64,000 nucleotides of DNA from Zygnema circumcarinatum SAG 698-1b. Its lineage: Eukaryota > Plantae > Zygnematophyceae. Below, piece by piece: positions 1 through 64,000 of the stretch (positions are counted from its first letter, which is position 1; the number at the start of each line of letters is the position of its first letter). Position numbers and translations under genes: made by a program. The notes below the pieces were generated by a model. That model did not search any database and was not told the DNA's origin. It worked only from the letters and a program-made list of their open reading frames with translations. Location: assembly GCA_037447605.1 (NCBI GenBank), contig CM074811.1, positions 62,001 to 126,000 on the forward strand, in the 5' to 3' direction.

Positions 1-360
1 CTGAGCAGCAAGTGGAGTTCACGCATAAAATCTGAAACGTAGGGCAATGGTTTACACGATCGTTTGTTGCGCCCTTTACTTTTTTTCTATATCTTGAATT
101 TTAGAATGGGAGATGTTCTGCGCGAATTCACGACGAGAGCGTTATCAGATATCCTGTCTACGAGTGTAGTCAGGGCTTCCAACACGAAACAATGTTGAAG
201 CAGTTCAGTCCTGTTAAAGAGGAAGTGACATGCAAGCAGCATGTTTAAGCAGCCTTGACACAAAAGGTTGTGCTGCAACTGAAAGATGACATTTCTTCTT
301 TTCCTTTTATATTGTAAAAAGGAGGAACTACAATTTTGCTGCCTGGACTGTAAGTGCAAC

Positions 361-3300
361 TTACTGTCGCACAAATCCGTCAAAAGTGAGAGCCATCTTT
401 TGGGCCACAGCTCGCAGCATTGTTTTGGAATAGACCCTCTTCTCCACCTTCTGCTTGCTGTGCAACCTCCTCCCGTCCTTCTTGCGCCGGCTGTCAGAAT
501 CAAATGGAATCATAAGGTCGCCGTCATCAGTTGGTTGCGACTCGTCCATCCGATTGGTCGCCTTAGCCTTCAAGTCTTCGGTGAACTGTACGGACTGAGC
601 AGCGCCATTCACTGCGCCCTTTGCTCCTTTGGTGGAGCGTTGGATCTCATGCCGCCACGTAGCCTCTGGCACGTCACTGTCAGAACGAGCCTCTTCCATC
701 CCACTTTCCTTCGTCGCAGCCAACTCGGACGAAGTTCCTTCGTCTTGAAATCCTCTCAACTCGGCTCCAAGTTTGGTCTGGCTGTCGTCCTCATTCGCGT
801 CGGCCTCCCTCCACCGCTTATTTTGAACTTCCGGGACTGACTCTTCCCAAACTTGCCTTGCCAAGTGGTCCGGAAGCTTTTCATGAAACTGATCTGCCTC
901 TGCTTTCCTGGACTTTTTGGGCATTTCTTCAACAGAACCTTCGATGTTGAGCCGTTCCACATGACTATCTGAAGACTTCTTGTTTGCCTCCTCCTTGCCT
1001 GTATCCGTTGCTTCAGCTGCTTCCAAGTCCCTCTTCTGGTCTTCATCTCGAGCCTTCAACCGGCGGGAAGGCACACGCTTTGGCCCTTTTGAAGCAACTG
1101 TTCGCTTGCTGCCATCAGCGTCTGCTGCCGCCGCATAAACGATTGAGATCTCCCTGCCGAGCACTTCACTGAAGGCTCGCCTGAAACTCTTTTCCGTTTG
1201 GGGTTTCTGGGCTCCGGCCAAACAGCCAGATGGGAACTCCAAAGTCACTGCAGAAACCAGTTCCCCGGGCGGAAGGCACACAAATTAACCCTCTGACTTG
1301 CTTTGACTCGACTGACGCCAACAATGCCAACTATCATTCTATGAAAGACGTCTCGCTTCCTCGAACTCGGCCAAGAGCTCCAGGACAAAACCAAAAGCAA
1401 CAATCACGAACAACTGGATAGAAGCTGGACGATTCCATTTGCAAGAAATTAAGCTATAACATAACGGAACTATAAATTACACACTGTGCCCAAGTCAATG
1501 ATACAAAAGTATAAAAATGTCCGATAGAAGATTCCAGAGTTGCAGCATGATCGAAAACAACTCTCAAATAGGATGAGGGAAGTTCAAAACCTTCTGTTTC
1601 AGATATCGAAATCAGATGACCTTTTCCGTTGAGCAGCGACTTGTGACTCTTTGTCTGAATATGCTCTTCTGCTCGAGCCTTCACTTCCCGCAAACTTACT
1701 GGCCCTTCCGCCCCCTCCACGCCATCGGCCTCATCCTCGTCTTCAATGCCCTCATCTGCAACACCCGCTTTGCCACCAGTGTGCAGAACAACAGGTCGGT
1801 CACCAACCTCCCGAGCCTCAGCAACATCACCATGTCTTTCGTCCATCTGCTGTTTTGAGGATCGAGATTCGTCCACATGAGTGGGGTCACCTGTGGGGGA
1901 TCCCTCAACCCCTTCGCCTAATTCGGCCAGTTCAGCGACTACATTGCCTGCAGCCACCACCTCCACTGACACGCCTAATTCATCGTCCTTGACATCCTCT
2001 TCGTTCGCCCTGCTCTCCACTGTCTTCCCTCCCGTAACTTGTTCACCCACTGTTCCAGAAGAAGTTGAAATATCCAGCATCTCGCGCTGTGTTTCTTCAA
2101 TAGACAAATTGCCCGCCTCCATTTCTGCTCGGGCTGATTCGAACTCAGAGGCAAATGCCGGTTGATCGGACACATCTTGTTCTGGCACATCTGCTAAACG
2201 CTTGTGAGGCTGCAAGCCATCTGCTAGTAGAGTCCCGGTCGCAGTAGCTGACAACGATTGAAATGGAGAATGCATTTGTAGCACAGGCTGAACGGGAACA
2301 AAATGGATAGGGAATTGCAGCAGAGTACATTTGAGCCACAAATGAGCATATGGGGCTTGTCGCATCTGCAACTCGGCAGTCTGCAGAGAGCACAGCACCC
2401 GCGCCAGGTATGCTCTGCCGTTTAGAGTGCCTGTTGACAATTCAGGGCCAGGCAAAAGCACAGCTAAGGCAAAAGCTTAGCCTTCGGTTTCAGATTAGTT
2501 CTGAGAGCCGCTCGCAAGTGATGAGTAAATTTCGAGACTAATGAAGCACGCTATGATATTCGAGAAGCTCATACTTTCGGTACAGCAAATCCAACTGAGC
2601 TGGCCTGCTTTTTGTGCTAAAGACGCCCTCCCCAAAGCAAACAGCTGACTGGTAAGTTTTTATTTGTTTAGCAGAGAAATAGCCTGCCTCACACGCCCGA
2701 ACGAATTACCAGAGGATAAGAACAATTTCTCACCTGCCAGGCTATATAGTTCGTTGAGGGCCTCCTCATCAGTGGACCGCCGCATGCGATGCTGCGGACG
2801 AGGGTCTCCGCACATAATCTCTGTGATGAGCTGCACGAGGCTCACTAGGACTTGCCAAGGCTCTGAGCGCAGGAGCACAGTGTGCAGGTGCCGGCTCATT
2901 TGTTCTTGTTCCCCAATTTGCAATGCACTCAGAAGGAGGGACACTATTTGCCCCACAGGCGCGCCATCGAACTGCAGGACTGATAGACTTTGTCAGCAGA
3001 AAGACATGAGATTTGCCGGGCAGATGAAACTAGCAGCAGTTGGGCGTGTCAACCTTTGCCATTGCGTTCTGGGGTTTATTTCGAAAACAGTTTCGCGCTT
3101 ACTGCTTGTATCGCAGGAATGCATGTACTGTTTTTGAAATCTACTTGTTTGAAAATCGCAAAGGTTGACATGTCCTACTAACTGCAATGTGAAATTGCTC
3201 CGTTTGCATACTATTTACGTCAATCTTAGAACAGCCTAGCATAAATTTCATCAACAGGGAACCTTAACTAGCCAGCGTGCTATTACAGTGCGTCTATAAA

Positions 3301-4579
3301 ACACGAACAGCTGCCAGATTTGCCCAATGGCGGTGTGATTACGCATGCACTCGAGACCAGCTTCATCAAAATATCTGAGAGTTTGGCAGATAAAGAAGCT
3401 ACTCTCACATCCAGGCGGCACGAACAACGCACTCACCCGATCCTCCACCATCTTCACTGTCACCTTTTCACCCAGAGAAGCCATACTCCCCAGCATGACC
3501 AGTGCATCCCGTAATGAACCTTGGGACAACTCCGCTAGGAGTTGCACCGCTGCTTCGTCCACCACAATCTTCTCCTTTTCTGCTATTTTCGCGATCGCCG
3601 ACTGAATCTCCTTCTCAGATATTTTCCCAAACTTGTGATGATCACAACGAGACACTACAGCATCTAACAATTTATGTGGGTCGGTGGTGACGAGAATGAA
3701 GACCACATTGGACGGAGGCTCCTCCAACGTCTTTAAGAGAGCACTGCCTGCCTCTTTACTCAGCATGTGACATTCGTCAATAATGTAGACCTTGTAGCGC
3801 GAACTTTGAGGGGCATAACGCACACCCTCCAATAAGGCCCGAATGCTCTCCACCCCGCTATTGCTGGCAGCGTCAATCTCCCTGACATCGGTATTGCTTC
3901 CTCTCCCAGTGCTTCTACAGCTGCGACAGACTCCGCAGGGATTACCATTTCGCAGCTTCTCACAATTCACCGCTGCAGCAAAAACACGTGCTGCAGACGT
4001 TTTCCCGGCACCCCTTGAGCCAGAAAACAGATAAGCAGGCAGTATGGACCCTTTCTTGGCATGGGACTTCAAGAATTTTGCGGGACTGCGTTGCCCGATC
4101 AATTCATCAAAATTTTTAGGGCGATATGTTTGCTCCAGATTTCTCTCACTTAGAGAACTCTCATAAGTGCCGTCTGCAAGCCCGATACTAGCGTACGCTT
4201 GAAAGGAGTCTGATGCTTTTGGATGTTGTACATCAAGACATCTGATTGTAGCTGCAGAAAAATTTCTACTGCTATTTTCGTAACCGTTGTCCCTGTAACC
4301 TTCAGATGTGCAGCGAAGCAGCTCTGACGGAACTTGGAGTCCACGACCATACAACGAGGTCCTAAACCATCTCCCAGAAGCATGCAGTCGTAAAGCAGCA
4401 GATATATTTCTCAAATGACATACGCAATTTCCCTCTGTAGATAGCCTTAGCTCGCCTTCCAATTGTCGCCCAAGGTGGCCAGCGGTCCTTTGCTGAACCA
4501 AGCGAGTCTCTGAAGTTGAACGCCTTCGCTCAGAAAGCGCAAACTTCAATACATCCGCAGCTGTGGCGACTAAAGCCAT
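361..4579 (-). CDS. STI: STICHEL-like / DNA polymerase III gamma-tau (DnaX)-family AAA+ protein, multi-exon
   Basis: Exon 3437-4579 encodes LEQTYRPKNFDELIGQ, Walker A GSRGAGKT, Zn module C..PCGVCRSC, EIDAAS, Walker B IIDECH, ALLKTLEEPP, SRC and GSLRDA, ending at donor GTGAGT (3436). The next exon starts at 2971 (FDGAPVGQIVSLLLSALQ). Downstream frames give KSLLNGKGHLISISETEG and EKSFRRAFSEVLGREISIV, matching the plant STICHEL C-terminal block. Stop TAA at 361-363. Internal exon limits between ~2730 and ~1280 are not resolved. Confidence 0.85.
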
Positions 4580-4954
4580 TTCTCCTTTAGAAACACGGTT
4601 CAGACAAAAGCCACCTTGCCGGTCAAGAAACTTGTAGCTGCTTTAAACAGGTTCCGGGTTGGTCGCAAAGAGGATAACAAAAACCATCGCAACGGGAATT
4701 GACAAGGCTACTGTCTCAGAAGAGCGTATCACTGGTAATTCTTTGTCTCTCTCTATGACTGATCGCCTGAGCTCAAACCGCCATAGCCGCGACAGCGCCC
4801 CCTTCCCTCCGTGCGCAGCGGGTCGGACGATGGGACGCCTTGTAGCCCTAAATCCGAACCCATACCGAATGAGTGTATCGATACGATATACCGCAGCATG
4901 CCGATACGGTGTTGCGGCGGCGGGGACGGAGGGGAGAGCGGCTGGCCTGCGGTG

Positions 4955-5019
4955 GCCAACGGTTTGCACCCACTGGAACGGCTTGCAACCGTTGGGAGCC
5001 AATGGCTGCAACCGTTGGC
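4955..5019 (-). promoter_or_regulatory. Cluster of four MSA-like (AACGG) elements upstream of the STICHEL-like gene
   Basis: AACGG cores at 4958-4962 and 4977-4981 (+), and at 4989-4993 and 5012-5016 (-). Three sit in a CCAACGGTT context, ~380-440 bp upstream of the ATG. Confidence 0.6.
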
Positions 5020-5751
5020 TGTGGTTGGCCAGTCTGGCAAGAAATGAGTGCAGCCAGTGCGCTGCGCCTCCTCGCGAGTGCGACCGCTATTGGTCGCGGG
5101 GCTCAGAGCGAGTTCGAACTTGCAGACCCGCATCGGAACAGAGACAGCCCACACAGGACTCAAGACAACATAGAACAGCTCGGGATTTTTTTTCCTCGGC
5201 GATCTTGCCGAGCCTGGGCGATTTTACGCTTGTTAAAAAGAATATCGAAAACGTAGAAATGAATGGCCGCCCGCAGGTCTTGTAGACAACACTAAATTAC
5301 AGCTATCCTAGACAAGATTAAAATTTGGTACTGGTACTTGTACAAAAAGACTGCCTGCCCTTCTGAGGACCCTGACACGAGCGCATCCAACTCAGTGGCC
5401 TCCATGCGCCGAATTTGAGTCTTGTTGCGCCTCCTCTTTGGCTCTCGGTACTAACGAAAACATGCGTCTGGTCAGCTCCGCCCTGCACACACCACCCCCC
5501 CTCCCGGCTCCAAAGTAAGCGGGTATGCAGCCAGCCAAGACCATCATCACTAGGTACTGAAAGTTGACCCCAGCACGCATCACCTCACCAATTCGCCTCC
5601 TCTCCCTTTTGGCTGAATGCCTTCTCCTTACCATCAGCATTGCCTGCCACTAGTCACAAAATGTGAACATGCACATGCAATTGCAGACCCGATTGGCTGA
5701 GGAGCGGATGAGTGAAACAAAACAAGGAAGTTTAGGGGGGGGGGGGCGCAC

Positions 5752-8700
5752 TGGCAGGCGAGGCGGACGGCCTCGCGGTCGAGGAGGCCGAGCAGCTTGC
5801 GGCCGCGGTCCTGCCAGCGCGCGCCGCCCCGCGCGACCACGGGGAGCTGCTCGAGCGCGCGGGGGGCCATGACGCGGCACGCCGCCTTCAGGGTCATGTC
5901 CGGGTAGCACACCGCCAGGGCCGCCCCCCCCTCCCCGCCCTCCGCCCCTCCTGCACACACCGAAGCAACCAGCATCTCCTGCACCTGCAGGGAGACGCTG
6001 AGATTCAGACATACACCAGGCCTGCTTCTCTGTGCCAGTTTACGGGTACCCATTCCGAATTGCAAACACGGGCAGAGTCAGACAGACAAGCAACAGAGGC
6101 AAAAATTACATATGTCCCAGAAGTTGGGAGTCACAGGATAGTTGCGACAACAAGGATTTACGAACAAGCATAGTTTCCATGCAACGTCCATCATTGGCGG
6201 GAAGTAAACAAAGTGCAATCACCTCTAAACTCGTTTCTCCAGACTGGGAAACAGCCATGGCGGCCCTCACTGCTTCCCGCTGCAGGTCTGTCAGCGTCAT
6301 TACGCCCTCCAGAAGATCATTCTCATCCACAATCAACGCACACGACTGACGCCCTTCCAGCATGGCTGCCACTGCCTCCTTCACAGTGGCGGTAGGCCGC
6401 ACTGTGACAAAGTTGCTGGCCATGGCTTTTGACACCTGCAACCAAACAACAAGATCGGATTAGATCTTCCGACACCTCCCCTTCCTTCAACTCTCTCCAG
6501 CTCCAGAAGTGCCATTTCAGCATGTGAAACGGGTCTCTGCCAGCCGCTGTACCTTGATGCTGTCCAGCAGCTGCTCATCCGACAGATTGTCGGGTCCGAG
6601 CAGGTCGCTCATGACCGCGAGCTCGATGTCGCTGCCCACCGCGTCGTGCCATGAGGCCCGCCCAGGGGCGGCCTGGCCCTGGCTCAGACTCAGGCCCAGA
6701 CTGCTGCCCGGCAGGCTCGGAAAGTGGCCGGGCAGCTTCGGGAGGGAGGACAGGCGCGGCACGGGGGGCTTTGACTTCCGATTCGCCACTGATGAGACCC
6801 AATAGGCGAGCCCTACGGCCCCCTGCACAGCCACAACTTCTAATGAGACAAGCCTCCATGACCAGGGAGGCATTTCCCCCAATAGGGGCTACCATATGAC
6901 CTCTGACTAAACTTAGCATAAGGGCTGGGAGGCAAAAGAAAACGGCCTTAAAAAAGAGCTTCCTTTCATGGTGGTGCTGCCTGCAAAGCATGACGGCACA
7001 ATAGAACTTCCTATAACTCTCGTGCGCTGCCATCCGGCCTCTGCAAGAATCGCACCATTCTATTGAATGATAGACTTGGTCGCTATTCTGCCAGAAGGAG
7101 AGGGAATCGTCGTCCTACCATGAGCGGCAACAAAATATGATAATCCTTGGTCAGCTCAAAAATGAGCATCACGGAGGTAAGCGGAACAGAACAAACAGAT
7201 GCCAGCATGGCTGCCATGCCAACCTGTACAACCAAAAGTATGCGGGGTAAGCTTTGTATAATCCCTTGCGCACTGGTATAAGAACAGATTTGCACTTGCA
7301 GGACCCACAATAGTGGAGAACAGAAGTCCAAGCTCATGCACGCCGCCATGACAGGGTGCCTCCGTGCAGCCACTGACCAGAGCGTAGGCCTGCGGCGCCG
7401 CGACCTCGGCCTTCCCGGGAATGGCGGCGTTGATGGCTGCGCCCGCCAGGGAGCCGTACACGGAGCCGACCGCCGAGCCAATGAAGAGCGAGGGCGCGTA
7501 GATGCCGCCCACAAGGCCGGAGCCGCGGCACAGCGCTGTGGCCACAATCTTGGCGGCGATGAGCTGTGTCATGAGCTTGGGCCCGGGGGCGGAGGCGCTC
7601 TCCCGCGAGTGCAGGATCTCGTTGACGTTGCTGAACCCCCAGTAGAGCACGCCCGGGTACTGCAGCGCGATGAACCCCACGCAGAGGCCGCCCAGCGCAG
7701 GGGTGACAGCGGGAGGAATCCCCATGCGATCCCGCAGGAAGTCAAAGAGCGCGGTTGACCACTTGATGAGACGCGTGAGGATGACAGAAATGACGCCGCA
7801 CACCATCCCGAGAAGTAGGTACAGTGGCAGCTCTGCCACGGCAGCAGAAGCAGAAGCAGCCCCACACAGCAGGACCCATGAGCACTCTTCATCGCCCGGC
7901 AGCCGGGATGTGAAGAGCCGTGGCTGCCATCTCGGCATCACCGGCCCCCAACATCACTGCACACATTGCCACTCGCACGCACCCAACGCGCTGTTTGTTC
8001 AAGCGCTCCCACGTCAAGCAGGCCGTTACACCAGAAATGCATTTGACTTCGGACCATTCGCAGAAAAGAAACAGGTCAACACCTAGATCACACAACAGAA
8101 ACAGAGTTCCAGTAAGCCAAACAGCAAAACCCAAAGCGCATTTGAGTGAAAGCAAAGTCTACCTGCGGCAGATTTGAGCTCATACTCTGGTACGGTAAAC
8201 GCTGGTTCCTCTCCCAACACCACATTTGACACAGTTGAAGACAGCACAGAAGCCAGAATGATCATTGCTGTCGTCAACGGAGGAGCGTTTTCTGAAGATA
8301 CTGCTTGAAGAACTGTCTCAATTGCAAAGAAGCAGCCAGCGACAGCAGCGTTGAAACCTGGATCAAACGCAGCAAAGGGTCACTCAGCAAGGGCTCCAAA
8401 AGAATCGAGTTTCAGACGGCTGCAGATGCTCAAACGAAGACGCCATATGTAGATGTTCCAAAGGTACATGGTCATGGTTACATCTCTAGGTATGTGCCAC
8501 TACTAAACCATTTGCAGTTTCCACTCGAATGCACGAAATTAGGAAAACAGCATGTGAGGCATCAATGCTGCAACTGATACGAGAATGCAATTGACAATGA
8601 TGCTCCACATCCACGGTAACAGGCTGGCATGGTAACAGGCTTGGTGGACTGACCAAGCAGGAAGCAGCCAGAGTAGGGAATGTTGCATGGAAAGCGGGGA

Positions 8701-10298
8701 CTTTGCAATGTATGTATACCCAAAAACCCTGGCACATAGTACCTTACTAGTGTAGGAGAGTTCAAAAACCTAAATAAGACTCTACATGACCCGAGCCAGC
8801 TAAACGATTTATTGAGTTATCGGATAGAAATGCCAGCTGTGCCTCGCTTTACAAACCAGCATGAAAGCGGACAGCAAGGGAAATCATTCGAAGTGCTTCC
8901 ATAAACGTCTCGTTGCCCCTAGAATGGTATCAGGGTGTTTTACCCTGACGGAAGTTGCCAGTTCTAGTGACGTTTTTTACCACATTTCGTACTTTCCGTT
9001 GAGCATACATGACAGCATGTTCTCTACAGCTGCAGTGTGAGCTCAAAACTTATGAAACACTGGATAACCTCGCCGACACATGATCTAACAGTGCAGATGG
9101 GACACTTACATTGACACTTCAGCTTGCCAATTCAACTTGTACTTTACTGTACTTATCACTAGCCCTCCTTGTTAATCGCACCTTGCTATTCCACTTCCCA
9201 CCTTGAGCGACTGCAACCAAGATTAAAGAACAAGCAGTACTATAATCTGTTGTGCCAAGTAGTATCGGAACACACCTGATGCTATGCCGGCAGCCGCTCC
9301 AGCCGCAACAAGGGCAGTCTTGCGCTCCTTGGTGTTTTTCAAAATCTCTGCCATGCCATCTGCCCAGCCTTTCCCAATGTCCACACTCGGCCCCTCTGGG
9401 CCCAGCGATGATCCTGTCCCAAGTGTGACTGCCGCCTGCACTGCCTTGATGACTGGTCTTGAAGCTGCCGCCCAATCTATGCGGTTACGAAACTGGCTTG
9501 GAGTGGCAACAGTTTGACTCTGCTCTATTATTCCTGACAGTGCGTGCAACATGCCGACGACCACTCCTCCCAGCACCGGGATGAGCATAATTCGATGCCA
9601 TGTAGTAGCTAGGGGTTGAACTCTGAGCCATGCAGCACCTTCTGCAGGTGTGCCTGCCCAGGCCAAGTTATGTATGCCATGGACCTGAGGAATAGAAAGG
9701 TCAAGGGAATTTGGGATCAGGAAGTCTTCGCTCTTTCACTGACCTCCGTTTAATCAAAACAGCTCCATCCCGCTCCCGATCGTTCTTTTGGTCTAGATGC
9801 GCTAAAAAGCAAGAAAGGCACAAGCATCGACAAGAAAATGAAGGGGAGAATGGTAGCAACTGATTTAATGAAGAATGTGCTATATCGTCTATCACGGACT
9901 AAACGTTGCTCCTGAGATCCTTAATTTACTCTCCTGGAAGGTGAGAAAATGCCCTCTAAAACTAATGATAGAAAATAACCCATCTGAGATGCAACATTCA
10001 ATGTATGCGACAATATCGAACAGCATGAGAACGCCCCTTTTCAGCGAAGGGGATGCCTCCGTACCGTTAAGTTGAAGAGCACCACACTGGCGCCAGTAGC
10101 GAGTCCCAAGGCGCAGCCAAGGAGCAGAACTGCCCATTCCGGCGGCATGCGCTCAGAGAGGGAGATGGTTTTGGGCACGGCGGCTCCGAGGGCTGGATTG
10201 GAGGGCTCCCGCTTCTCCTCCGGCGCCTCCACATCCGACAACTCGCCGTCGGAGCCGGCTCCATTGCGGAGCAGAGGGCGGTAATCACTGGAGGCCAT
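5752..10298 (-). CDS. CLC-f: CLC-f-type chloride channel/transporter with C-terminal CBS domains
   Basis: Exons with GT-AG borders: 10065-10298, 9276-9684, 8163-8357, 7378-7832, 7119-7223, 6553-6822, 6223-6435, 5752-5984; the last small exon (~5590-5660) is unresolved. Motifs PPEWAVLLLGC, GTGSSLGPEGPSVDIG, FNAAVAGCFFAIETVL, GGIYAPSLFIG, SVPLTSVMLIFELTKDY and two CBS repeats are collinear with plant CLC-f. Confidence 0.93.
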
Positions 10299-10915
10299 CC
10301 TACTCTCGCCGCTGCCCGGGGGGCCTGCGATCCGCGGGGAGCCCAGCCCCCGGGATCTCCCGAGCAGCCCCAGCCCCAGCCTCAGGGAGCTGAAGGAGGG
10401 TACCTAGCGCCCGGCCTCTCTCCAGGCAGGCAGATAGGCAGGTAGGCAGGCAGGCAGACAGGGAGGCCTCCGTCCAGAAGCGGGCGGAGCGAGCGGCGAA
10501 GAACGACCGCTTCGGGCGCGGCGACGAGCGGGGCGGAGGCGTGGCAGCAGCGGCAGTAGGAGCAGGTCCGCAGGAGCAGAAGGAGGGCTCCGCGGCCGCG
10601 TCCGCCGGCGAGGCGAGGCGAGGCGGGCCCGCTAGGGCCGCTACGGACCGGGACTCACGGGGGCCGTACGGTGCGCCGCCGGCCAGCTCAGCTCGCCGGA
10701 GGGAGGGAGGGAGGGGGCGAGGTGGCGCAGGTCGGGCCATCGGCTGGATCAGCCATTGGCGTGGCAAAGTGGCTGCCAGGGATGCTGCTTCCAAACATTA
10801 CTTGTCGACACTCGTGGCCAGCCTTTGCCAATGAGCTAAACCACTGACTACCTGTTAGGGATGGCCCGCGTTATAAAGTCCGATTACATTATATACTTTA
10901 CAACGGGTTTAAAAG

Positions 10916-11374
10916 GGATAAAACTTTCATTGAACTCGCGATGGCGAGGCCATCAAATGTACATGGACAAAGGCAAAATGTGGAACCACGAAGGACTGGT
11001 CACAAAGGACCGAAACACAATAAAACGAAGCTAGGAGCGGAAAACTACGCCTAGGCACAACAACGCAGCCCTAGAAGCAGCCGCGAAGGTCACCGATGTG
11101 AGGCACGTCGCGAGGAGGGAGCGGCGGAAGTCCACCGACACGATCACCAACAATCGCAGCACGCCGAAGAAGCGTAGAAGCGAGGCAACGCTGAAGGGCG
11201 ACGGAAATACGCTGTCGATAAAAGGTAGCCAAGATCGCCGGAGGAGGGCTTCCGGGGCCGTGCATCTCGAAGGAACGATGGGCGCACTGGCGAAGGAAGG
11301 TATCCAAACGGGTGTCGAGGCAGCCAAAAATCTCAATAGCCATAGGAACAAACTCGTCGGCTGCATCCCGGTGA
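10916..11374 (-). mobile_element. 5'-truncated RLE-endonuclease non-LTR retroposon (CRE/NeSL-like) inserted in the hAT MITE
   Basis: Encodes DEFVPMAIEIFGCL...FYRQRISVALQRCLA, a restriction-like endonuclease C-terminal signature. Flanked by a 9-bp TSD GTTTAAAAG (10907-10915 and 11375-11383). The uninterrupted MITE sequence is visible at 23080-23170. Confidence 0.75.
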
Positions 11375-11676
11375 GTTTAAAAGTAGTAATATAGTACAAA
11401 GTAAAACACTTTATTACATATATTATACCCACTCGTTTTGAACAATTAACGACCGTACGACCGTACGAGTACGGTCGTACCATACCAAAATTAGGTCGTT
11501 TTGGCGTTGGCGTTGCGAAATGCGTAGTCGTAATTAGGGATGGCTTAATTACGACTATATAATCTATATTATATTATATAACTGTGACGACTAAATAACG
11601 GCTGTTATATAATATTTTACAACGCCTTTACAACATGTACGGTCGTACGGTCGCACGACTGTACGGTATTATGCGG

Positions 11677-14600
11677 TGAAGACAGTGAACCAGACGGATG
11701 TAGCGTAGTGGAGCTGCGCTCGACGGATCCGCGTCAGTTCAGTCGTACTTGACATATGCCTCTTCAGTGTCACGGACCGGCATAATCCAGGAGCTGCCGA
11801 CGGAGAATGCGAGAAGGCGNNNNNNNNNNAGCATTATTCTATCCTGCTTGGCTCAGATTGGCTCATTGCAATGGGGGCACAGATCGACTTTTCTACGTGT
11901 CAGCTGCACTTATCTGCTGGCGGGACAGATTGCTCCTTCCCCATCATCCTCGAGTCCCTTGCCACCTCCGCCTTCCCCAAACGACACGCCACGGCGCAGG
12001 TCTCCTACCCAGAGATCAACATGTACCATGCGGTCGGCAGTACCCCATTCTTCCTATGGATCTGCCAATTTTGATACCGCAGGACGAGACTCCCTCCTCA
12101 AGCCCTCCGTGTCCAAATTTCCCCTCTCAAGGTGCCTAATTTGAAGAACTTTTTGCCACGGGTGATAAAGGCCGCATCCAACTTTCCCCTTACCTAGACC
12201 ATCGCTGATGAAAGAGTGGCCGAAGATGAGGGACATGCGATCAGCCGCCAGCATTTCGCACTCCACCGGCATTCGCACTATGGCCAGTGCCGGCAACCAA
12301 GAATCACCTAGTTTTTGCCCTCCCGCCATGCACCTCGCCACACGGAAGACCCACTGACAGCATCACATCGATATCGAGATTCCCCCCCCGCTGATGAATT
12401 TTCTCATGACCCTTATCGCTTCCACGCCCTTCAACAGTCGGCTGTCAAAGCATTTATCATGAGAATGTGGTCACGGACATGGAACCCGTGAGAAGGACCT
12501 TGGGCCAGCCCGGCCGTTTTGCCACCAAAGCCGGATGGCACACTTCGCTTCTGTGGAGACTATCGGAAACTGAACGCAGTGACGAAGTGGGATCCCTATA
12601 CATTGCCGGATGTGGACCTTATCCTCCACGGCGTCTCCCCTGATGACCAGTGGTTCTCAGCACTGGATATGTAGAAGTCCTTCCTCGCGCATCCTCGCGA
12701 TGTGCCGACGGCCGCAAGACGTGGCTTCGCGACGCCACACGCCTGCGGTAGTGGACAAAGGCTTCCCTTGGGCTCAAGAATTTGCAGCCACACCGGCCAA
12801 CTGTGCTCCGTCCGCCGCTTCTCTCGCGAAACCGTATGTGGATGATGCTTCCTCCACAAAGAAGGGATCGTCCCTCCCACCCTCAACACCATATCACTGG
12901 CACGGGAATACCATCAACAAGGCGCTGCTTGGAAGATTGCCCCCCAAAGAAATGCAGGCAAGTGGGGCCATCAAGAGATCACTCACCTGGGGACATCGCC
13001 TTGGCATCAATGGACCGGCCATCACCGGACAAAATGGGAGGCCATCGACCTCATGCCGCCCACGTAACCTCACTCACCAAATCTTCTTGGGACTCACCTC
13101 ATTCCCTATCTTCTGCTCATCAAGGGCTATGCCCTTTATCAAGGCTGCCCCTTACATGCCTTGGAGAAACACGGAGTTCATTACTTAATGGAAATGCAGC
13201 GCAGACTGGCCCTTCCATGCCTGGGCAGTGCCTCCCCTTCGTGCCCCTTGCTCAGACTGGCTCCGACCCCACCCCCTCGCCACAATCACTGACCGAGTCG
13301 ACTTCCTGCTTTGGGGCAAAGGGCTGGCCAAGTACTCCTCCCATGGGGAAACACCCGCCGCTATGCTAGTGGTCTGTTTCGAAATTGAGACTGCCATGCC
13401 TTACCTGGGCTTAGGCAAATGGGCTATTCTCTCAAGTAATTCTAGGAAGTTTGGGTTTTACGTACTCTTACCAGCCTATCATTATTCGGATCACTACACG
13501 CCACTCACTTGGCCGCGACATCATGGCTACCCTACCACCCAAGTTTGCACGCTAGTGATGAAGTTGAGGAGTATACCGTACTCAAGGTCACCACCCCTGA
13601 CGGAGCCACCGCTAATGCATTTGGCCCTCACCGAACTGGCCGGCTCCACTCCTCCACACGACCGGCCGCCTCGAACTCCATCCCCCACCTTACCCTTCTT
13701 GAACTCCCCGGAGCATTCCCATCGAGATTTTATTACAGCCTCAAGACCTCGCATGATGTCATATTCGCAGATGGGCTGATTGATATTCCGGCCACGGCCA
13801 CCACCCTCCATCGCTGGCAAGACCCTGACTTCACCCACGGCCACCCTCATGCGGATCCTTGGGAACTCCTCATGGATGACGACGGCGAAGCTCCCTTTCT
13901 TCCTCCCCACTTCCCTAGTGCCAATGATCGCCCACTCGACTCCTCTTCGCTGCTACGCCATGACTGGCCACACGCCCCTTTATCACCGACACCGCAGGGC
14001 CCCTGGCCAGCTCTCGCCGAACTCTCTCTCCTCTGATGATGATGGTCGATTCTCTACCTCCCTCCCCCTGCTCTCCCCCAACGAAATGGCATGAGATCCC
14101 GGATGTCGCCCACGATGCCCACCGCCGGATTCCACCTGGGCTTAAGAAGATGGTCGCCATGTTGCAGAGGCCACATCGCCCAGACTCATGGCGCAGTTGA
14201 GCCGATACGCCAAACCTCGCACTGCTGCTAATCAAACGCTGGGTAAGCGCCTCAGCCCCCGGCCAACCCCAGAGATGGGTGAGATCCTCGGCTACGGTGG
14301 GCGCTGCGTAAGATTGGAAATATCGACATTCTTTTTCTATCCCCACCCCTCCTCGCTACATTCGGTATATTCCTAGCAAAGGGACGTGCATACACCAAAT
14401 GGGTGGAAGTTCACGGATGTAATTCGCCATTCCGCTTCACTCGCTGCCTCCGACGGGCTATCATTCACCGGCCACTTCTCCCCTACTCGCTCACTCCATA
14501 ATGGTAATCAATACAAGGCGGCGCTTTAAGCAAGCCTACATATGCAAAGACTTCCTCACATCATTCATCGTAGCATCTCTACCCCTTGGCGTAATGGGCT

Positions 14601-16506
14601 TGCGTAACGTACTCTCATACGTGACCGGCCAAGGACGCTGCGGTGTTCAAGCGGGTCGCGAGCCTGAAAGGCGGATCGGCGCGCAGGTCATCCCCTCCTA
14701 CGGTTCCACTGCAACACTGCGCACCTCCACCGCTCTTCCCTTCTCGCCAGCCTCTATGGCCGTGAAGTCTCCGCGATTCCTCGCCACTCTCCTCCTCTCA
14801 CAGCCCCTCTTCTACTTTACGCGACGCGCCTCCCCGTGATCGGTAGCTCCAGCCTTCAGCCCCGCCCTCCTCGGCCTCCAAACCCTAGATTCCATGGCCT
14901 CCCACCACCTCGATCACAAGACAGACGCATAACTCACCGGACTTTGGGAGGGCGCCGACGCTGGCCGCTTCCTCCCCGCCCCAAAGTCGCGCCACGCCGC
15001 CTCATTTGGCTCGAATTCGCCAAACCGACTAACGTGGCTTTTCCTGGGTTAAATTCTTCATTTGTGTCGGCCGCTTCTGGAGATCCTGTACCGGCCATCA
15101 TTTCTAAGGCCCTCACTTCCCAGCGGAAACGCCCGCAAGGCCGGGCGCTCACACCGGATCGACATTCGTACGCCACGCCGCCGTTCCTCCCCCGGCGAAG
15201 TCGCATCGCTGGCGCAATCGGATGCCGCTGCCTCCTCCTCCCACCGCCACGCACTAATTCTCATCGTCCATTTCTAATTCCCCCGCCCACTTTTGCCACT
15301 TCGCCAACATTTCTCGGCCACCGCCGCCTCCGGCGGTCATGCCACCCCTCCCCATTGCCGCACGTACACGGAAGCCCACATGGCCACCGATTCCGCCATC
15401 AAGGCCTCCTCGCCCCTCGCTAATATCAAGCTTCTCCCCTTCCTTCTTTCTCCTTTCATCATACCAAGTAGGGCGCCAAGGCTTGTTTCGCAGACAAGAA
15501 GCATGTATGGCGCGAGGGAGCGCGCTGGACGGATCTGCTGCTGCCGGGGCTGTACTTGATATATGCTCTTTTCAGCTGGCTACGGACCGTATAATCTGTG
15601 AGCTCGCCGAATGAGAATGGTAAGGCGGCGCTATGCGCTGGCGCCTACTTTACGCGATACTCAATATCCGCCAAGGGGCGCACTCGAAGCGCTGCATAAT
15701 GCCGCCATTGTCATTTGTTGACCTATCGGCGTTCCACGTAGCTGGGCCAAAGTTTCTTCAGCCAAGGCCAGTTAATCGTAGATTGCCACCGCGAGACTCC
15801 GGGATCTACTATCGCTGGCGCTAGATGGGAATGTATGCTAGTTTCTTGTCTTTTAGTGCCGGGCTTAGCATTTGTATTTGCCGGTGGTGGTTTGTTGTCT
15901 TGTTCTTTTTTGTCAGCTTCTTCACCGTAAAAGAACAGACATGCTAAGGTAAGAGAGAGAGAAAGAGAGTTCCATCGCATGTAGAGAAAGAGAGAAAGAG
16001 TCTTCTTGTCATAGCATTTGGGACATCCCATTCACCCAAATTAGACAAAGATTTCAAAGTGAGAAGACACTTTCTTGGGAGCCGACGCATCCCCACTAAT
16101 CACGGGTCGGGTGAGTTTCCAAAACACAACCTTTATCTAAGTTGAGTCCTATTTGCCCTTTGTTGTCACTATGTCAAGCTACCATCTTGTGAAATCCTGC
16201 CTTATGCTCCGCCCAATGACCAATGATAACTAGAAGCCTAGCTAAGAGAATAGCCGGGGAGAGGACAGGGGAAGAGAGCCCCCAAGGAAGGGCTCTTTGC
16301 GCATCAAGTCCAGCCGCCAGTGGGAACATCTTCAGGATCCCTACGTCTTCCGCTGCGCGTACCTCTGAATCCCCCGGATCCTGGCTCTATGCTGCAGGCA
16401 GACCCACAGCACCAACCCAACCCTTCATCAGTTTCAGCACGGACGCGCGAGTGGCCGTACAGCACTTGCAACTAGCTCAGCAGTCTCCCCTTAACCCCAC
16501 TTATCT
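11677..16506 (+). mobile_element. Ty3/Gypsy family G1, indel-rich copy (LTR, gap, PR-RT-IN, LTR)
   Basis: 11677-11819 matches the LTR at ~22330. 11831-15500 is collinear with 19510-22330, with some near-identical blocks between indel-dense blocks. LTR ~15500-16506. Confidence 0.75.
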
Positions 16507-16518
16507 TGGTATCAGAGC

Positions 16519-18996
16519 TGAAGGTTTGGCAGATCCACGTACCTTGATACGTGAGGCTGCCGATCCTGTGACCCGTGTCACAGCCGCCATGGATGAAGAG
16601 CTGCAACAAGAGGGACAAGCAGATCTTCATGAGTTTTCAGATGAAGACTTGGGACTTCAAGAAGATCAGACGATCGGAAATCCAAGGACGGATTCAGACT
16701 CAGAGGAAGAAGCAGTCAGAGAAAGACTAAAGATGGGCATCACAGAAGAGAACCCTTATCCTAGTTTGGCTTACCTTGAGCAGATCGAGTCGATTGAAGA
16801 ACTGCAGCGACTCCATCTAGGCAGTGATGGCCATAGGTTTCGCTGGCGATATGCACGCAGGATGATCAAGTTGGCAGCTTGCCCAGTTGCTGTCATGGCC
16901 GCAGATGCCGTGAAGAGAGGAGTTCCGTTCGAACCTGAGATCCCCCCTGCGGCCCACCAGAGACAGAACCCACGGGATCTCAGTCGGATAACTACTGCAC
17001 CAGGAGTCCCTTCCAGCACAGCAGCGACACGCAGTCCCACAGCAGAACAGGGGATTCCTCAGAAGACACCCTCACCTCCGGCGTTCGCAACTTACCCATC
17101 CAGCAGCCCCAGGCGACCGGCTTCAAGGACAAGGGCGGGACGATCGCAAGGACCCTCCAGCTTTCGCACCAACCTGCAGAGAAGCACACGTTTCAGATCT
17201 GAGGTTCCCAGCAAGATGGAAGAGATGATGACAAAACTGATAGCCATGATTCCTGAAAAGAGTGAGGTGAGAGATACCACGGGCATCATCACTAGAGGAT
17301 TCACCGGAAAGCAGGAAGATGCAGAAGCCTGGCTGAGACATCTTGAGGAGAAGGCTGCGCAAGCAGACCTGAAAGAGGACCAGTGGGTCAAGCTGGCCCT
17401 TGGAGCGCTGGAAGGAGAGGCAGTCAATTGGAAGCTGTCCCGAAACTGGCACAAAGCGGATGTCGTCGGCACCCTGACAAGGGACACATTCAAGCAAGCT
17501 TTCAGACAACGCTGGATTTCAGATCCAATCACTGTGCTAGACCGACTTCGCTACATAGAGTGCTATAGTGATGAGCGGCTGTTTGAATTCACTGAGCGTT
17601 TTGTGCGCATGGCAAATACGATCGAGAACTTACCTGACTTTCCAGAGGTTCTCCAGTGGTTCCGCAAGGCCATCAGCGAGAAAGATCTTCACCTGGATCG
17701 TGAGCTGCTCGACAACCCACCAGTAGATGCCCAGGCTTTGTTAGAAAGGGTAGAGCAAATTCAGAAAGATCAAGAGAGAGGCAACCGACATGTCCGTCCA
17801 CACTACATGAATGCTACTGATCCACGTCAGGATCGACTATATCAGCAATTCCTGAAGACCCAGAATCAGCAGCTGTATGATCCTTACGCAGCAGCTTCCA
17901 GGAACAAGCCGTCTTTCTCTGGCATCCTTGCTCAGGACGTCCGGGCAGCCCCTGTGGTGCAGCCTCTGGCTATAGCCAGCACGACCAAGCTCCTTCCCCC
18001 TTCTCCATACCCTCATGATCCTGCGCATCCCATTGAGCCTTTGGTGAATCCTCACATACCCGATGTTCCTCGTCCAGGATATCGGGGTCCTTATTCCGAT
18101 CGCACACCCGAAGAGAGAGAAGCTGCCAGAGCCGATTTGCGCCGTCGGATGACAAAGGCAGGGGTTCCAGAGGGCGTTGTCTAGCCTGCGACACGAATCA
18201 TAACCCGAGGCTGCGCTGTGGACCATGGACCTGCACCTTCTGCCAGATCACGGGACATGATGCCCGTGTATGCATGCGGAGACTCTCCAGTGAGAAAGCT
18301 CGAAAGGGGAAGGATGCAGCTGCAAGGAGCTCTCCTGCAGAGATCACTTTCATGGACATGCTCCCGGCTACTCGCACACCATCGAGAAATCCTCCCCCCT
18401 TTCGCCCTCATCCACCTCCTTCACCCTCTTATACCATCCTGCAACGTCCGCCGATCCATCTGCATCCTATGGAGTCCCCTTCCTTGACAAACGCCTTAGG
18501 GGCCGAGTCCGATCTGGCTGCCCGCGCACGCACTGCGCCGATTGCCGCAGCATTGCAACCGGCTTGGTCTGAATCCCCCATCGATTTTGAGGAGGGCGCT
18601 CACGCCCGTATCGCACAGATTGCAGCGGCCTTGCGCAGGCTCCCTGTGAATCAGAGTGATCCTCATTCGCATCCCCTGCCATTCCTCCCTGCCAATGTCA
18701 ACGGCGCCAGCTCCTCTGGCACTGCTCCACCGGTTACCCCCCCTGTCAGGCGAACTTCCGTCCTCCCTCCTTCCACGGGTCATCCCTTGGGATCCATGCC
18801 TGAGGAGGAAACTGACGATCTCACTGAGGAGGAGCCGACAGCGGCACAGCCGGAGCCGACAGCGCTAGTGACGGAAGAAATGCACGTGAACCCTCCCCAT
18901 CGCCCTCGGGCAGCCCGTTTCTACCCCCAAGCAGCCGATCGTCGACCACCTCCCCCGACAGATGGCGTATCCCTGATTGAACGCATGGTTCATTAG
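16519..18996 (+). pseudogene. gag: G1 gag (capsid plus CCHC knuckle), frameshifted
   Basis: Retrotransposon gag core (FTGKQEDAEAWLRHLEE...W...F). After a 1-nt shift at ~18175 the other frame reads CTFCQITGHDARVC (CX2CX4HX4C). In-frame TAG at 18994-18996. Confidence 0.8.
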
Positions 18997-18999
18997 CTC

Positions 19000-21900
19000 A
19001 TGGGGGACAAGGCTAAGATCGGAATTACCTTGTCACAGTTGATGCAGCTGGTTCCAGGTGCTGCAGCCGTCGTTCGTAAGCTGGCCGACAGCGCAGAGGC
19101 CACCCTGCGGCCTCCCACGGTTCCCATGGCACCTCCTCCGGACATCCCCTCGCCGGCAGATATACACCACATGGCCACGGCGCCTCTTCCAGACCCAGTT
19201 CGCTCTCCCCGCCAGCCTCCTCGCCAGATTCATGTCCTCCCTCTGATCCCAACACCCAACGTGCGAATCATCGTCAATGTATGGCTGAACGGCCATCCCA
19301 GCAAGGCCATGATCGACACAGGAGCTATGCGCACAGTTCTGTCCAAACCAGTGATGAAGGCTACAGGGGTTAAGTTGGACAAGACGCTCGAACCCATCCC
19401 CAGATATGTGGGGGTTGAGGGGAGTCTACATGAAGGTTTGGGCAGTGCCCAAGTGATCATCAGCCTTGGAGAGATGGGAGCCACGGTGAATGCGGTCATC
19501 ACAGCCGCTGAGCATTATTCTATCCTGCTTGGCTCAGATTGGCTCATTGCAATGGGGGCACAGATCGACTTTTCTACGTGTCAGCTGCACTTATCTGCTG
19601 GCGGGACAGATTGCTCCTTCCCCATCATCCTCGAGTCCCTTGCCACCTCCGCCTTCCCCAAACGACACGCCACGGCGCAGGTCTCCTACCCTGAGATCAA
19701 CATGTACCATGCGGTCGGCAGTCCCCATTCTTCCTATGGATCTGCCAATTCTGATACCGAGGACGAGACTCCCCCTCCTGCTCCTCCGGGTCCAGCCCTC
19801 TGTGTGCTCATGAGACTCTTTGGCTGCGGCCACAGCTGCATCTGTTCCCGATCAGCACCATCAGTGAGGAAAGAAGGAAGTCACATAGGGACAGATACGG
19901 ATTGGGGCCAGGCAGCTATTCTCAGGTCCAATCAAGCATTCGCAATTGCGACAAGTGCTGCGCCGCAATCACCTAGTTTTTGCCCGCCATGCACTCGACA
20001 TCGGAAAGACCCACCTGATTGAGCATCACATCGATACGGGAGATTCCCCCCCAGTGATGACCATGACCCCTTATCGCTTTTCCGCTGCTCAACAGGCCGA
20101 TGTCGAAAGACAGATCGATGAGAATGTGGCTGCCGGATTGATGGAACCCGGAGAAGGACCTTGGGCCAGCCCGGCCGTTTTGCCACCAAAGCCGGATGGC
20201 ACACTTCGCTTCTGTGGAGACTATCGGAAACTGAACGCAGTGACGAAGTGGGATCCCTATACATTGCCGGATGTGGACCTTATCCTCCACGGCGTCTCCC
20301 CTGATGACCAGTGGTTCTCAGCACTGGATATGCAGAAGTCCTTCTGGCAGATCCCTTTGCGACAGGCCGATCGCTGCAAGACAGGGCTTCGCACGGCCAC
20401 ACGCTTCGTGCAGTGGACAGTGCTTCCCTTTGGGCTCAAGAATTCCAGCCAAACTCACCAGCGCCTGGCCAACCAGGTCTTCGGTCCCTGTCGCGCCTTC
20501 TGCGAACCGTATGTGGATGATGCTTCCCTCCACAGCAAGGATTGGTCCTCCCACCTGCAACACATTGACCAAGTACTGCAACAGCTCATCAGTGCGCGTT
20601 TGAAGATTGCCCCCAAGAAATGCAAGTGGGGCCATCAGGAGATCACTCACCTAGGACATCGTCTTGGCATCAATGGACTGAAGCCATCACTCGACAAAAT
20701 TGAGGCCATTGACCTCATGCCAGTTCCACAGAACCTCACTCAGCTCAAATCTTTCTTGGGACTCACCTCNNNNNNNNNNTCTTCTGCGTTACGTCATGAC
20801 TCACACACTGCCCCCTTTTATCACTGACACCGAGAGGGCTCGGCTGCTCCGCCGCGCTCGGAACTTCTCTGTTGATGATGATGGTCAGATTCTCTACCTC
20901 CCCTCCGGCCTTCCTGTTCCTTTCCCCAACGAGCGCATGGAGATCCTGGATGTCGCCCACGATGCCCAGCCGGCCGGATTCCACCTTGGCCAGAAGAAGA
21001 TGGTCGCCATGTTGCAGGAGCGCTATTACTGGCCCAGACTCCATGGCGCAGTGAGCCGATACGTCGAAACCTGCACCCGTTGCCAACGCGGCAAGCGCTC
21101 TGCTCCCCCCGACCGCCAACCCCTAGAGATGGGTGAGATCCCGATACGAGGCGTTGCAGAAGATTGGAACATTGACACCTTTTCTATCCCCCAGCTCGGC
21201 ACCCCCTCTGGCTACATTCGGGTATTCCTAGCAGTGGACAGATACACCAAATGGGTGGAAGTTCACGTGACAGAATCTAAGCATTCCGTTCACTCTGCTC
21301 GTCTCCTGACGGCCATCATTCACCGTCACTCTCTCCCCTACTCTGTTCACTCTGACAATGGCACCGAATACAAGGCGGCGTTTGCCAAGCTCATGCAAGA
21401 CTTCCGCATCATTCACCGCACCTCTAGCCCCTACTCCCCTTGGCAGAATGGGCTTGCAGAACGTACCATACAGACCGTCAAGGACGCGTGTGTTCGCGGC
21501 TGCGCGGAGCTGGAGGCGGACTGGCGCGAGGTCATCCCCTCCATGGTCTTCACTTGCAACACTTCGGTGCACTCCTCCACTGGCTTCTCTCCCTTCGAGC
21601 TCCTCTATGGCCGTAAGCCCCGCATTCCCCTTGACCTCCTCTCTGCTGAGCCCCTCTTCTACGATGACGCGCCTCCCCCAGATCGGGTAGCCCAGCTTCA
21701 GCTCCTGGCCCTCCGCTTCCAAACCCTAAATTCCATGGCCTCCCACCACCTCGAACGCGCGCACAGACGACAACTCACTGACTTTGGGAGGCGCCGACGC
21801 GCTGCTCTCCCGCCCAATCAGGTCGTGCCACGTCAGCTCATTTTGGCTCAGGAATCTCGCCAAACCGACTCAACGGGCTTTTCCCTGGTTGGGCCCTTCC
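19000..21900 (+). pseudogene. pol: G1 pol: aspartic protease, RT, (RNase H in gap), integrase
   Basis: MIDTGA protease, RT with PFGLKN and YVDD, integrase HHCC (H..H..CTRC) and D,D(35)E (IDTF, SDNGTEY, NGLAER). The PR-RT-IN order is Ty3/Gypsy. Confidence 0.9.
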
Positions 21901-23445
21901 ATTTGTGTCGGTCCGTCCGAGATTCCGGGCTGGGCCATCATTTCGGAAGGCCTGACTCAGTGGGGAATGCCCGGCGTTGGCGCGCTCAGACTGGATCGAC
22001 ATCCGTGCCTCCACGCCGGGTTGGCTTCCTCCCTCGCACTGGCCTGGACGCTCACGGTCTCGAGGACATTGTGGCTTCTCTCACCTCCTCATGACCAGCC
22101 TCACTTGTCCATTCCCGCCACTTTTTGCCACTTCGCCAACATTTCGCCAGCCGGCCGTCTCTTCCGATGCGGTCATGCCACCCCTCCCCATTGCCGAATG
22201 TACGCGGAAGCTTCTCCACACGGCCACCGACTCGCCTCCCGTCCACGTCATCATTGGCTCCTCCCCTGCCCTTTGTCTCTTCTTCATTGCGCCCGCAGGG
22301 GCGTGCGCTTGTTTCCCCCCCCCGGCATGTGCTACAGATGTAGCTAACGGAGCTGCGCTCGACGGATCCGCGTCCGTTCAGTTGTACTTGACATATGCCT
22401 CTTCAGTGTCACGGACCGGCATAATCCAGGAGCTGCCGACGGAGAATGCGAGAAGGCGGCGCCATGTGTTGGCGGCCCACGGAACAACACACCATCCAGC
22501 AAGGCTCACTCGAAGTGCCGCATATGCGTCGATTGTCATTTGTTGACCTATCAGAAGGTCCACGGAGTCAGCCAGGCCTCTTAGGTGTAGTTGGCCATTT
22601 GTAGATTGTCACTGCCAGATTTAGGATCTACTATCAGTGATAAGTAGATGGGATGTCAGTGATGCTAGTTTGTCTTTTAGTGCTGGGCTTAGTATTTGTA
22701 TTTGCTGTGTGGTTTGTTGTCTTGTTCTTCTTTTTCTGCCTCTTCAGCTCCAGCAACAGATGCTAAGTAAGAGAGAGAGAGAGAGAGTTCCATTGCATAG
22801 AGAGAAAGAGAAAGAGTCTTCTTGCTGATAGCATTTAGACATCCCATTCAGCCCAGCTAGACAAAGATTTCAGTGAGAAGACACTTTCATTGTAATGACG
22901 ATCCCCAGCCAATCGCTGGCTGGGGTGAGTTTCCAAAACACAACCTTTATCTAAGCTGAGTCCTATTTTNNNNNNNNNNCAACGCCAAAACGACCTAATT
23001 TTGGTATGGTACGACCGTACGACCGTACGAGTACGGTCGTACGGTTGTTAATTGTTCAAAACGAGTGGGTATAATATATGTAATAAAGTGTTTTACTTTG
23101 TACTATATTACTACTTTTAAACCCGTTGTAAAGTATATAATATAGTCGGACTTTATAACGCGGGCCATCCTTAGTCATAATACAGTAGGGGGTCCTCATA
23201 TTTTCCACCCTGGTTCCGGCCAATATGAGGCGAATATATTAATTTTGCATATATAAGGTTCGTGTTACGAATAGACGGGCGGTATTATGTTAGAGTTCAT
23301 GTTGGATCGTACGTATCGTACCGTACCATATCGTGCCGTGTCGTACGATATCGTTTAGAATCGTATCGTATCGTGACATATCGAAGTCAAGAAGACGGGG
23401 AGGAGCGAGCGCCTCTTACGGCGGCACGAGCGGGGAGATCAGGTG

Positions 23446-23700
23446 TAGGGATGGATTAGTTACGATTATATATTATATATTATATTATACAACTGTGACG
23501 AATAGATAACGGCTGATATATATTAATTTACAACGCCTTTACAACATGTACGGTCGTACGGTCGTAAGACTGTACGGTATTATGCGGCCCGAGCACGAGC
23601 AGACAGAGAAAACCAGCGAACGCATTTCGCAACGCCAACGCCAAAACGACCTAATTTTGGTATGGTACGACCGTACGATCGTACAGTACGGTACCGTCCG
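23446..23700 (+). mobile_element. Third hAT MITE copy (5' half), interrupted by copia sequence
   Basis: Starts TAGGGATGGATTAGTTACGA and is collinear with 11535-11676, then with the internal region seen at 22980. Its other end was not found. Confidence 0.75.
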
Positions 23701-25452
23701 ACGTCAGAGTGAATCACAACAATAATGCACAGCGGAATAACAGAGAGAAATGAATAGGAGCAAGCTCTTGGCTCTAAAACTCCTTAATAGTGAATTCACT
23801 CATACATTGAGAGACCCCCTCTCAAATCGGCCGCTCAGCAATCTCACAGCTCACTACCTCACAGCACGAGTAAGTGTAGTGTCGCAACACGAGCGAACAG
23901 CATAACAGAGACTACAACAGCCTGAATGAATTGTTACCCTACATAACAAAAGCCAACCCTTAAATACTATGTCACTACACACGTGACAACAACATGCAAC
24001 GGAGCTAACAACATCGACTAGCGGCCTGCAAGGGCCCTATCCCGATCCTAATCCTGCGCCGTCGGATCCTCGTAGACTCACACGGATCCAGCCCTTTGCT
24101 TCCGTCGGATCCGACTCAGCCTTCCGTTCAATCCACNNNNNNNNNNGCGCGATGTATCTACATCACCGCCCCAATCTGAGTCTGTATAGCCAATCACTCT
24201 GGTTGGCCCCCTCTCATACCTGATCCCATAATCAAGCGTCCCTCTCACATATCTGAATATCCTCTTCACGGCCTCCCAATGCTCGAGGCCCGGATTCTCC
24301 ATGAATCGGCTGGCCGAGCTCACTGCTTTCGCCAGGTCCGGACGCGTTCCAATCATCAGGTACATCAGACTCCCAATCGCAGACCTGTAAGGCACTCCGA
24401 ACATCTTCTGCGCCTCTGCTGCACTCGAAGGTGACATCTCCTTCGACAATCTAGCGCCTATCTCCATCGGGCTGGAGCATGGCCTAGAATCCTCCATGTG
24501 GAACCGGGCAAGGACATCCGATGCATACTTCTTCTGACACAAGAATAAGGTGCCATCCTGCCCCCTCTTCAGCTGCATCCCAAGCAGATACATTATGAGA
24601 ACTCTTTCGTCAACATAGATCCCGACAAACATGATGTCCGCCCCCTCTCCTTGACGGTACACGGAATGATCTGTTTCGAATCGGTCGAAACCATTCCTCC
24701 TCAGAAGATCATCTATCTTCTCGTACCACACTCTGGGCGCCTGCTTCAAACCATATAGGCTCTTCACTAGTCGACAGACTAGGTGTTCCTTTCCTGGGAC
24801 CACCTTCCCCTCCGGCTGCTCCATGTAGATCTCTTCCGTTAGATCTCCGTACAGGAATGCCGTCTTGATGTCCAGCTGATGGACATGCATTCCTTCAGCC
24901 GCTGCAATGGAAATCAAGGCTCTCAAGGAGTTGAACTTTACCACTGGAGCGAAAGTCTCCACGTAGTCAACTCCATACTTCTGGGCGTATCCCTTCGCCA
25001 CTAGCCGCGCCTTGTATCTGTCCACGCTTCCGTCTGCCTTCCTCTTGACTTTGAAGACCCATTTGCAGCCAATAGCTCGCCTCCCTTGAGGCAGCTTCTC
25101 CAACCTCCACGTGCCGTTCTCTATCAAGTTGTCCCACTCGCTATCGATCGCCACCCGCCATTTGTCGCCATCGACTCCGTCGTGCGCTTCCTCAAAGGTC
25201 TGTGGTTCCGTGATCATAAAGCAATGGGCAACTCCCTGCTAGTGTTAGTGTGCTATAGTTAGACATTGTACGGGTTCACACTAACATTGTTGTGGTCCTC
25301 AGTTGGGAAACATGAGATCTGCTAGTAGTGCTCCTAGGAAATACGGTCGGGCCAAATGTCGGTGGCCCGTACGCTTTTCGGGCGCGGAGAATGTCGGCGA
25401 TGTCGGCGGAACCGCGTCAGACCCTTAGTGCGGTCAATGGACTCTGACGAGG
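23700..25452 (-). mobile_element. Ty1/copia fragment C1 (RT to start of RNase H, probable LTR portion)
   Basis: ORF 24078-25217: EPQTFEEA, CKWVFKVK, YKARLVAKGYAQKYGVDY.ETFAPV, QLDIKTAFLYG, LYGLKQAPR, IYVD, YTDSDWGGD. Confidence 0.9.
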
Positions 25453-26800
25453 NNNNNNNNNNGACTGCTGCCCTCCCTCCCGCTCCACCGGAGCCGCTGG
25501 CTCCGGCAGAATCCACCGATCCCATGATCGGGGCCCACATCACGGTGGGCGCGTCCCTGAAGATGAAGAAGAGGATCGACGAACTGGGAGCGGATGTAAG
25601 GCAGCAGCGCGTCGCCACCATGGCCTGTACGAGGCAGGTGGACGACATGGAGCTCACGGTCCGCCGCCTGGTGGACACGCTCCAAATGGAGTTCCGGAGC
25701 CTTTCGGACAGGCTCCGGAGGATCGAGGAAGGTATGCCCCGAACCCCCCCTCAGGCTGTAGAGGCAGTGGATGCAGCAGGTCCTGGGGAAGGGGTTAGGC
25801 AAACCACTCCGGTAGCGTCGTCTGTCCCGACGCCCCAACCGGCTGCCGGAAGCAGCCGGCAGAAGTCCGGACCCCCTGGTTTTTCCACGGGGGGGAGTCA
25901 CCCCCACGGGGGTGGCGAACCACCCAGCAGTGGGGGACCCCCGTCGGGGGCAGCTGCTGGGGGCGGAGGAGATCCCAGTCCTCGGACTGCTCTCCCGCAA
26001 CCTACTGAGGATGCCCGACGGAATCGGGCCAAGGTGGCCCCGCTTTCCTTTTGGGGCGAACATCCTACCACGGACTGCTCGATTGAACGTGGTTGGAGTC
26101 CAAGCGAAGGGTTACCTTCTTCGCGACCAAGCTGTCCCCTCCAGTGGGTAAGCACAGCACCCGGCACTTTCGAAGGAGCATACGTGTGTAGGGGCGCACT
26201 CCCGATGAAGATAGGGGCGGTGGGATAAGTTGAAGATGAACTTATCAAACACTTTGGGGCCTTGGATCCCGGCTTGGAGGCCCGGGATAAATTTGAACAT
26301 GGTCCAAACCGGCAGTGTCAAGCAGTTTCTGCGAGACTTGCGACAAGTGGTGCCTCAGATCACCACTCACAAGCCTGGACAGGCTGAGTTCTTTTTCCAC
26401 TTCAGGAATGGCTTGAAGCCACACCTGAGGAAGCAGCTAAGAACTAACCCACGGACTCTGAAACCGTGGGACCCCGCTGACTCTGAGCTGTACTTTGATG
26501 CAGCCATTCAGTTGGACACCGCCCCTGCAGGCGATGCAGGCCCTTCCCGACCCCAGCAGAGGTCGGGCGACGTGACAGGGTCGTGGAAGGCGGGACCCTC
26601 AGCTCCTGCCAAACTGGCAGGAAAGAACAAGCGGAAGCAGCCGGAAGTGGCTGNCAGCCCACCCACTGCACGGCCGCAGAAGTNGACTCNNGNGNAAATN
26701 NAGAANANNCNGCNNGNNANNNNNNGNNTCCGCTGCCGCAAGGAGGGGCACAAGGCCGGGATTGCCCTCTCAACACCAAGGACAAGAAGGGCAAGGGGCC

Positions 26801-26844
26801 GGAAAACCCCAACCCACCAGCAGCTTAGGGGTCGTTGCTGGTGG
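26801..26844 (+). promoter_or_regulatory. Candidate -1 ribosomal frameshift signal at the G2 gag/pol junction (second copy 41403-41446)
   Basis: G_GAA_AAC in the gag frame, a 6-nt spacer, then an 11-bp stem CCACCAGCAGC/GTTGCTGGTGG. The pol-side frame is -1 relative to gag. Confidence 0.6.
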
Positions 26845-26954
26845 ACATGCTAGGCTAGGGGGAGGGAATGGGGCTGCCATCAGGGATAAAAGACTCTTGT
26901 TTCTTAGAACCCTGGACATTCTTAACTTGGTGGGCAGGCCTTTGGGAGTGCAAG

Positions 26955-29900
26955 TGTAATGGGGGTCCAGGTACCGGTCTGGCGGGTCAGCAAGGAGGCG
27001 TGAGGGGTAGAGAGAGAGAGAGAGAAAAGCCGGTTTCCGGGTTGAATGCCGTTGCATTCGCCCCCGCCCCTATACGCTTCCCCCGTCGAACCCTCTACCA
27101 GCATGAGGACGGAAGCAGGGCCCTGCTGGCGAGCGCGGCGTGGCCTGGTGTAGCCAGTGGCGGTCATACGTGGAAATATAATATCGGCGCGGGCGAACCC
27201 GTCGTAGGTTGGCGTAGTCACGCCTATGCGGCAGCGCATCACGGCAGCGCCCATCTCGACACGCGACCGACACGTAGCGGCGCCCACTTCAGCGAGCAGC
27301 CGTAGCGTCATCTGTAGCGGTCCCTGAAATATATGAGTCCCGGCAGTCCGGTCTCGACGGGGCTGACGATCGTCTGTGTGGGCAGACGTCGCGAGGAGAT
27401 CTCCGTGGTCGCGTGGCGCCCGGTGGCTGCTTAGCGTTCGCTACATTGCTCCCCCTAAAGATGTCGGCGTCCTGCGTCGGGGAGAAAACTAAGACAAAGC
27501 AGCCGCTGACTTCAGCGGTTTCACGCCCGAAGTGCGTGAGGTAGGAGGGCACCGGCTACAACCCGGTCAAGTCCTTTCCGAGTTGCGCCGCGGACTGCGC
27601 GGAGCGCCCGTGCCGATCCGTGCCGCTCCAGCGACTTAGCCTCCCAATATAAGTTCACGAGCTCTTGGCAATGGGTCAAATTGCCGTCTTTCTCCCACGT
27701 GCTATGTTCAACCCCATAGCCCAGCCACTTCACGAGATATTCGTGGCGGGAGGTCTGACCCCTTTTCACGGTTCGGTGGGTCTGAATGGACTCGACCTCG
27801 TACTCGAGGTCGCCTTCAATATCCACTGGGGGTGGAGGTGGCTGGATCCTCCCGTCACTCAAGTAGCGCTTTAGCAGACTCACATGAAACACCGGATGTA
27901 TCCTCATGTGAGCAGGCAAAGCCAGCTTGTAAGCGACTTCGCCAATGCGGCTCAAGACCTTGAATGGTCCGACGAACCGTGGCCACAACTTACGGGTTCC
28001 CCGTAGCCGACCCTTCGAGGTTAGCGGTACTTCAGCCTGCGTCCGCCCGGGCTGGAGCGTGGTGATCGTTCTTGATCAGCATAGATGTACAATGTCGGGA
28101 CTGTGCTGCCAGCGATTGCACGCGCGGTTGCACAGCCGGACATGGTGAACAAAAGATCTAGCGGCCGGGTGGGTGATCCCCGGCTCCTCTCAAGCCCCAA
28201 GGGTCATCGTTCCGGTGGATGCCTGCATTCCACGAGGACGGTTGCTGATCCCTTGGCTGCAGGGGATTTAGAGGATGCTGACCATAATTCAGAAAGAAGG
28301 GGGTCGTACCGATTGATTCCTGATGAGCATTGTTGATGGCGTACTCCGCCAATGGGAGCAAGGTATCCCACTCATCCGGCGTGGGTCCCACGTAATGCCG
28401 CAGGAAATCTTCCACAATGCGGTTGACCCTCTCCGTCTGGCCGTCAGTTTGCGGATGGAAAGCTGTGCTGAGCGCTTGCTTGGTGCCCACGATTTTCAGA
28501 ATTTCAGTCCAAAAGTGACCGGTAAATCGGGGATCCCTGTCAGAAACAATGGTGGACTGAAAACCATGCAAGCTCCACACCTTGTCAACGTAGAGGCGCG
28601 CCACCTCTTCCGCCCCAGCGGACTTCCGCGTAGGTGCAAAGTGCACCATTTTGCTGAGACGGTCTACAAACACCATAATAGCATCGTGACCCCGTGGGGT
28701 TTCTGGTAAATCTGTGATCAGATCCATACCGATGCTCTCCCACTTACGGAAAGGGGGAGTGAGTGGTTGAAGCTGGCCAGGAATCCTGCCAGTGCGGGGC
28801 TTATCACGTTGACAGGTTGGACAGGCCAGCACATATGCCGACACATCTGTCGTGAGTCCCGGCCACCAAAACTCACGGAGTACTGCCTCGGAGGTTTTGG
28901 CAACACCCATGTGGCCCTTGTAAGGAGGATCGTGCATCTCACTTAGAATGAGCTGCCGTACAGTTCCACACTTGGGAACGACTAATTGCTTGTCGCGGTA
29001 CCAAAACCCGTCTGTGGAGCGCAGCACTTTGTCCTTATAGCCACTACCCTGGCCGTCCAAGAACAGAGGATCACCAGCATAGCCCTCCCGAATCATCTGT
29101 CTAAGTTCAGAGAGAGCGGGAGGGTTGACCATCGCGCTGGTTTGGGTATCCATGGCTAAACACGTTGGGAAGGGAGAAGGTGAGTTGGCCGGCCCACCTT
29201 CTCGACCGCTTTGTTCCTCCCACACTCGGGTCGACGAGCGCACCATCCATGCAAGATGACTGGACTGTCTGCTCAACGGATCGGCAACATTCAACCTTCC
29301 TGGCCGATATACCCATTTGCAGTCAAACCTGCAGGAGGAACTTCGGACCAACGGGCTGCCGCTTTAGATAATTAATGCATTTGGGAGAGAGAGAGGAAGG
29401 TCAAGGGCGGCAGTGCAGCTGACCAGCGTGGCGGCTTCGCCCCTCAAATGTAGCGCGCCATGTCCTCAAAGCGTGAACAACTGCGAGCAGTTCCTGCTCG
29501 GTTGCCGAATAGTTTCGTTCAGCTGGGTTCATCTTCCGGCTTTCATAAGCCAGGGGTTGGCCCTCCTGAAACAGGACAGCGCCAAGTGCGAACCCCGACG
29601 CATCGCAAACCACCTCATAGGGTTTGGTAGGGTCTGCCAACACCAACGTAGGTGCGGTGATGAGGGCGTGTTTGGTCCCCTCAAACGCCACCTGACATTC
29701 ATCTGTCCAGGTGTAGCGAACTCCAGATTTTGTGAGATCTGTAAGTGGAGTAACTAGCTTGCTAAATCCTTGAATGAATTTACGGAAATAATTATAAAAG
29801 CCCAGAGAGCGCGCTAACTGTCACGAGATCCTTAGGAGCGGTCAAGTGGCAGCCACCCGCCAATTTGCCCAGGTGAGGCTTAGGCCCGTCGCTCCAAGAG

Positions 29901-32900
29901 ATATGTCAAGGTAGAAGCAGCTTCATGTTGCATGAATTGACATTTCTTGCGTTTCGCATAAAATGTGTGCCGGCGTAAGACCGACAACACATTGCGAACG
30001 TGGGTCAAGTGGTCCTGTTCGGATTTGCTGAAAACCAGAATGTCATCGAGGTAGACCAAGACGTAATCGTCCATGCTGGAGAACATCTCGTTCATCACAG
30101 ACTGAAAGGTTGCCGGTGCATTTGTCAACCCAAAGGGCAGTACCTTGTATTGGAAATGACCAATAGGCGTACGAAACGCAGTCTTTGGTACGTCAGCATC
30201 CGTGACCCGGATCTGGTGGTAGCCCTGGGCCAGATCGAGCGAAGTGAAAATTCGCGCCCCATGCAACCGGTCCAACAAATCATCTATTCGAGGTAAAGCA
30301 TAACGATTTTTAATCGTGATTTTATTAAAGGGCTCGATAGTCAATGCACATTCGCAAGGACCCGTCTTTCTTTCCCACAAATAGGATGGGGGCCCCAAAA
30401 GGGCTCTGACTGGGCTCAATCCAGCCTTTGGAGCGCAGATTAGCCAGCTGCTTTCGCATTTCTTCGGTCTCCTTGGGGCTCAATCGATAGATTGGTCGCC
30501 AAGGTGGCTTCTGCTCAGGCTCAAGGGGAATAGTATGCCCCACGCCACGCGCCGGCGGCAGCCCTGAGGGGAGGTCCTCTGGAAAAATGTCCTGAAATTC
30601 GTTAAGTAAAGATTGGATCGCCAGGGGTACGGGTGGTAACGACTCTGAGGCAGTGGGTAACCACTCCTGGTCGCCGTCATAGACAGATTCGATTTCATCG
30701 ACGAGGTGCACATAGAAGAGTACACAACCCGCTTTCACGGCTTTCGCCACCTGCATGGCGGAGCACAAGTGCGCCGCATCTGGATGGAGGGGGGGAACAA
30801 CCGTGGGTATACCTGGGAGTAAGGTGACCCGCCGAGAGTCACTGCGAACCACGCAGTTTGGAACTGCAAAATCCATCATGGCCCGGACGGACTGCAACCA
30901 ATGACTGCCTAAGATCAAGTCAATGCCCGGAGTTAGAATTGTGACCAAGCACCGAATCTGCCCGGAAAAAGATTGAATTCACTGTCAGTAGATCACATAA
31001 CCCAGGATCTGCCGCTACGACCATCGCGAGCGTGGTATGTCGGAGCGATGCAGAAAGTACCATGGAAGCCATGCTTAACAAGCGAAGAGTTCAAGAAAAT
31101 TATAGATTCGGCGCTTTGAATGAATAGAGATGATAGATTACCTTCCACAACCCGAAAAGGTCGCCAGCGTTGGGGACGTTTGAAACATGGATCACGAGGG
31201 ACGCCAACGAATCGAAGGGCGCGCCGTGCATCAAGGGCGAGGGTGAGCGTGCAGAGGTGATGATATGTCACAGGTATTGCGGCGCGCAACGGGTGACCTC
31301 TACTCCGCCCGTCGGACCACTTCAATGGGCGTGGCGAAGCAAGTTATGGGGGCGTGTTGCGGGGCAAGGCGGTACCCTTGAACCTGAGAAGCATTGAAGT
31401 GCGCCCACACGTCGGAAGGCATCAAGGACACTATCAAACAGATCGGTAGCCCCGGTAGGGTTCAGAATCCAGATTTCAGCAGGGTCATCCCATTGCGCAA
31501 CAGCAAACTCAAGAGAGGTCATTCGGGTGGAGAGAGAGAACAAATAGTCATTCAGATATTCCGGGCAATGCAAGACGAAAATATCCGATGCAAGGGGCTG
31601 CCGGCCCATAATATTCAATAAATCACTGGAAAGAACAACAAAAATCCTACACTGGCGGCTCAACAACCATTCTCCCCACCGCCACCACACCGCAGCAACC
31701 ACCAGGCTTAGAGTGAGGGTCCGTTTTCGGACGAGGAGTTTCTTGACCACCCAGGGCCGATCCCGCGAGCGATGCCCGCGCTGTCGGCATCGGTATCAGC
31801 CCTCCTTCTTGAGCTGTCGCTTCTTGGGAATCAGCAGGACTTTTGCGTACGAGGCTGGTGCATCCCGGGACGCTTTGGCCCCCTCCCGCCCCCACGCGGG
31901 GCACGAAAGGGTGGGGTCTCTCGCCGAGGCGAGTTGGAGCCAGAAGGTACAGGGGACCAAGTCCCACGCCAAGGGTCTGCCGCTACGGCCCGCGCGTCCG
32001 CGTTCACAGCGGCCGCATAAAACAAATCTGCGTCCGCAGCCACCCAGGGCTTAGAAGTAGCGGGGTTGAGCAACAGTTGGTTAGCAATGTGAGGTTTCAA
32101 CCCCATGGAGAACCTGTAGAACTGTTCAACCTCGGAGAGGGTGTCTACGGTAATCGTGGACACCGTGTCTCAGCGATCGCGGGAGAAGGCGAAGCACAGC
32201 TGCTGTACGCACCCAGTGGCATGCCCGAGTCGACCCTCCAGAAGCTGCAAGTGCGACAGCCAAAGATGCTTGTTCATCACCGGTTTTCAAGCCGGTAGCT
32301 AGCTGCCGTCTTTGGCCGGGAGGTTGCGGAGAACCTTAGCGAGCCTGTCGCGGAGAGGGAATGCAGCGTAGTTCACCCCTCCTCCGGTGGGCAGCGGGTC
32401 AGCGTAAAGGTAACCCTGGGTCGCGACCCTTTACTCAAGCGGGCGGTGGTGGCTGGTCGCTCACCTGATAGAATGGGTGGGACGCTGGCTGATTTAGCAA
32501 ACCCGATCGAGGGGGGCGGCGCATCCTTTCTTGAAGGAAGTCAAAGGTCACCCGGGCCCGTCCCCGCTGAGGTGTATCAGTTGGGTATCTACGGCAGGGG
32601 AGGATGACCCCATCCGGATATCGCGGGAGCCCCTACCGTGGGGCGGTGGGTCGCCGGCGGTACCCCGGGAGGTGGGCGGCAGGAAGGTACCACGGTAACG
32701 AGTTCCACCGAGAGGTGGCACCCCAGAGTGGACCCCGGAGGACCAGGCTCACTCTGGTGCGAGGAGGGCTGACCTCTTGTCTCACGATGTCCTTGGGACC
32801 TCGAGGTCAGTGAAATGTCCCCGAAGTCCTCACGAAGGCGTCGGTTCACCGTCCAGCGGACGCGCCGTGGAAGGCTCCAGGTGAGTTACTTCGGTGGTCG

Positions 32901-33775
32901 GCCAGCTCGGCTGAGCGGCGGCAGGCGATGCGTTCGGCTCCACTCCAGTCCTGGTCGAGGTCCTTAAGTGTCAGCGAGGCGGTCAAAGTCCTCGCTGAGG
33001 AGGTCCGCCGAAGTCCTCCCGGCGGTTGGGATTACTGCCGAAGCGGGGCCAGCGGCGAGATGGGGGCGGGCCCCGGCAGTGGAATATGCTCCCCGAGGCC
33101 TGCGCCCACGGCAAAGCTGGCGAATTTGTGCACGGTGGGGGAGGTGGGGAGGAGAGGGAGGCGGCGGTGTGTCACGGCGATGCCGGCTCCCCAGCTCCCC
33201 GTGCGCGCGTGGTGACCATGGTGGGAGCGGTGAGCAGTCGCAGGATCAAGAAAAATGGCTCTGATACCAATGTAATGGGGGTCCAGGTACCGGTCTGGCG
33301 GGTCAGCAAGGAGGCGTGAGGGGTAGAGAGAGAGAGAGAGAAAAGCTTGGTTTCGAGGGTTGAATACCGTTGCATTTAGCGCCCTATACGCTTTACGTCG
33401 AACCTCTGCAAGCGCGAGGACGGAAGCAGGAGCCCTGCCCAGCCTTGCCCGAGGCGCCAGCGTGGTTTGGTGTAACCGTGGCGGATCCTGCGCCCGCGTG
33501 GGTATATGTCAGCGCCGGGCCACGAGCGTGTATGAGTTGGCGTAGTCGCGCCATCACGACCCAGCGCATCACGGCCAGCGCATATGCGACCTGCGGCCGA
33601 CTACCCGTAGCGCCACATGTAAAAGCGGCCAGCAGCGTCCTTGTAGCGGTCCTAATGCTCAATGGTCCCCGGCGGTCCGGTCTCGACGGACCCCGGCGTC
33701 GGCCTGAGGCGGGCGTGCGGAGATCTCCGTGATGCTGGCGTAGCACCGGTTGGCTATGGCGTTTAAACTCTGACA
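26955..33775 (-). mobile_element. Ty3/Gypsy family G3 chromovirus, near full length
   Basis: LTRs begin TGTAATGGGGGTCCAGG at 26955 (to ~27560) and at 33271. PBS complement GCTCTGATACCA at 33258-33269. RT YLDD, RNase H VVCDASG, integrase HHCC/DDE (28158-29351), GPF motif and chromodomain EYEVESIQ...YLVKWLGYGVEHSTWE (27521-27988). Confidence 0.92.
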
Positions 33776-36700
33776 AGATCTCTTGTGTTTGATGTACTCC
33801 CTTCTTCCATTTCTCTCTCCCCTGCCACTGTAGTGACTCCTTCTGGGTTTATGGGTGTAGTGATGAATGGTGATTGGCATGTCTTTATCCTCAATGTCAT
33901 GGGCGATGATGTTCTCATGCAATGTGCCATGGATGCTTTGCATGTCATGGGAAACACCTCCCATATCCTTGCGTTGCATGTGCTAGTTCCTCAGCACATG
34001 GCAGATCGCACCTTTCCCAGCGCCACTTGGCGGTTGGTGAAACAGTTGAGGAAAGGGCACACGTTGGTGCAGACGATGGAAGGATCCACCAGCTTGCTGG
34101 TTGGCTCACCCTACACATTGGTGTGGAGGACGCTCGTCCTCCCAACCTTAAGCACGCCTCAGTCACGATCTATATTTCCCTGCCCTTTCCATCGTGCCAT
34201 GACCTTCATCTGCCGCCTTAATGGCCACCCGCCAGCTTCCCATCGCTAGATACCGGGCAGATGCTAACTTTGTTGGGCTCATACCACCGAGATGTGGGCT
34301 GGACCGCCAGATCCCCATCTCGTAAAGTGTTACTTTGACGGACGCAAGGGCCGCATCTCCGTAGCTGCCACACCCAAGATCAAGCTCCTCATTCACCGGC
34401 AACCAAGTGTCTTCTAACACAACCGCCCCGGTATCGATGTTATTTTGGGGAGCTAGTTTGGTTAATCCAAATGTTAATAAATGGACTTTTTCGTCTCCAT
34501 TACTGCATTCTCGCGACAAGCAGGACAAAGGCTACTCCTCGCGACTGGGCAGAGGCCACATCTGGCCGCTATCAAGTACCGCTACTCCTTATCTCACAGG
34601 CTCTCACCATGCACCGGGTCAAGTAGCTTAAGGAAGGGTCATGACTTTGTCTACGGTGCATGTCATGGCAGCCACCGAGGATGTTCATGGACTTAAGATC
34701 AGAATGGCAGATCACATTCTACAGATGTGCCTCTACCGTTTCCACCCAACTAACCTTTGTTGGATGAGTTCGTGATGTTTTCCCGACGATCTTCCAAGAG
34801 GGGTTGCCACCATCTAGAGGGAGTGGGGCACACAATCCCTCTTTGAAATCGAGCAAAGCCGCCTCGCGTACCGATCTATCTGCTAAGCCCAAAAGAAAAC
34901 CGCAGGAGATGCAGCGCTACCGCAACTTCACGTTAAAAGGGTCGGATAACTCAACAGCCCCTCTTCGGGGCTTTATCCGGTTTGTTGGGAAGAAAGATGG
35001 TTCGTTGAGGATGTGCATTGATTATCGCGCACTCAACAAGATCACCGTAAAGAACCGTTTTGCTTTACCACGTATTGATGATCGGTTGGATCGTCTTCAC
35101 GGCGCCAGAGTGTTTACTTCACTCGATCTTGCTCAGGGGTACCATCAGATCCGCGTCACGGAAGCTCATGTGCCAAAAACTGCGTTCCGGACGCCGATTG
35201 GTCACTTCCAATATAAGGTGCTGGACCTTCGATTGACTAATGCCCTAGCGACTTTCAGCCGTGATTAAACCTAAAACGTGTTCATCTACATGGGACGAAG
35301 CCTGGCTTTTGGCTACTCCTCGACGCATATCCTTGTCTTCTAGTTATCGTAGGAGAGAACATCTCAACACGCTCTCGCAAAAGTGTTTCTATGACCTGAG
35401 GAAGCACCAATTTTATGCCAAGAGGAAGAAGTGCTCACTTTTTATGCAAATATGAGTTTGCTTTGCCTCGGCATATCCTCACGATCGCGTTCGACTCGAC
35501 CCCCGCCAAAGTTTCCGCTGCAGAAACTTGGGCGCCACCGACCGACTCCGCACTGGGCCAGGTCTTTTTCTCGGGTTGCTGAATTATTATTTTCGTAAGT
35601 TCATCCAAGGTTTAAAGTAAACTCCGCTACTCCTCGGATTGGTTTTGACACGTTCCTGTCCCTTTACATGACCAATGTGGATGCATTCGCGTGTGCGCCA
35701 TGCACTTGTTACCGCAGACCCACTTCAAGCATGGACCCGCCCAAAACCATATGAAGTAAGTTTGTGATGTTTTATTCCTACCTTTGCGCCGCCTTTACTT
35801 AAGATGGTCAACTCCTCGCTGCATGAAATGAAATGAATCCTGGCCGGAAGCAACTATTCTCGCATCGCACAGAATCGCCAGAAGGCTCCACTGCATATGC
35901 TGGGTATATTTAGAGGCGAAAGTGTCACGCTTCGTGGGTCACTTTAACTCACCGCCTGGCCGACGCTCTTCTCAACCTAACAGACTGTTTGTGCGGCAAG
36001 TGTGCACGCCGGGTCTCAGGTTCCTCCTTTAAAGAAAGTTCGATCACAAATGGGCCTACCTGCTTCCTGGCGTCGAATGTGTAGCTATATCTAATCGAAG
36101 AGTGTTTCAAGATCTCGCCGACGCGCCGACTCAGTGTTGGTGGAACGAGATGATGAGGTGAGGTCGCTAACCCCGAAGTCTCCGCTCAAAGAGATGCCAT
36201 TACGTATCCTCCACCGCTGACGGCAGGGCCAACCCTCCCTCGCTTCTCCGAATCCCGCATGCATGATCCGTGAGGGTACTACCGGGTGATCCTTTCGCTC
36301 TCGGATGGCCGCGTAATACAGGCGACAAAGTGGTGTCTATGATTCGGAGCTCCGTACTACGCCGCCAGCTTGGTCGTTTCAAGGTCGGATCGTGATGGCA
36401 GCCATTCCGCGTAGCCTACATGACCTCCTCGCATCGGTGTCACATCGAGTTGCTAAAACCCAGCATCAAGCCCGGTAGTTCTCAAAGCTCGACTTCCCTC
36501 GGTGGACGCAGCGTCAGAGGCTTGTTGCGTCTAACTTGTCAATCTAAACAAACCCGTGACCTGCTAGATCCTGCCAAATACCAGAACCCCTCAGCACCTC
36601 CTTTCAAACGTGGACACGTGGTAATGGACTCGGACACAGATCTCTCCGCGGATAACGGGCATGACTCCATCCCTCGCCTGGCTGACGGCCAGCAAAGACG

Positions 36701-38589
36701 GGTGCATTTTGCACCAACTACTAAGACCGGGCCTAATTTGCATCGCACTCGCCACGCCGACAAAGTATGAGCCGCGACGGGTCTTCACCGAATTGTGGGT
36801 TCCGACCGCGATCTATACGATTCAATCGCCATTTTGAATTAAGGTTAAAATCGTTGGGACTGCTGTGCGCCGAAGTACAAATTTTCCACCAAGAAACCGG
36901 ATGGCCGACGGGACGGGGCATCAGGATCCCCGGAGGATTACCTCCCGTGACATGCTGACCTACCCCCTGACGGGTGGGACGAATCGCCTCCTGTCGCGCG
37001 TAAAGACGCGCCATCAATAATGCTTTCCGTGAGTCCATCTACTCACCCCCTTTCTTCAACTTTACAAGATCCTTCTAAATCCCCCTCGCAACCGCGGACG
37101 AGCCCCCGACCAGGAACATGGCCCACGTAACCCCCATCCTGAAGCCGAGAGACCACGGACCTAACCTCCCGGGCAATGGGATCTTTAGTCCGACGAATGC
37201 TCAGGCGCTGCGCAGTAGAGGGTACCTGCTAGACTTCGCGCAACGCCCACGCACAAAAGCGCTGCCTATGCCGACCGTCATCAGACTCCAACTCACCTTC
37301 AAACGGCGCGATGAGGTAAGCCGCGGCATGTAAATAACTCGGTGACTCAAAGCTTACGGCAAATAATGTTTACGCCCCGCTTCATCGACCTTTTAAGGTC
37401 GCGTGAAGTTTAATCAATGATGTCGCCATGTGTTGATGCAATTTCATCCCACATGAAGGTGCATCCGGGTCTTTCACGCTGGCTCTCAAGTAAAGGTCTA
37501 CACTGCACACGGGAGGATCCGGCACCACCTCCCCACTGCTGGGAACTCAAGGTGAACTTGAGCACGGTTGAAACCATTCAAGCTCCACCAGACAGGAGAA
37601 AGGGTCGCGCTCTTCCCGTTACGAATACCTTCGTAGCTGGGTCGGGCTGGGCTGGGTCAACATAAGACATGGGGTGCCTCAGGCAACTTAACCACCGCTG
37701 TGAGCTCATCAACTTGTACCGAGGCGTTGTGCCACGTGAGAGCGAAGTAGGGCTGCACCTGGCTCTCGAGCCGCCCCTCACAAGAATCCTCGGAGTGGAC
37801 TTGAGGGATTATCGCCGAGTTCTCCCTTTAAGCACGAGTTCGACCGCTAAGTGCCGCCGGGGTAAACTACGAGTCAGCTTTTACTACTTCCTACACACGT
37901 GAATCCAGGGCGCTCATATCCCCGCTGGGAGTAATGTAAATAAACGCTACAGCCACCTACTCGAGGCGTATCAGTGGCGCGCTCCGGCCCTAAGATTTCA
38001 CCCCGCGCCGAGCTGCCAAGGCGTTTGGGGACTACCTAGACCGGAAGGGTCTCGGGATCAACCTCGCTGCTGTGCGTGGTTCATGCGGCGCGATACCGGT
38101 ATTATGCATGAGTCACAGCCGGGCCACGCTGTCGGTGGATCACGGAATCCCGGACCACATCTTCCTTACGTTTTGAATCGCAGAACCGCCGTCCGCATAC
38201 TACGGTTACCGCCGGTACGGACGATCACCGGGCCGACCCGCGCCGCGATAGATCCGACTGCACCGACGCATCGGCTGGTGCGCCACAGCCAGCGGCTACA
38301 AGGGCCAAGGAATGCGGTGAGCGCGACAGCAGGGCCACCTTCCACCCATTCGTCGAGAGGGACACGGGTACCGCTATTGGACGCCCCCGCTCCAACTTCC
38401 ATATGCCGGGTGGGGAGGTTCAACGGGGAAGCGTAGGTATGAGGTGACCGCTGTCACTAACCAACGTATCGGCATTCGGGTTGCACCCCGCCCGTGGCCG
38501 CGCTACCTTCAAGCTTTCTCTCTGCTTCTCTCACAACTCGGAGTGCTGGTGTGTGATTCCGCGCAGACTGAAGAGGCGGTTTTCAGTCG

Positions 38590-39250
38590 TTACAGTGACT
38601 CTGACTGGGGCAGTGACCCCGACACAAGGCGTTCGGTTATTGGCTCGTGCTTTTCTCTGGCAAAGGGCCTTATTTCGTCCTTCTATAGCCTACAAGGCTG
38701 CTACATCCTCCACCGAAGCAGTATAGCGGCCGCCTCCACCGCCGCTAAAGAGGCTGTTTGCCCATCCCTCCCTCTCCAACCTCACTCTTCCCTTCCCCCC
38801 TCACGCTACCACCGCTCACGCGACCTCAAGGTGCCCTTGCCATGCAAAACCCTCGCACCATCAACGCATTAAACACATCGGCTATCTCGCCCACTTCACT
38901 CGACAAGATTAAAGACGGCACCCTTACCTTCCTCTATCAGCCCCACCCGCTAGCGTAATCAACATTTTCTTACTTCAGGCCTTACATCTACCAGCTTTTG
39001 AGCTTCACCGATCACGGACCACACTTTTGAACGAGAGGGAGTGCTGGAGAATCCGACATTCTCAGCTTGTCGCACTATTTTGTCAGCTTTTCCCAGCCAA
39101 TGCGTGTACTTACACCCGCTGTCCTTACCTTGTACTTTCAATCGTTAGTTTAGTTGGTGGTTACGCTCACGCTTACACCCAAACCGCCTTACTGTGTTAC
39201 CTAATCAGAGCTAAACGCTACGCCACCCCAAGGGGGAAGACTTACCAGAG
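38590..39250 (+). mobile_element. Ty1/copia fragment C2 (RNase H, PPT, LTR start), degenerate
   Basis: (Y)SDSDWGSDPDTRRSVIG directly after the G2 LTR end; purine tract GAGAGGGAG at ~39033 followed by TG. The end coordinate is approximate. Confidence 0.6.
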
Positions 39251-42200
39251 CCCCATGCTTTTATGTTTCCATCCAATGCATTACCTAACGGTTAGGGCAT
39301 CGGATACCCTATAGGACGACGGAGGTCCTAGGTTCGAACCGTAAGAACTGGTTCACCCGTGGGGCTGCCACATAATCTCTATGGGCCCCACGCCACTGCC
39401 GCGTCCCCTCCTCTGCAGAGGGAAAGATCACTGACTAATCCAAGCACTACCTGACCAATCCTGCTCAAGCGATTGGGATCTCGGGCCGCTGGCCCTGGAT
39501 CCCTTTGACTTCGCTCGTCCGCATAATAACGGGTTACCCGCTGGTACGGACGGATCGCCGGGCCGACCAAGGCCAGCGTAGGGATCCGACCGCGGTAATC
39601 GACCGTACCTGGCGCGTCGCTGTCGCTGTATGCGCGCCGCGGAATGCGGCAGGAAAGCATTCAGACAAGAAAATTCCTCCGACCCATTCGAGTCGTAGGG
39701 ACACGTAGCCTCACATTGGACGCTCGCCTAACTCCATGCCGGTAGAGGCCTAACGGAAGTGTAGCGGGCGAGTGGTGACCGCCGTCACCCAACCAACATA
39801 CGATTCGGGTTACCCCGCCAGGCCGCTGGCCACCGGCTTCTTGCTCTCTCTCCCCGCCAACTCGAGCCGGTGCGGATTCCGTAGGCCAAGGAGTTAGATT
39901 ACCGCTACATTGTATCGAGCGGCGCCTCCCTTCTTTGAAGAACCTGGGCGGGTCATGGTGACCACCGCCGGGCCTTAGGGGACCTGGGGCCCTTGGCCGC
40001 CACCTCCACCACCTTCCTGACGAAGTGACGGGAGGAGAACTGAGATCAGCGGCCACTCCTACGGAGGGGCCTGGGCCTCGAGCTCCACCTGGATGACCAA
40101 GGTCATCCCAAGGATCGGCCGCCTCCTCCTCAAGGCCACCGAGTCAAGTAAGTTCTGAAGGAATCCACCATCCTTACGCGATCGGGGCCCACATCACGGC
40201 CTCAAGCATGAAGTACAGGATCGACGAACCGGAGCTGACGTAGCAGGCTAGGCCGGCTGCCACCATGGCCTCAGATGAGGTGGTGGACGACATGTGGAGC
40301 TCACTGGCCCACCGCCAGGACACGCTCCAAATGGAGTCTCGGCCTTCTGACAAAGCCCCGAGGATCGAGAAGGTATACCAACCCCCTCAGCCGTAGAGGC
40401 AAGTGCGGATGCATCGTGTCCCTGTGAAGCGGGTTAGGCAAACCACTCCTGCAGGGGCCGCCGCTCCCGCCCCGACGCCTTCAACCGGGCCGCCGGCAGC
40501 CGCGTAGTCCCACCCCTGGTTTTTCCACTTGGGAAGTCACCCCCACCTGGTGAAGTAACCACCCAGCATTGGGACTTCGCCGGCAGCCGGGCCGGGGCGG
40601 GAGGAGATCCTGGGCCCCTGGACGCCCCCTCAAGAACCTATCGAGGATGCTCACTGGCCTCAGCCAAGGTGGCCCCTTTCCTTTTGGGGCGAACATCCTA
40701 CCACGGACTGCTCGATTGAGCAGTGGTTGGGTCAAACGAAGGGCTACCTTCGGAAGTGAATCAGTTCCCTCCAAAGGGGTAAGCTTTGCTTACTCCAGCA
40801 CTCGCAGGAGCCGAGATACCGCGGTGTATGAGGCCTCTCATGAGATTAGATTCATCGGGATGTAAGTTCGTAGATGAACTTATCAAACACCTTTAGCCTT
40901 GGATCCCGCTTGGAGGCCCGGGATAAGTTTCGCAACATGGTCCAAACCGCAACAAGGCCAGACCCACAAGTGGTGCCCCAAATCAATACCACAAGCTTCC
41001 CGATGCTCTTTCCACTCAGAATGGTCAGCCACACCGAGAAGCAGTTTAAGAACCAACCCACCTGACTGGAACCGCGGGACCCCACGACTCTGAGCCGCAT
41101 TTTGATGCGCCCATTCAGTTGACGCCGCCTCGCAGCGCATGCAGAGGCCCCCACCCCGCCAGGCTCCGGGCGAATGCGGATGTGGTCGTGGTGCGGGACT
41201 CGCCCCGCCAAACCGGGCAGAAAGAACAAGCTAAGTGTACCGGAAGTGGCTGCCTCGCCCACCCACGCATCTACCGCAGGTTGACTCCTGCAGGAAATGT
41301 GGAGAAGATGCGCTGGGAGAACAAGTGTTTCCGCTGCCGCAAGGAGGGGCACAAGGCCCGTGATTGCCCTCTGAACACCAAGGACAAGAAGGGCAAGGGG
41401 CCGGAAAACCCCAACCCACCAGCAGCTTAGGGGTCGTTGCTGGTGGACATGCTAGGCTAGGGGGAGGGAATGGGGCTGCCATCAGGGATAAAAGACTCTT
41501 GTTTCTTAGAACCCTGGACATTCTTAACTTGGTGGACAGGCCTTTGGGAGTGCAAGATCTCTTTGTGTTTGATGTACTCCCTTCTTCCATTTCTCTTTCC
41601 CCTGCCACTGTAGTGACTCCTTCTGGGTTTATGGATGTAGTGATGAATGCTGATTGGCATGTTCTTTATCCTCAATGTCATGTATGATGTTCTCATGCAA
41701 TGGTGCCATGGATGCTTGCATGTCAAGGGACACACCTCCCACCTGGCTGCACGTGCCGTTCCTCAGCCGACATGGTGTTCGCACCTTTCCCACGCCACTT
41801 GGCGGTTGGTGAAACAGTTGAGGAAAGGGCACACGTTGGTGCAAGAGATGGAAGGATCCACCAGTTTGCTGGTTGGCTCACCCTACACATTAGTGTGGAG
41901 GACGACTCGTCCTCAACCTTCGCATATAGTGCGATCTATGTTCCACCTTGCCCATCGCGGCTACGACCTTCATCGGATCGCTCATCGGTCACCCAGCGCT
42001 CTACCGCTAGATACCGGGCGTATGCTAACTTTGTTAGTTCTCAAGGTTCATCCGTAGATTTGCTGACCATGATCCCCATCCTAAAGTGTTACTTTCGGGG
42101 ATGGACGCAAGGGCCAGATCTCTGGTAGCGTCACACTCAAGATCAAGCTCCAATCCTACTCCGGGGCAGTCAAGTGTCTTCTAACACAACTGGCCCCTGG

Positions 42201-44149
42201 TACTGATGTTATTTTGGGGAGTGCTTGGTTAACCATGGTCAAAGCACAAATGGACTTTTCTGTCCCACATTGCATTCTGCACAGTGGTGACAGGCGGCTT
42301 ACCCTGCACCCTGGCAGAGCCACATCCGCTGCTATCAAGCAGCCTGCTACTCCTTATCTCTGCTCAGCTATGCAATTGGCCAAAGCAGTTAAGGAAGGTT
42401 GCACCTTGTTCATGGTGCATGTCATGGCAGCCACTGAGGATGTCCATGACGAAGATCAGGAATGGCAGATCACATCTACGGTTGTGCTCTCGGCCGTTCC
42501 ACCCAAGATCCAACCTTTGTTGGATGAATTCAGGGATGTTTTCCCTGACGACCTTCCAAGAGGGTTGCCACCATCTAGAGGAGTGGGGCACACAATCCCT
42601 CTTGAGCCTGAGCAAAAGCCGCCTTGGCGGCCGATCTATCGGTTAAGCCCAAAAGAAACCGAGGAGATGCGAAAGCAGTTGGCAACTTTACGTGAAAAGG
42701 GCTGGATAGAACCCAGTCAGAGCCCCTTTGGGGCGCCCATCTTGTTTGTTGGGAAGAAAGATGGTTCGTTGAGGATGTGCATTGATTATCGCGCACTCAA
42801 CAAGATCACCGTAAAGAACCGTTTTGCTTTACCACGTATTGATGATCTGTTGGATCGTCTTCACGGCGCCAGAGTGTTTACTTCACTCGATCTTGCTCAG
42901 GGGTACCATCAGATCCGCGTCACGGAAGCTGATGTGCCAAAAACTGCGTTCCGGACGCCGATTGGTCACTTCCAATATAAGGTGTTGCCCTTTGGATTGA
43001 CTAATGCTCCGGCGACTTTCCAGGCTGTGATGAACGAAATGTTCATCGGCATGGACGAGTTTGTTTTGGTTTACCTCGATGATATCCTTGTCTTCAGTAA
43101 GACAGAGGAGGAACATCTTGAACACGTTCGGAAAGTGTTTGAGACCCTGAGGAAGCACCAATTTTATGCCAAGAGGAAGAAGTGTCACTTCATGCAACGT
43201 GAGTTGCTTTATCTTGGGCATATCCTCAATGATCAGGGTCTTCGACCTGATCCTGCCAAAGTTTCCGCGGTAGAAACTTGGGCGCCACCGACTGACCTGC
43301 ACCAGTTGAGGTCTTTTCTGGGCTTTGCGAATTATTTTCGTAAGTTCATCCAAGGGTTTAGTAAATTGGTTACTCCCTTGACTAATTTGACACGTTCCGG
43401 TGTCCCCTTTACATGGACCCCTGAATGCCAGGATGCATTCGAAGGTGTGCGCCATGCACTTGTTACCGCACCCACTCTCCGTTTAGCGGACCCGTCCAAG
43501 CCTTATGAAGTGGTTTGTGATGCTTCGGGATTCGCCTTGGGTGCCGTCTTGTTTCAAGATGGCCAACCTTTGGCGTATGAAAGTCGCAAAATGAATCCCG
43601 CTGAGCGNNNNNNNNNNAGGAGGATCACGGACTAACGGCACCACGGGACCAATCCGGTCTCGCGATTGGATCTCGGGCCGCGGCCCGGATCCCCCTTTTG
43701 GACTTCTCCGTTCGTCCGTACAATAACGGTTACCCGTTGGTACGGACGGACTGTCAGTCGGACCCCGCGCCGCGCGCGTAGGATCCGACCGTGCACCGAC
43801 GTACGGCGGCGCGTCGCGTCGCGGCGCGCGCCGCGGAATGCGGCGAGCATTCGTACGTTGTACTCCTCTGACCCATTCGAGTCAGAGAGGGACACGTGGC
43901 AGTCTGCCATTGGACAGCCCTGCTTCCAATCCTCCATGCTGGTAGGAGGTTCAACGGGGGAAGTGTAAAGGGGCGAGGGTGACTGTCGTCACCCAACCAA
44001 CATACCGGCATTCGGTTGCACCCCTGCCCAGGGCTGCGCCGCCCTCTGAAGCTCTCTCTTGCTCTCTCTCTCCCGCTGAACTCTGAGTGCTGGTGTGTGA
44101 TTCCGCGTAGGCTGAAGGAGTTAGATTTCAGCCGTTACATCCACACTCT
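39250..44149 (+). mobile_element. Ty3/Gypsy family G2 copy 2
   Basis: Noisy 5' LTR ending ~39909 with a degraded PBS. gag knuckle CFRCRKEGHKARDC, RT ORF 42214-43608 (LPFGLTNAP, YLDD, VVCDASG), N gap, and a 3' LTR ending CCGTTACA at ~44149. Confidence 0.85.
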
Positions 44150-45519
44150 TTTGTCGTGTAGCTCTAGCCGCAATGTATATAAAACAGATTAGGACATTGT
44201 ACTTTTCACCACGTTAATCACACATCTGTCTTTTTGTGTCAACTCTCTCTGTCCTCACTTTGATCGTACAATGTCCACTCCGTCTTTTTCAATACTTCCT
44301 CCTCAACACCCTCCTTCCTCCTCCTCCTTCCTCAACACCCTCTCCTTTTTCTTCCTTCGCCCTTCCACCATTCTCCCTTTCACCACACTCCATGTTCCTT
44401 CCTCCTCCTTCCTCTTTCCTCCTCCTCCTCCACCAATCATTATTTGTCGGTCATTTCGGTTTCTCTGGTAGGAAGAAATGCAGCAGTAGCTGCAGCAGCA
44501 GAACGGCAGAGAAACCGCAGCGACATAAGTGTTGGTTACGGTAGATTTCGGAACAAAACGGCAGCAAGCACCACCAGCAACTCTTCAGCTAGACAGGCGA
44601 GTGTAAGAAAATGGAAGTCGGGAGGACGTGAAGAATAGGGGAAGATGATATTGCGGTTGTTCCGTAAACGTTTCGTCATCNNNNNNNNNNTGGCTCTTGC
44701 TAGCCCGTGGCGGTTCGCCACGTGGCCGGATCACCGTCATGTGTCAGCGCTAGAGGTATCTAGCGGGTTCACCGCGTTCGGCGGGTGGACTAGCCGTGTC
44801 GCGCCCGCGCGACGCGCGCGTGCGACACCGGCGACGTCGTTCATGCGACACGCGCATACGACGCGCAGATGCGACGCGCGGCCGACCGGTTGGCCTGTTG
44901 ACTTTCGTAACTTTCCTTTTCCGTCAATTTTTGTTCGCGCCCGCGCGACGAACGAAGCGGCGGAAAAGCGTCAGTGGAGTCGTCTCCGAATGTCGGCTAC
45001 GAACTGCGGTGCTATGTGGACCACCATGCGTGGGTCCGCGACCTGAACGGAACGGCTGTACGGACGGCAGCCGGAAAATGGCGAAAGAGACCTGACGGTC
45101 AAAGAATCTACAACGGGAGGGCAATCGGTAGGTCAACCGTCGCCGTCACCGTACTGGCACGAAACGGCTGTATTTGGACAATCGTTGTGGACGAGGATGT
45201 GGGTCCTTTTTTGTACGATTTTCGTAATCGCAGGATTGTGATTGTCGGTTGACAATGCTTGAAACGGGATGTTTGTACCGGTATGTGTTGGTAAACCGTA
45301 ACAGCTTGTGTTGTCAAACTATGGACACGCAAGATTTGGAATGGTTCGGTTGACAACGCCCGAAACGGTCATCGTGTTGGTCAAATTAAAAACCGCTCTA
45401 ACGTACCGTGTCGTGTTTGACAGATACGTAACAGCTCTATTTGTAGTTTGACAAACGGTAGCCGTTGCCGAATCCATTGTTACGACAGCCTTATTTGATG
45501 TGACTTAANNNNNNNNNNC

Positions 45520-47310
45520 GACAGCGTTCGTTTTGAATGTTTTACGGGACTTATTGTTGTAAATAGGGTATGTGTCGCAGCGTGTTTAAAGTGGCCACGT
45601 GGTGCATTCTAATTGGTTAAATCGCACCTCGCGCAACTGAACAGAACACAATATTAAACAGCTTATGTGTTCGATCAGTTGCCGTTTCAGTTCACTTCAC
45701 ATAATTAAGGTTCGAAGACATTTCTATAAAAAGGCAACGCACGAGGATCTTGATTCGCAGCCTGTTGTTTTTAAATCCGACCCTCCAATTTCGGCTAATA
45801 GGGGGAGTCAGACCTTGACCATCGCAATTGCAAGATTTCGACCGCGGAAAGGTATTGATTTCGATTTCCGAATTCGGGTCGGAAACCACGGCTCCCCCCG
45901 AACCTGTCTGTCACGTCCGTACGGCGGAATAGGTTACAAAAGTGCCCCCAAATTTCAGAATTCCGCGCTCCGAAACGGGGGGCCTCGTTTCGAAATTTCC
46001 AGCTTTCCGCCGATCAGGAATCGTGCCCCGCCTTGTCGCCATGCGCGTCACGCACGAGCGAGCGCCTCACCGCCGCCGCCCGGACGCCGCGACTCGCCGC
46101 CGCGCAGAGCAGCGTTTCAGGGCTGGCACAGCTTTGGGGTTTCTCTTTCCCCCACCAACAACACCCACCTTGCGGCAAGCACGTCCTCACGGACCTCATA
46201 AGCACCACGGGAGAGTGGTCAGCGAGGACGCGAAGTGACGACGGCGGAGTTGATCAGCGGTGAGTCCTTGCCCTTGCACCTGCCCCTGCCTCCCTCGCCC
46301 TGGCCCATGCCTTCCTTGTCTCCCTTACTGCTCTTTCTGCTGCTGCTGCTGCTGGTTTTTTTTTTGCTGCTTCTTTTTCTGCTGCTGTTGCTATTGCTGT
46401 GCNNNNNNNNNNCGTTTTCTATGTACGACAGCGTTCGTTTTGAATGTTTTACGGGACTTATTGTTGTAAATAGGGTATGTGTCGCAGCGTGTTTAAAGTG
46501 GCCACGTGGTGCATTCTAATTGGTTAAATCGCACCTCGCGCAACTGAACAGAACACAATATTAAACAGCTTATGTGTTCGATCAGTTGCCGTTTCAGTTC
46601 ACTTCACATAATTAAGGTTCGAAGACATTTCTATAAAAAGGCAACGCACGAGGATCTTGATTCGCAGCCTGTTGTTTTTAAATCCGACCCTCCAATTTCG
46701 GCTAATAGGGGGAGTCAGACCTTGACCATCGCAATTGCAAGATTTCGACCGCGGAAAGGTATTGATTTCGATTTCCGAATTCGGGTCGGAAACCACGGCT
46801 CCCCCCGAACCTGTCTGTCACGTCCGTACGGCGGAATAGGTTACAAAAGTGCCCCCAAATTTCAGAATTCCGCGCTCCGAAACGGGGGGCCTCGTTTCGA
46901 AATTTCCAGCTTTCCGCCGATCAGGAATCGTGCCCCGCCTTGTCGCCATGCGCGTCACGCACGAGCGAGCGCCTCACCGCCGCCGCCCGGACGCCGCGAC
47001 TCGCCGCCGCGCAGAGCAGCGTTTCAGGGCTGGCACAGCTTTGGGGTTTCTCTTTCCCCCACCAACAACACCCACCTTGCGGCAAGCACGTCCTCACGGA
47101 CCTCATAAGCACCACGGGAGAGTGGTCAGCGAGGACGCGAAGTGACGACGGCGGAGTTGATCAGCGGTGAGTCCTTGCCCTTGCACCTGCCCCTGCCTCC
47201 CTCGCCCTGGCCCATGCCTTCCTTGTCTCCCTTACTGCTCTTTCTGCTGCTGCTGCTGCTGGTTTTTTTTTTTGCTGCTTCTTTTTCTGCTGCTGTTGCT
47301 ATTGCTGTGC
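45520..47310 (+). repeat. Two essentially identical ~880-bp units, 907 bp apart, separated by an N gap
   Basis: 45520-46402 and 46427-47310 translate identically apart from a poly-T length difference. Probably an unmerged contig overlap. Confidence 0.8.
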
Positions 47311-47327
47311 NNNNNNNNNNCTATTAA

Positions 47328-47398
47328 GTTGAAGTGGCGAATTGGTTACGCAACTGTTGCAAAACAGTAATAAAGGGGTTCAAATCCCCTCTTCAACT
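47328..47398 (+). tRNA. tRNA-Cys(GCA)-like unit, non-canonical anticodon loop (copy 1)
   Basis: Acceptor GTTGAAG/CTTCAAC plus T73, D-arm GCG-AATTGGTTA-CGC, anticodon arm ACTGT-TGCAAA-ACAGT, T-arm AGGGG-TTCAAAT-CCCCT, and a T-run downstream. Confidence 0.6.
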
Positions 47399-47767
47399 TG
47401 TAGTGTTTATTCACTTTTCTATTTTTATTTATTTAAACTTTTTGTGTTTTTGCTTCATATGCCAAATATTTGTTGTTATTTTTTTTTAGTTGTTTTTATT
47501 CTATCTATCTATTCTTTATTCTATATTTTATCCTATCTGCTGCGGCTGTTGCTCTTGCTGCTGTTGCAGCATTCATTTTTTTTGTTTTTGATGCTGCATT
47601 TTGCAATACGCATTTTGCCTCCCTTGCACCTGCCCCAGCCTCCTTTGCCTTTGCCCCTTGTTGTGTTGCCCTTGCCTTTGTCTTCCTTGCCTTTGCTTGT
47701 GCCCCTCATTCCTTTGCTTATGCTACTGTTGTGTGTATGATTGTATGTCATTCCTCCCTCTCCCCAA

Positions 47768-47846
47768 GTCAAAGTGGCGAATTGGTTACGCAACCGTTGT
47801 AAAACATTGCAACAGTAATAAAGGGGTTCAAATCCCCACTTCAACT
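47768..47846 (+). tRNA. tRNA-like unit copy 2, with an insertion in the anticodon arm
   Basis: Same D-arm and near-identical T-arm, 440 bp downstream of copy 1; acceptor stem imperfect. Confidence 0.5.
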
Positions 47847-48685
47847 TGTAGTGTTTTAATATTCTTCTATTTTTATTTATTTAAAGTTTTTGTGTTTTTG
47901 CTTTATATGCCAAACATTTGTTGGTATTTTTTTTAGTTGTTTTTATTGCTTTTTACCATCTCCTTCAAAACTTTGAATTGGGTTGTTGTTGTAGCACAAT
48001 TTAGAACATTGAATACGCTTCTCCCATGAATGTACAAATGAAACACAAAGTAATGGCTTGTGTGAAATCTCAAGTGAAGATGCAACGACAAAGACTGGAG
48101 TGGGAGAAACAACAATGAGAGTTTACTGAGGCAAGGCGAATCCTAGATGAAGAAGAAGAACAAAAATTACAAATATAAGATTCTCAAGAAGAACAAAGAT
48201 TACACATTATTGGAGCAGCGTAAAAAATCTATTAATGTTAAAACATGATATTATTTGCATTTAGAATCGCTTAAAGTAGAATACAGGAGAACTCAAAAAA
48301 GTGTGTGCACAAAGAGAGGGAGGGAAGGAGGCCAGGGGGGGGGTGTCTTAGTGACGCCAGTACTTACTAAATTGAGAATGAATGGCACAAGTTTTTATAT
48401 TGAGACATGGTTTTTATTTTGTATACAAAAAGTATTTTTATATATGTTTGTGTGTATGTATATATGTGTATGAATTATTTGCGTGAATGTGTTTTTATAA
48501 GAACAAAGAAAGAGTAGTAGTTGTGTATGCTACAAGGAAGATTCAGAAACATTTGTACAATCTCATCAATTGAAACAAATAAAGGTAAAAAGCAAAAAAG
48601 ACAACAAAAAAATAACAACAAATATTTGACATATGAAGCAAAAACACAAAAACTATAAATGAATAAAAATAGAATAAACACTACA

Positions 48686-48756
48686 AGTCGAAGAGGGAAT
48701 TTGAACCCTTTTATTACTGTTTTGCAATAGTTGCGTAACCAATCCACCACTTTGAC
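48686..48756 (-). tRNA. tRNA-like unit copy 4
   Basis: Reverse-strand homolog: GTCAAAG...CTTCGAC-T, with several transitions. Confidence 0.5.
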
Positions 48757-49071
48757 TTAATTGGAAGGGGAGGAATAACATACACTCATACACAACACAA
48801 GCATAGGCAAGACTGAGGCAAGGGAGGCAGAATGCGGAATGCGGAATGCGGAATGCCGAATAGGGAATGTGGAATGCAGAATGTAGCAGCAAAAAAAAAA
48901 GCATGCTGCAACAGCAATAGCAGCAGCAAAAGCAGATAGAATAATATATAGAATAAAGAATGGATAGATAGAATAAAAACAACTAGAAAAAATAACAACA
49001 TAGGTTTGGTATATGAAGCAAAAACACAAAAACTTTAAATAAATAAAATAGAAGAATGAATAAACACTACA

Positions 49072-49142
49072 AGTCAAAGAGGGGATTTGAACCCCTTTAT
49101 TACTGTTTTGCAACAGTTGCGTAACCAATCCGCCACTTTGAC
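49072..49142 (-). tRNA. tRNA-like unit copy 3
   Basis: Acceptor GTCAAAG/CTTTGAC fully paired, with the same anticodon and T-arms as copy 1. Confidence 0.6.
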
Positions 49143-49299
49143 TTAATGGGGAGGGGGAGGAATAACACACACTCATATACGTAGCAATGGCATAAGCGAA
49201 GGAACGGGAGGCACAAGCAAAAGGAAGGGAAGGCAGAGGCAAGGGCAACACAGCAAGGGGCAAAGGCAAAGGAGGCTAGGGCATGGGCAAGGGAGGCAA

Positions 49300-50340
49300 A
49301 ATGCGGAATGCGGAATGCGGAATGCGAAATGAGGAATGCAGAATGCAGAATACCAAATGCAACATCCAAAAAATAATAAAAATTGCTGCAGCAGTAACAA
49401 CATAAAAGCAAAAGCAGAAAAAGCAACACCAAAAAAAGCAGCAGCAGCAGCATCAACAATAGCAGCAGCAACAACAGCAGCAACAGCAGCAGCAGTAGAA
49501 AAAGAAGCAATAGCAGCAGCAGCAGCAGCAAGAGTAACAACAAATAGCAATAGCAACAGAAAAAGAAGCAGCAGCAGGAGCAGCAACAGGAGCAGCAAAA
49601 GGAGCAGCAACGGGAACAACAGTAGCAACAACAGCAACACCAGCAGCAGCAACAGCAGCAACAGCATCAACAGCAGCAGCAACAGCAACAACAGCAGCAG
49701 CAACAGCAACAACAGCAGTAACAGCAGCGATAGCAACAACAGCAGCAACAGTAGCAGCAGGAGCTGTAGCAGTAGTAGCAAGATAAGAAGCGACTAGAGC
49801 TGCAGCAGTAGCAGCAGAAACAGCAGCAACAGCAGTAGCAGCGGCAGCAGCACAACAACAACAGCAAAAACAGCAGATGAAGAAGAAGAGGCAGCAGCAG
49901 CAGCAAAAAAACCAAGAGCAAAAAAAGCAACAGCAACATCAACTGCAGCAGCAGGAGATGTAGCAGCAGAAACAGTATCAACAGCAGTAGCAGCGGCAGC
50001 AGCACAACAACAACAGCAGAAACAGCAGATGAAGAGGAAGAAGAGGCAGCAGCAGCAGCAAAAAAAGCAAGAGCAAAAAAAGCACCAGCATAAGAAGCAG
50101 GAGCAACATCAACAACAACAGCATAAAAAGCAGCAACAGCAGCAGTAGCAAAAAGAGCACCAAGGGAGACAAAGGATGCATGAGCAAAGGCGAGGGAGGC
50201 AGGGGCAGGTGCAAGAGCACAGGAGGCAGGGGCAAGGGAAAGGGAGGCAGGGGGAAGGGCAGGGAAGGCAGGTGCAGAGGCAAGGGCAAGGGAGGCAGGT
50301 GCAAGGGCACGGGAGGCAGGCAAGGGGCAAGGGCAAGGAC
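49300..50340. repeat. Low-complexity (GCA/ACA)n and GGCAAG-type microsatellite tract
   Basis: Directly visible. It produces spurious poly-Leu, poly-Ser/Asn and poly-Ala ORFs. Confidence 0.9.
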
Positions 50341-50823
50341 TCACCGCTGCTCAAGTCCGCCGTCGTCCCCATAAACCGATCGCGCTCTTGCCGTGGTCGA
50401 CGGCACACCGCTCACCGTTCACTGGGGTGAGGCGAGAGGACGCTCTGCTCGTTCCGCTGCAAGGATAGCTCGGCCATGGCGAGGGAGGAGCCCTAAACCT
50501 TAAACCCGAGCTGATATGAGCTCGCAGCGAGCGAGCAGGCGGGCAGGCGGCGGGCGCGAGGCGCCGCGGCGGGACGCCGCTCGCGCGGTGGTGACGCGCG
50601 TAGCGACAAAACGGAGGGCGGCGGGCGGCAGGCGGCGGAGGGAGCGCGGGGGGGGCGAAAAGGGGGGAGTCAAACCTGGCCCGGAGATACGGAGGCAAAA
50701 TAATTGCTCTCTGGAATTCGTGACGCCCGAGCCTGTCGAACGTCCACTTTTCGCGGAATTGGGCTGCCGTACAACGCGGAATTAGGGCCGGGGACTTTCT
50801 GAATTGATTTGGCGCTGGTCTAA

Positions 50824-51228
50824 GGGTGGGGGTCCATCAGCGTTTGCCTGTACCGCCACATCGGATCATGAGTCATGAAGGGAGAATTGCGGGTTCCATC
50901 AGAGGTCCCTCGAGCCAATCAGCGGACGCCACGTGGACACATTTATTCGTCCACCGTGGCCGCGCGTCCACCGCGCATTGGCGGCTGTGCGCCAGCGTGG
51001 TCGCCGTACCCCCGTGGCATCTCGAACGGATCTTCAACGCCACGCGGCGGCGCACGATTGGAAAACTCAGGCATAGTTCTAGGGAATTTTTTTCAGGGGG
51101 TATGTTTTGGGGAACTACGCCTGTACCTCCACGTCGGTCCTAGTCGGCGCCACGACGGCGCCACATCATCCTCCAAAACAACGCCTGTACCTCCACGTCG
51201 GCGAAAAATCGCTGATGGACCCCCACCC
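50824..51228. mobile_element. 405-bp MITE with perfect 19-bp TIRs
   Basis: GGGTGGGGGTCCATCAGCG (50824-50842) and its exact reverse complement (51210-51228). It interrupts sequence whose homolog is intact at ~45800-45830. No clear TSD, so the superfamily is unassigned. Confidence 0.75.
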
Positions 51229-51446
51229 AGTCTGACTCCCCCTATTCTGCCCCCCTCCCCCATTTTGGATATTTCGGGAGGAGATCGCCCCCCTGTTTTG
51301 AATATTTCTTTCCCGCCCCTCCCGTCCTCTCCCCTCCCCCCCCTGCCCTCCCCCTCCCCTCCCCCTCCCCTTCCCTTCCCTGCCCTTTCCGCCCTCTCCC
51401 CTCCCCTCCCCTCCCCTGCCCNNNNNNNNNNGCAATCTCCACACAA

Positions 51447-51630
51447 ATGACTGAGTATAAGACTCGCGATGAGCTTGTACAAGTCTTGACCAAGCACACT
51501 ATAAGAAGGAAGGATTTCACATCAAGATCGGCAAGCATAGCGATAGCCGCCGACTCTACCTGCAATGCTTTAGCGGGGGGACCTACGAGGACAGAGGTCT
51601 GGAAGAGAGTAGTAAGAAGAGGAATATCTC
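51447..51630 (+). pseudogene. Possible Mutator-like transposase N-terminal (FAR1/WRKY-like) fragment
   Basis: With one frameshift it reads MTEYKTRDELVQVLTKHTI-KEGFHIKIGKHSDSRRLYLQCFSGGTYEDRGLEESSKKR, resembling the MULE N-terminal pattern. Recognised by eye only. Confidence 0.4.
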
Positions 51631-52414
51631 TCCTCTGCTCTCTCTCCTCTAGTCTTTCTCTCCTCTACTCTCTCACCTCTGCTCATTCTCTCTCTCTCCT
51701 GTGCTCTCTCCTGTGCTCTCTACTCTAGTCTCTCTCTCCTTTGCTCTCACTCTGCTCACTCTCTTTCTCTCCTTTGCTCTCTCTCTCTCGAACGTTGCGC
51801 TGATGTGTGAGAAGGAGAAAACGCGGGGGGGGGGGAATATCCAGAATGGGGGGGGCGGGATATTTCAAAATAGGGGGCAGAATAGCCGAAATGGGAGGGT
51901 CGGATTTCAAAAAAACAGTGGCGCGATAACCAAAAAGGGGGGGGGTATATAGTTCTCCTATATATTATATAGTCGTAATTAAGCCATCCCTACTACCTGT
52001 ACAGGGCAAATATTGGCTAGCCAACAATTGGCACACAATGGTTGCCGATGGTCGTCGATCCTCTCCCACTGTACAGTCCCGCACGCATTTGCAACCGCGG
52101 GCTTGCTCGTGTACTTGTATGTGTCAATGAAAACGAGCAGCGTACAATAGTAGTAGTAGTAGTCGCGGTGTCATCAATCACTTCGGAAATTTCTCACTAA
52201 TTCCCCCTGACCATACGTATCTATTTCTGAAAACACTCAGCAGACATGATTATCAACAAAAGCATCCGAGCAAGACGTAGTTACTACATAAAGTATTCCT
52301 AGCCAGAGGGGGGTTATTCACTAAAATTATAATAAACCAGACCAAGCTACTAATCAAAATAATTCCAACCAGGCACACTTGGAAACTAATAAAGCTATAT
52401 TCAAAAGAAATTTG

Positions 52415-52550
52415 AGTTGGCATTGATCTCACGATGGCGATGTAATCAAATGTACATGAACAAAAACAATATTTCGAACCAAGGGGAATCGGTCACAAAT
52501 GTTCTAGGGGACGAAAAAAAAAGTCGGAATCCTGCCTCTAGGCCTAATCT
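52415..52550 (-). mobile_element. 3'-end remnant of the RLE-type retroposon
   Basis: ATCTCACGATGGCGATGTAATCAAATGTACATG...GGTCACAAA is collinear with 10930-11010. Confidence 0.6.
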
Positions 52551-53108
52551 GTCGCTCTCCCGCTCTCCCCCGGCCCCCCTCCGTCTGCCCCACATAACCC
52601 CCCCTCCCTCCCCGCCTCACTCCTCTCCCCTCTTCCCTCTCCTCCTCCTGTCCTCACCTCTCCCTCTCTCTTGCTATATCTCTCTCACACTCTCACTCTC
52701 CCCCCGAGTCCGTAGCACCGTTGGCCAGCGGGCTCTGTTCTATGTACACTCAGTCCTCGACAGTCTCTCTGTGAACGCCCCCCCCCNNNNNNNNNNCCCC
52801 CCCCCCCCCCCCCCCCCCCCGAGCAAAACTAAACTAATGAGCAGAAAGGCCCGCCTAGGCTTCGCCAGCTTCTGCCGAACTGTCAATCGCTCCACAGTCC
52901 ACGAGGGTTACAGCCTCGCGCCCCATTCCTGCGCCTCAGCAAATGCCGCGGTGCTGATGCTCGAACCACCGCATCGCGTATCCCAATTAACAGCCGCTTG
53001 ATACAGGTTCAACCCATCATAGGTCTTCATGTTCGGGCGACGTTAGCAAAAAGTGAAAAACAACAAGCATACATTGCTGCTTTATAGAGGTCTGTACTCC
53101 TTTTTTCA

Positions 53109-55142
53109 TCAGTCAGGAAGGTTCCTGCTATCTAGAGCACTTTCCAAGCGCTTGCTGGCAGCTATTCGCATCTCAGTCGACATGTCATCGTCAGGTGCCG
53201 GCCAAAAATCAGTCCATACATGCAGATCCCGTAGCCGACTACCTCGCAGCAGCATGGACAGCAGATGCTCATTTGCTATTCCATGCAAAAAGATTCTTCG
53301 AGCTGTAGAGCAATCTGATAAAATTGCCGCAGACGGTAGTGAAAGTGCTCGGCGATTATGATCTGCATCGGAGGGAGGCCAATATTGCAGCGTCTCAGTG
53401 TGCAAGAATTGTACTCCATGTAGATAGAATCTCTCCCATAATGTGACGTCCACAAACCCGGGCTGGCATGTCATGGTGAAGCCCGTCACTTCGCTCAAGT
53501 CAACACAAAGGTCGGTGAGCTGTGGAAACCTTGCCAAAACTCCGAGTCCAAATACAGGGGCCGGCGGTCGAGCAATGTTCCGGCAATCGCCCCCCACGCC
53601 AATGCGGACCCGTTCAAGGACGGGACAGTTGACCAGGCCTACCATCGCCAATGGAGTCAAAAGAGTTCCTAGCTGTGCCCACAGACTTAATTCCCTCAAA
53701 CAAGCCCAGGGGCTTAACACCAACTCCTGCTCTGCGGCCACCACGGCCTGCTGCTGCTGCAGCACTAGTCCAGCTCCTGCCAGAGCCCCCGGCTTCAATT
53801 GGCTCGGATCGATATTCAACGCATTAACATCCAAGTTTCTCCAGTCACAGTCAAGCTGCAGAAATTCCAAGGTGGGACGCAGGTGCGCCAAGGCCCTGAT
53901 TGCATCGATTGTTGGGATCAGTTGACACTGGCCGATCGTGATGGCTTTCAAAGACTTCTGCAGGATCGCAGCAAGTGATGCCAGGCCTTCATATGTCAAA
54001 TCGGGACAGTTGCAGATGGTGACCTGCCGCAACAACTGGCAGGAAGTTGCAATGGTGGTGACGACACTATCGTTCAAACCAGGGCAACGAGTGATTGAAA
54101 CTTCTCGAAGACCTCCACAGCGGGCCAATCCACCCCCCTCTCCGGATCCATTGCAAATGTCCAGCAGCCCCCCCAGCCGAAGCTTTGTCAAATTGGGGCA
54201 TTTGAGCGCAAGCTCCTCCATGAGTGCACCGCTGTTCGGCAAATTCCTCCAAAGCTGCAAGCTCAGCTCTTGGAGATCTGGTAAGCTCCAGATTAAAGCT
54301 ACGACTCCAGCTGCTGTGATGGTTGGGTTGTTACCATCGCTGTTAGATCGTGCAGATAACCATGCCCACAACTCTACCAATTCAAGGACTTGCAAGCTAG
54401 GACAGTGTGCTCCTAGAGCAGCCAATGTTTCGTCATTGACAGTGTCTGACAATTGAGCCTCCATGTTACAAATGCAATGAAACTCCTTAAGACCAGGACA
54501 TGCCTGGGCAATTGCAAGGATTTCACTTGACTTGAATCCATTGGATGACAGGCCCATAGTCATCAAATTGAGCGACTTGAGATTGGCAATGTGACTTGAG
54601 GCCTGAGCTGCACAGAGTGCTCTGACGGCATCCTCTTGCCAACAGAAGAACTTGGAAAGGTCTAGAGAACGGAGGTTGTTGCAGCCACGTAGAATCGGCA
54701 ATAAATCGGCTCCAAGCTCCTGATTTTCAGCTGGTTCAAAGCCTTTCTTGTGCCACCTAACTAGGCTCACTTCTTCCAACTGTGGCCAGATAGCGGCTAC
54801 AGCTTCAATAACAAGCCTCTCCCGAGCATACACGATCAGCTTTTTCACACGTGGAAAGGCCTTTGTCAGTGTTGCAACGATGTGATCGGAATTTCCTCCA
54901 CAAAGAAGGGAGCTGCCCCAGGGACTGCACATGGAGAGGTCGAGCGAGACCACAGACTTGAAACAGGAGGGGACATGAAGCAAATCAAAAACACTTTTTC
55001 TGAGAGCGAGGTGCTCTCTAGTCTGCCGCTCACAGTCACGCCACAAAGAGCAAACCAAAGCCATGGAATTACGGCTGCGGGTGCACGTGACTGAAGTCAT
55101 AATGCTAAGCAATATACTCGTTGGAAGGTCCATCAGCTGCAT
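53109..55142 (-). CDS. MAX2: F-box/LRR protein MAX2/D3 ortholog, 677 aa, intronless CDS
   Basis: N-terminal F-box (MDLPTSILLSI...RSRNSMALVC...LDLSMCSPWG). The C-terminus YWPPSD...ALSLPSAAIL...PAPDDDMSTEMR...LDSRNLPD* is collinear with plant MAX2/D3. A splice acceptor at 55153 points to a 5'UTR intron. Confidence 0.93.
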   Translation of the reverse strand: MQLMDLPTSILLSIMTSVTCTRSRNSMALVCSLWRDCERQTREHLALRKSVFDLLHVPSCFKSVVSLDLSMCSPWGSSLLCGGNSDHIVATLTKAFPRVKKLIVYARERLVIEAVAAIWPQLEEVSLVRWHKKGFEPAENQELGADLLPILRGCNNLRSLDLSKFFCWQEDAVRALCAAQASSHIANLKSLNLMTMGLSSNGFKSSEILAIAQACPGLKEFHCICNMEAQLSDTVNDETLAALGAHCPSLQVLELVELWAWLSARSNSDGNNPTITAAGVVALIWSLPDLQELSLQLWRNLPNSGALMEELALKCPNLTKLRLGGLLDICNGSGEGGGLARCGGLREVSITRCPGLNDSVVTTIATSCQLLRQVTICNCPDLTYEGLASLAAILQKSLKAITIGQCQLIPTIDAIRALAHLRPTLEFLQLDCDWRNLDVNALNIDPSQLKPGALAGAGLVLQQQQAVVAAEQELVLSPWACLRELSLWAQLGTLLTPLAMVGLVNCPVLERVRIGVGGDCRNIARPPAPVFGLGVLARFPQLTDLCVDLSEVTGFTMTCQPGFVDVTLWERFYLHGVQFLHTETLQYWPPSDADHNRRALSLPSAAILSDCSTARRIFLHGIANEHLLSMLLRGSRLRDLHVWTDFWPAPDDDMSTEMRIAASKRLESALDSRNLPD

Positions 55143-56276
55143 TGAGAGTGTCCTGCACACAAATTGACGTAAGAGGAAAAATGATCACCAGCCCACTTGC
55201 TTCATATCTACAGACGCAATACTTGCTCACCATGGGCTTCCAGCATTCAGAGCTGAATCCAGGACCAGCACTACGTTTGTGCGAACATCAAGGTCGACTT
55301 CCAGAAGACTAGTCCAATCCAAAATCAATCTTATGCCTTGGCATTGTATCATCAGCCACTCACTGCCGCCAGCCAGTGCAAGCAACCGCAACCGAAACTC
55401 CTTCAAACTCCATCATACAAGTGGGAGCTACAGCTTTGCCTACTCGCTCTCCTTAGTTCTACGTGATGAGATGACGATGTAGGTCTTTCGAAACTGAGAA
55501 AAACCATGGGCTCTTTTTTGCACCTAGATATGCAGTCACGAAACAGACGCTAGCAGAGAACTAGCCAGATGAAAACAACCCCCTTAAGTGCAGCCACTCT
55601 TGCGCATAGACAGCAGCCTTACATGGATTCATTGGTCACGCAAGAAATCTATCGAGCTGATGCCGGAACGCCTGCTGTTGTAGCGCAAGCAGAACCCTCG
55701 CCTCGCCCTGACACAAAGCAAGCACAGCGGCGCAGAGAGGCGAGCCTGAGCCTGCCTCTGCCCAGCGAGGCGCAGCGCAGCGTACCTGCACGCGGGTGCT
55801 TTTACGGTGGCGGCCCGTCGCTTTCCACTCCCTCCACCTGCCGCCATGTTTGCCCGCACGCGGCCGGGCCGGGCGGGTGGAGACTAGAGACGGGAGAGGG
55901 GAGAGGGGAGAGGGGAGAGGGGAGCGCGTGAGGGAGGGTGCCGCTGACCAGCGCGCACGGCAGGACGAGCCGAGCGGCGCGGAGTGGAGCGGTCGCGGAG
56001 GCAGGGAGGGAGGGAGGCGGTGAGGCCCGTCCGCCGAGACCGCCCGTTGCCCCGCTGGCCTGGCCGCGCGTCACGCGTGATGTGTCGCGTGTGCCCCGTA
56101 CGGTGCCGTACCGTCGGCGGTTGGCTGGCTGTCCGGCCGGCTGCTTGAGTCGACTAATTCTGAAGGTTCAAAAATACCTGGTTTAAAACCAAAGTTTGAA
56201 ACCAAAAGTTCTAACATTCCGTACAACCGGCCATTCCTACAGTACTGTACGTGGACTGGGCACCCTCGCTCTCATG

Positions 56277-56670
56277 AGTTCATTCCGTTGGCTATCGAGA
56301 TTTTTGGCTGCCTAGACGCTTCGGTTGGATGTCTTCCTTCGCCAGTGCGCCCATCGCTCCTTTTAGATGCACGGCCCCGGAAGCCCTCCCCCAGCGATCC
56401 TCGCAACCTTTTATCGACAGCGGCGTGCAGCGGTTGTTGGTACCCGTCCCGGTGGTCTCCCGCCCCTTCCTGCGCGTGCTGCGTCGCACATCGGCGACCT
56501 TCGCGGCTGCTTCTAGTGCCGTGTTGTTGGGCCGAGATGTAGATTTCCGTTTCGAGGCTTTTTCTTCGTCCTTATGTCCTTTGTGACCGCTTCCTCTGGT
56601 TCCCTATGTCGATTTTATCCATGTACATTTGATGGCCTTGCCATCGTGAGTTCAAACAAACATCCCATTC
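56277..56670 (+). mobile_element. Second 5'-truncated RLE-type retroposon copy
   Basis: EFIPLAIEIFGCL... is homologous to 11031-11360 and has the same 3' end (ATGTACATTTGATGGCC...GAGTTCAA). Possible TSD CTCTCATG at 56269-56276 and 56671-56678. Confidence 0.7.
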
Positions 56671-56686
56671 CTCTCATGGTCGCATG

Positions 56687-56771
56687 TAGGGATGGCCGTA
56701 AGATTATTATTTATTTTTAAATTAACTTTACAGCAAGAATGTAAAGTTATGGTTGATCGCGTTCATCCCTA
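56687..56771. mobile_element. 85-bp hAT MITE
   Basis: Ends TAGGGATG and CATCCCTA. The flanks GTCGCATG / GTTGCACG both derive from GTCGCACG by one CpG transition each. Confidence 0.7.
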
Positions 56772-57207
56772 GTTGCACGATCCCATAGGCCCGGGTGGCC
56801 GGCCGTGCATCCCTTGAATTTGTCGCCGGCTGGAGCCACGCAGCCAAGCGGCCCCCGGCCTCCCTCCCTCTCCGCAGTCCCGTCTTCCTTCGCGCGGGAG
56901 CTGCTTCCCTTGCTCGAGCGTGCGGGCGGGCTCGTCGTCAGTCGTGACGGCCTCGCCTGCACGCACCGACCCGACCCGACCCGGCCCGAGCCGCGGGGAG
57001 GCTTGGAGGAACCGCGAGGTCGCCGCGCTGCTTGCTGACTTCGCTCGCGCGGAGGAGGAGAGCGACGGCGGGTGCTCGCCATGGCTGCTTAACAGCCCCC
57101 GCCTTGTCTGCGCCGCTGCCCCGATTGCCCGGCCCCCGAGACTCGGCCCGCCTGCAGGGACGCAGGACGCTTCGCACTCTCTTGGAGTGTCGTATTCGGA
57201 AAAGGAC

Positions 57208-60200
57208 ATGGCGGAAGCTCCCCTGTGTAGGCGTTCGCGGATGACTGCTGCTTTGTGAAAGGCGCGTGGCGATGAGTGAGGGGGACGGTCGCAGGGTGCG
57301 GGTGTGCTGCAACCTGTGCAAGGCGGCATGGTGGGCTATCAGAAGAACTTGTTCCTCTTCTGGTTTCAGTCTGCTCATGTTTCTCGAAGCTTTTTAACTA
57401 ATTTGGCTGTTGCATATTCTCTGTAAAATGAAAGGAGCAGCCATCACACATTATCAGCAGTCATGGTTGGGTCTTTTCTTCCGTTAGCTCGTGGAAACTG
57501 TGTAGAACAACTATCTCTTTCTTCCTTTTTCAGGCTTCTCTCGTCCGGGCTGGTCATCGTAGCGCTGCCGGTGTTGGCTGTTGGCATGCATCGAGCACAC
57601 TACGCTACCCCTGCTATCGCTTGGTTTGTTGCTGGTGAGGATCCCTCCTCAATACGTTTTTATTCTGGCCTTAGGTGGCACTCTTGTTTAACCGCGTAAA
57701 GCCTTATGTGATTTCGCTTCTTTACTTTACATGAATGGCGGACAGGTGTCTTTGTGATATTGGCCCTCCCGATCTCCTTGCTCGAAGTGGCCCAGCACCT
57801 CGACAATTACACACGGCCGCTCCAGCAGAAGAAGATTATTCGGATTCTTTTTATGGTGCCAATATATGCTGTCAATTCATGGCTTGCGTTGCGGTTTAAA
57901 GACATTGCGATTTACTTGAACACCGTCAGAGAGTGAGCGCCTGCACATGTGCGCCGCCGGACAGGCCTTCCTTCGACTTTCCGTCCGTTTTGTGACTTTG
58001 TGGCTACGCGAACGCATAAGTTGCATCTTTAGCGAGCAGCTTGGTCGCCCTGAAGCCTCACTGAAAAGCATGTTCACGTTGCTGTTTGCTGATTGTCGAC
58101 AGATGCTACGAGGCTTATGTGATATACAGCTTCTTCGAGTATCTCGTGGCATACATTGGGGATGAGCGAATTCTCGTGTGCATCTTGTCTGACAAGTCCC
58201 AAGTGGAGCATATGTGGCCCTTCACATACATTTTCAAACCGTGGGATATGGGAGAGGAATTTCTTCGTGGTTGTAAGGCTGGCGTCCACAATTACGTGAG
58301 TTATAAAACTAGGCTTAATCACAATAGTGAATCACCTTCTCTATTTTGGATCAACTTAATGCGTCGCCACTTGCTGCAACTTTTTCATATCTTGATATTG
58401 ATGCAATTGCCATTGATATCATGCTATTGCGTTGCTTCCGATAGTTTGAATTTGACAAAGGAACACTGGTTTTCTTAAGCTAAGTCCTAAATCTGCAGCG
58501 TACCTGTGACCTAGGCGAGTTAGGCCTAGTGTTAGGCCTAGTGTTTGGCTGCAGTTAGTCCTATACCTCCTTGGTTTTTTTTTTTTTTTTTCTCTGATAG
58601 TCGATACTCTCTATGCAACCTGCCTCAATGTTTGAGTTTTTGGACGCCATTGCTTAGCAAACGTCCTTAATTGCAGCCGTGAGCCTGAGGGTGTAGGTGG
58701 TGCTGCGACCCCTGACCACCTTAATCGCTTTGTAAGTTTTCACACTACATGACATTACTTTTTGGCAGATTCAATCGTGTGATCTTTAGCCAAAGCAGCT
58801 GCAAATAGCGTTCATTGCTGCACTTCCCTTTTTCTGTATCCTGCTGTTTATATTCGTTTTTTTTTTATATTGTTGTGCAGGTTCTGCGAATGGGGTGGCG
58901 TATATGGAGAGGGCATGTTGGTGTTCGACAGAGCATATTTGTACCTTGCCTTCATCAACAATGCTTCTCAAATTGTAACTCTTTTTGCCCAATTTGCCAC
59001 ATTGTCCCTATTGAGTGACATTTGGTGGATTGAACAAATACCTGTTCAGCAAAGGAGAGGGATGCCAAGTGGATGACAGTCACGTGGAAGTGTCCAGCGT
59101 GTAATGGAGGAAGCTTGCACAGGCTGCGCCATAGGACTGGACCTCTGTTACTGTAGCAAGGCATAAAGCGGCGGCAATTGGGAGCCGCTTCGTTCTATGC
59201 ATACAGTCAACAAGGTGCGGGAGTGGGGTTGGGAGGGACTGGACTTGCAGTGGGCGATCTACTGCCTGGTGCTGTTGTATCAGGCCACCCACACAGAGCT
59301 TGCCCCGATGCACCCATTGCCCAAGTTTCTGTGCGTTAAAGCTGTTGTCTTCTTCTCCTGGTGGTGAGCTCCTTTTTTGCCAATTCTACCTTTGCATTTG
59401 TAACATGTTGGCCTTTCCTTCTCTCTGGCAACACAATGGAGCGCTTGAAGTTGAACAAGACAGCACAATTTTAATGCGGAGATTTCCTTGCAAGTTTTGA
59501 TCAAGTTGTCATTGGCCTACCCTATTCCTTTTAATGAAATGAGTTTTCACCCCTGCTTTTTGTACGATGCGGAGCTATCTAAGCCTCCAGGATGTTACGG
59601 GTGCATACTGGAAGCAGGCAAAGTGTTGGTATAGACCTGCTTTTCAAATTCGGCCTCATTACCTCTGCAGACTCGCTATCATCCAACTATGATGTGCGTA
59701 CTGCAGTCACTGCTATCCTGAGTCCCACCTTCCCCTTCCCAACCTTGGAGGCCGAACTTCTACCAGATGCATTCCCATCTGGAGAGTTATTTTTTTTTCT
59801 GTCTCGGGTTTTTTTTTTGTCCTGCGAGTGAAATCAAGCTTGACGCTCAACAGCCTGTGCTACAACACAATGATTATGGACATAGTCACATGCCTTTGTT
59901 GGTTGTTTTCTGGTGCTTGAAGGTCCTTCACCCCTTGTGAGAGCTGAAGCGAGTCGGAGGTTGGGTTGGGTTGTTTTGTGTTGTGCGGCATGGGCAGAGG
60001 GATGACGTGGCGACGGGCATCCAGGTGCAAGTCTTGCCTCATCGCTGCTGTCCAGTCTTGTCGCTGAGTCACATTTTCGAGTAGGCATTCACTGCCTATG
60101 AGTTCTGACGAGTCTGGACTCTGTGGCCGTTACGATCTCTGCCAGCTTTTCTCAGTCCAGAAACGTTTCCTCTCTGTGACGGATAGTTTAAAGTGAGCTC

Positions 60201-60925
60201 CGTTTCGTAAGTGATTGTACTTATAGGTGGAGTGGATGCTCCTTTAGGGAGCTCCTGTGCGACACAATTCCGCATGGGGCTCTGCTCTCCTGGTCTTTGA
60301 GTCAGTCATTTTTGCATCAGCTTGTCATTATGCAGCCGCTTGTGAGTCTATCTGGTCTTATCTTTTATACTGTTGTGCCTCTATACGCTCCTGATTTGTA
60401 GCCAGGATGAGGGGGCACGCAGGACTTCTTGATCTGCATAGAGATGTTCTTCGCAGCTCTGGCCCACGCATACGCTTTCTCCCCTTACGAGGTGCAGTCC
60501 CAATATCCCTAGTATCCACTTCTGCTGGACATATGTTGAACTAAGCCATTGAGCGTTCCTTTCAAGAATGACAAAGCCTCAGGAGATGCTGAAGCGACGT
60601 GGTCTTGCAGTTTATGGAGGCAAACGTCCAAAGGAAACCGTTCTGGCAGAGTGTAAAGGATATGTTCGACGTCAGCGACATCACCAGCGACATGTATGGT
60701 CGAGTGAAGAACACCACAAAAGGCTTCCGAGGCGGCATGACCCATCTGGCGTCGTCCATGCACATGGTGCCCCCGGCAGACACGGGGGCTGCGCACGTGC
60801 AGCTGCCGGTTGTACAAAACAACGAAACAAGAAGTGGGCCTCTCAAGGCGGGGGTCCCCATCCGCCAGTTGGCGGGGGATCCCACAGCGGTCCTGCTTGC
60901 TGCACACGAGCAGGAGCTCGAGTAG
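57208..60925 (+). CDS. TMEM184/LAZ1 (organic solute transporter Ost-alpha, DUF300) family membrane protein, multi-exon
   Basis: Exons encode AWFVAG|[40 protein letters not shown]|[24 protein letters not shown]|QSV and [19 protein letters not shown]. The last exon is 60613-60925. The start codon (57208) and one internal junction are tentative. Confidence 0.88.
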
Positions 60926-61549
60926 GAGCACGCTGTAGCATCGTCTGCTGCTGCGTGTGTTGTGCGCACTGCTGAATGGACATGGCGCGGCCCTTCTGTT
61001 CTCTGTCCTTGCTCCTGAAATGGACGGGTCGTCTCTCCTCTGTCCTGCCGGTGTCACGCAGAGACTCCACTCCTCCACTTGCAACTCAGCATGAGCAGCA
61101 TGATGGGGCTGGGTGCCATGCGTCGTGCTGCCTGCAGGGAACGGAACGGCCCCATGTTGCAAAAGCTAACTGGAGAATCGTGGGTCGTTTGCAACAGGGA
61201 TGTCCAGTGACATCAGGGCAGCATGCTTAGGTCGTCCATCACCCCAACAATCTGTAGTTCCGAGTCTTACATCCTGGTTTAGTGCCACACAAAAAAACAA
61301 TAGCAACCTACACATGAAGAGCAATAATCACGACACTCGCGTATGCCATAAGTACGACGATATGAACCGAGGCACCAGCAAGTGCAACAGCATCAACTGC
61401 GACAGGGTGTAGCAGGAGGCGGAGGGAGGGAGGGAGGGAGGGAGGCGAAGGCCACTCCCGCGAGTTGGCGCTCCGCAGGCGCTCGAGCTTGCCGCCCTCC
61501 GCCCGTCGGCGGACTGTGACTCCGCCGATGACGCGATGCGGCGGTGCGC

Positions 61550-61652
61550 CACGTGGGCCCGGCCGTACACTTTTGGACCGCCACCGACTTGGCAGAGCGT
61601 CCACGTGGCGCTCGGCGATCTGGGAGATATCCGGCACGTGCGGCGCCACGTG
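61550..61652 (+). promoter_or_regulatory. Four G-boxes (CACGTG) upstream of CLC-e
   Basis: CACGTG at 61550, 61602, 61635 and 61647, 140-240 bp before the ATG. Confidence 0.45.
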
Positions 61653-61791
61653 GCGGGTCGCGCGGCCCCGCGATCGTATGGCGCGGGGCCGCCTCTGCAC
61701 CGCGCCGGGGACACGGAACAGGGAGGGAGGGAGCGAGGGAGCGAAGGAGCGAGGGAGAGCCGGCCTGGCCGGGCTTGCAAGGGGGGACACC

Positions 61792-63857
61792 ATGGCTTGC
61801 TACGGGGCTTCTGCTCCCGCGGAGATGAGTGCGTTGGCAGGAGGAGCACCTCCTCGTCTCACGGGATTTTTGGATAGACAGCTGAAGGGCGGGATCGAGG
61901 TTGCAGTTGAGTCGCGAGAGCGTGGAAGTGGGCTTGCAGCCCTCCGGCTGTTGAAAGACGTCAGAAGGAAGAGCTGGTGCTGCATTTCCGCCACTTCCAC
62001 ATCTCACTGGGCGACTCTGCACGAGGGCGCGACCTTTTCTGGAGCTAGAGGAGGTGTAAACAGAGCTGTTTTGAGAATACCGTCAATGCCGTGTCACATT
62101 GCAGCTGGACGAGGCGTATATCTCTCATCTCATTTTTCAGAACTTCAAACTAGCAGCCAATGTAAGCAGACTAAACGGAAGAATCACTACGTTAACCGAC
62201 TTTGGTCAACTCGACATGATGACCGTCGAAGTAATTTGCTAAGCAAAAGACTGTATGCCGTTTCAGACGACAGGCCACCTCTTGTCGTTCAAAAGACAAA
62301 AGAAGAGTGGAAGGAAGAAGGGCTCGTAATCAATGAAGCGGAGCTGCAGAAGGATCAGCTCCTTGAGTCAGAGGAGAAAAGAGCGGGCCGCGGTTGGAGT
62401 GGTCAGTCCATGTCCAGCTCTCTCCCACCGGAGAGTTTGATCCTCTTCTTCGCCTGCATTGTTGGGGTGGTGACGGGAGGAGGGGTTGTGCTTTTCAATA
62501 CAATGGTGAGAGGGTTATGTGGTAACAAAACGTTCACTAAAGAAATATGACTGCGTTCAGTATTTGTGGCTTGCTTGTTAAAATTTTAGATGTAGACCAT
62601 TTACGGCCTACACTACCTGAAAGGATCTTTATGCACCCACCGTACGGAGTGGTCAATTCGACATTATCTTAAAAGAATGGGGCGTCGTAGAATTCACTGT
62701 GCATGATTGGCGTTCTTCTCCGTGCTCTCTGATCGCCGGTTTCGCTCTCCTTCTGTCTTGCAGGTCCACGAGATTCACGATGTAGTCTGGGAGGGTGTCC
62801 CTGGTGTTGAATGGCTTAGGGACCAGCCCCTGGAAGAGACCTGGCCGCGTCTTATTCTCGTTCCGCTGTCAGGGGGCATAGCAGTAGGCGCTTTGAACAG
62901 TGTGCGCGCCTGGCTGGACAGCTCCTTGGATGCCGCGAAAGCAACGCGGCAGGACCGTACTCTTTTGTCCAGCGTGAAGGCTGCCTTCTCGCCCGCTTTG
63001 AAAGCGCTATCCGCGGCAGTCACGCTTGGCACGGGGAACTCCTTGGGACCTGAAGGTCCGAGTGTGGAGGTGGGAGCCTCCATTGCGAAGGGAATGAGCA
63101 AGCTGCTGCGGAACAGCCGTGAGCGCAAGCAGGCCATGGTTGCGGCAGGCTCAGCTGCAGGCATCTCTTCAGGTGGGCAGCGGGCGGGTTCAATCAGCCT
63201 GAGAGGGATGCACGGGACGGGCAGCCTGGCCCGTGCTCTGACTAATTGAAGTATGTAGTGAGTGAGGGGGAAAAGACGTCCTTTTGTCGCCTAACTGTTC
63301 TGCAGCATTCGCATCACACTGCCTAGCAGTCGCTTAGGGAGCCCCCGCCCTTTTTGCTGTTGACAACGCTTTTTTTCAATTCGAGCAACACCATGTTCTG
63401 CTCGCCTGCAACTACCATTGTATTCCAGGTGGCCCTTTATTGGTCTACTAGTATGTCTTGGAATATTTTGTGTATTGCCTCTTGCTTCTCCAAACTTGGA
63501 TCAACGTTTCTCTTGAAATGGAGATCCAAGTTCAAAGGAAGAATCGGTCAATTTGAGCCATGGTTTTTTTTATGTTTTCACACGGGGAGCCGGACCTCCC
63601 GATTCTGCTGGTCTTTGCAATCGCTTTTTAATGAATATGTGAGATGATGGATGAGCGCGGTGCAGGTTTCAATGCGGCCGTGGCTGGCTGCTTCTTCGCC
63701 GTTGAGTCAGTATTACGCAGCCCCGGGGGAGAGAGCGGGTCCCTCACTATGGCGATGATTCTGCTGAGCTCTGTCTTGGCATCCGTCATCTCCCAAGCCG
63801 GCCTTGGGTCAGATCCTGCCTTCAAAGTTCCAGCTTACGAGTTCCGCTCGCCTGCTG
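61792..63857 (+). CDS. CLC-e: CLC-e-type chloride channel, 5' part (continues beyond the window)
   Basis: Exons 61792-62505, 62764-63172 and 63666-63857. Long transit-peptide-like N-terminus, then GTGNSLGPEGPSVEVGASIAKG, AAGSAAGISSG|FNAAVAGCFFAVESVL and LGSDPAFKVPAYEFRSP, as in plant CLC-e. Confidence 0.9.
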
Positions 63858-64000
63858 GTGGGTCACTTCCAGATTGCTTACTAGCTCAATTGGAGTTGAA
63901 GCTTCCTGGGGATCATATTTTTGAGGGACCACATAATCAGTTTGCCACACTCCCCTCTGCACTTCCTAGACGAGTACCATATTCCTCACTCCCTTCCATG

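Follow-up and report, generated by a model that had tools for sequence, protein, structure and literature searches.

The question at this locus is whether a 41-kb block of transposons could lie inside one small hAT insertion, as an initial annotation had proposed. The sequence is from Zygnema circumcarinatum SAG 698-1b, a streptophyte alga, and comprises positions 62,001–126,000 of the forward strand of CM074811.1 (GCA_037447605.1), a stretch of 64,000 nt referred to here as the window. The insertion site falls in a spacer of 1.7 kb, flanked on one side by the 5′ end of a CLC chloride-channel gene and on the other by the 3′ end of an F-box/LRR (MAX2-like) gene, whose protein found no relatives in our search. 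The annotation had rightly put the site upstream of the CLC-f ATG; by our measurement the distance to that ATG (at 10298) is 550 bp, as against ~560 bp claimed. The features of the island are as follows, with window coordinates, strand where one applies and the method used.

10848–10855: left copy of the target-site duplication, CTACCTGT (sequence read, window-wide 8-mer search, flank comparison)
10856–10915, plus: MITE1 end A, family positions 1–60, terminal repeat TAGGGATGGC (terminus search, family alignment)
10916–11374: non-coding 459-bp insertion in MITE1, with the perfect 9-bp duplication GTTTAAAAG at 10907–10915 and 11375–11383 (repeat comparison)
11375–11525, plus: MITE1 continued to family position 202, where family similarity ends (family alignment)
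11526–11534: nine orphan bases, of which 11527–11534 (GTCGTAAT) are the left target duplication of MITE2 (family alignment)
11535–11698, minus (reverse orientation): B-side part of MITE2, from end B as far as about family position 203 (family alignment)
11699–22969, plus: Gypsy complex within MITE2 (domain search, LTR comparison)
22980–23173, minus (reverse orientation): A-side part of MITE2, family position about 197 to 1, terminal repeat with one mismatch (family alignment)
23174–23181: right target duplication of MITE2, GTCATAAT, 7/8, the difference being CG to CA (flank comparison)
23182–23445: unclassified 264 bp, no relative in the window (repeat comparison)
23446–23698, minus (reverse orientation): MITE3, from end B as far as about family position 128, end A absent (family alignment)
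23699–25452, minus: 438 bp of unclassified sequence, followed after a gap by a Copia reverse-transcriptase fragment (24147–25217, minus) (domain search)
25463–38600, plus: Gypsy element GA in two parts (25463–26954 and 33774 to about 38600), with GB cleanly between them (repeat comparison)
26955–33773, minus: Gypsy chromovirus GB (integrase, SH3_Tf2-1 and chromodomain, reverse transcriptase), nested in GA (domain search)
39400–44139, plus: Gypsy element GC (reverse transcriptase and RNase H at 42214–43605), followed beyond a gap at 43608 by LTR-like sequence that is collinear with GA (domain search, repeat comparison)
44691–47310: three short contigs, unclassified repeats (repeat comparison)
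47321–49351: cluster of tRNA-derived repeat units, two of which score as tRNA (tRNA scoring)
49352–51958: low-complexity tract rich in CAG/CAA; unclassified stretch with GGGGGAGT-type ends (50663–51242); gap at 51422 (repeat comparison)
51959–51992, plus: MITE1 end B, of which only the final 34 bp are present (family positions 343–376), 33/34 identical to MITE2 end B (family alignment)
51993–52000: right copy of the target-site duplication, CTACCTGT (sequence read, window-wide 8-mer search, flank comparison)

The two outermost features carry the answer. CTACCTGT was found only twice on either strand of the window; its left copy (10848) adjoins the terminus TAGGGATGGC at 10856, and its right copy (51993) adjoins an inverted copy of that terminus ending at 51992. 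Our re-reading of the letters at 10848–10865 and 51983–52000 agrees with the first description of them, and the matching termini and perfect 8-bp duplication are borne out. The two copies are direct rather than inverted, and target duplications must be direct repeats. Exact matches to TAGGGATGGC occur in the window at 10856 (+), 11535 (+), 51983 (−) and 56687 (+), and copies with one mismatch at 23164 (−), 23446 (+) and 56230 (−). When the outer 8-bp flanks were compared for every correctly ordered plus/minus pair of termini in the window, the 10856/51992 pair matched at 8/8 bases and the 11535/23173 pair at 7/8, with all remaining pairs at 0–2/8. The perfect direct repeat, together with the termini and their end types, shows that a single insertion event produced the ends at 10856 and 51992, and whatever truly lies between them is therefore inside that element.

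The ends belong to a family with a 376-bp composite unit, AT-rich (39% G+C) and non-coding, with ACGACCGTACG-type subterminal repeats ~125 bp from each end. The annotation had given its length as ~0.5 kb and placed further copies elsewhere in the window; of the three copies in the window, MITE2 and MITE3 both lie within the island. End A occurs at 10856 (+) and 23173 (−), and end B at 11535 (+), 23446 (+) and 51992 (−). The copy at 23446–23698 runs unbroken from end B into sequence common to the A-side copies and so links ends A and B, confirming that both subterminal sequences come from one family, as its two unlike ends.

hAT elements have short terminal inverted repeats that start YARNG. 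Here the terminal repeat is 10 bp long at both ends and agrees with the Ac/Ds terminus quoted in PMC3260210 at each of its first 8 bases; termini C/TAGGGATGAAA and an 8-bp duplication are documented there. Duplications of 8 bp flank MITE1 (8/8), MITE2 (7/8, a CpG transition) and an 85-bp relative at 56687–56771 (6/8). This combination fits the earlier hAT assignment and points to a non-autonomous, Ds1-like hAT MITE. No open reading frame scanned in the window contained a hAT transposase domain. The target preference of hAT elements is nTnnnnAn; flanks of TAGGGATGG-type ends in the window have T at position 2 in 4/4 cases and A at position 7 in 1/4. A literature search with the terminal 9-mer returned only unrelated telomere and primer matches, and neither the left flank nor MITE end A had an exact match in the metagenome contigs scanned.

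MITE1 itself is present as complementary, non-overlapping pieces, family positions 1–202 on the left and 343–376 on the right. The statement that both ends are intact holds for the terminal repeats and fails for the rest: the right end keeps 34 bp, and positions 203–342 (~140 bp) occur nowhere in the window. The pieces thus fail to rejoin once recognisable insertions are removed, which counts against a single nest. The 459-bp insertion in the left piece has relatives at about 56257–56669 (reverse) and 52421–52521 (partial); it has no terminal inverted repeats between 10916 and 11374 and is therefore probably a retroposon-type element.

MITE2 lies reversed between the ends of MITE1 and is split by the Gypsy complex, its halves meeting the complex at nearly one family position, across three gaps. 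The LTR starting at 11699 is 95% identical to that at 22339–22968, and between them are two related internal regions (11830–16154 and 16155–22338) with gag, protease, reverse transcriptase and integrase, and gaps at 11820 and 20770. The breaks in MITE1 and MITE2 fall within 0–5 bp of one family position, and the ten bases left of MITE2 (the orphan bases 11526–11534 together with 11525) repeat the natural subterminal sequence of end B; simple nesting predicts neither. Inversion and recombination models for the coincident 202/203 break were rejected, as none gives the observed order of pieces with both outer flanks in place. An arrangement with MITE2 inserted in MITE1's own end B at GTCGTAAT was likewise rejected: the sequence past the right duplication of MITE2 does not match the end-B terminus, and MITE1 end B is uninterrupted over its 34 bp. 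Just beyond MITE2, a hAT-like terminus, TAGGGGGTCC, begins at 23186 and is partnerless; the candidate partners at 25878 and 32635 are not credible, both being within Gypsy coding or LTR sequence.

Domain scans of the island interior found only transposon domains (RVT_1, RVT_2, rve, Integrase_H2C2, aspartyl protease, RNase H and Chromo) and repeats, and no host-gene domains. GB is nested precisely in GA, with a 4-bp overlap of target and a junction that is clean by comparison with the uninterrupted relative GC; its LTRs are identical over the first 76 bp and about 70% identical over the remainder. Target duplications of inner elements are thus legible for the 459-bp element (9/9), MITE2 (7/8) and GB. 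At the two broken edges of MITE1 (from 11526 and up to 51958) the elements are unclassified, without readable duplications or partners, a further point against a single nest. The one abutting MITE1 end B ends at 51958, and no second copy of its terminus was found; a suspected FAR1/MULE-type motif at 51500–51640 had no Pfam support. The MITE had been described as a sink for roughly ten later insertions. At least ten transposon pieces do lie inside it, but the MITE itself was struck by only two or three, and the remaining insertions nest in one another.

The island holds twelve ten-N gaps, twice the six listed earlier, plus scattered N at 26654–26728. Judged from related copies, the gaps at 11820, 20770 and 43608 hide ~3.9, ~0.84 and ~2.2 kb. 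Because at least three gaps hide 0.8–3.9 kb each, the reported 41 kb is a scaffold figure and a lower bound; the ends are >41 kb apart as drawn, and the span is about 48 kb or more when hidden sequence is counted. Contig order between 24147 and 51431 is taken solely from the scaffold.

Could the arrangement be fortuitous, or a product of assembly? That unrelated termini share an 8-bp flank by coincidence is scarcely credible. Apart from the post hoc character of the observation nothing speaks for it, whereas the chance of an 8/8 match is ~1 in 65,000 for a given pair (~1.5e-5), the figure the annotation had also reached, and only one or two end-type pairs are eligible. In addition, the two ends are of complementary type, the 11535/23173 pair nests between them in a well-formed way and the 8-mer is absent elsewhere in the window. 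A partial scaffolding artefact, with the ends and the left 13 kb real and some contigs between 24 and 51 kb misplaced or assembler-duplicated, so that content and size are misdrawn, is a more serious alternative that we nevertheless regard as unlikely. It would accommodate the many ten-N gaps and the kilobases concealed in three of them, the 0.8–1.3-kb contigs at 43618–47310, two of which (45519–46402 and 46426–47310) are 99.9% identical, and the joins 24136/24147, 25452/25463 and 44680/45519, which no sequence evidence supports. Against it, the testable joins (20770, 22970, 43608 and the N stretch 26654–26728) are collinear with related elements, and the outer duplication independently makes the first and last contigs neighbours. 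Both outer contigs, moreover, pass from MITE1 straight into foreign transposon sequence, so MITE1 is certainly interrupted.

The giant hAT-mobilisable composite raised in the annotation would have formed as a nest elsewhere, flanked by ends A and B from two different MITE copies, before a hAT transposase moved the block here and made the 8-bp duplication. An Ac/Ds macrotransposon with up to 100 kb of nested retrotransposons, as cited in PMC3260210, offers a precedent, and the 85-bp element, which shares these termini, hints that in this genome very short ends may be enough. For normal transposition, however, Ac requires about 200 bp at either end, and neither end here is a complete element: the left piece lacks its own end B in the right orientation, the right piece is 34 bp long, and the window contains no forward end B after the left piece or forward end A before the right. 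The two pieces instead complement each other within one 376-bp unit, as expected of a single element that was split. The CTACCTGT duplication is perfect though some inner LTR pairs are strongly diverged, but as it contains no CpG, little about age can be read from its preservation. Macrotransposition is also far rarer than nested insertion, and we rate the composite as quite improbable.

We consider it likely that one old hAT MITE insertion upstream of the CLC gene was later filled by nested transposons. A 376-bp non-autonomous Ds1-like hAT element would have inserted once, duplicating CTACCTGT, and other transposons would have landed in MITE1 and in each other until its ends were >41 kb apart. 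The fillers would include Gypsy elements (one a chromovirus), Copia, further MITEs, tRNA-derived repeats and unclassified elements, with MITE1 the oldest component. The ~140 bp missing from MITE1 may have been deleted, or may be hidden in an assembly gap. Nesting may have been favoured since insertions into silenced transposon DNA would be tolerated. Chromodomain integrases are known to target heterochromatin, and such targeting could have contributed in this island.

The CTACCTGT scar shows that only about 1.7 kb originally separated the CLC and MAX2-like genes and that all the intervening sequence is a later arrival. An island next to two genes can in this way be dated and read through its outer 8-bp scar, and the duplication independently confirms a large-scale join in a fragmented scaffold. 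Five interruptions fall in about 860 bp of family sequence in the window, and the coincident breaks at 202/203 are the basis for a further idea, that the family is a preferred transposon landing pad with a hotspot at a small palindrome there (GCGAA-ATGCG-TTCGC). We think this doubtful; if it holds, transposon islands beside genes in a compact algal genome would start from a small DNA transposon, and the island is a possible starting point for asking whether the family attracts insertions.

The closest known counterparts are maize Ds1 elements enlarged to 0.8–24 kb by LTR retrotransposons (Du et al. 2011, PMC3260210). Like them, the family here is a ~0.4-kb non-autonomous hAT with little beyond termini in common with autonomous elements, termini beginning TAGGGATG and an 8-bp target duplication, and its ends have been forced kilobases apart by LTR retrotransposons and other DNA transposons. 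It differs in its host, a streptophyte alga rather than a grass, in its larger span, in having no identified autonomous partner, and in that MITE1 cannot be fully rebuilt. Unlike in Ac, the terminal repeat diverges after base 8, and the subterminal repeats are ACGACCGTACG-like rather than AAACGG. Ac/Ds macrotransposons, as cited in PMC3260210 (its ref. 55), likewise have two hAT ends and one 8-bp duplication around tens of kilobases of nested retrotransposons, but with a whole element at each end. As in the maize intergenic nests of SanMiguel et al. 1996, again as cited in PMC3260210, LTR retrotransposons lie within one another between two genes and layers can be peeled at readable junctions, here GB in GA; the outermost shell, however, is formed by a DNA transposon, with MITEs and unclassified elements making up several of the layers. 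The reversed second family copy between the ends of the first recalls double Ds, in which one Ds lies reversed inside another, although the sequence past the right duplication of MITE2 is not MITE1, so insertion in MITE1 is not demonstrable, and there is no chromosome-breakage evidence. Split-element nesting is textbook for maize Ac/Ds, and the value of the present case therefore lies in annotation and assembly checking for an alga: a nest within a split hAT MITE is a clean but ordinary structure, the same as is known from maize Ds1.

The octamer CTACCTGT occurs in the window, on either strand, only at 10848-10855 and 51993-52000, in the direct orientation required of a target duplication. Each copy adjoins the terminus TAGGGATGGC, which stands forward at 10856 and, at the other side, as an inverted copy whose last base is 51992; both outer sites read as the initial annotation had given them. 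Comparing the 8-bp outer flanks across all correctly ordered pairs of TAGGGATGGC-type termini, we found an 8/8 match for 10856/51992, 7/8 for 11535/23173 and 0-2/8 for every other pair; any one pair would match 8/8 by chance about once in 65,000, and only one or two pairs were eligible. The unique 8/8 direct repeat and paired termini uphold the proposal of a single hAT insertion around the whole island, and the outer duplication is evidence, independent of the scaffold, that the first and last contigs are true neighbours.

Flanking genes and MITE-family copies; family positions are coordinates along the 376-bp composite
ATG at 10298, minus strand: CLC channel gene, with Voltage_CLC and CBS domains
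10856-10915 and 11375-11525: left piece of MITE1, the outer element, family positions 1-202
11535-11698, reverse: MITE2, B part
22980-23173, reverse: MITE2, A part
23446-23698: MITE3, a truncated third copy
51959-51992: right piece of MITE1, last 34 bp only
53112-55142, minus strand: F-box/LRR open reading frame
10856 forward, 23173 reverse: end A, by sequence inward of the terminal repeat
11535 forward, 23446 forward, 51992 reverse: end B, by the same sequence

All termini have a 10-bp repeat in common, beyond which there are two end types, A and B. The copy at 23446-23698 runs unbroken from end B into sequence common with A-side copies, so A and B are the two ends of a single unit. Two different ends of one MITE family had been proposed, and this holds, but the suggested size of ~0.5 kb does not: the composite built from the pieces is 376 bp long (39% G+C, versus ~55% for the window), without coding capacity and with ACGACCGTACG-type repeats ~125 bp inward of each end. 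The first 8 bases of the terminus are the same as those of maize Ac/Ds, C/TAGGGATGAAA, and an 8-bp duplication is a hallmark of Ac/Ds and hAT elements (PMC3260210). Scans of open reading frames within the window detected no hAT transposase domain, so the family is putatively assigned to hAT by its termini and duplication length only. An 85-bp micro-element (56687-56771) also has TAGGGATGGC-type termini, with flanks GTCGCATG and GTTGCACG matching at 6/8, and hints either that ends this short suffice for transposition or that the element lost much of its interior once inserted. Another hAT-like element has its right end at 56130-56239 (terminus TAGGAATGGCC in reverse); no partner terminus for it was found in the window.

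The outer ends, previously described as intact, are so for the terminal repeats only: the right piece of MITE1 is 34 bp, and positions 203-342 (140 bp) are absent from the window except in the two other copies. A 459-bp non-coding element, flanked by a perfect 9-bp duplication, interrupts the left piece. This element belongs to a non-coding family of ~0.45 kb (10916-11374; ~56257-56669, reverse; 52421-52521) that lacks terminal inverted repeats, differs at one end among copies and has target duplications of 9 bp (GTTTAAAAG) and 8 bp (CATGAGAG); it is probably retroposon or SINE-like.

After 9 orphan bases MITE2 begins in reverse orientation. Its flanks, GTCGTAAT and GTCATAAT, match at 7/8, the sole difference being a CG-to-CA change, and both halves adjoin a Gypsy complex (11699-22969) at nearly equal family positions; the gap at 22970 can account for the absent 16-19 bp of MITE2 and for the LTR tail. 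An LTR fragment at 11699-11819 shares 95% identity with the LTR at 22339-22458. MITE2 and its Gypsy complex are a second, independent, well-formed nested pair, and this pair confirms the scaffold between 10.8 and 24.1 kb. Between this LTR pair lie two related Gypsy internal regions in tandem (11830-16154 and 16155-22968), 97% identical over the first 286 bp of the left one and 75-82% thereafter. The element is recombinant or tandem, or else the contig is in part a chimera.

The island holds 12 ten-N gaps, rather than the six listed initially, plus scattered N at 26654-26728. Hidden lengths were estimated from related copies within the window, compared with both sides of each gap.

Estimated hidden sequence at gaps
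20770: ~0.84 kb; the RT-to-integrase interval lacks the RNase H region
43608: ~2.2 kb, by comparison with the Gypsy element GA
11820: ~3.9 kb, assuming a full-length element there
22970: ~35-40 bp; absent MITE2 bases and LTR tail

Because of this hidden sequence the letters are discontinuous across these gaps, and the island measures at least 41,137 bp, its true length probably reaching or exceeding 48 kb. The contigs run collinear with related copies, in order and orientation, at 20770, 22970 and 43608 and over the stretch of scattered N, and the gaps at 24137, 25453, 44681, 45509, 46403, 47311 and 51422 offered no sequence evidence for or against order. Contigs 45519-46402 and 46426-47310 (~0.9 kb, 99.9% identical, N between, each ending CTG-rich) could have been duplicated by the assembly or could form a genuine tandem repeat.

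Domain searches of the interior found transposon domains only and no host-gene domain. MITE3 is followed by a Copia RT fragment and then by GA. The Gypsy element GB, which bears a chromodomain, divides GA cleanly at a junction that is exact against GA's uninterrupted relative GC, which comes next; short contigs of unclassified repeats, a tRNA-derived cluster, a CAG-rich tract and unclassified elements follow. The two LTRs of GB (26955-27480 and 33271-33773) agree at every base of their first 76 bp but show only ~70% identity beyond, which suggests a recombinant element or local gene conversion. Two tRNA-like sequences (47327-47399 and 49071-49143; Rfam tRNA, 51-52 bits) have an 8-base anticodon loop (ARAGORN) and lie within repeat units of 385-440 bp, probably tRNA-derived SINEs. 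GGGGGAGT-type ends occur at 45801, 46708 and 50663-51242, the last a candidate 580-bp element with inverted termini whose compared flanks did not match. With the island removed, the CLC and F-box/LRR genes would lie ~1.7 kb apart. A protein search found no relatives of the MAX2-like neighbour, and exact scans of metagenome contigs with the left flank and MITE end A gave no match.

MITE1 and MITE2 break within 0-5 bp of a common family position, where the family has a small palindrome. To the left of MITE2, 10 bases match the natural subterminal sequence of end B, and because this flank copies the element's own sequence it yields a perfect 12-bp palindrome arm (TAGTCGTAATTA/TAATTACGACTA) about the MITE2 terminus (11524-11558). 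The coincidence has a chance of ~1% with multiple alignments allowed for; GTCRTAAT has three copies in the locus. Templated filler DNA occurs at Ds deletion junctions, and the end-B-like flank might be such filler at a repaired break. The simple models tried account for none of the shared break, this flank or the 140-bp loss in MITE1.

The initial observation is confirmed and its reading supported, with corrections: a single old insertion, filled later in place, is the best reading and a likely one. Chromodomain integrases direct insertion to heterochromatin; such targeting, with tolerated insertions into dead transposons, would be a plausible reason for the pile-up. Mis-scaffolding of part of the right 27 kb is improbable, and would alter content and size but leave the conclusion unaffected. 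That the whole nest moved as one hAT-bracketed block is more doubtful still: a maize macrotransposon has carried 100 kb of nested retrotransposons (PMC3260210), but here the two ends complement each other as parts of a single unit, and one of them is only 34 bp. Filling in place after a single insertion has been published for Ds elements of maize, Ds1 among them; ten maize Ds1 elements span 0.8-24 kb, six of them owing to LTR retrotransposons (PMC3260210).
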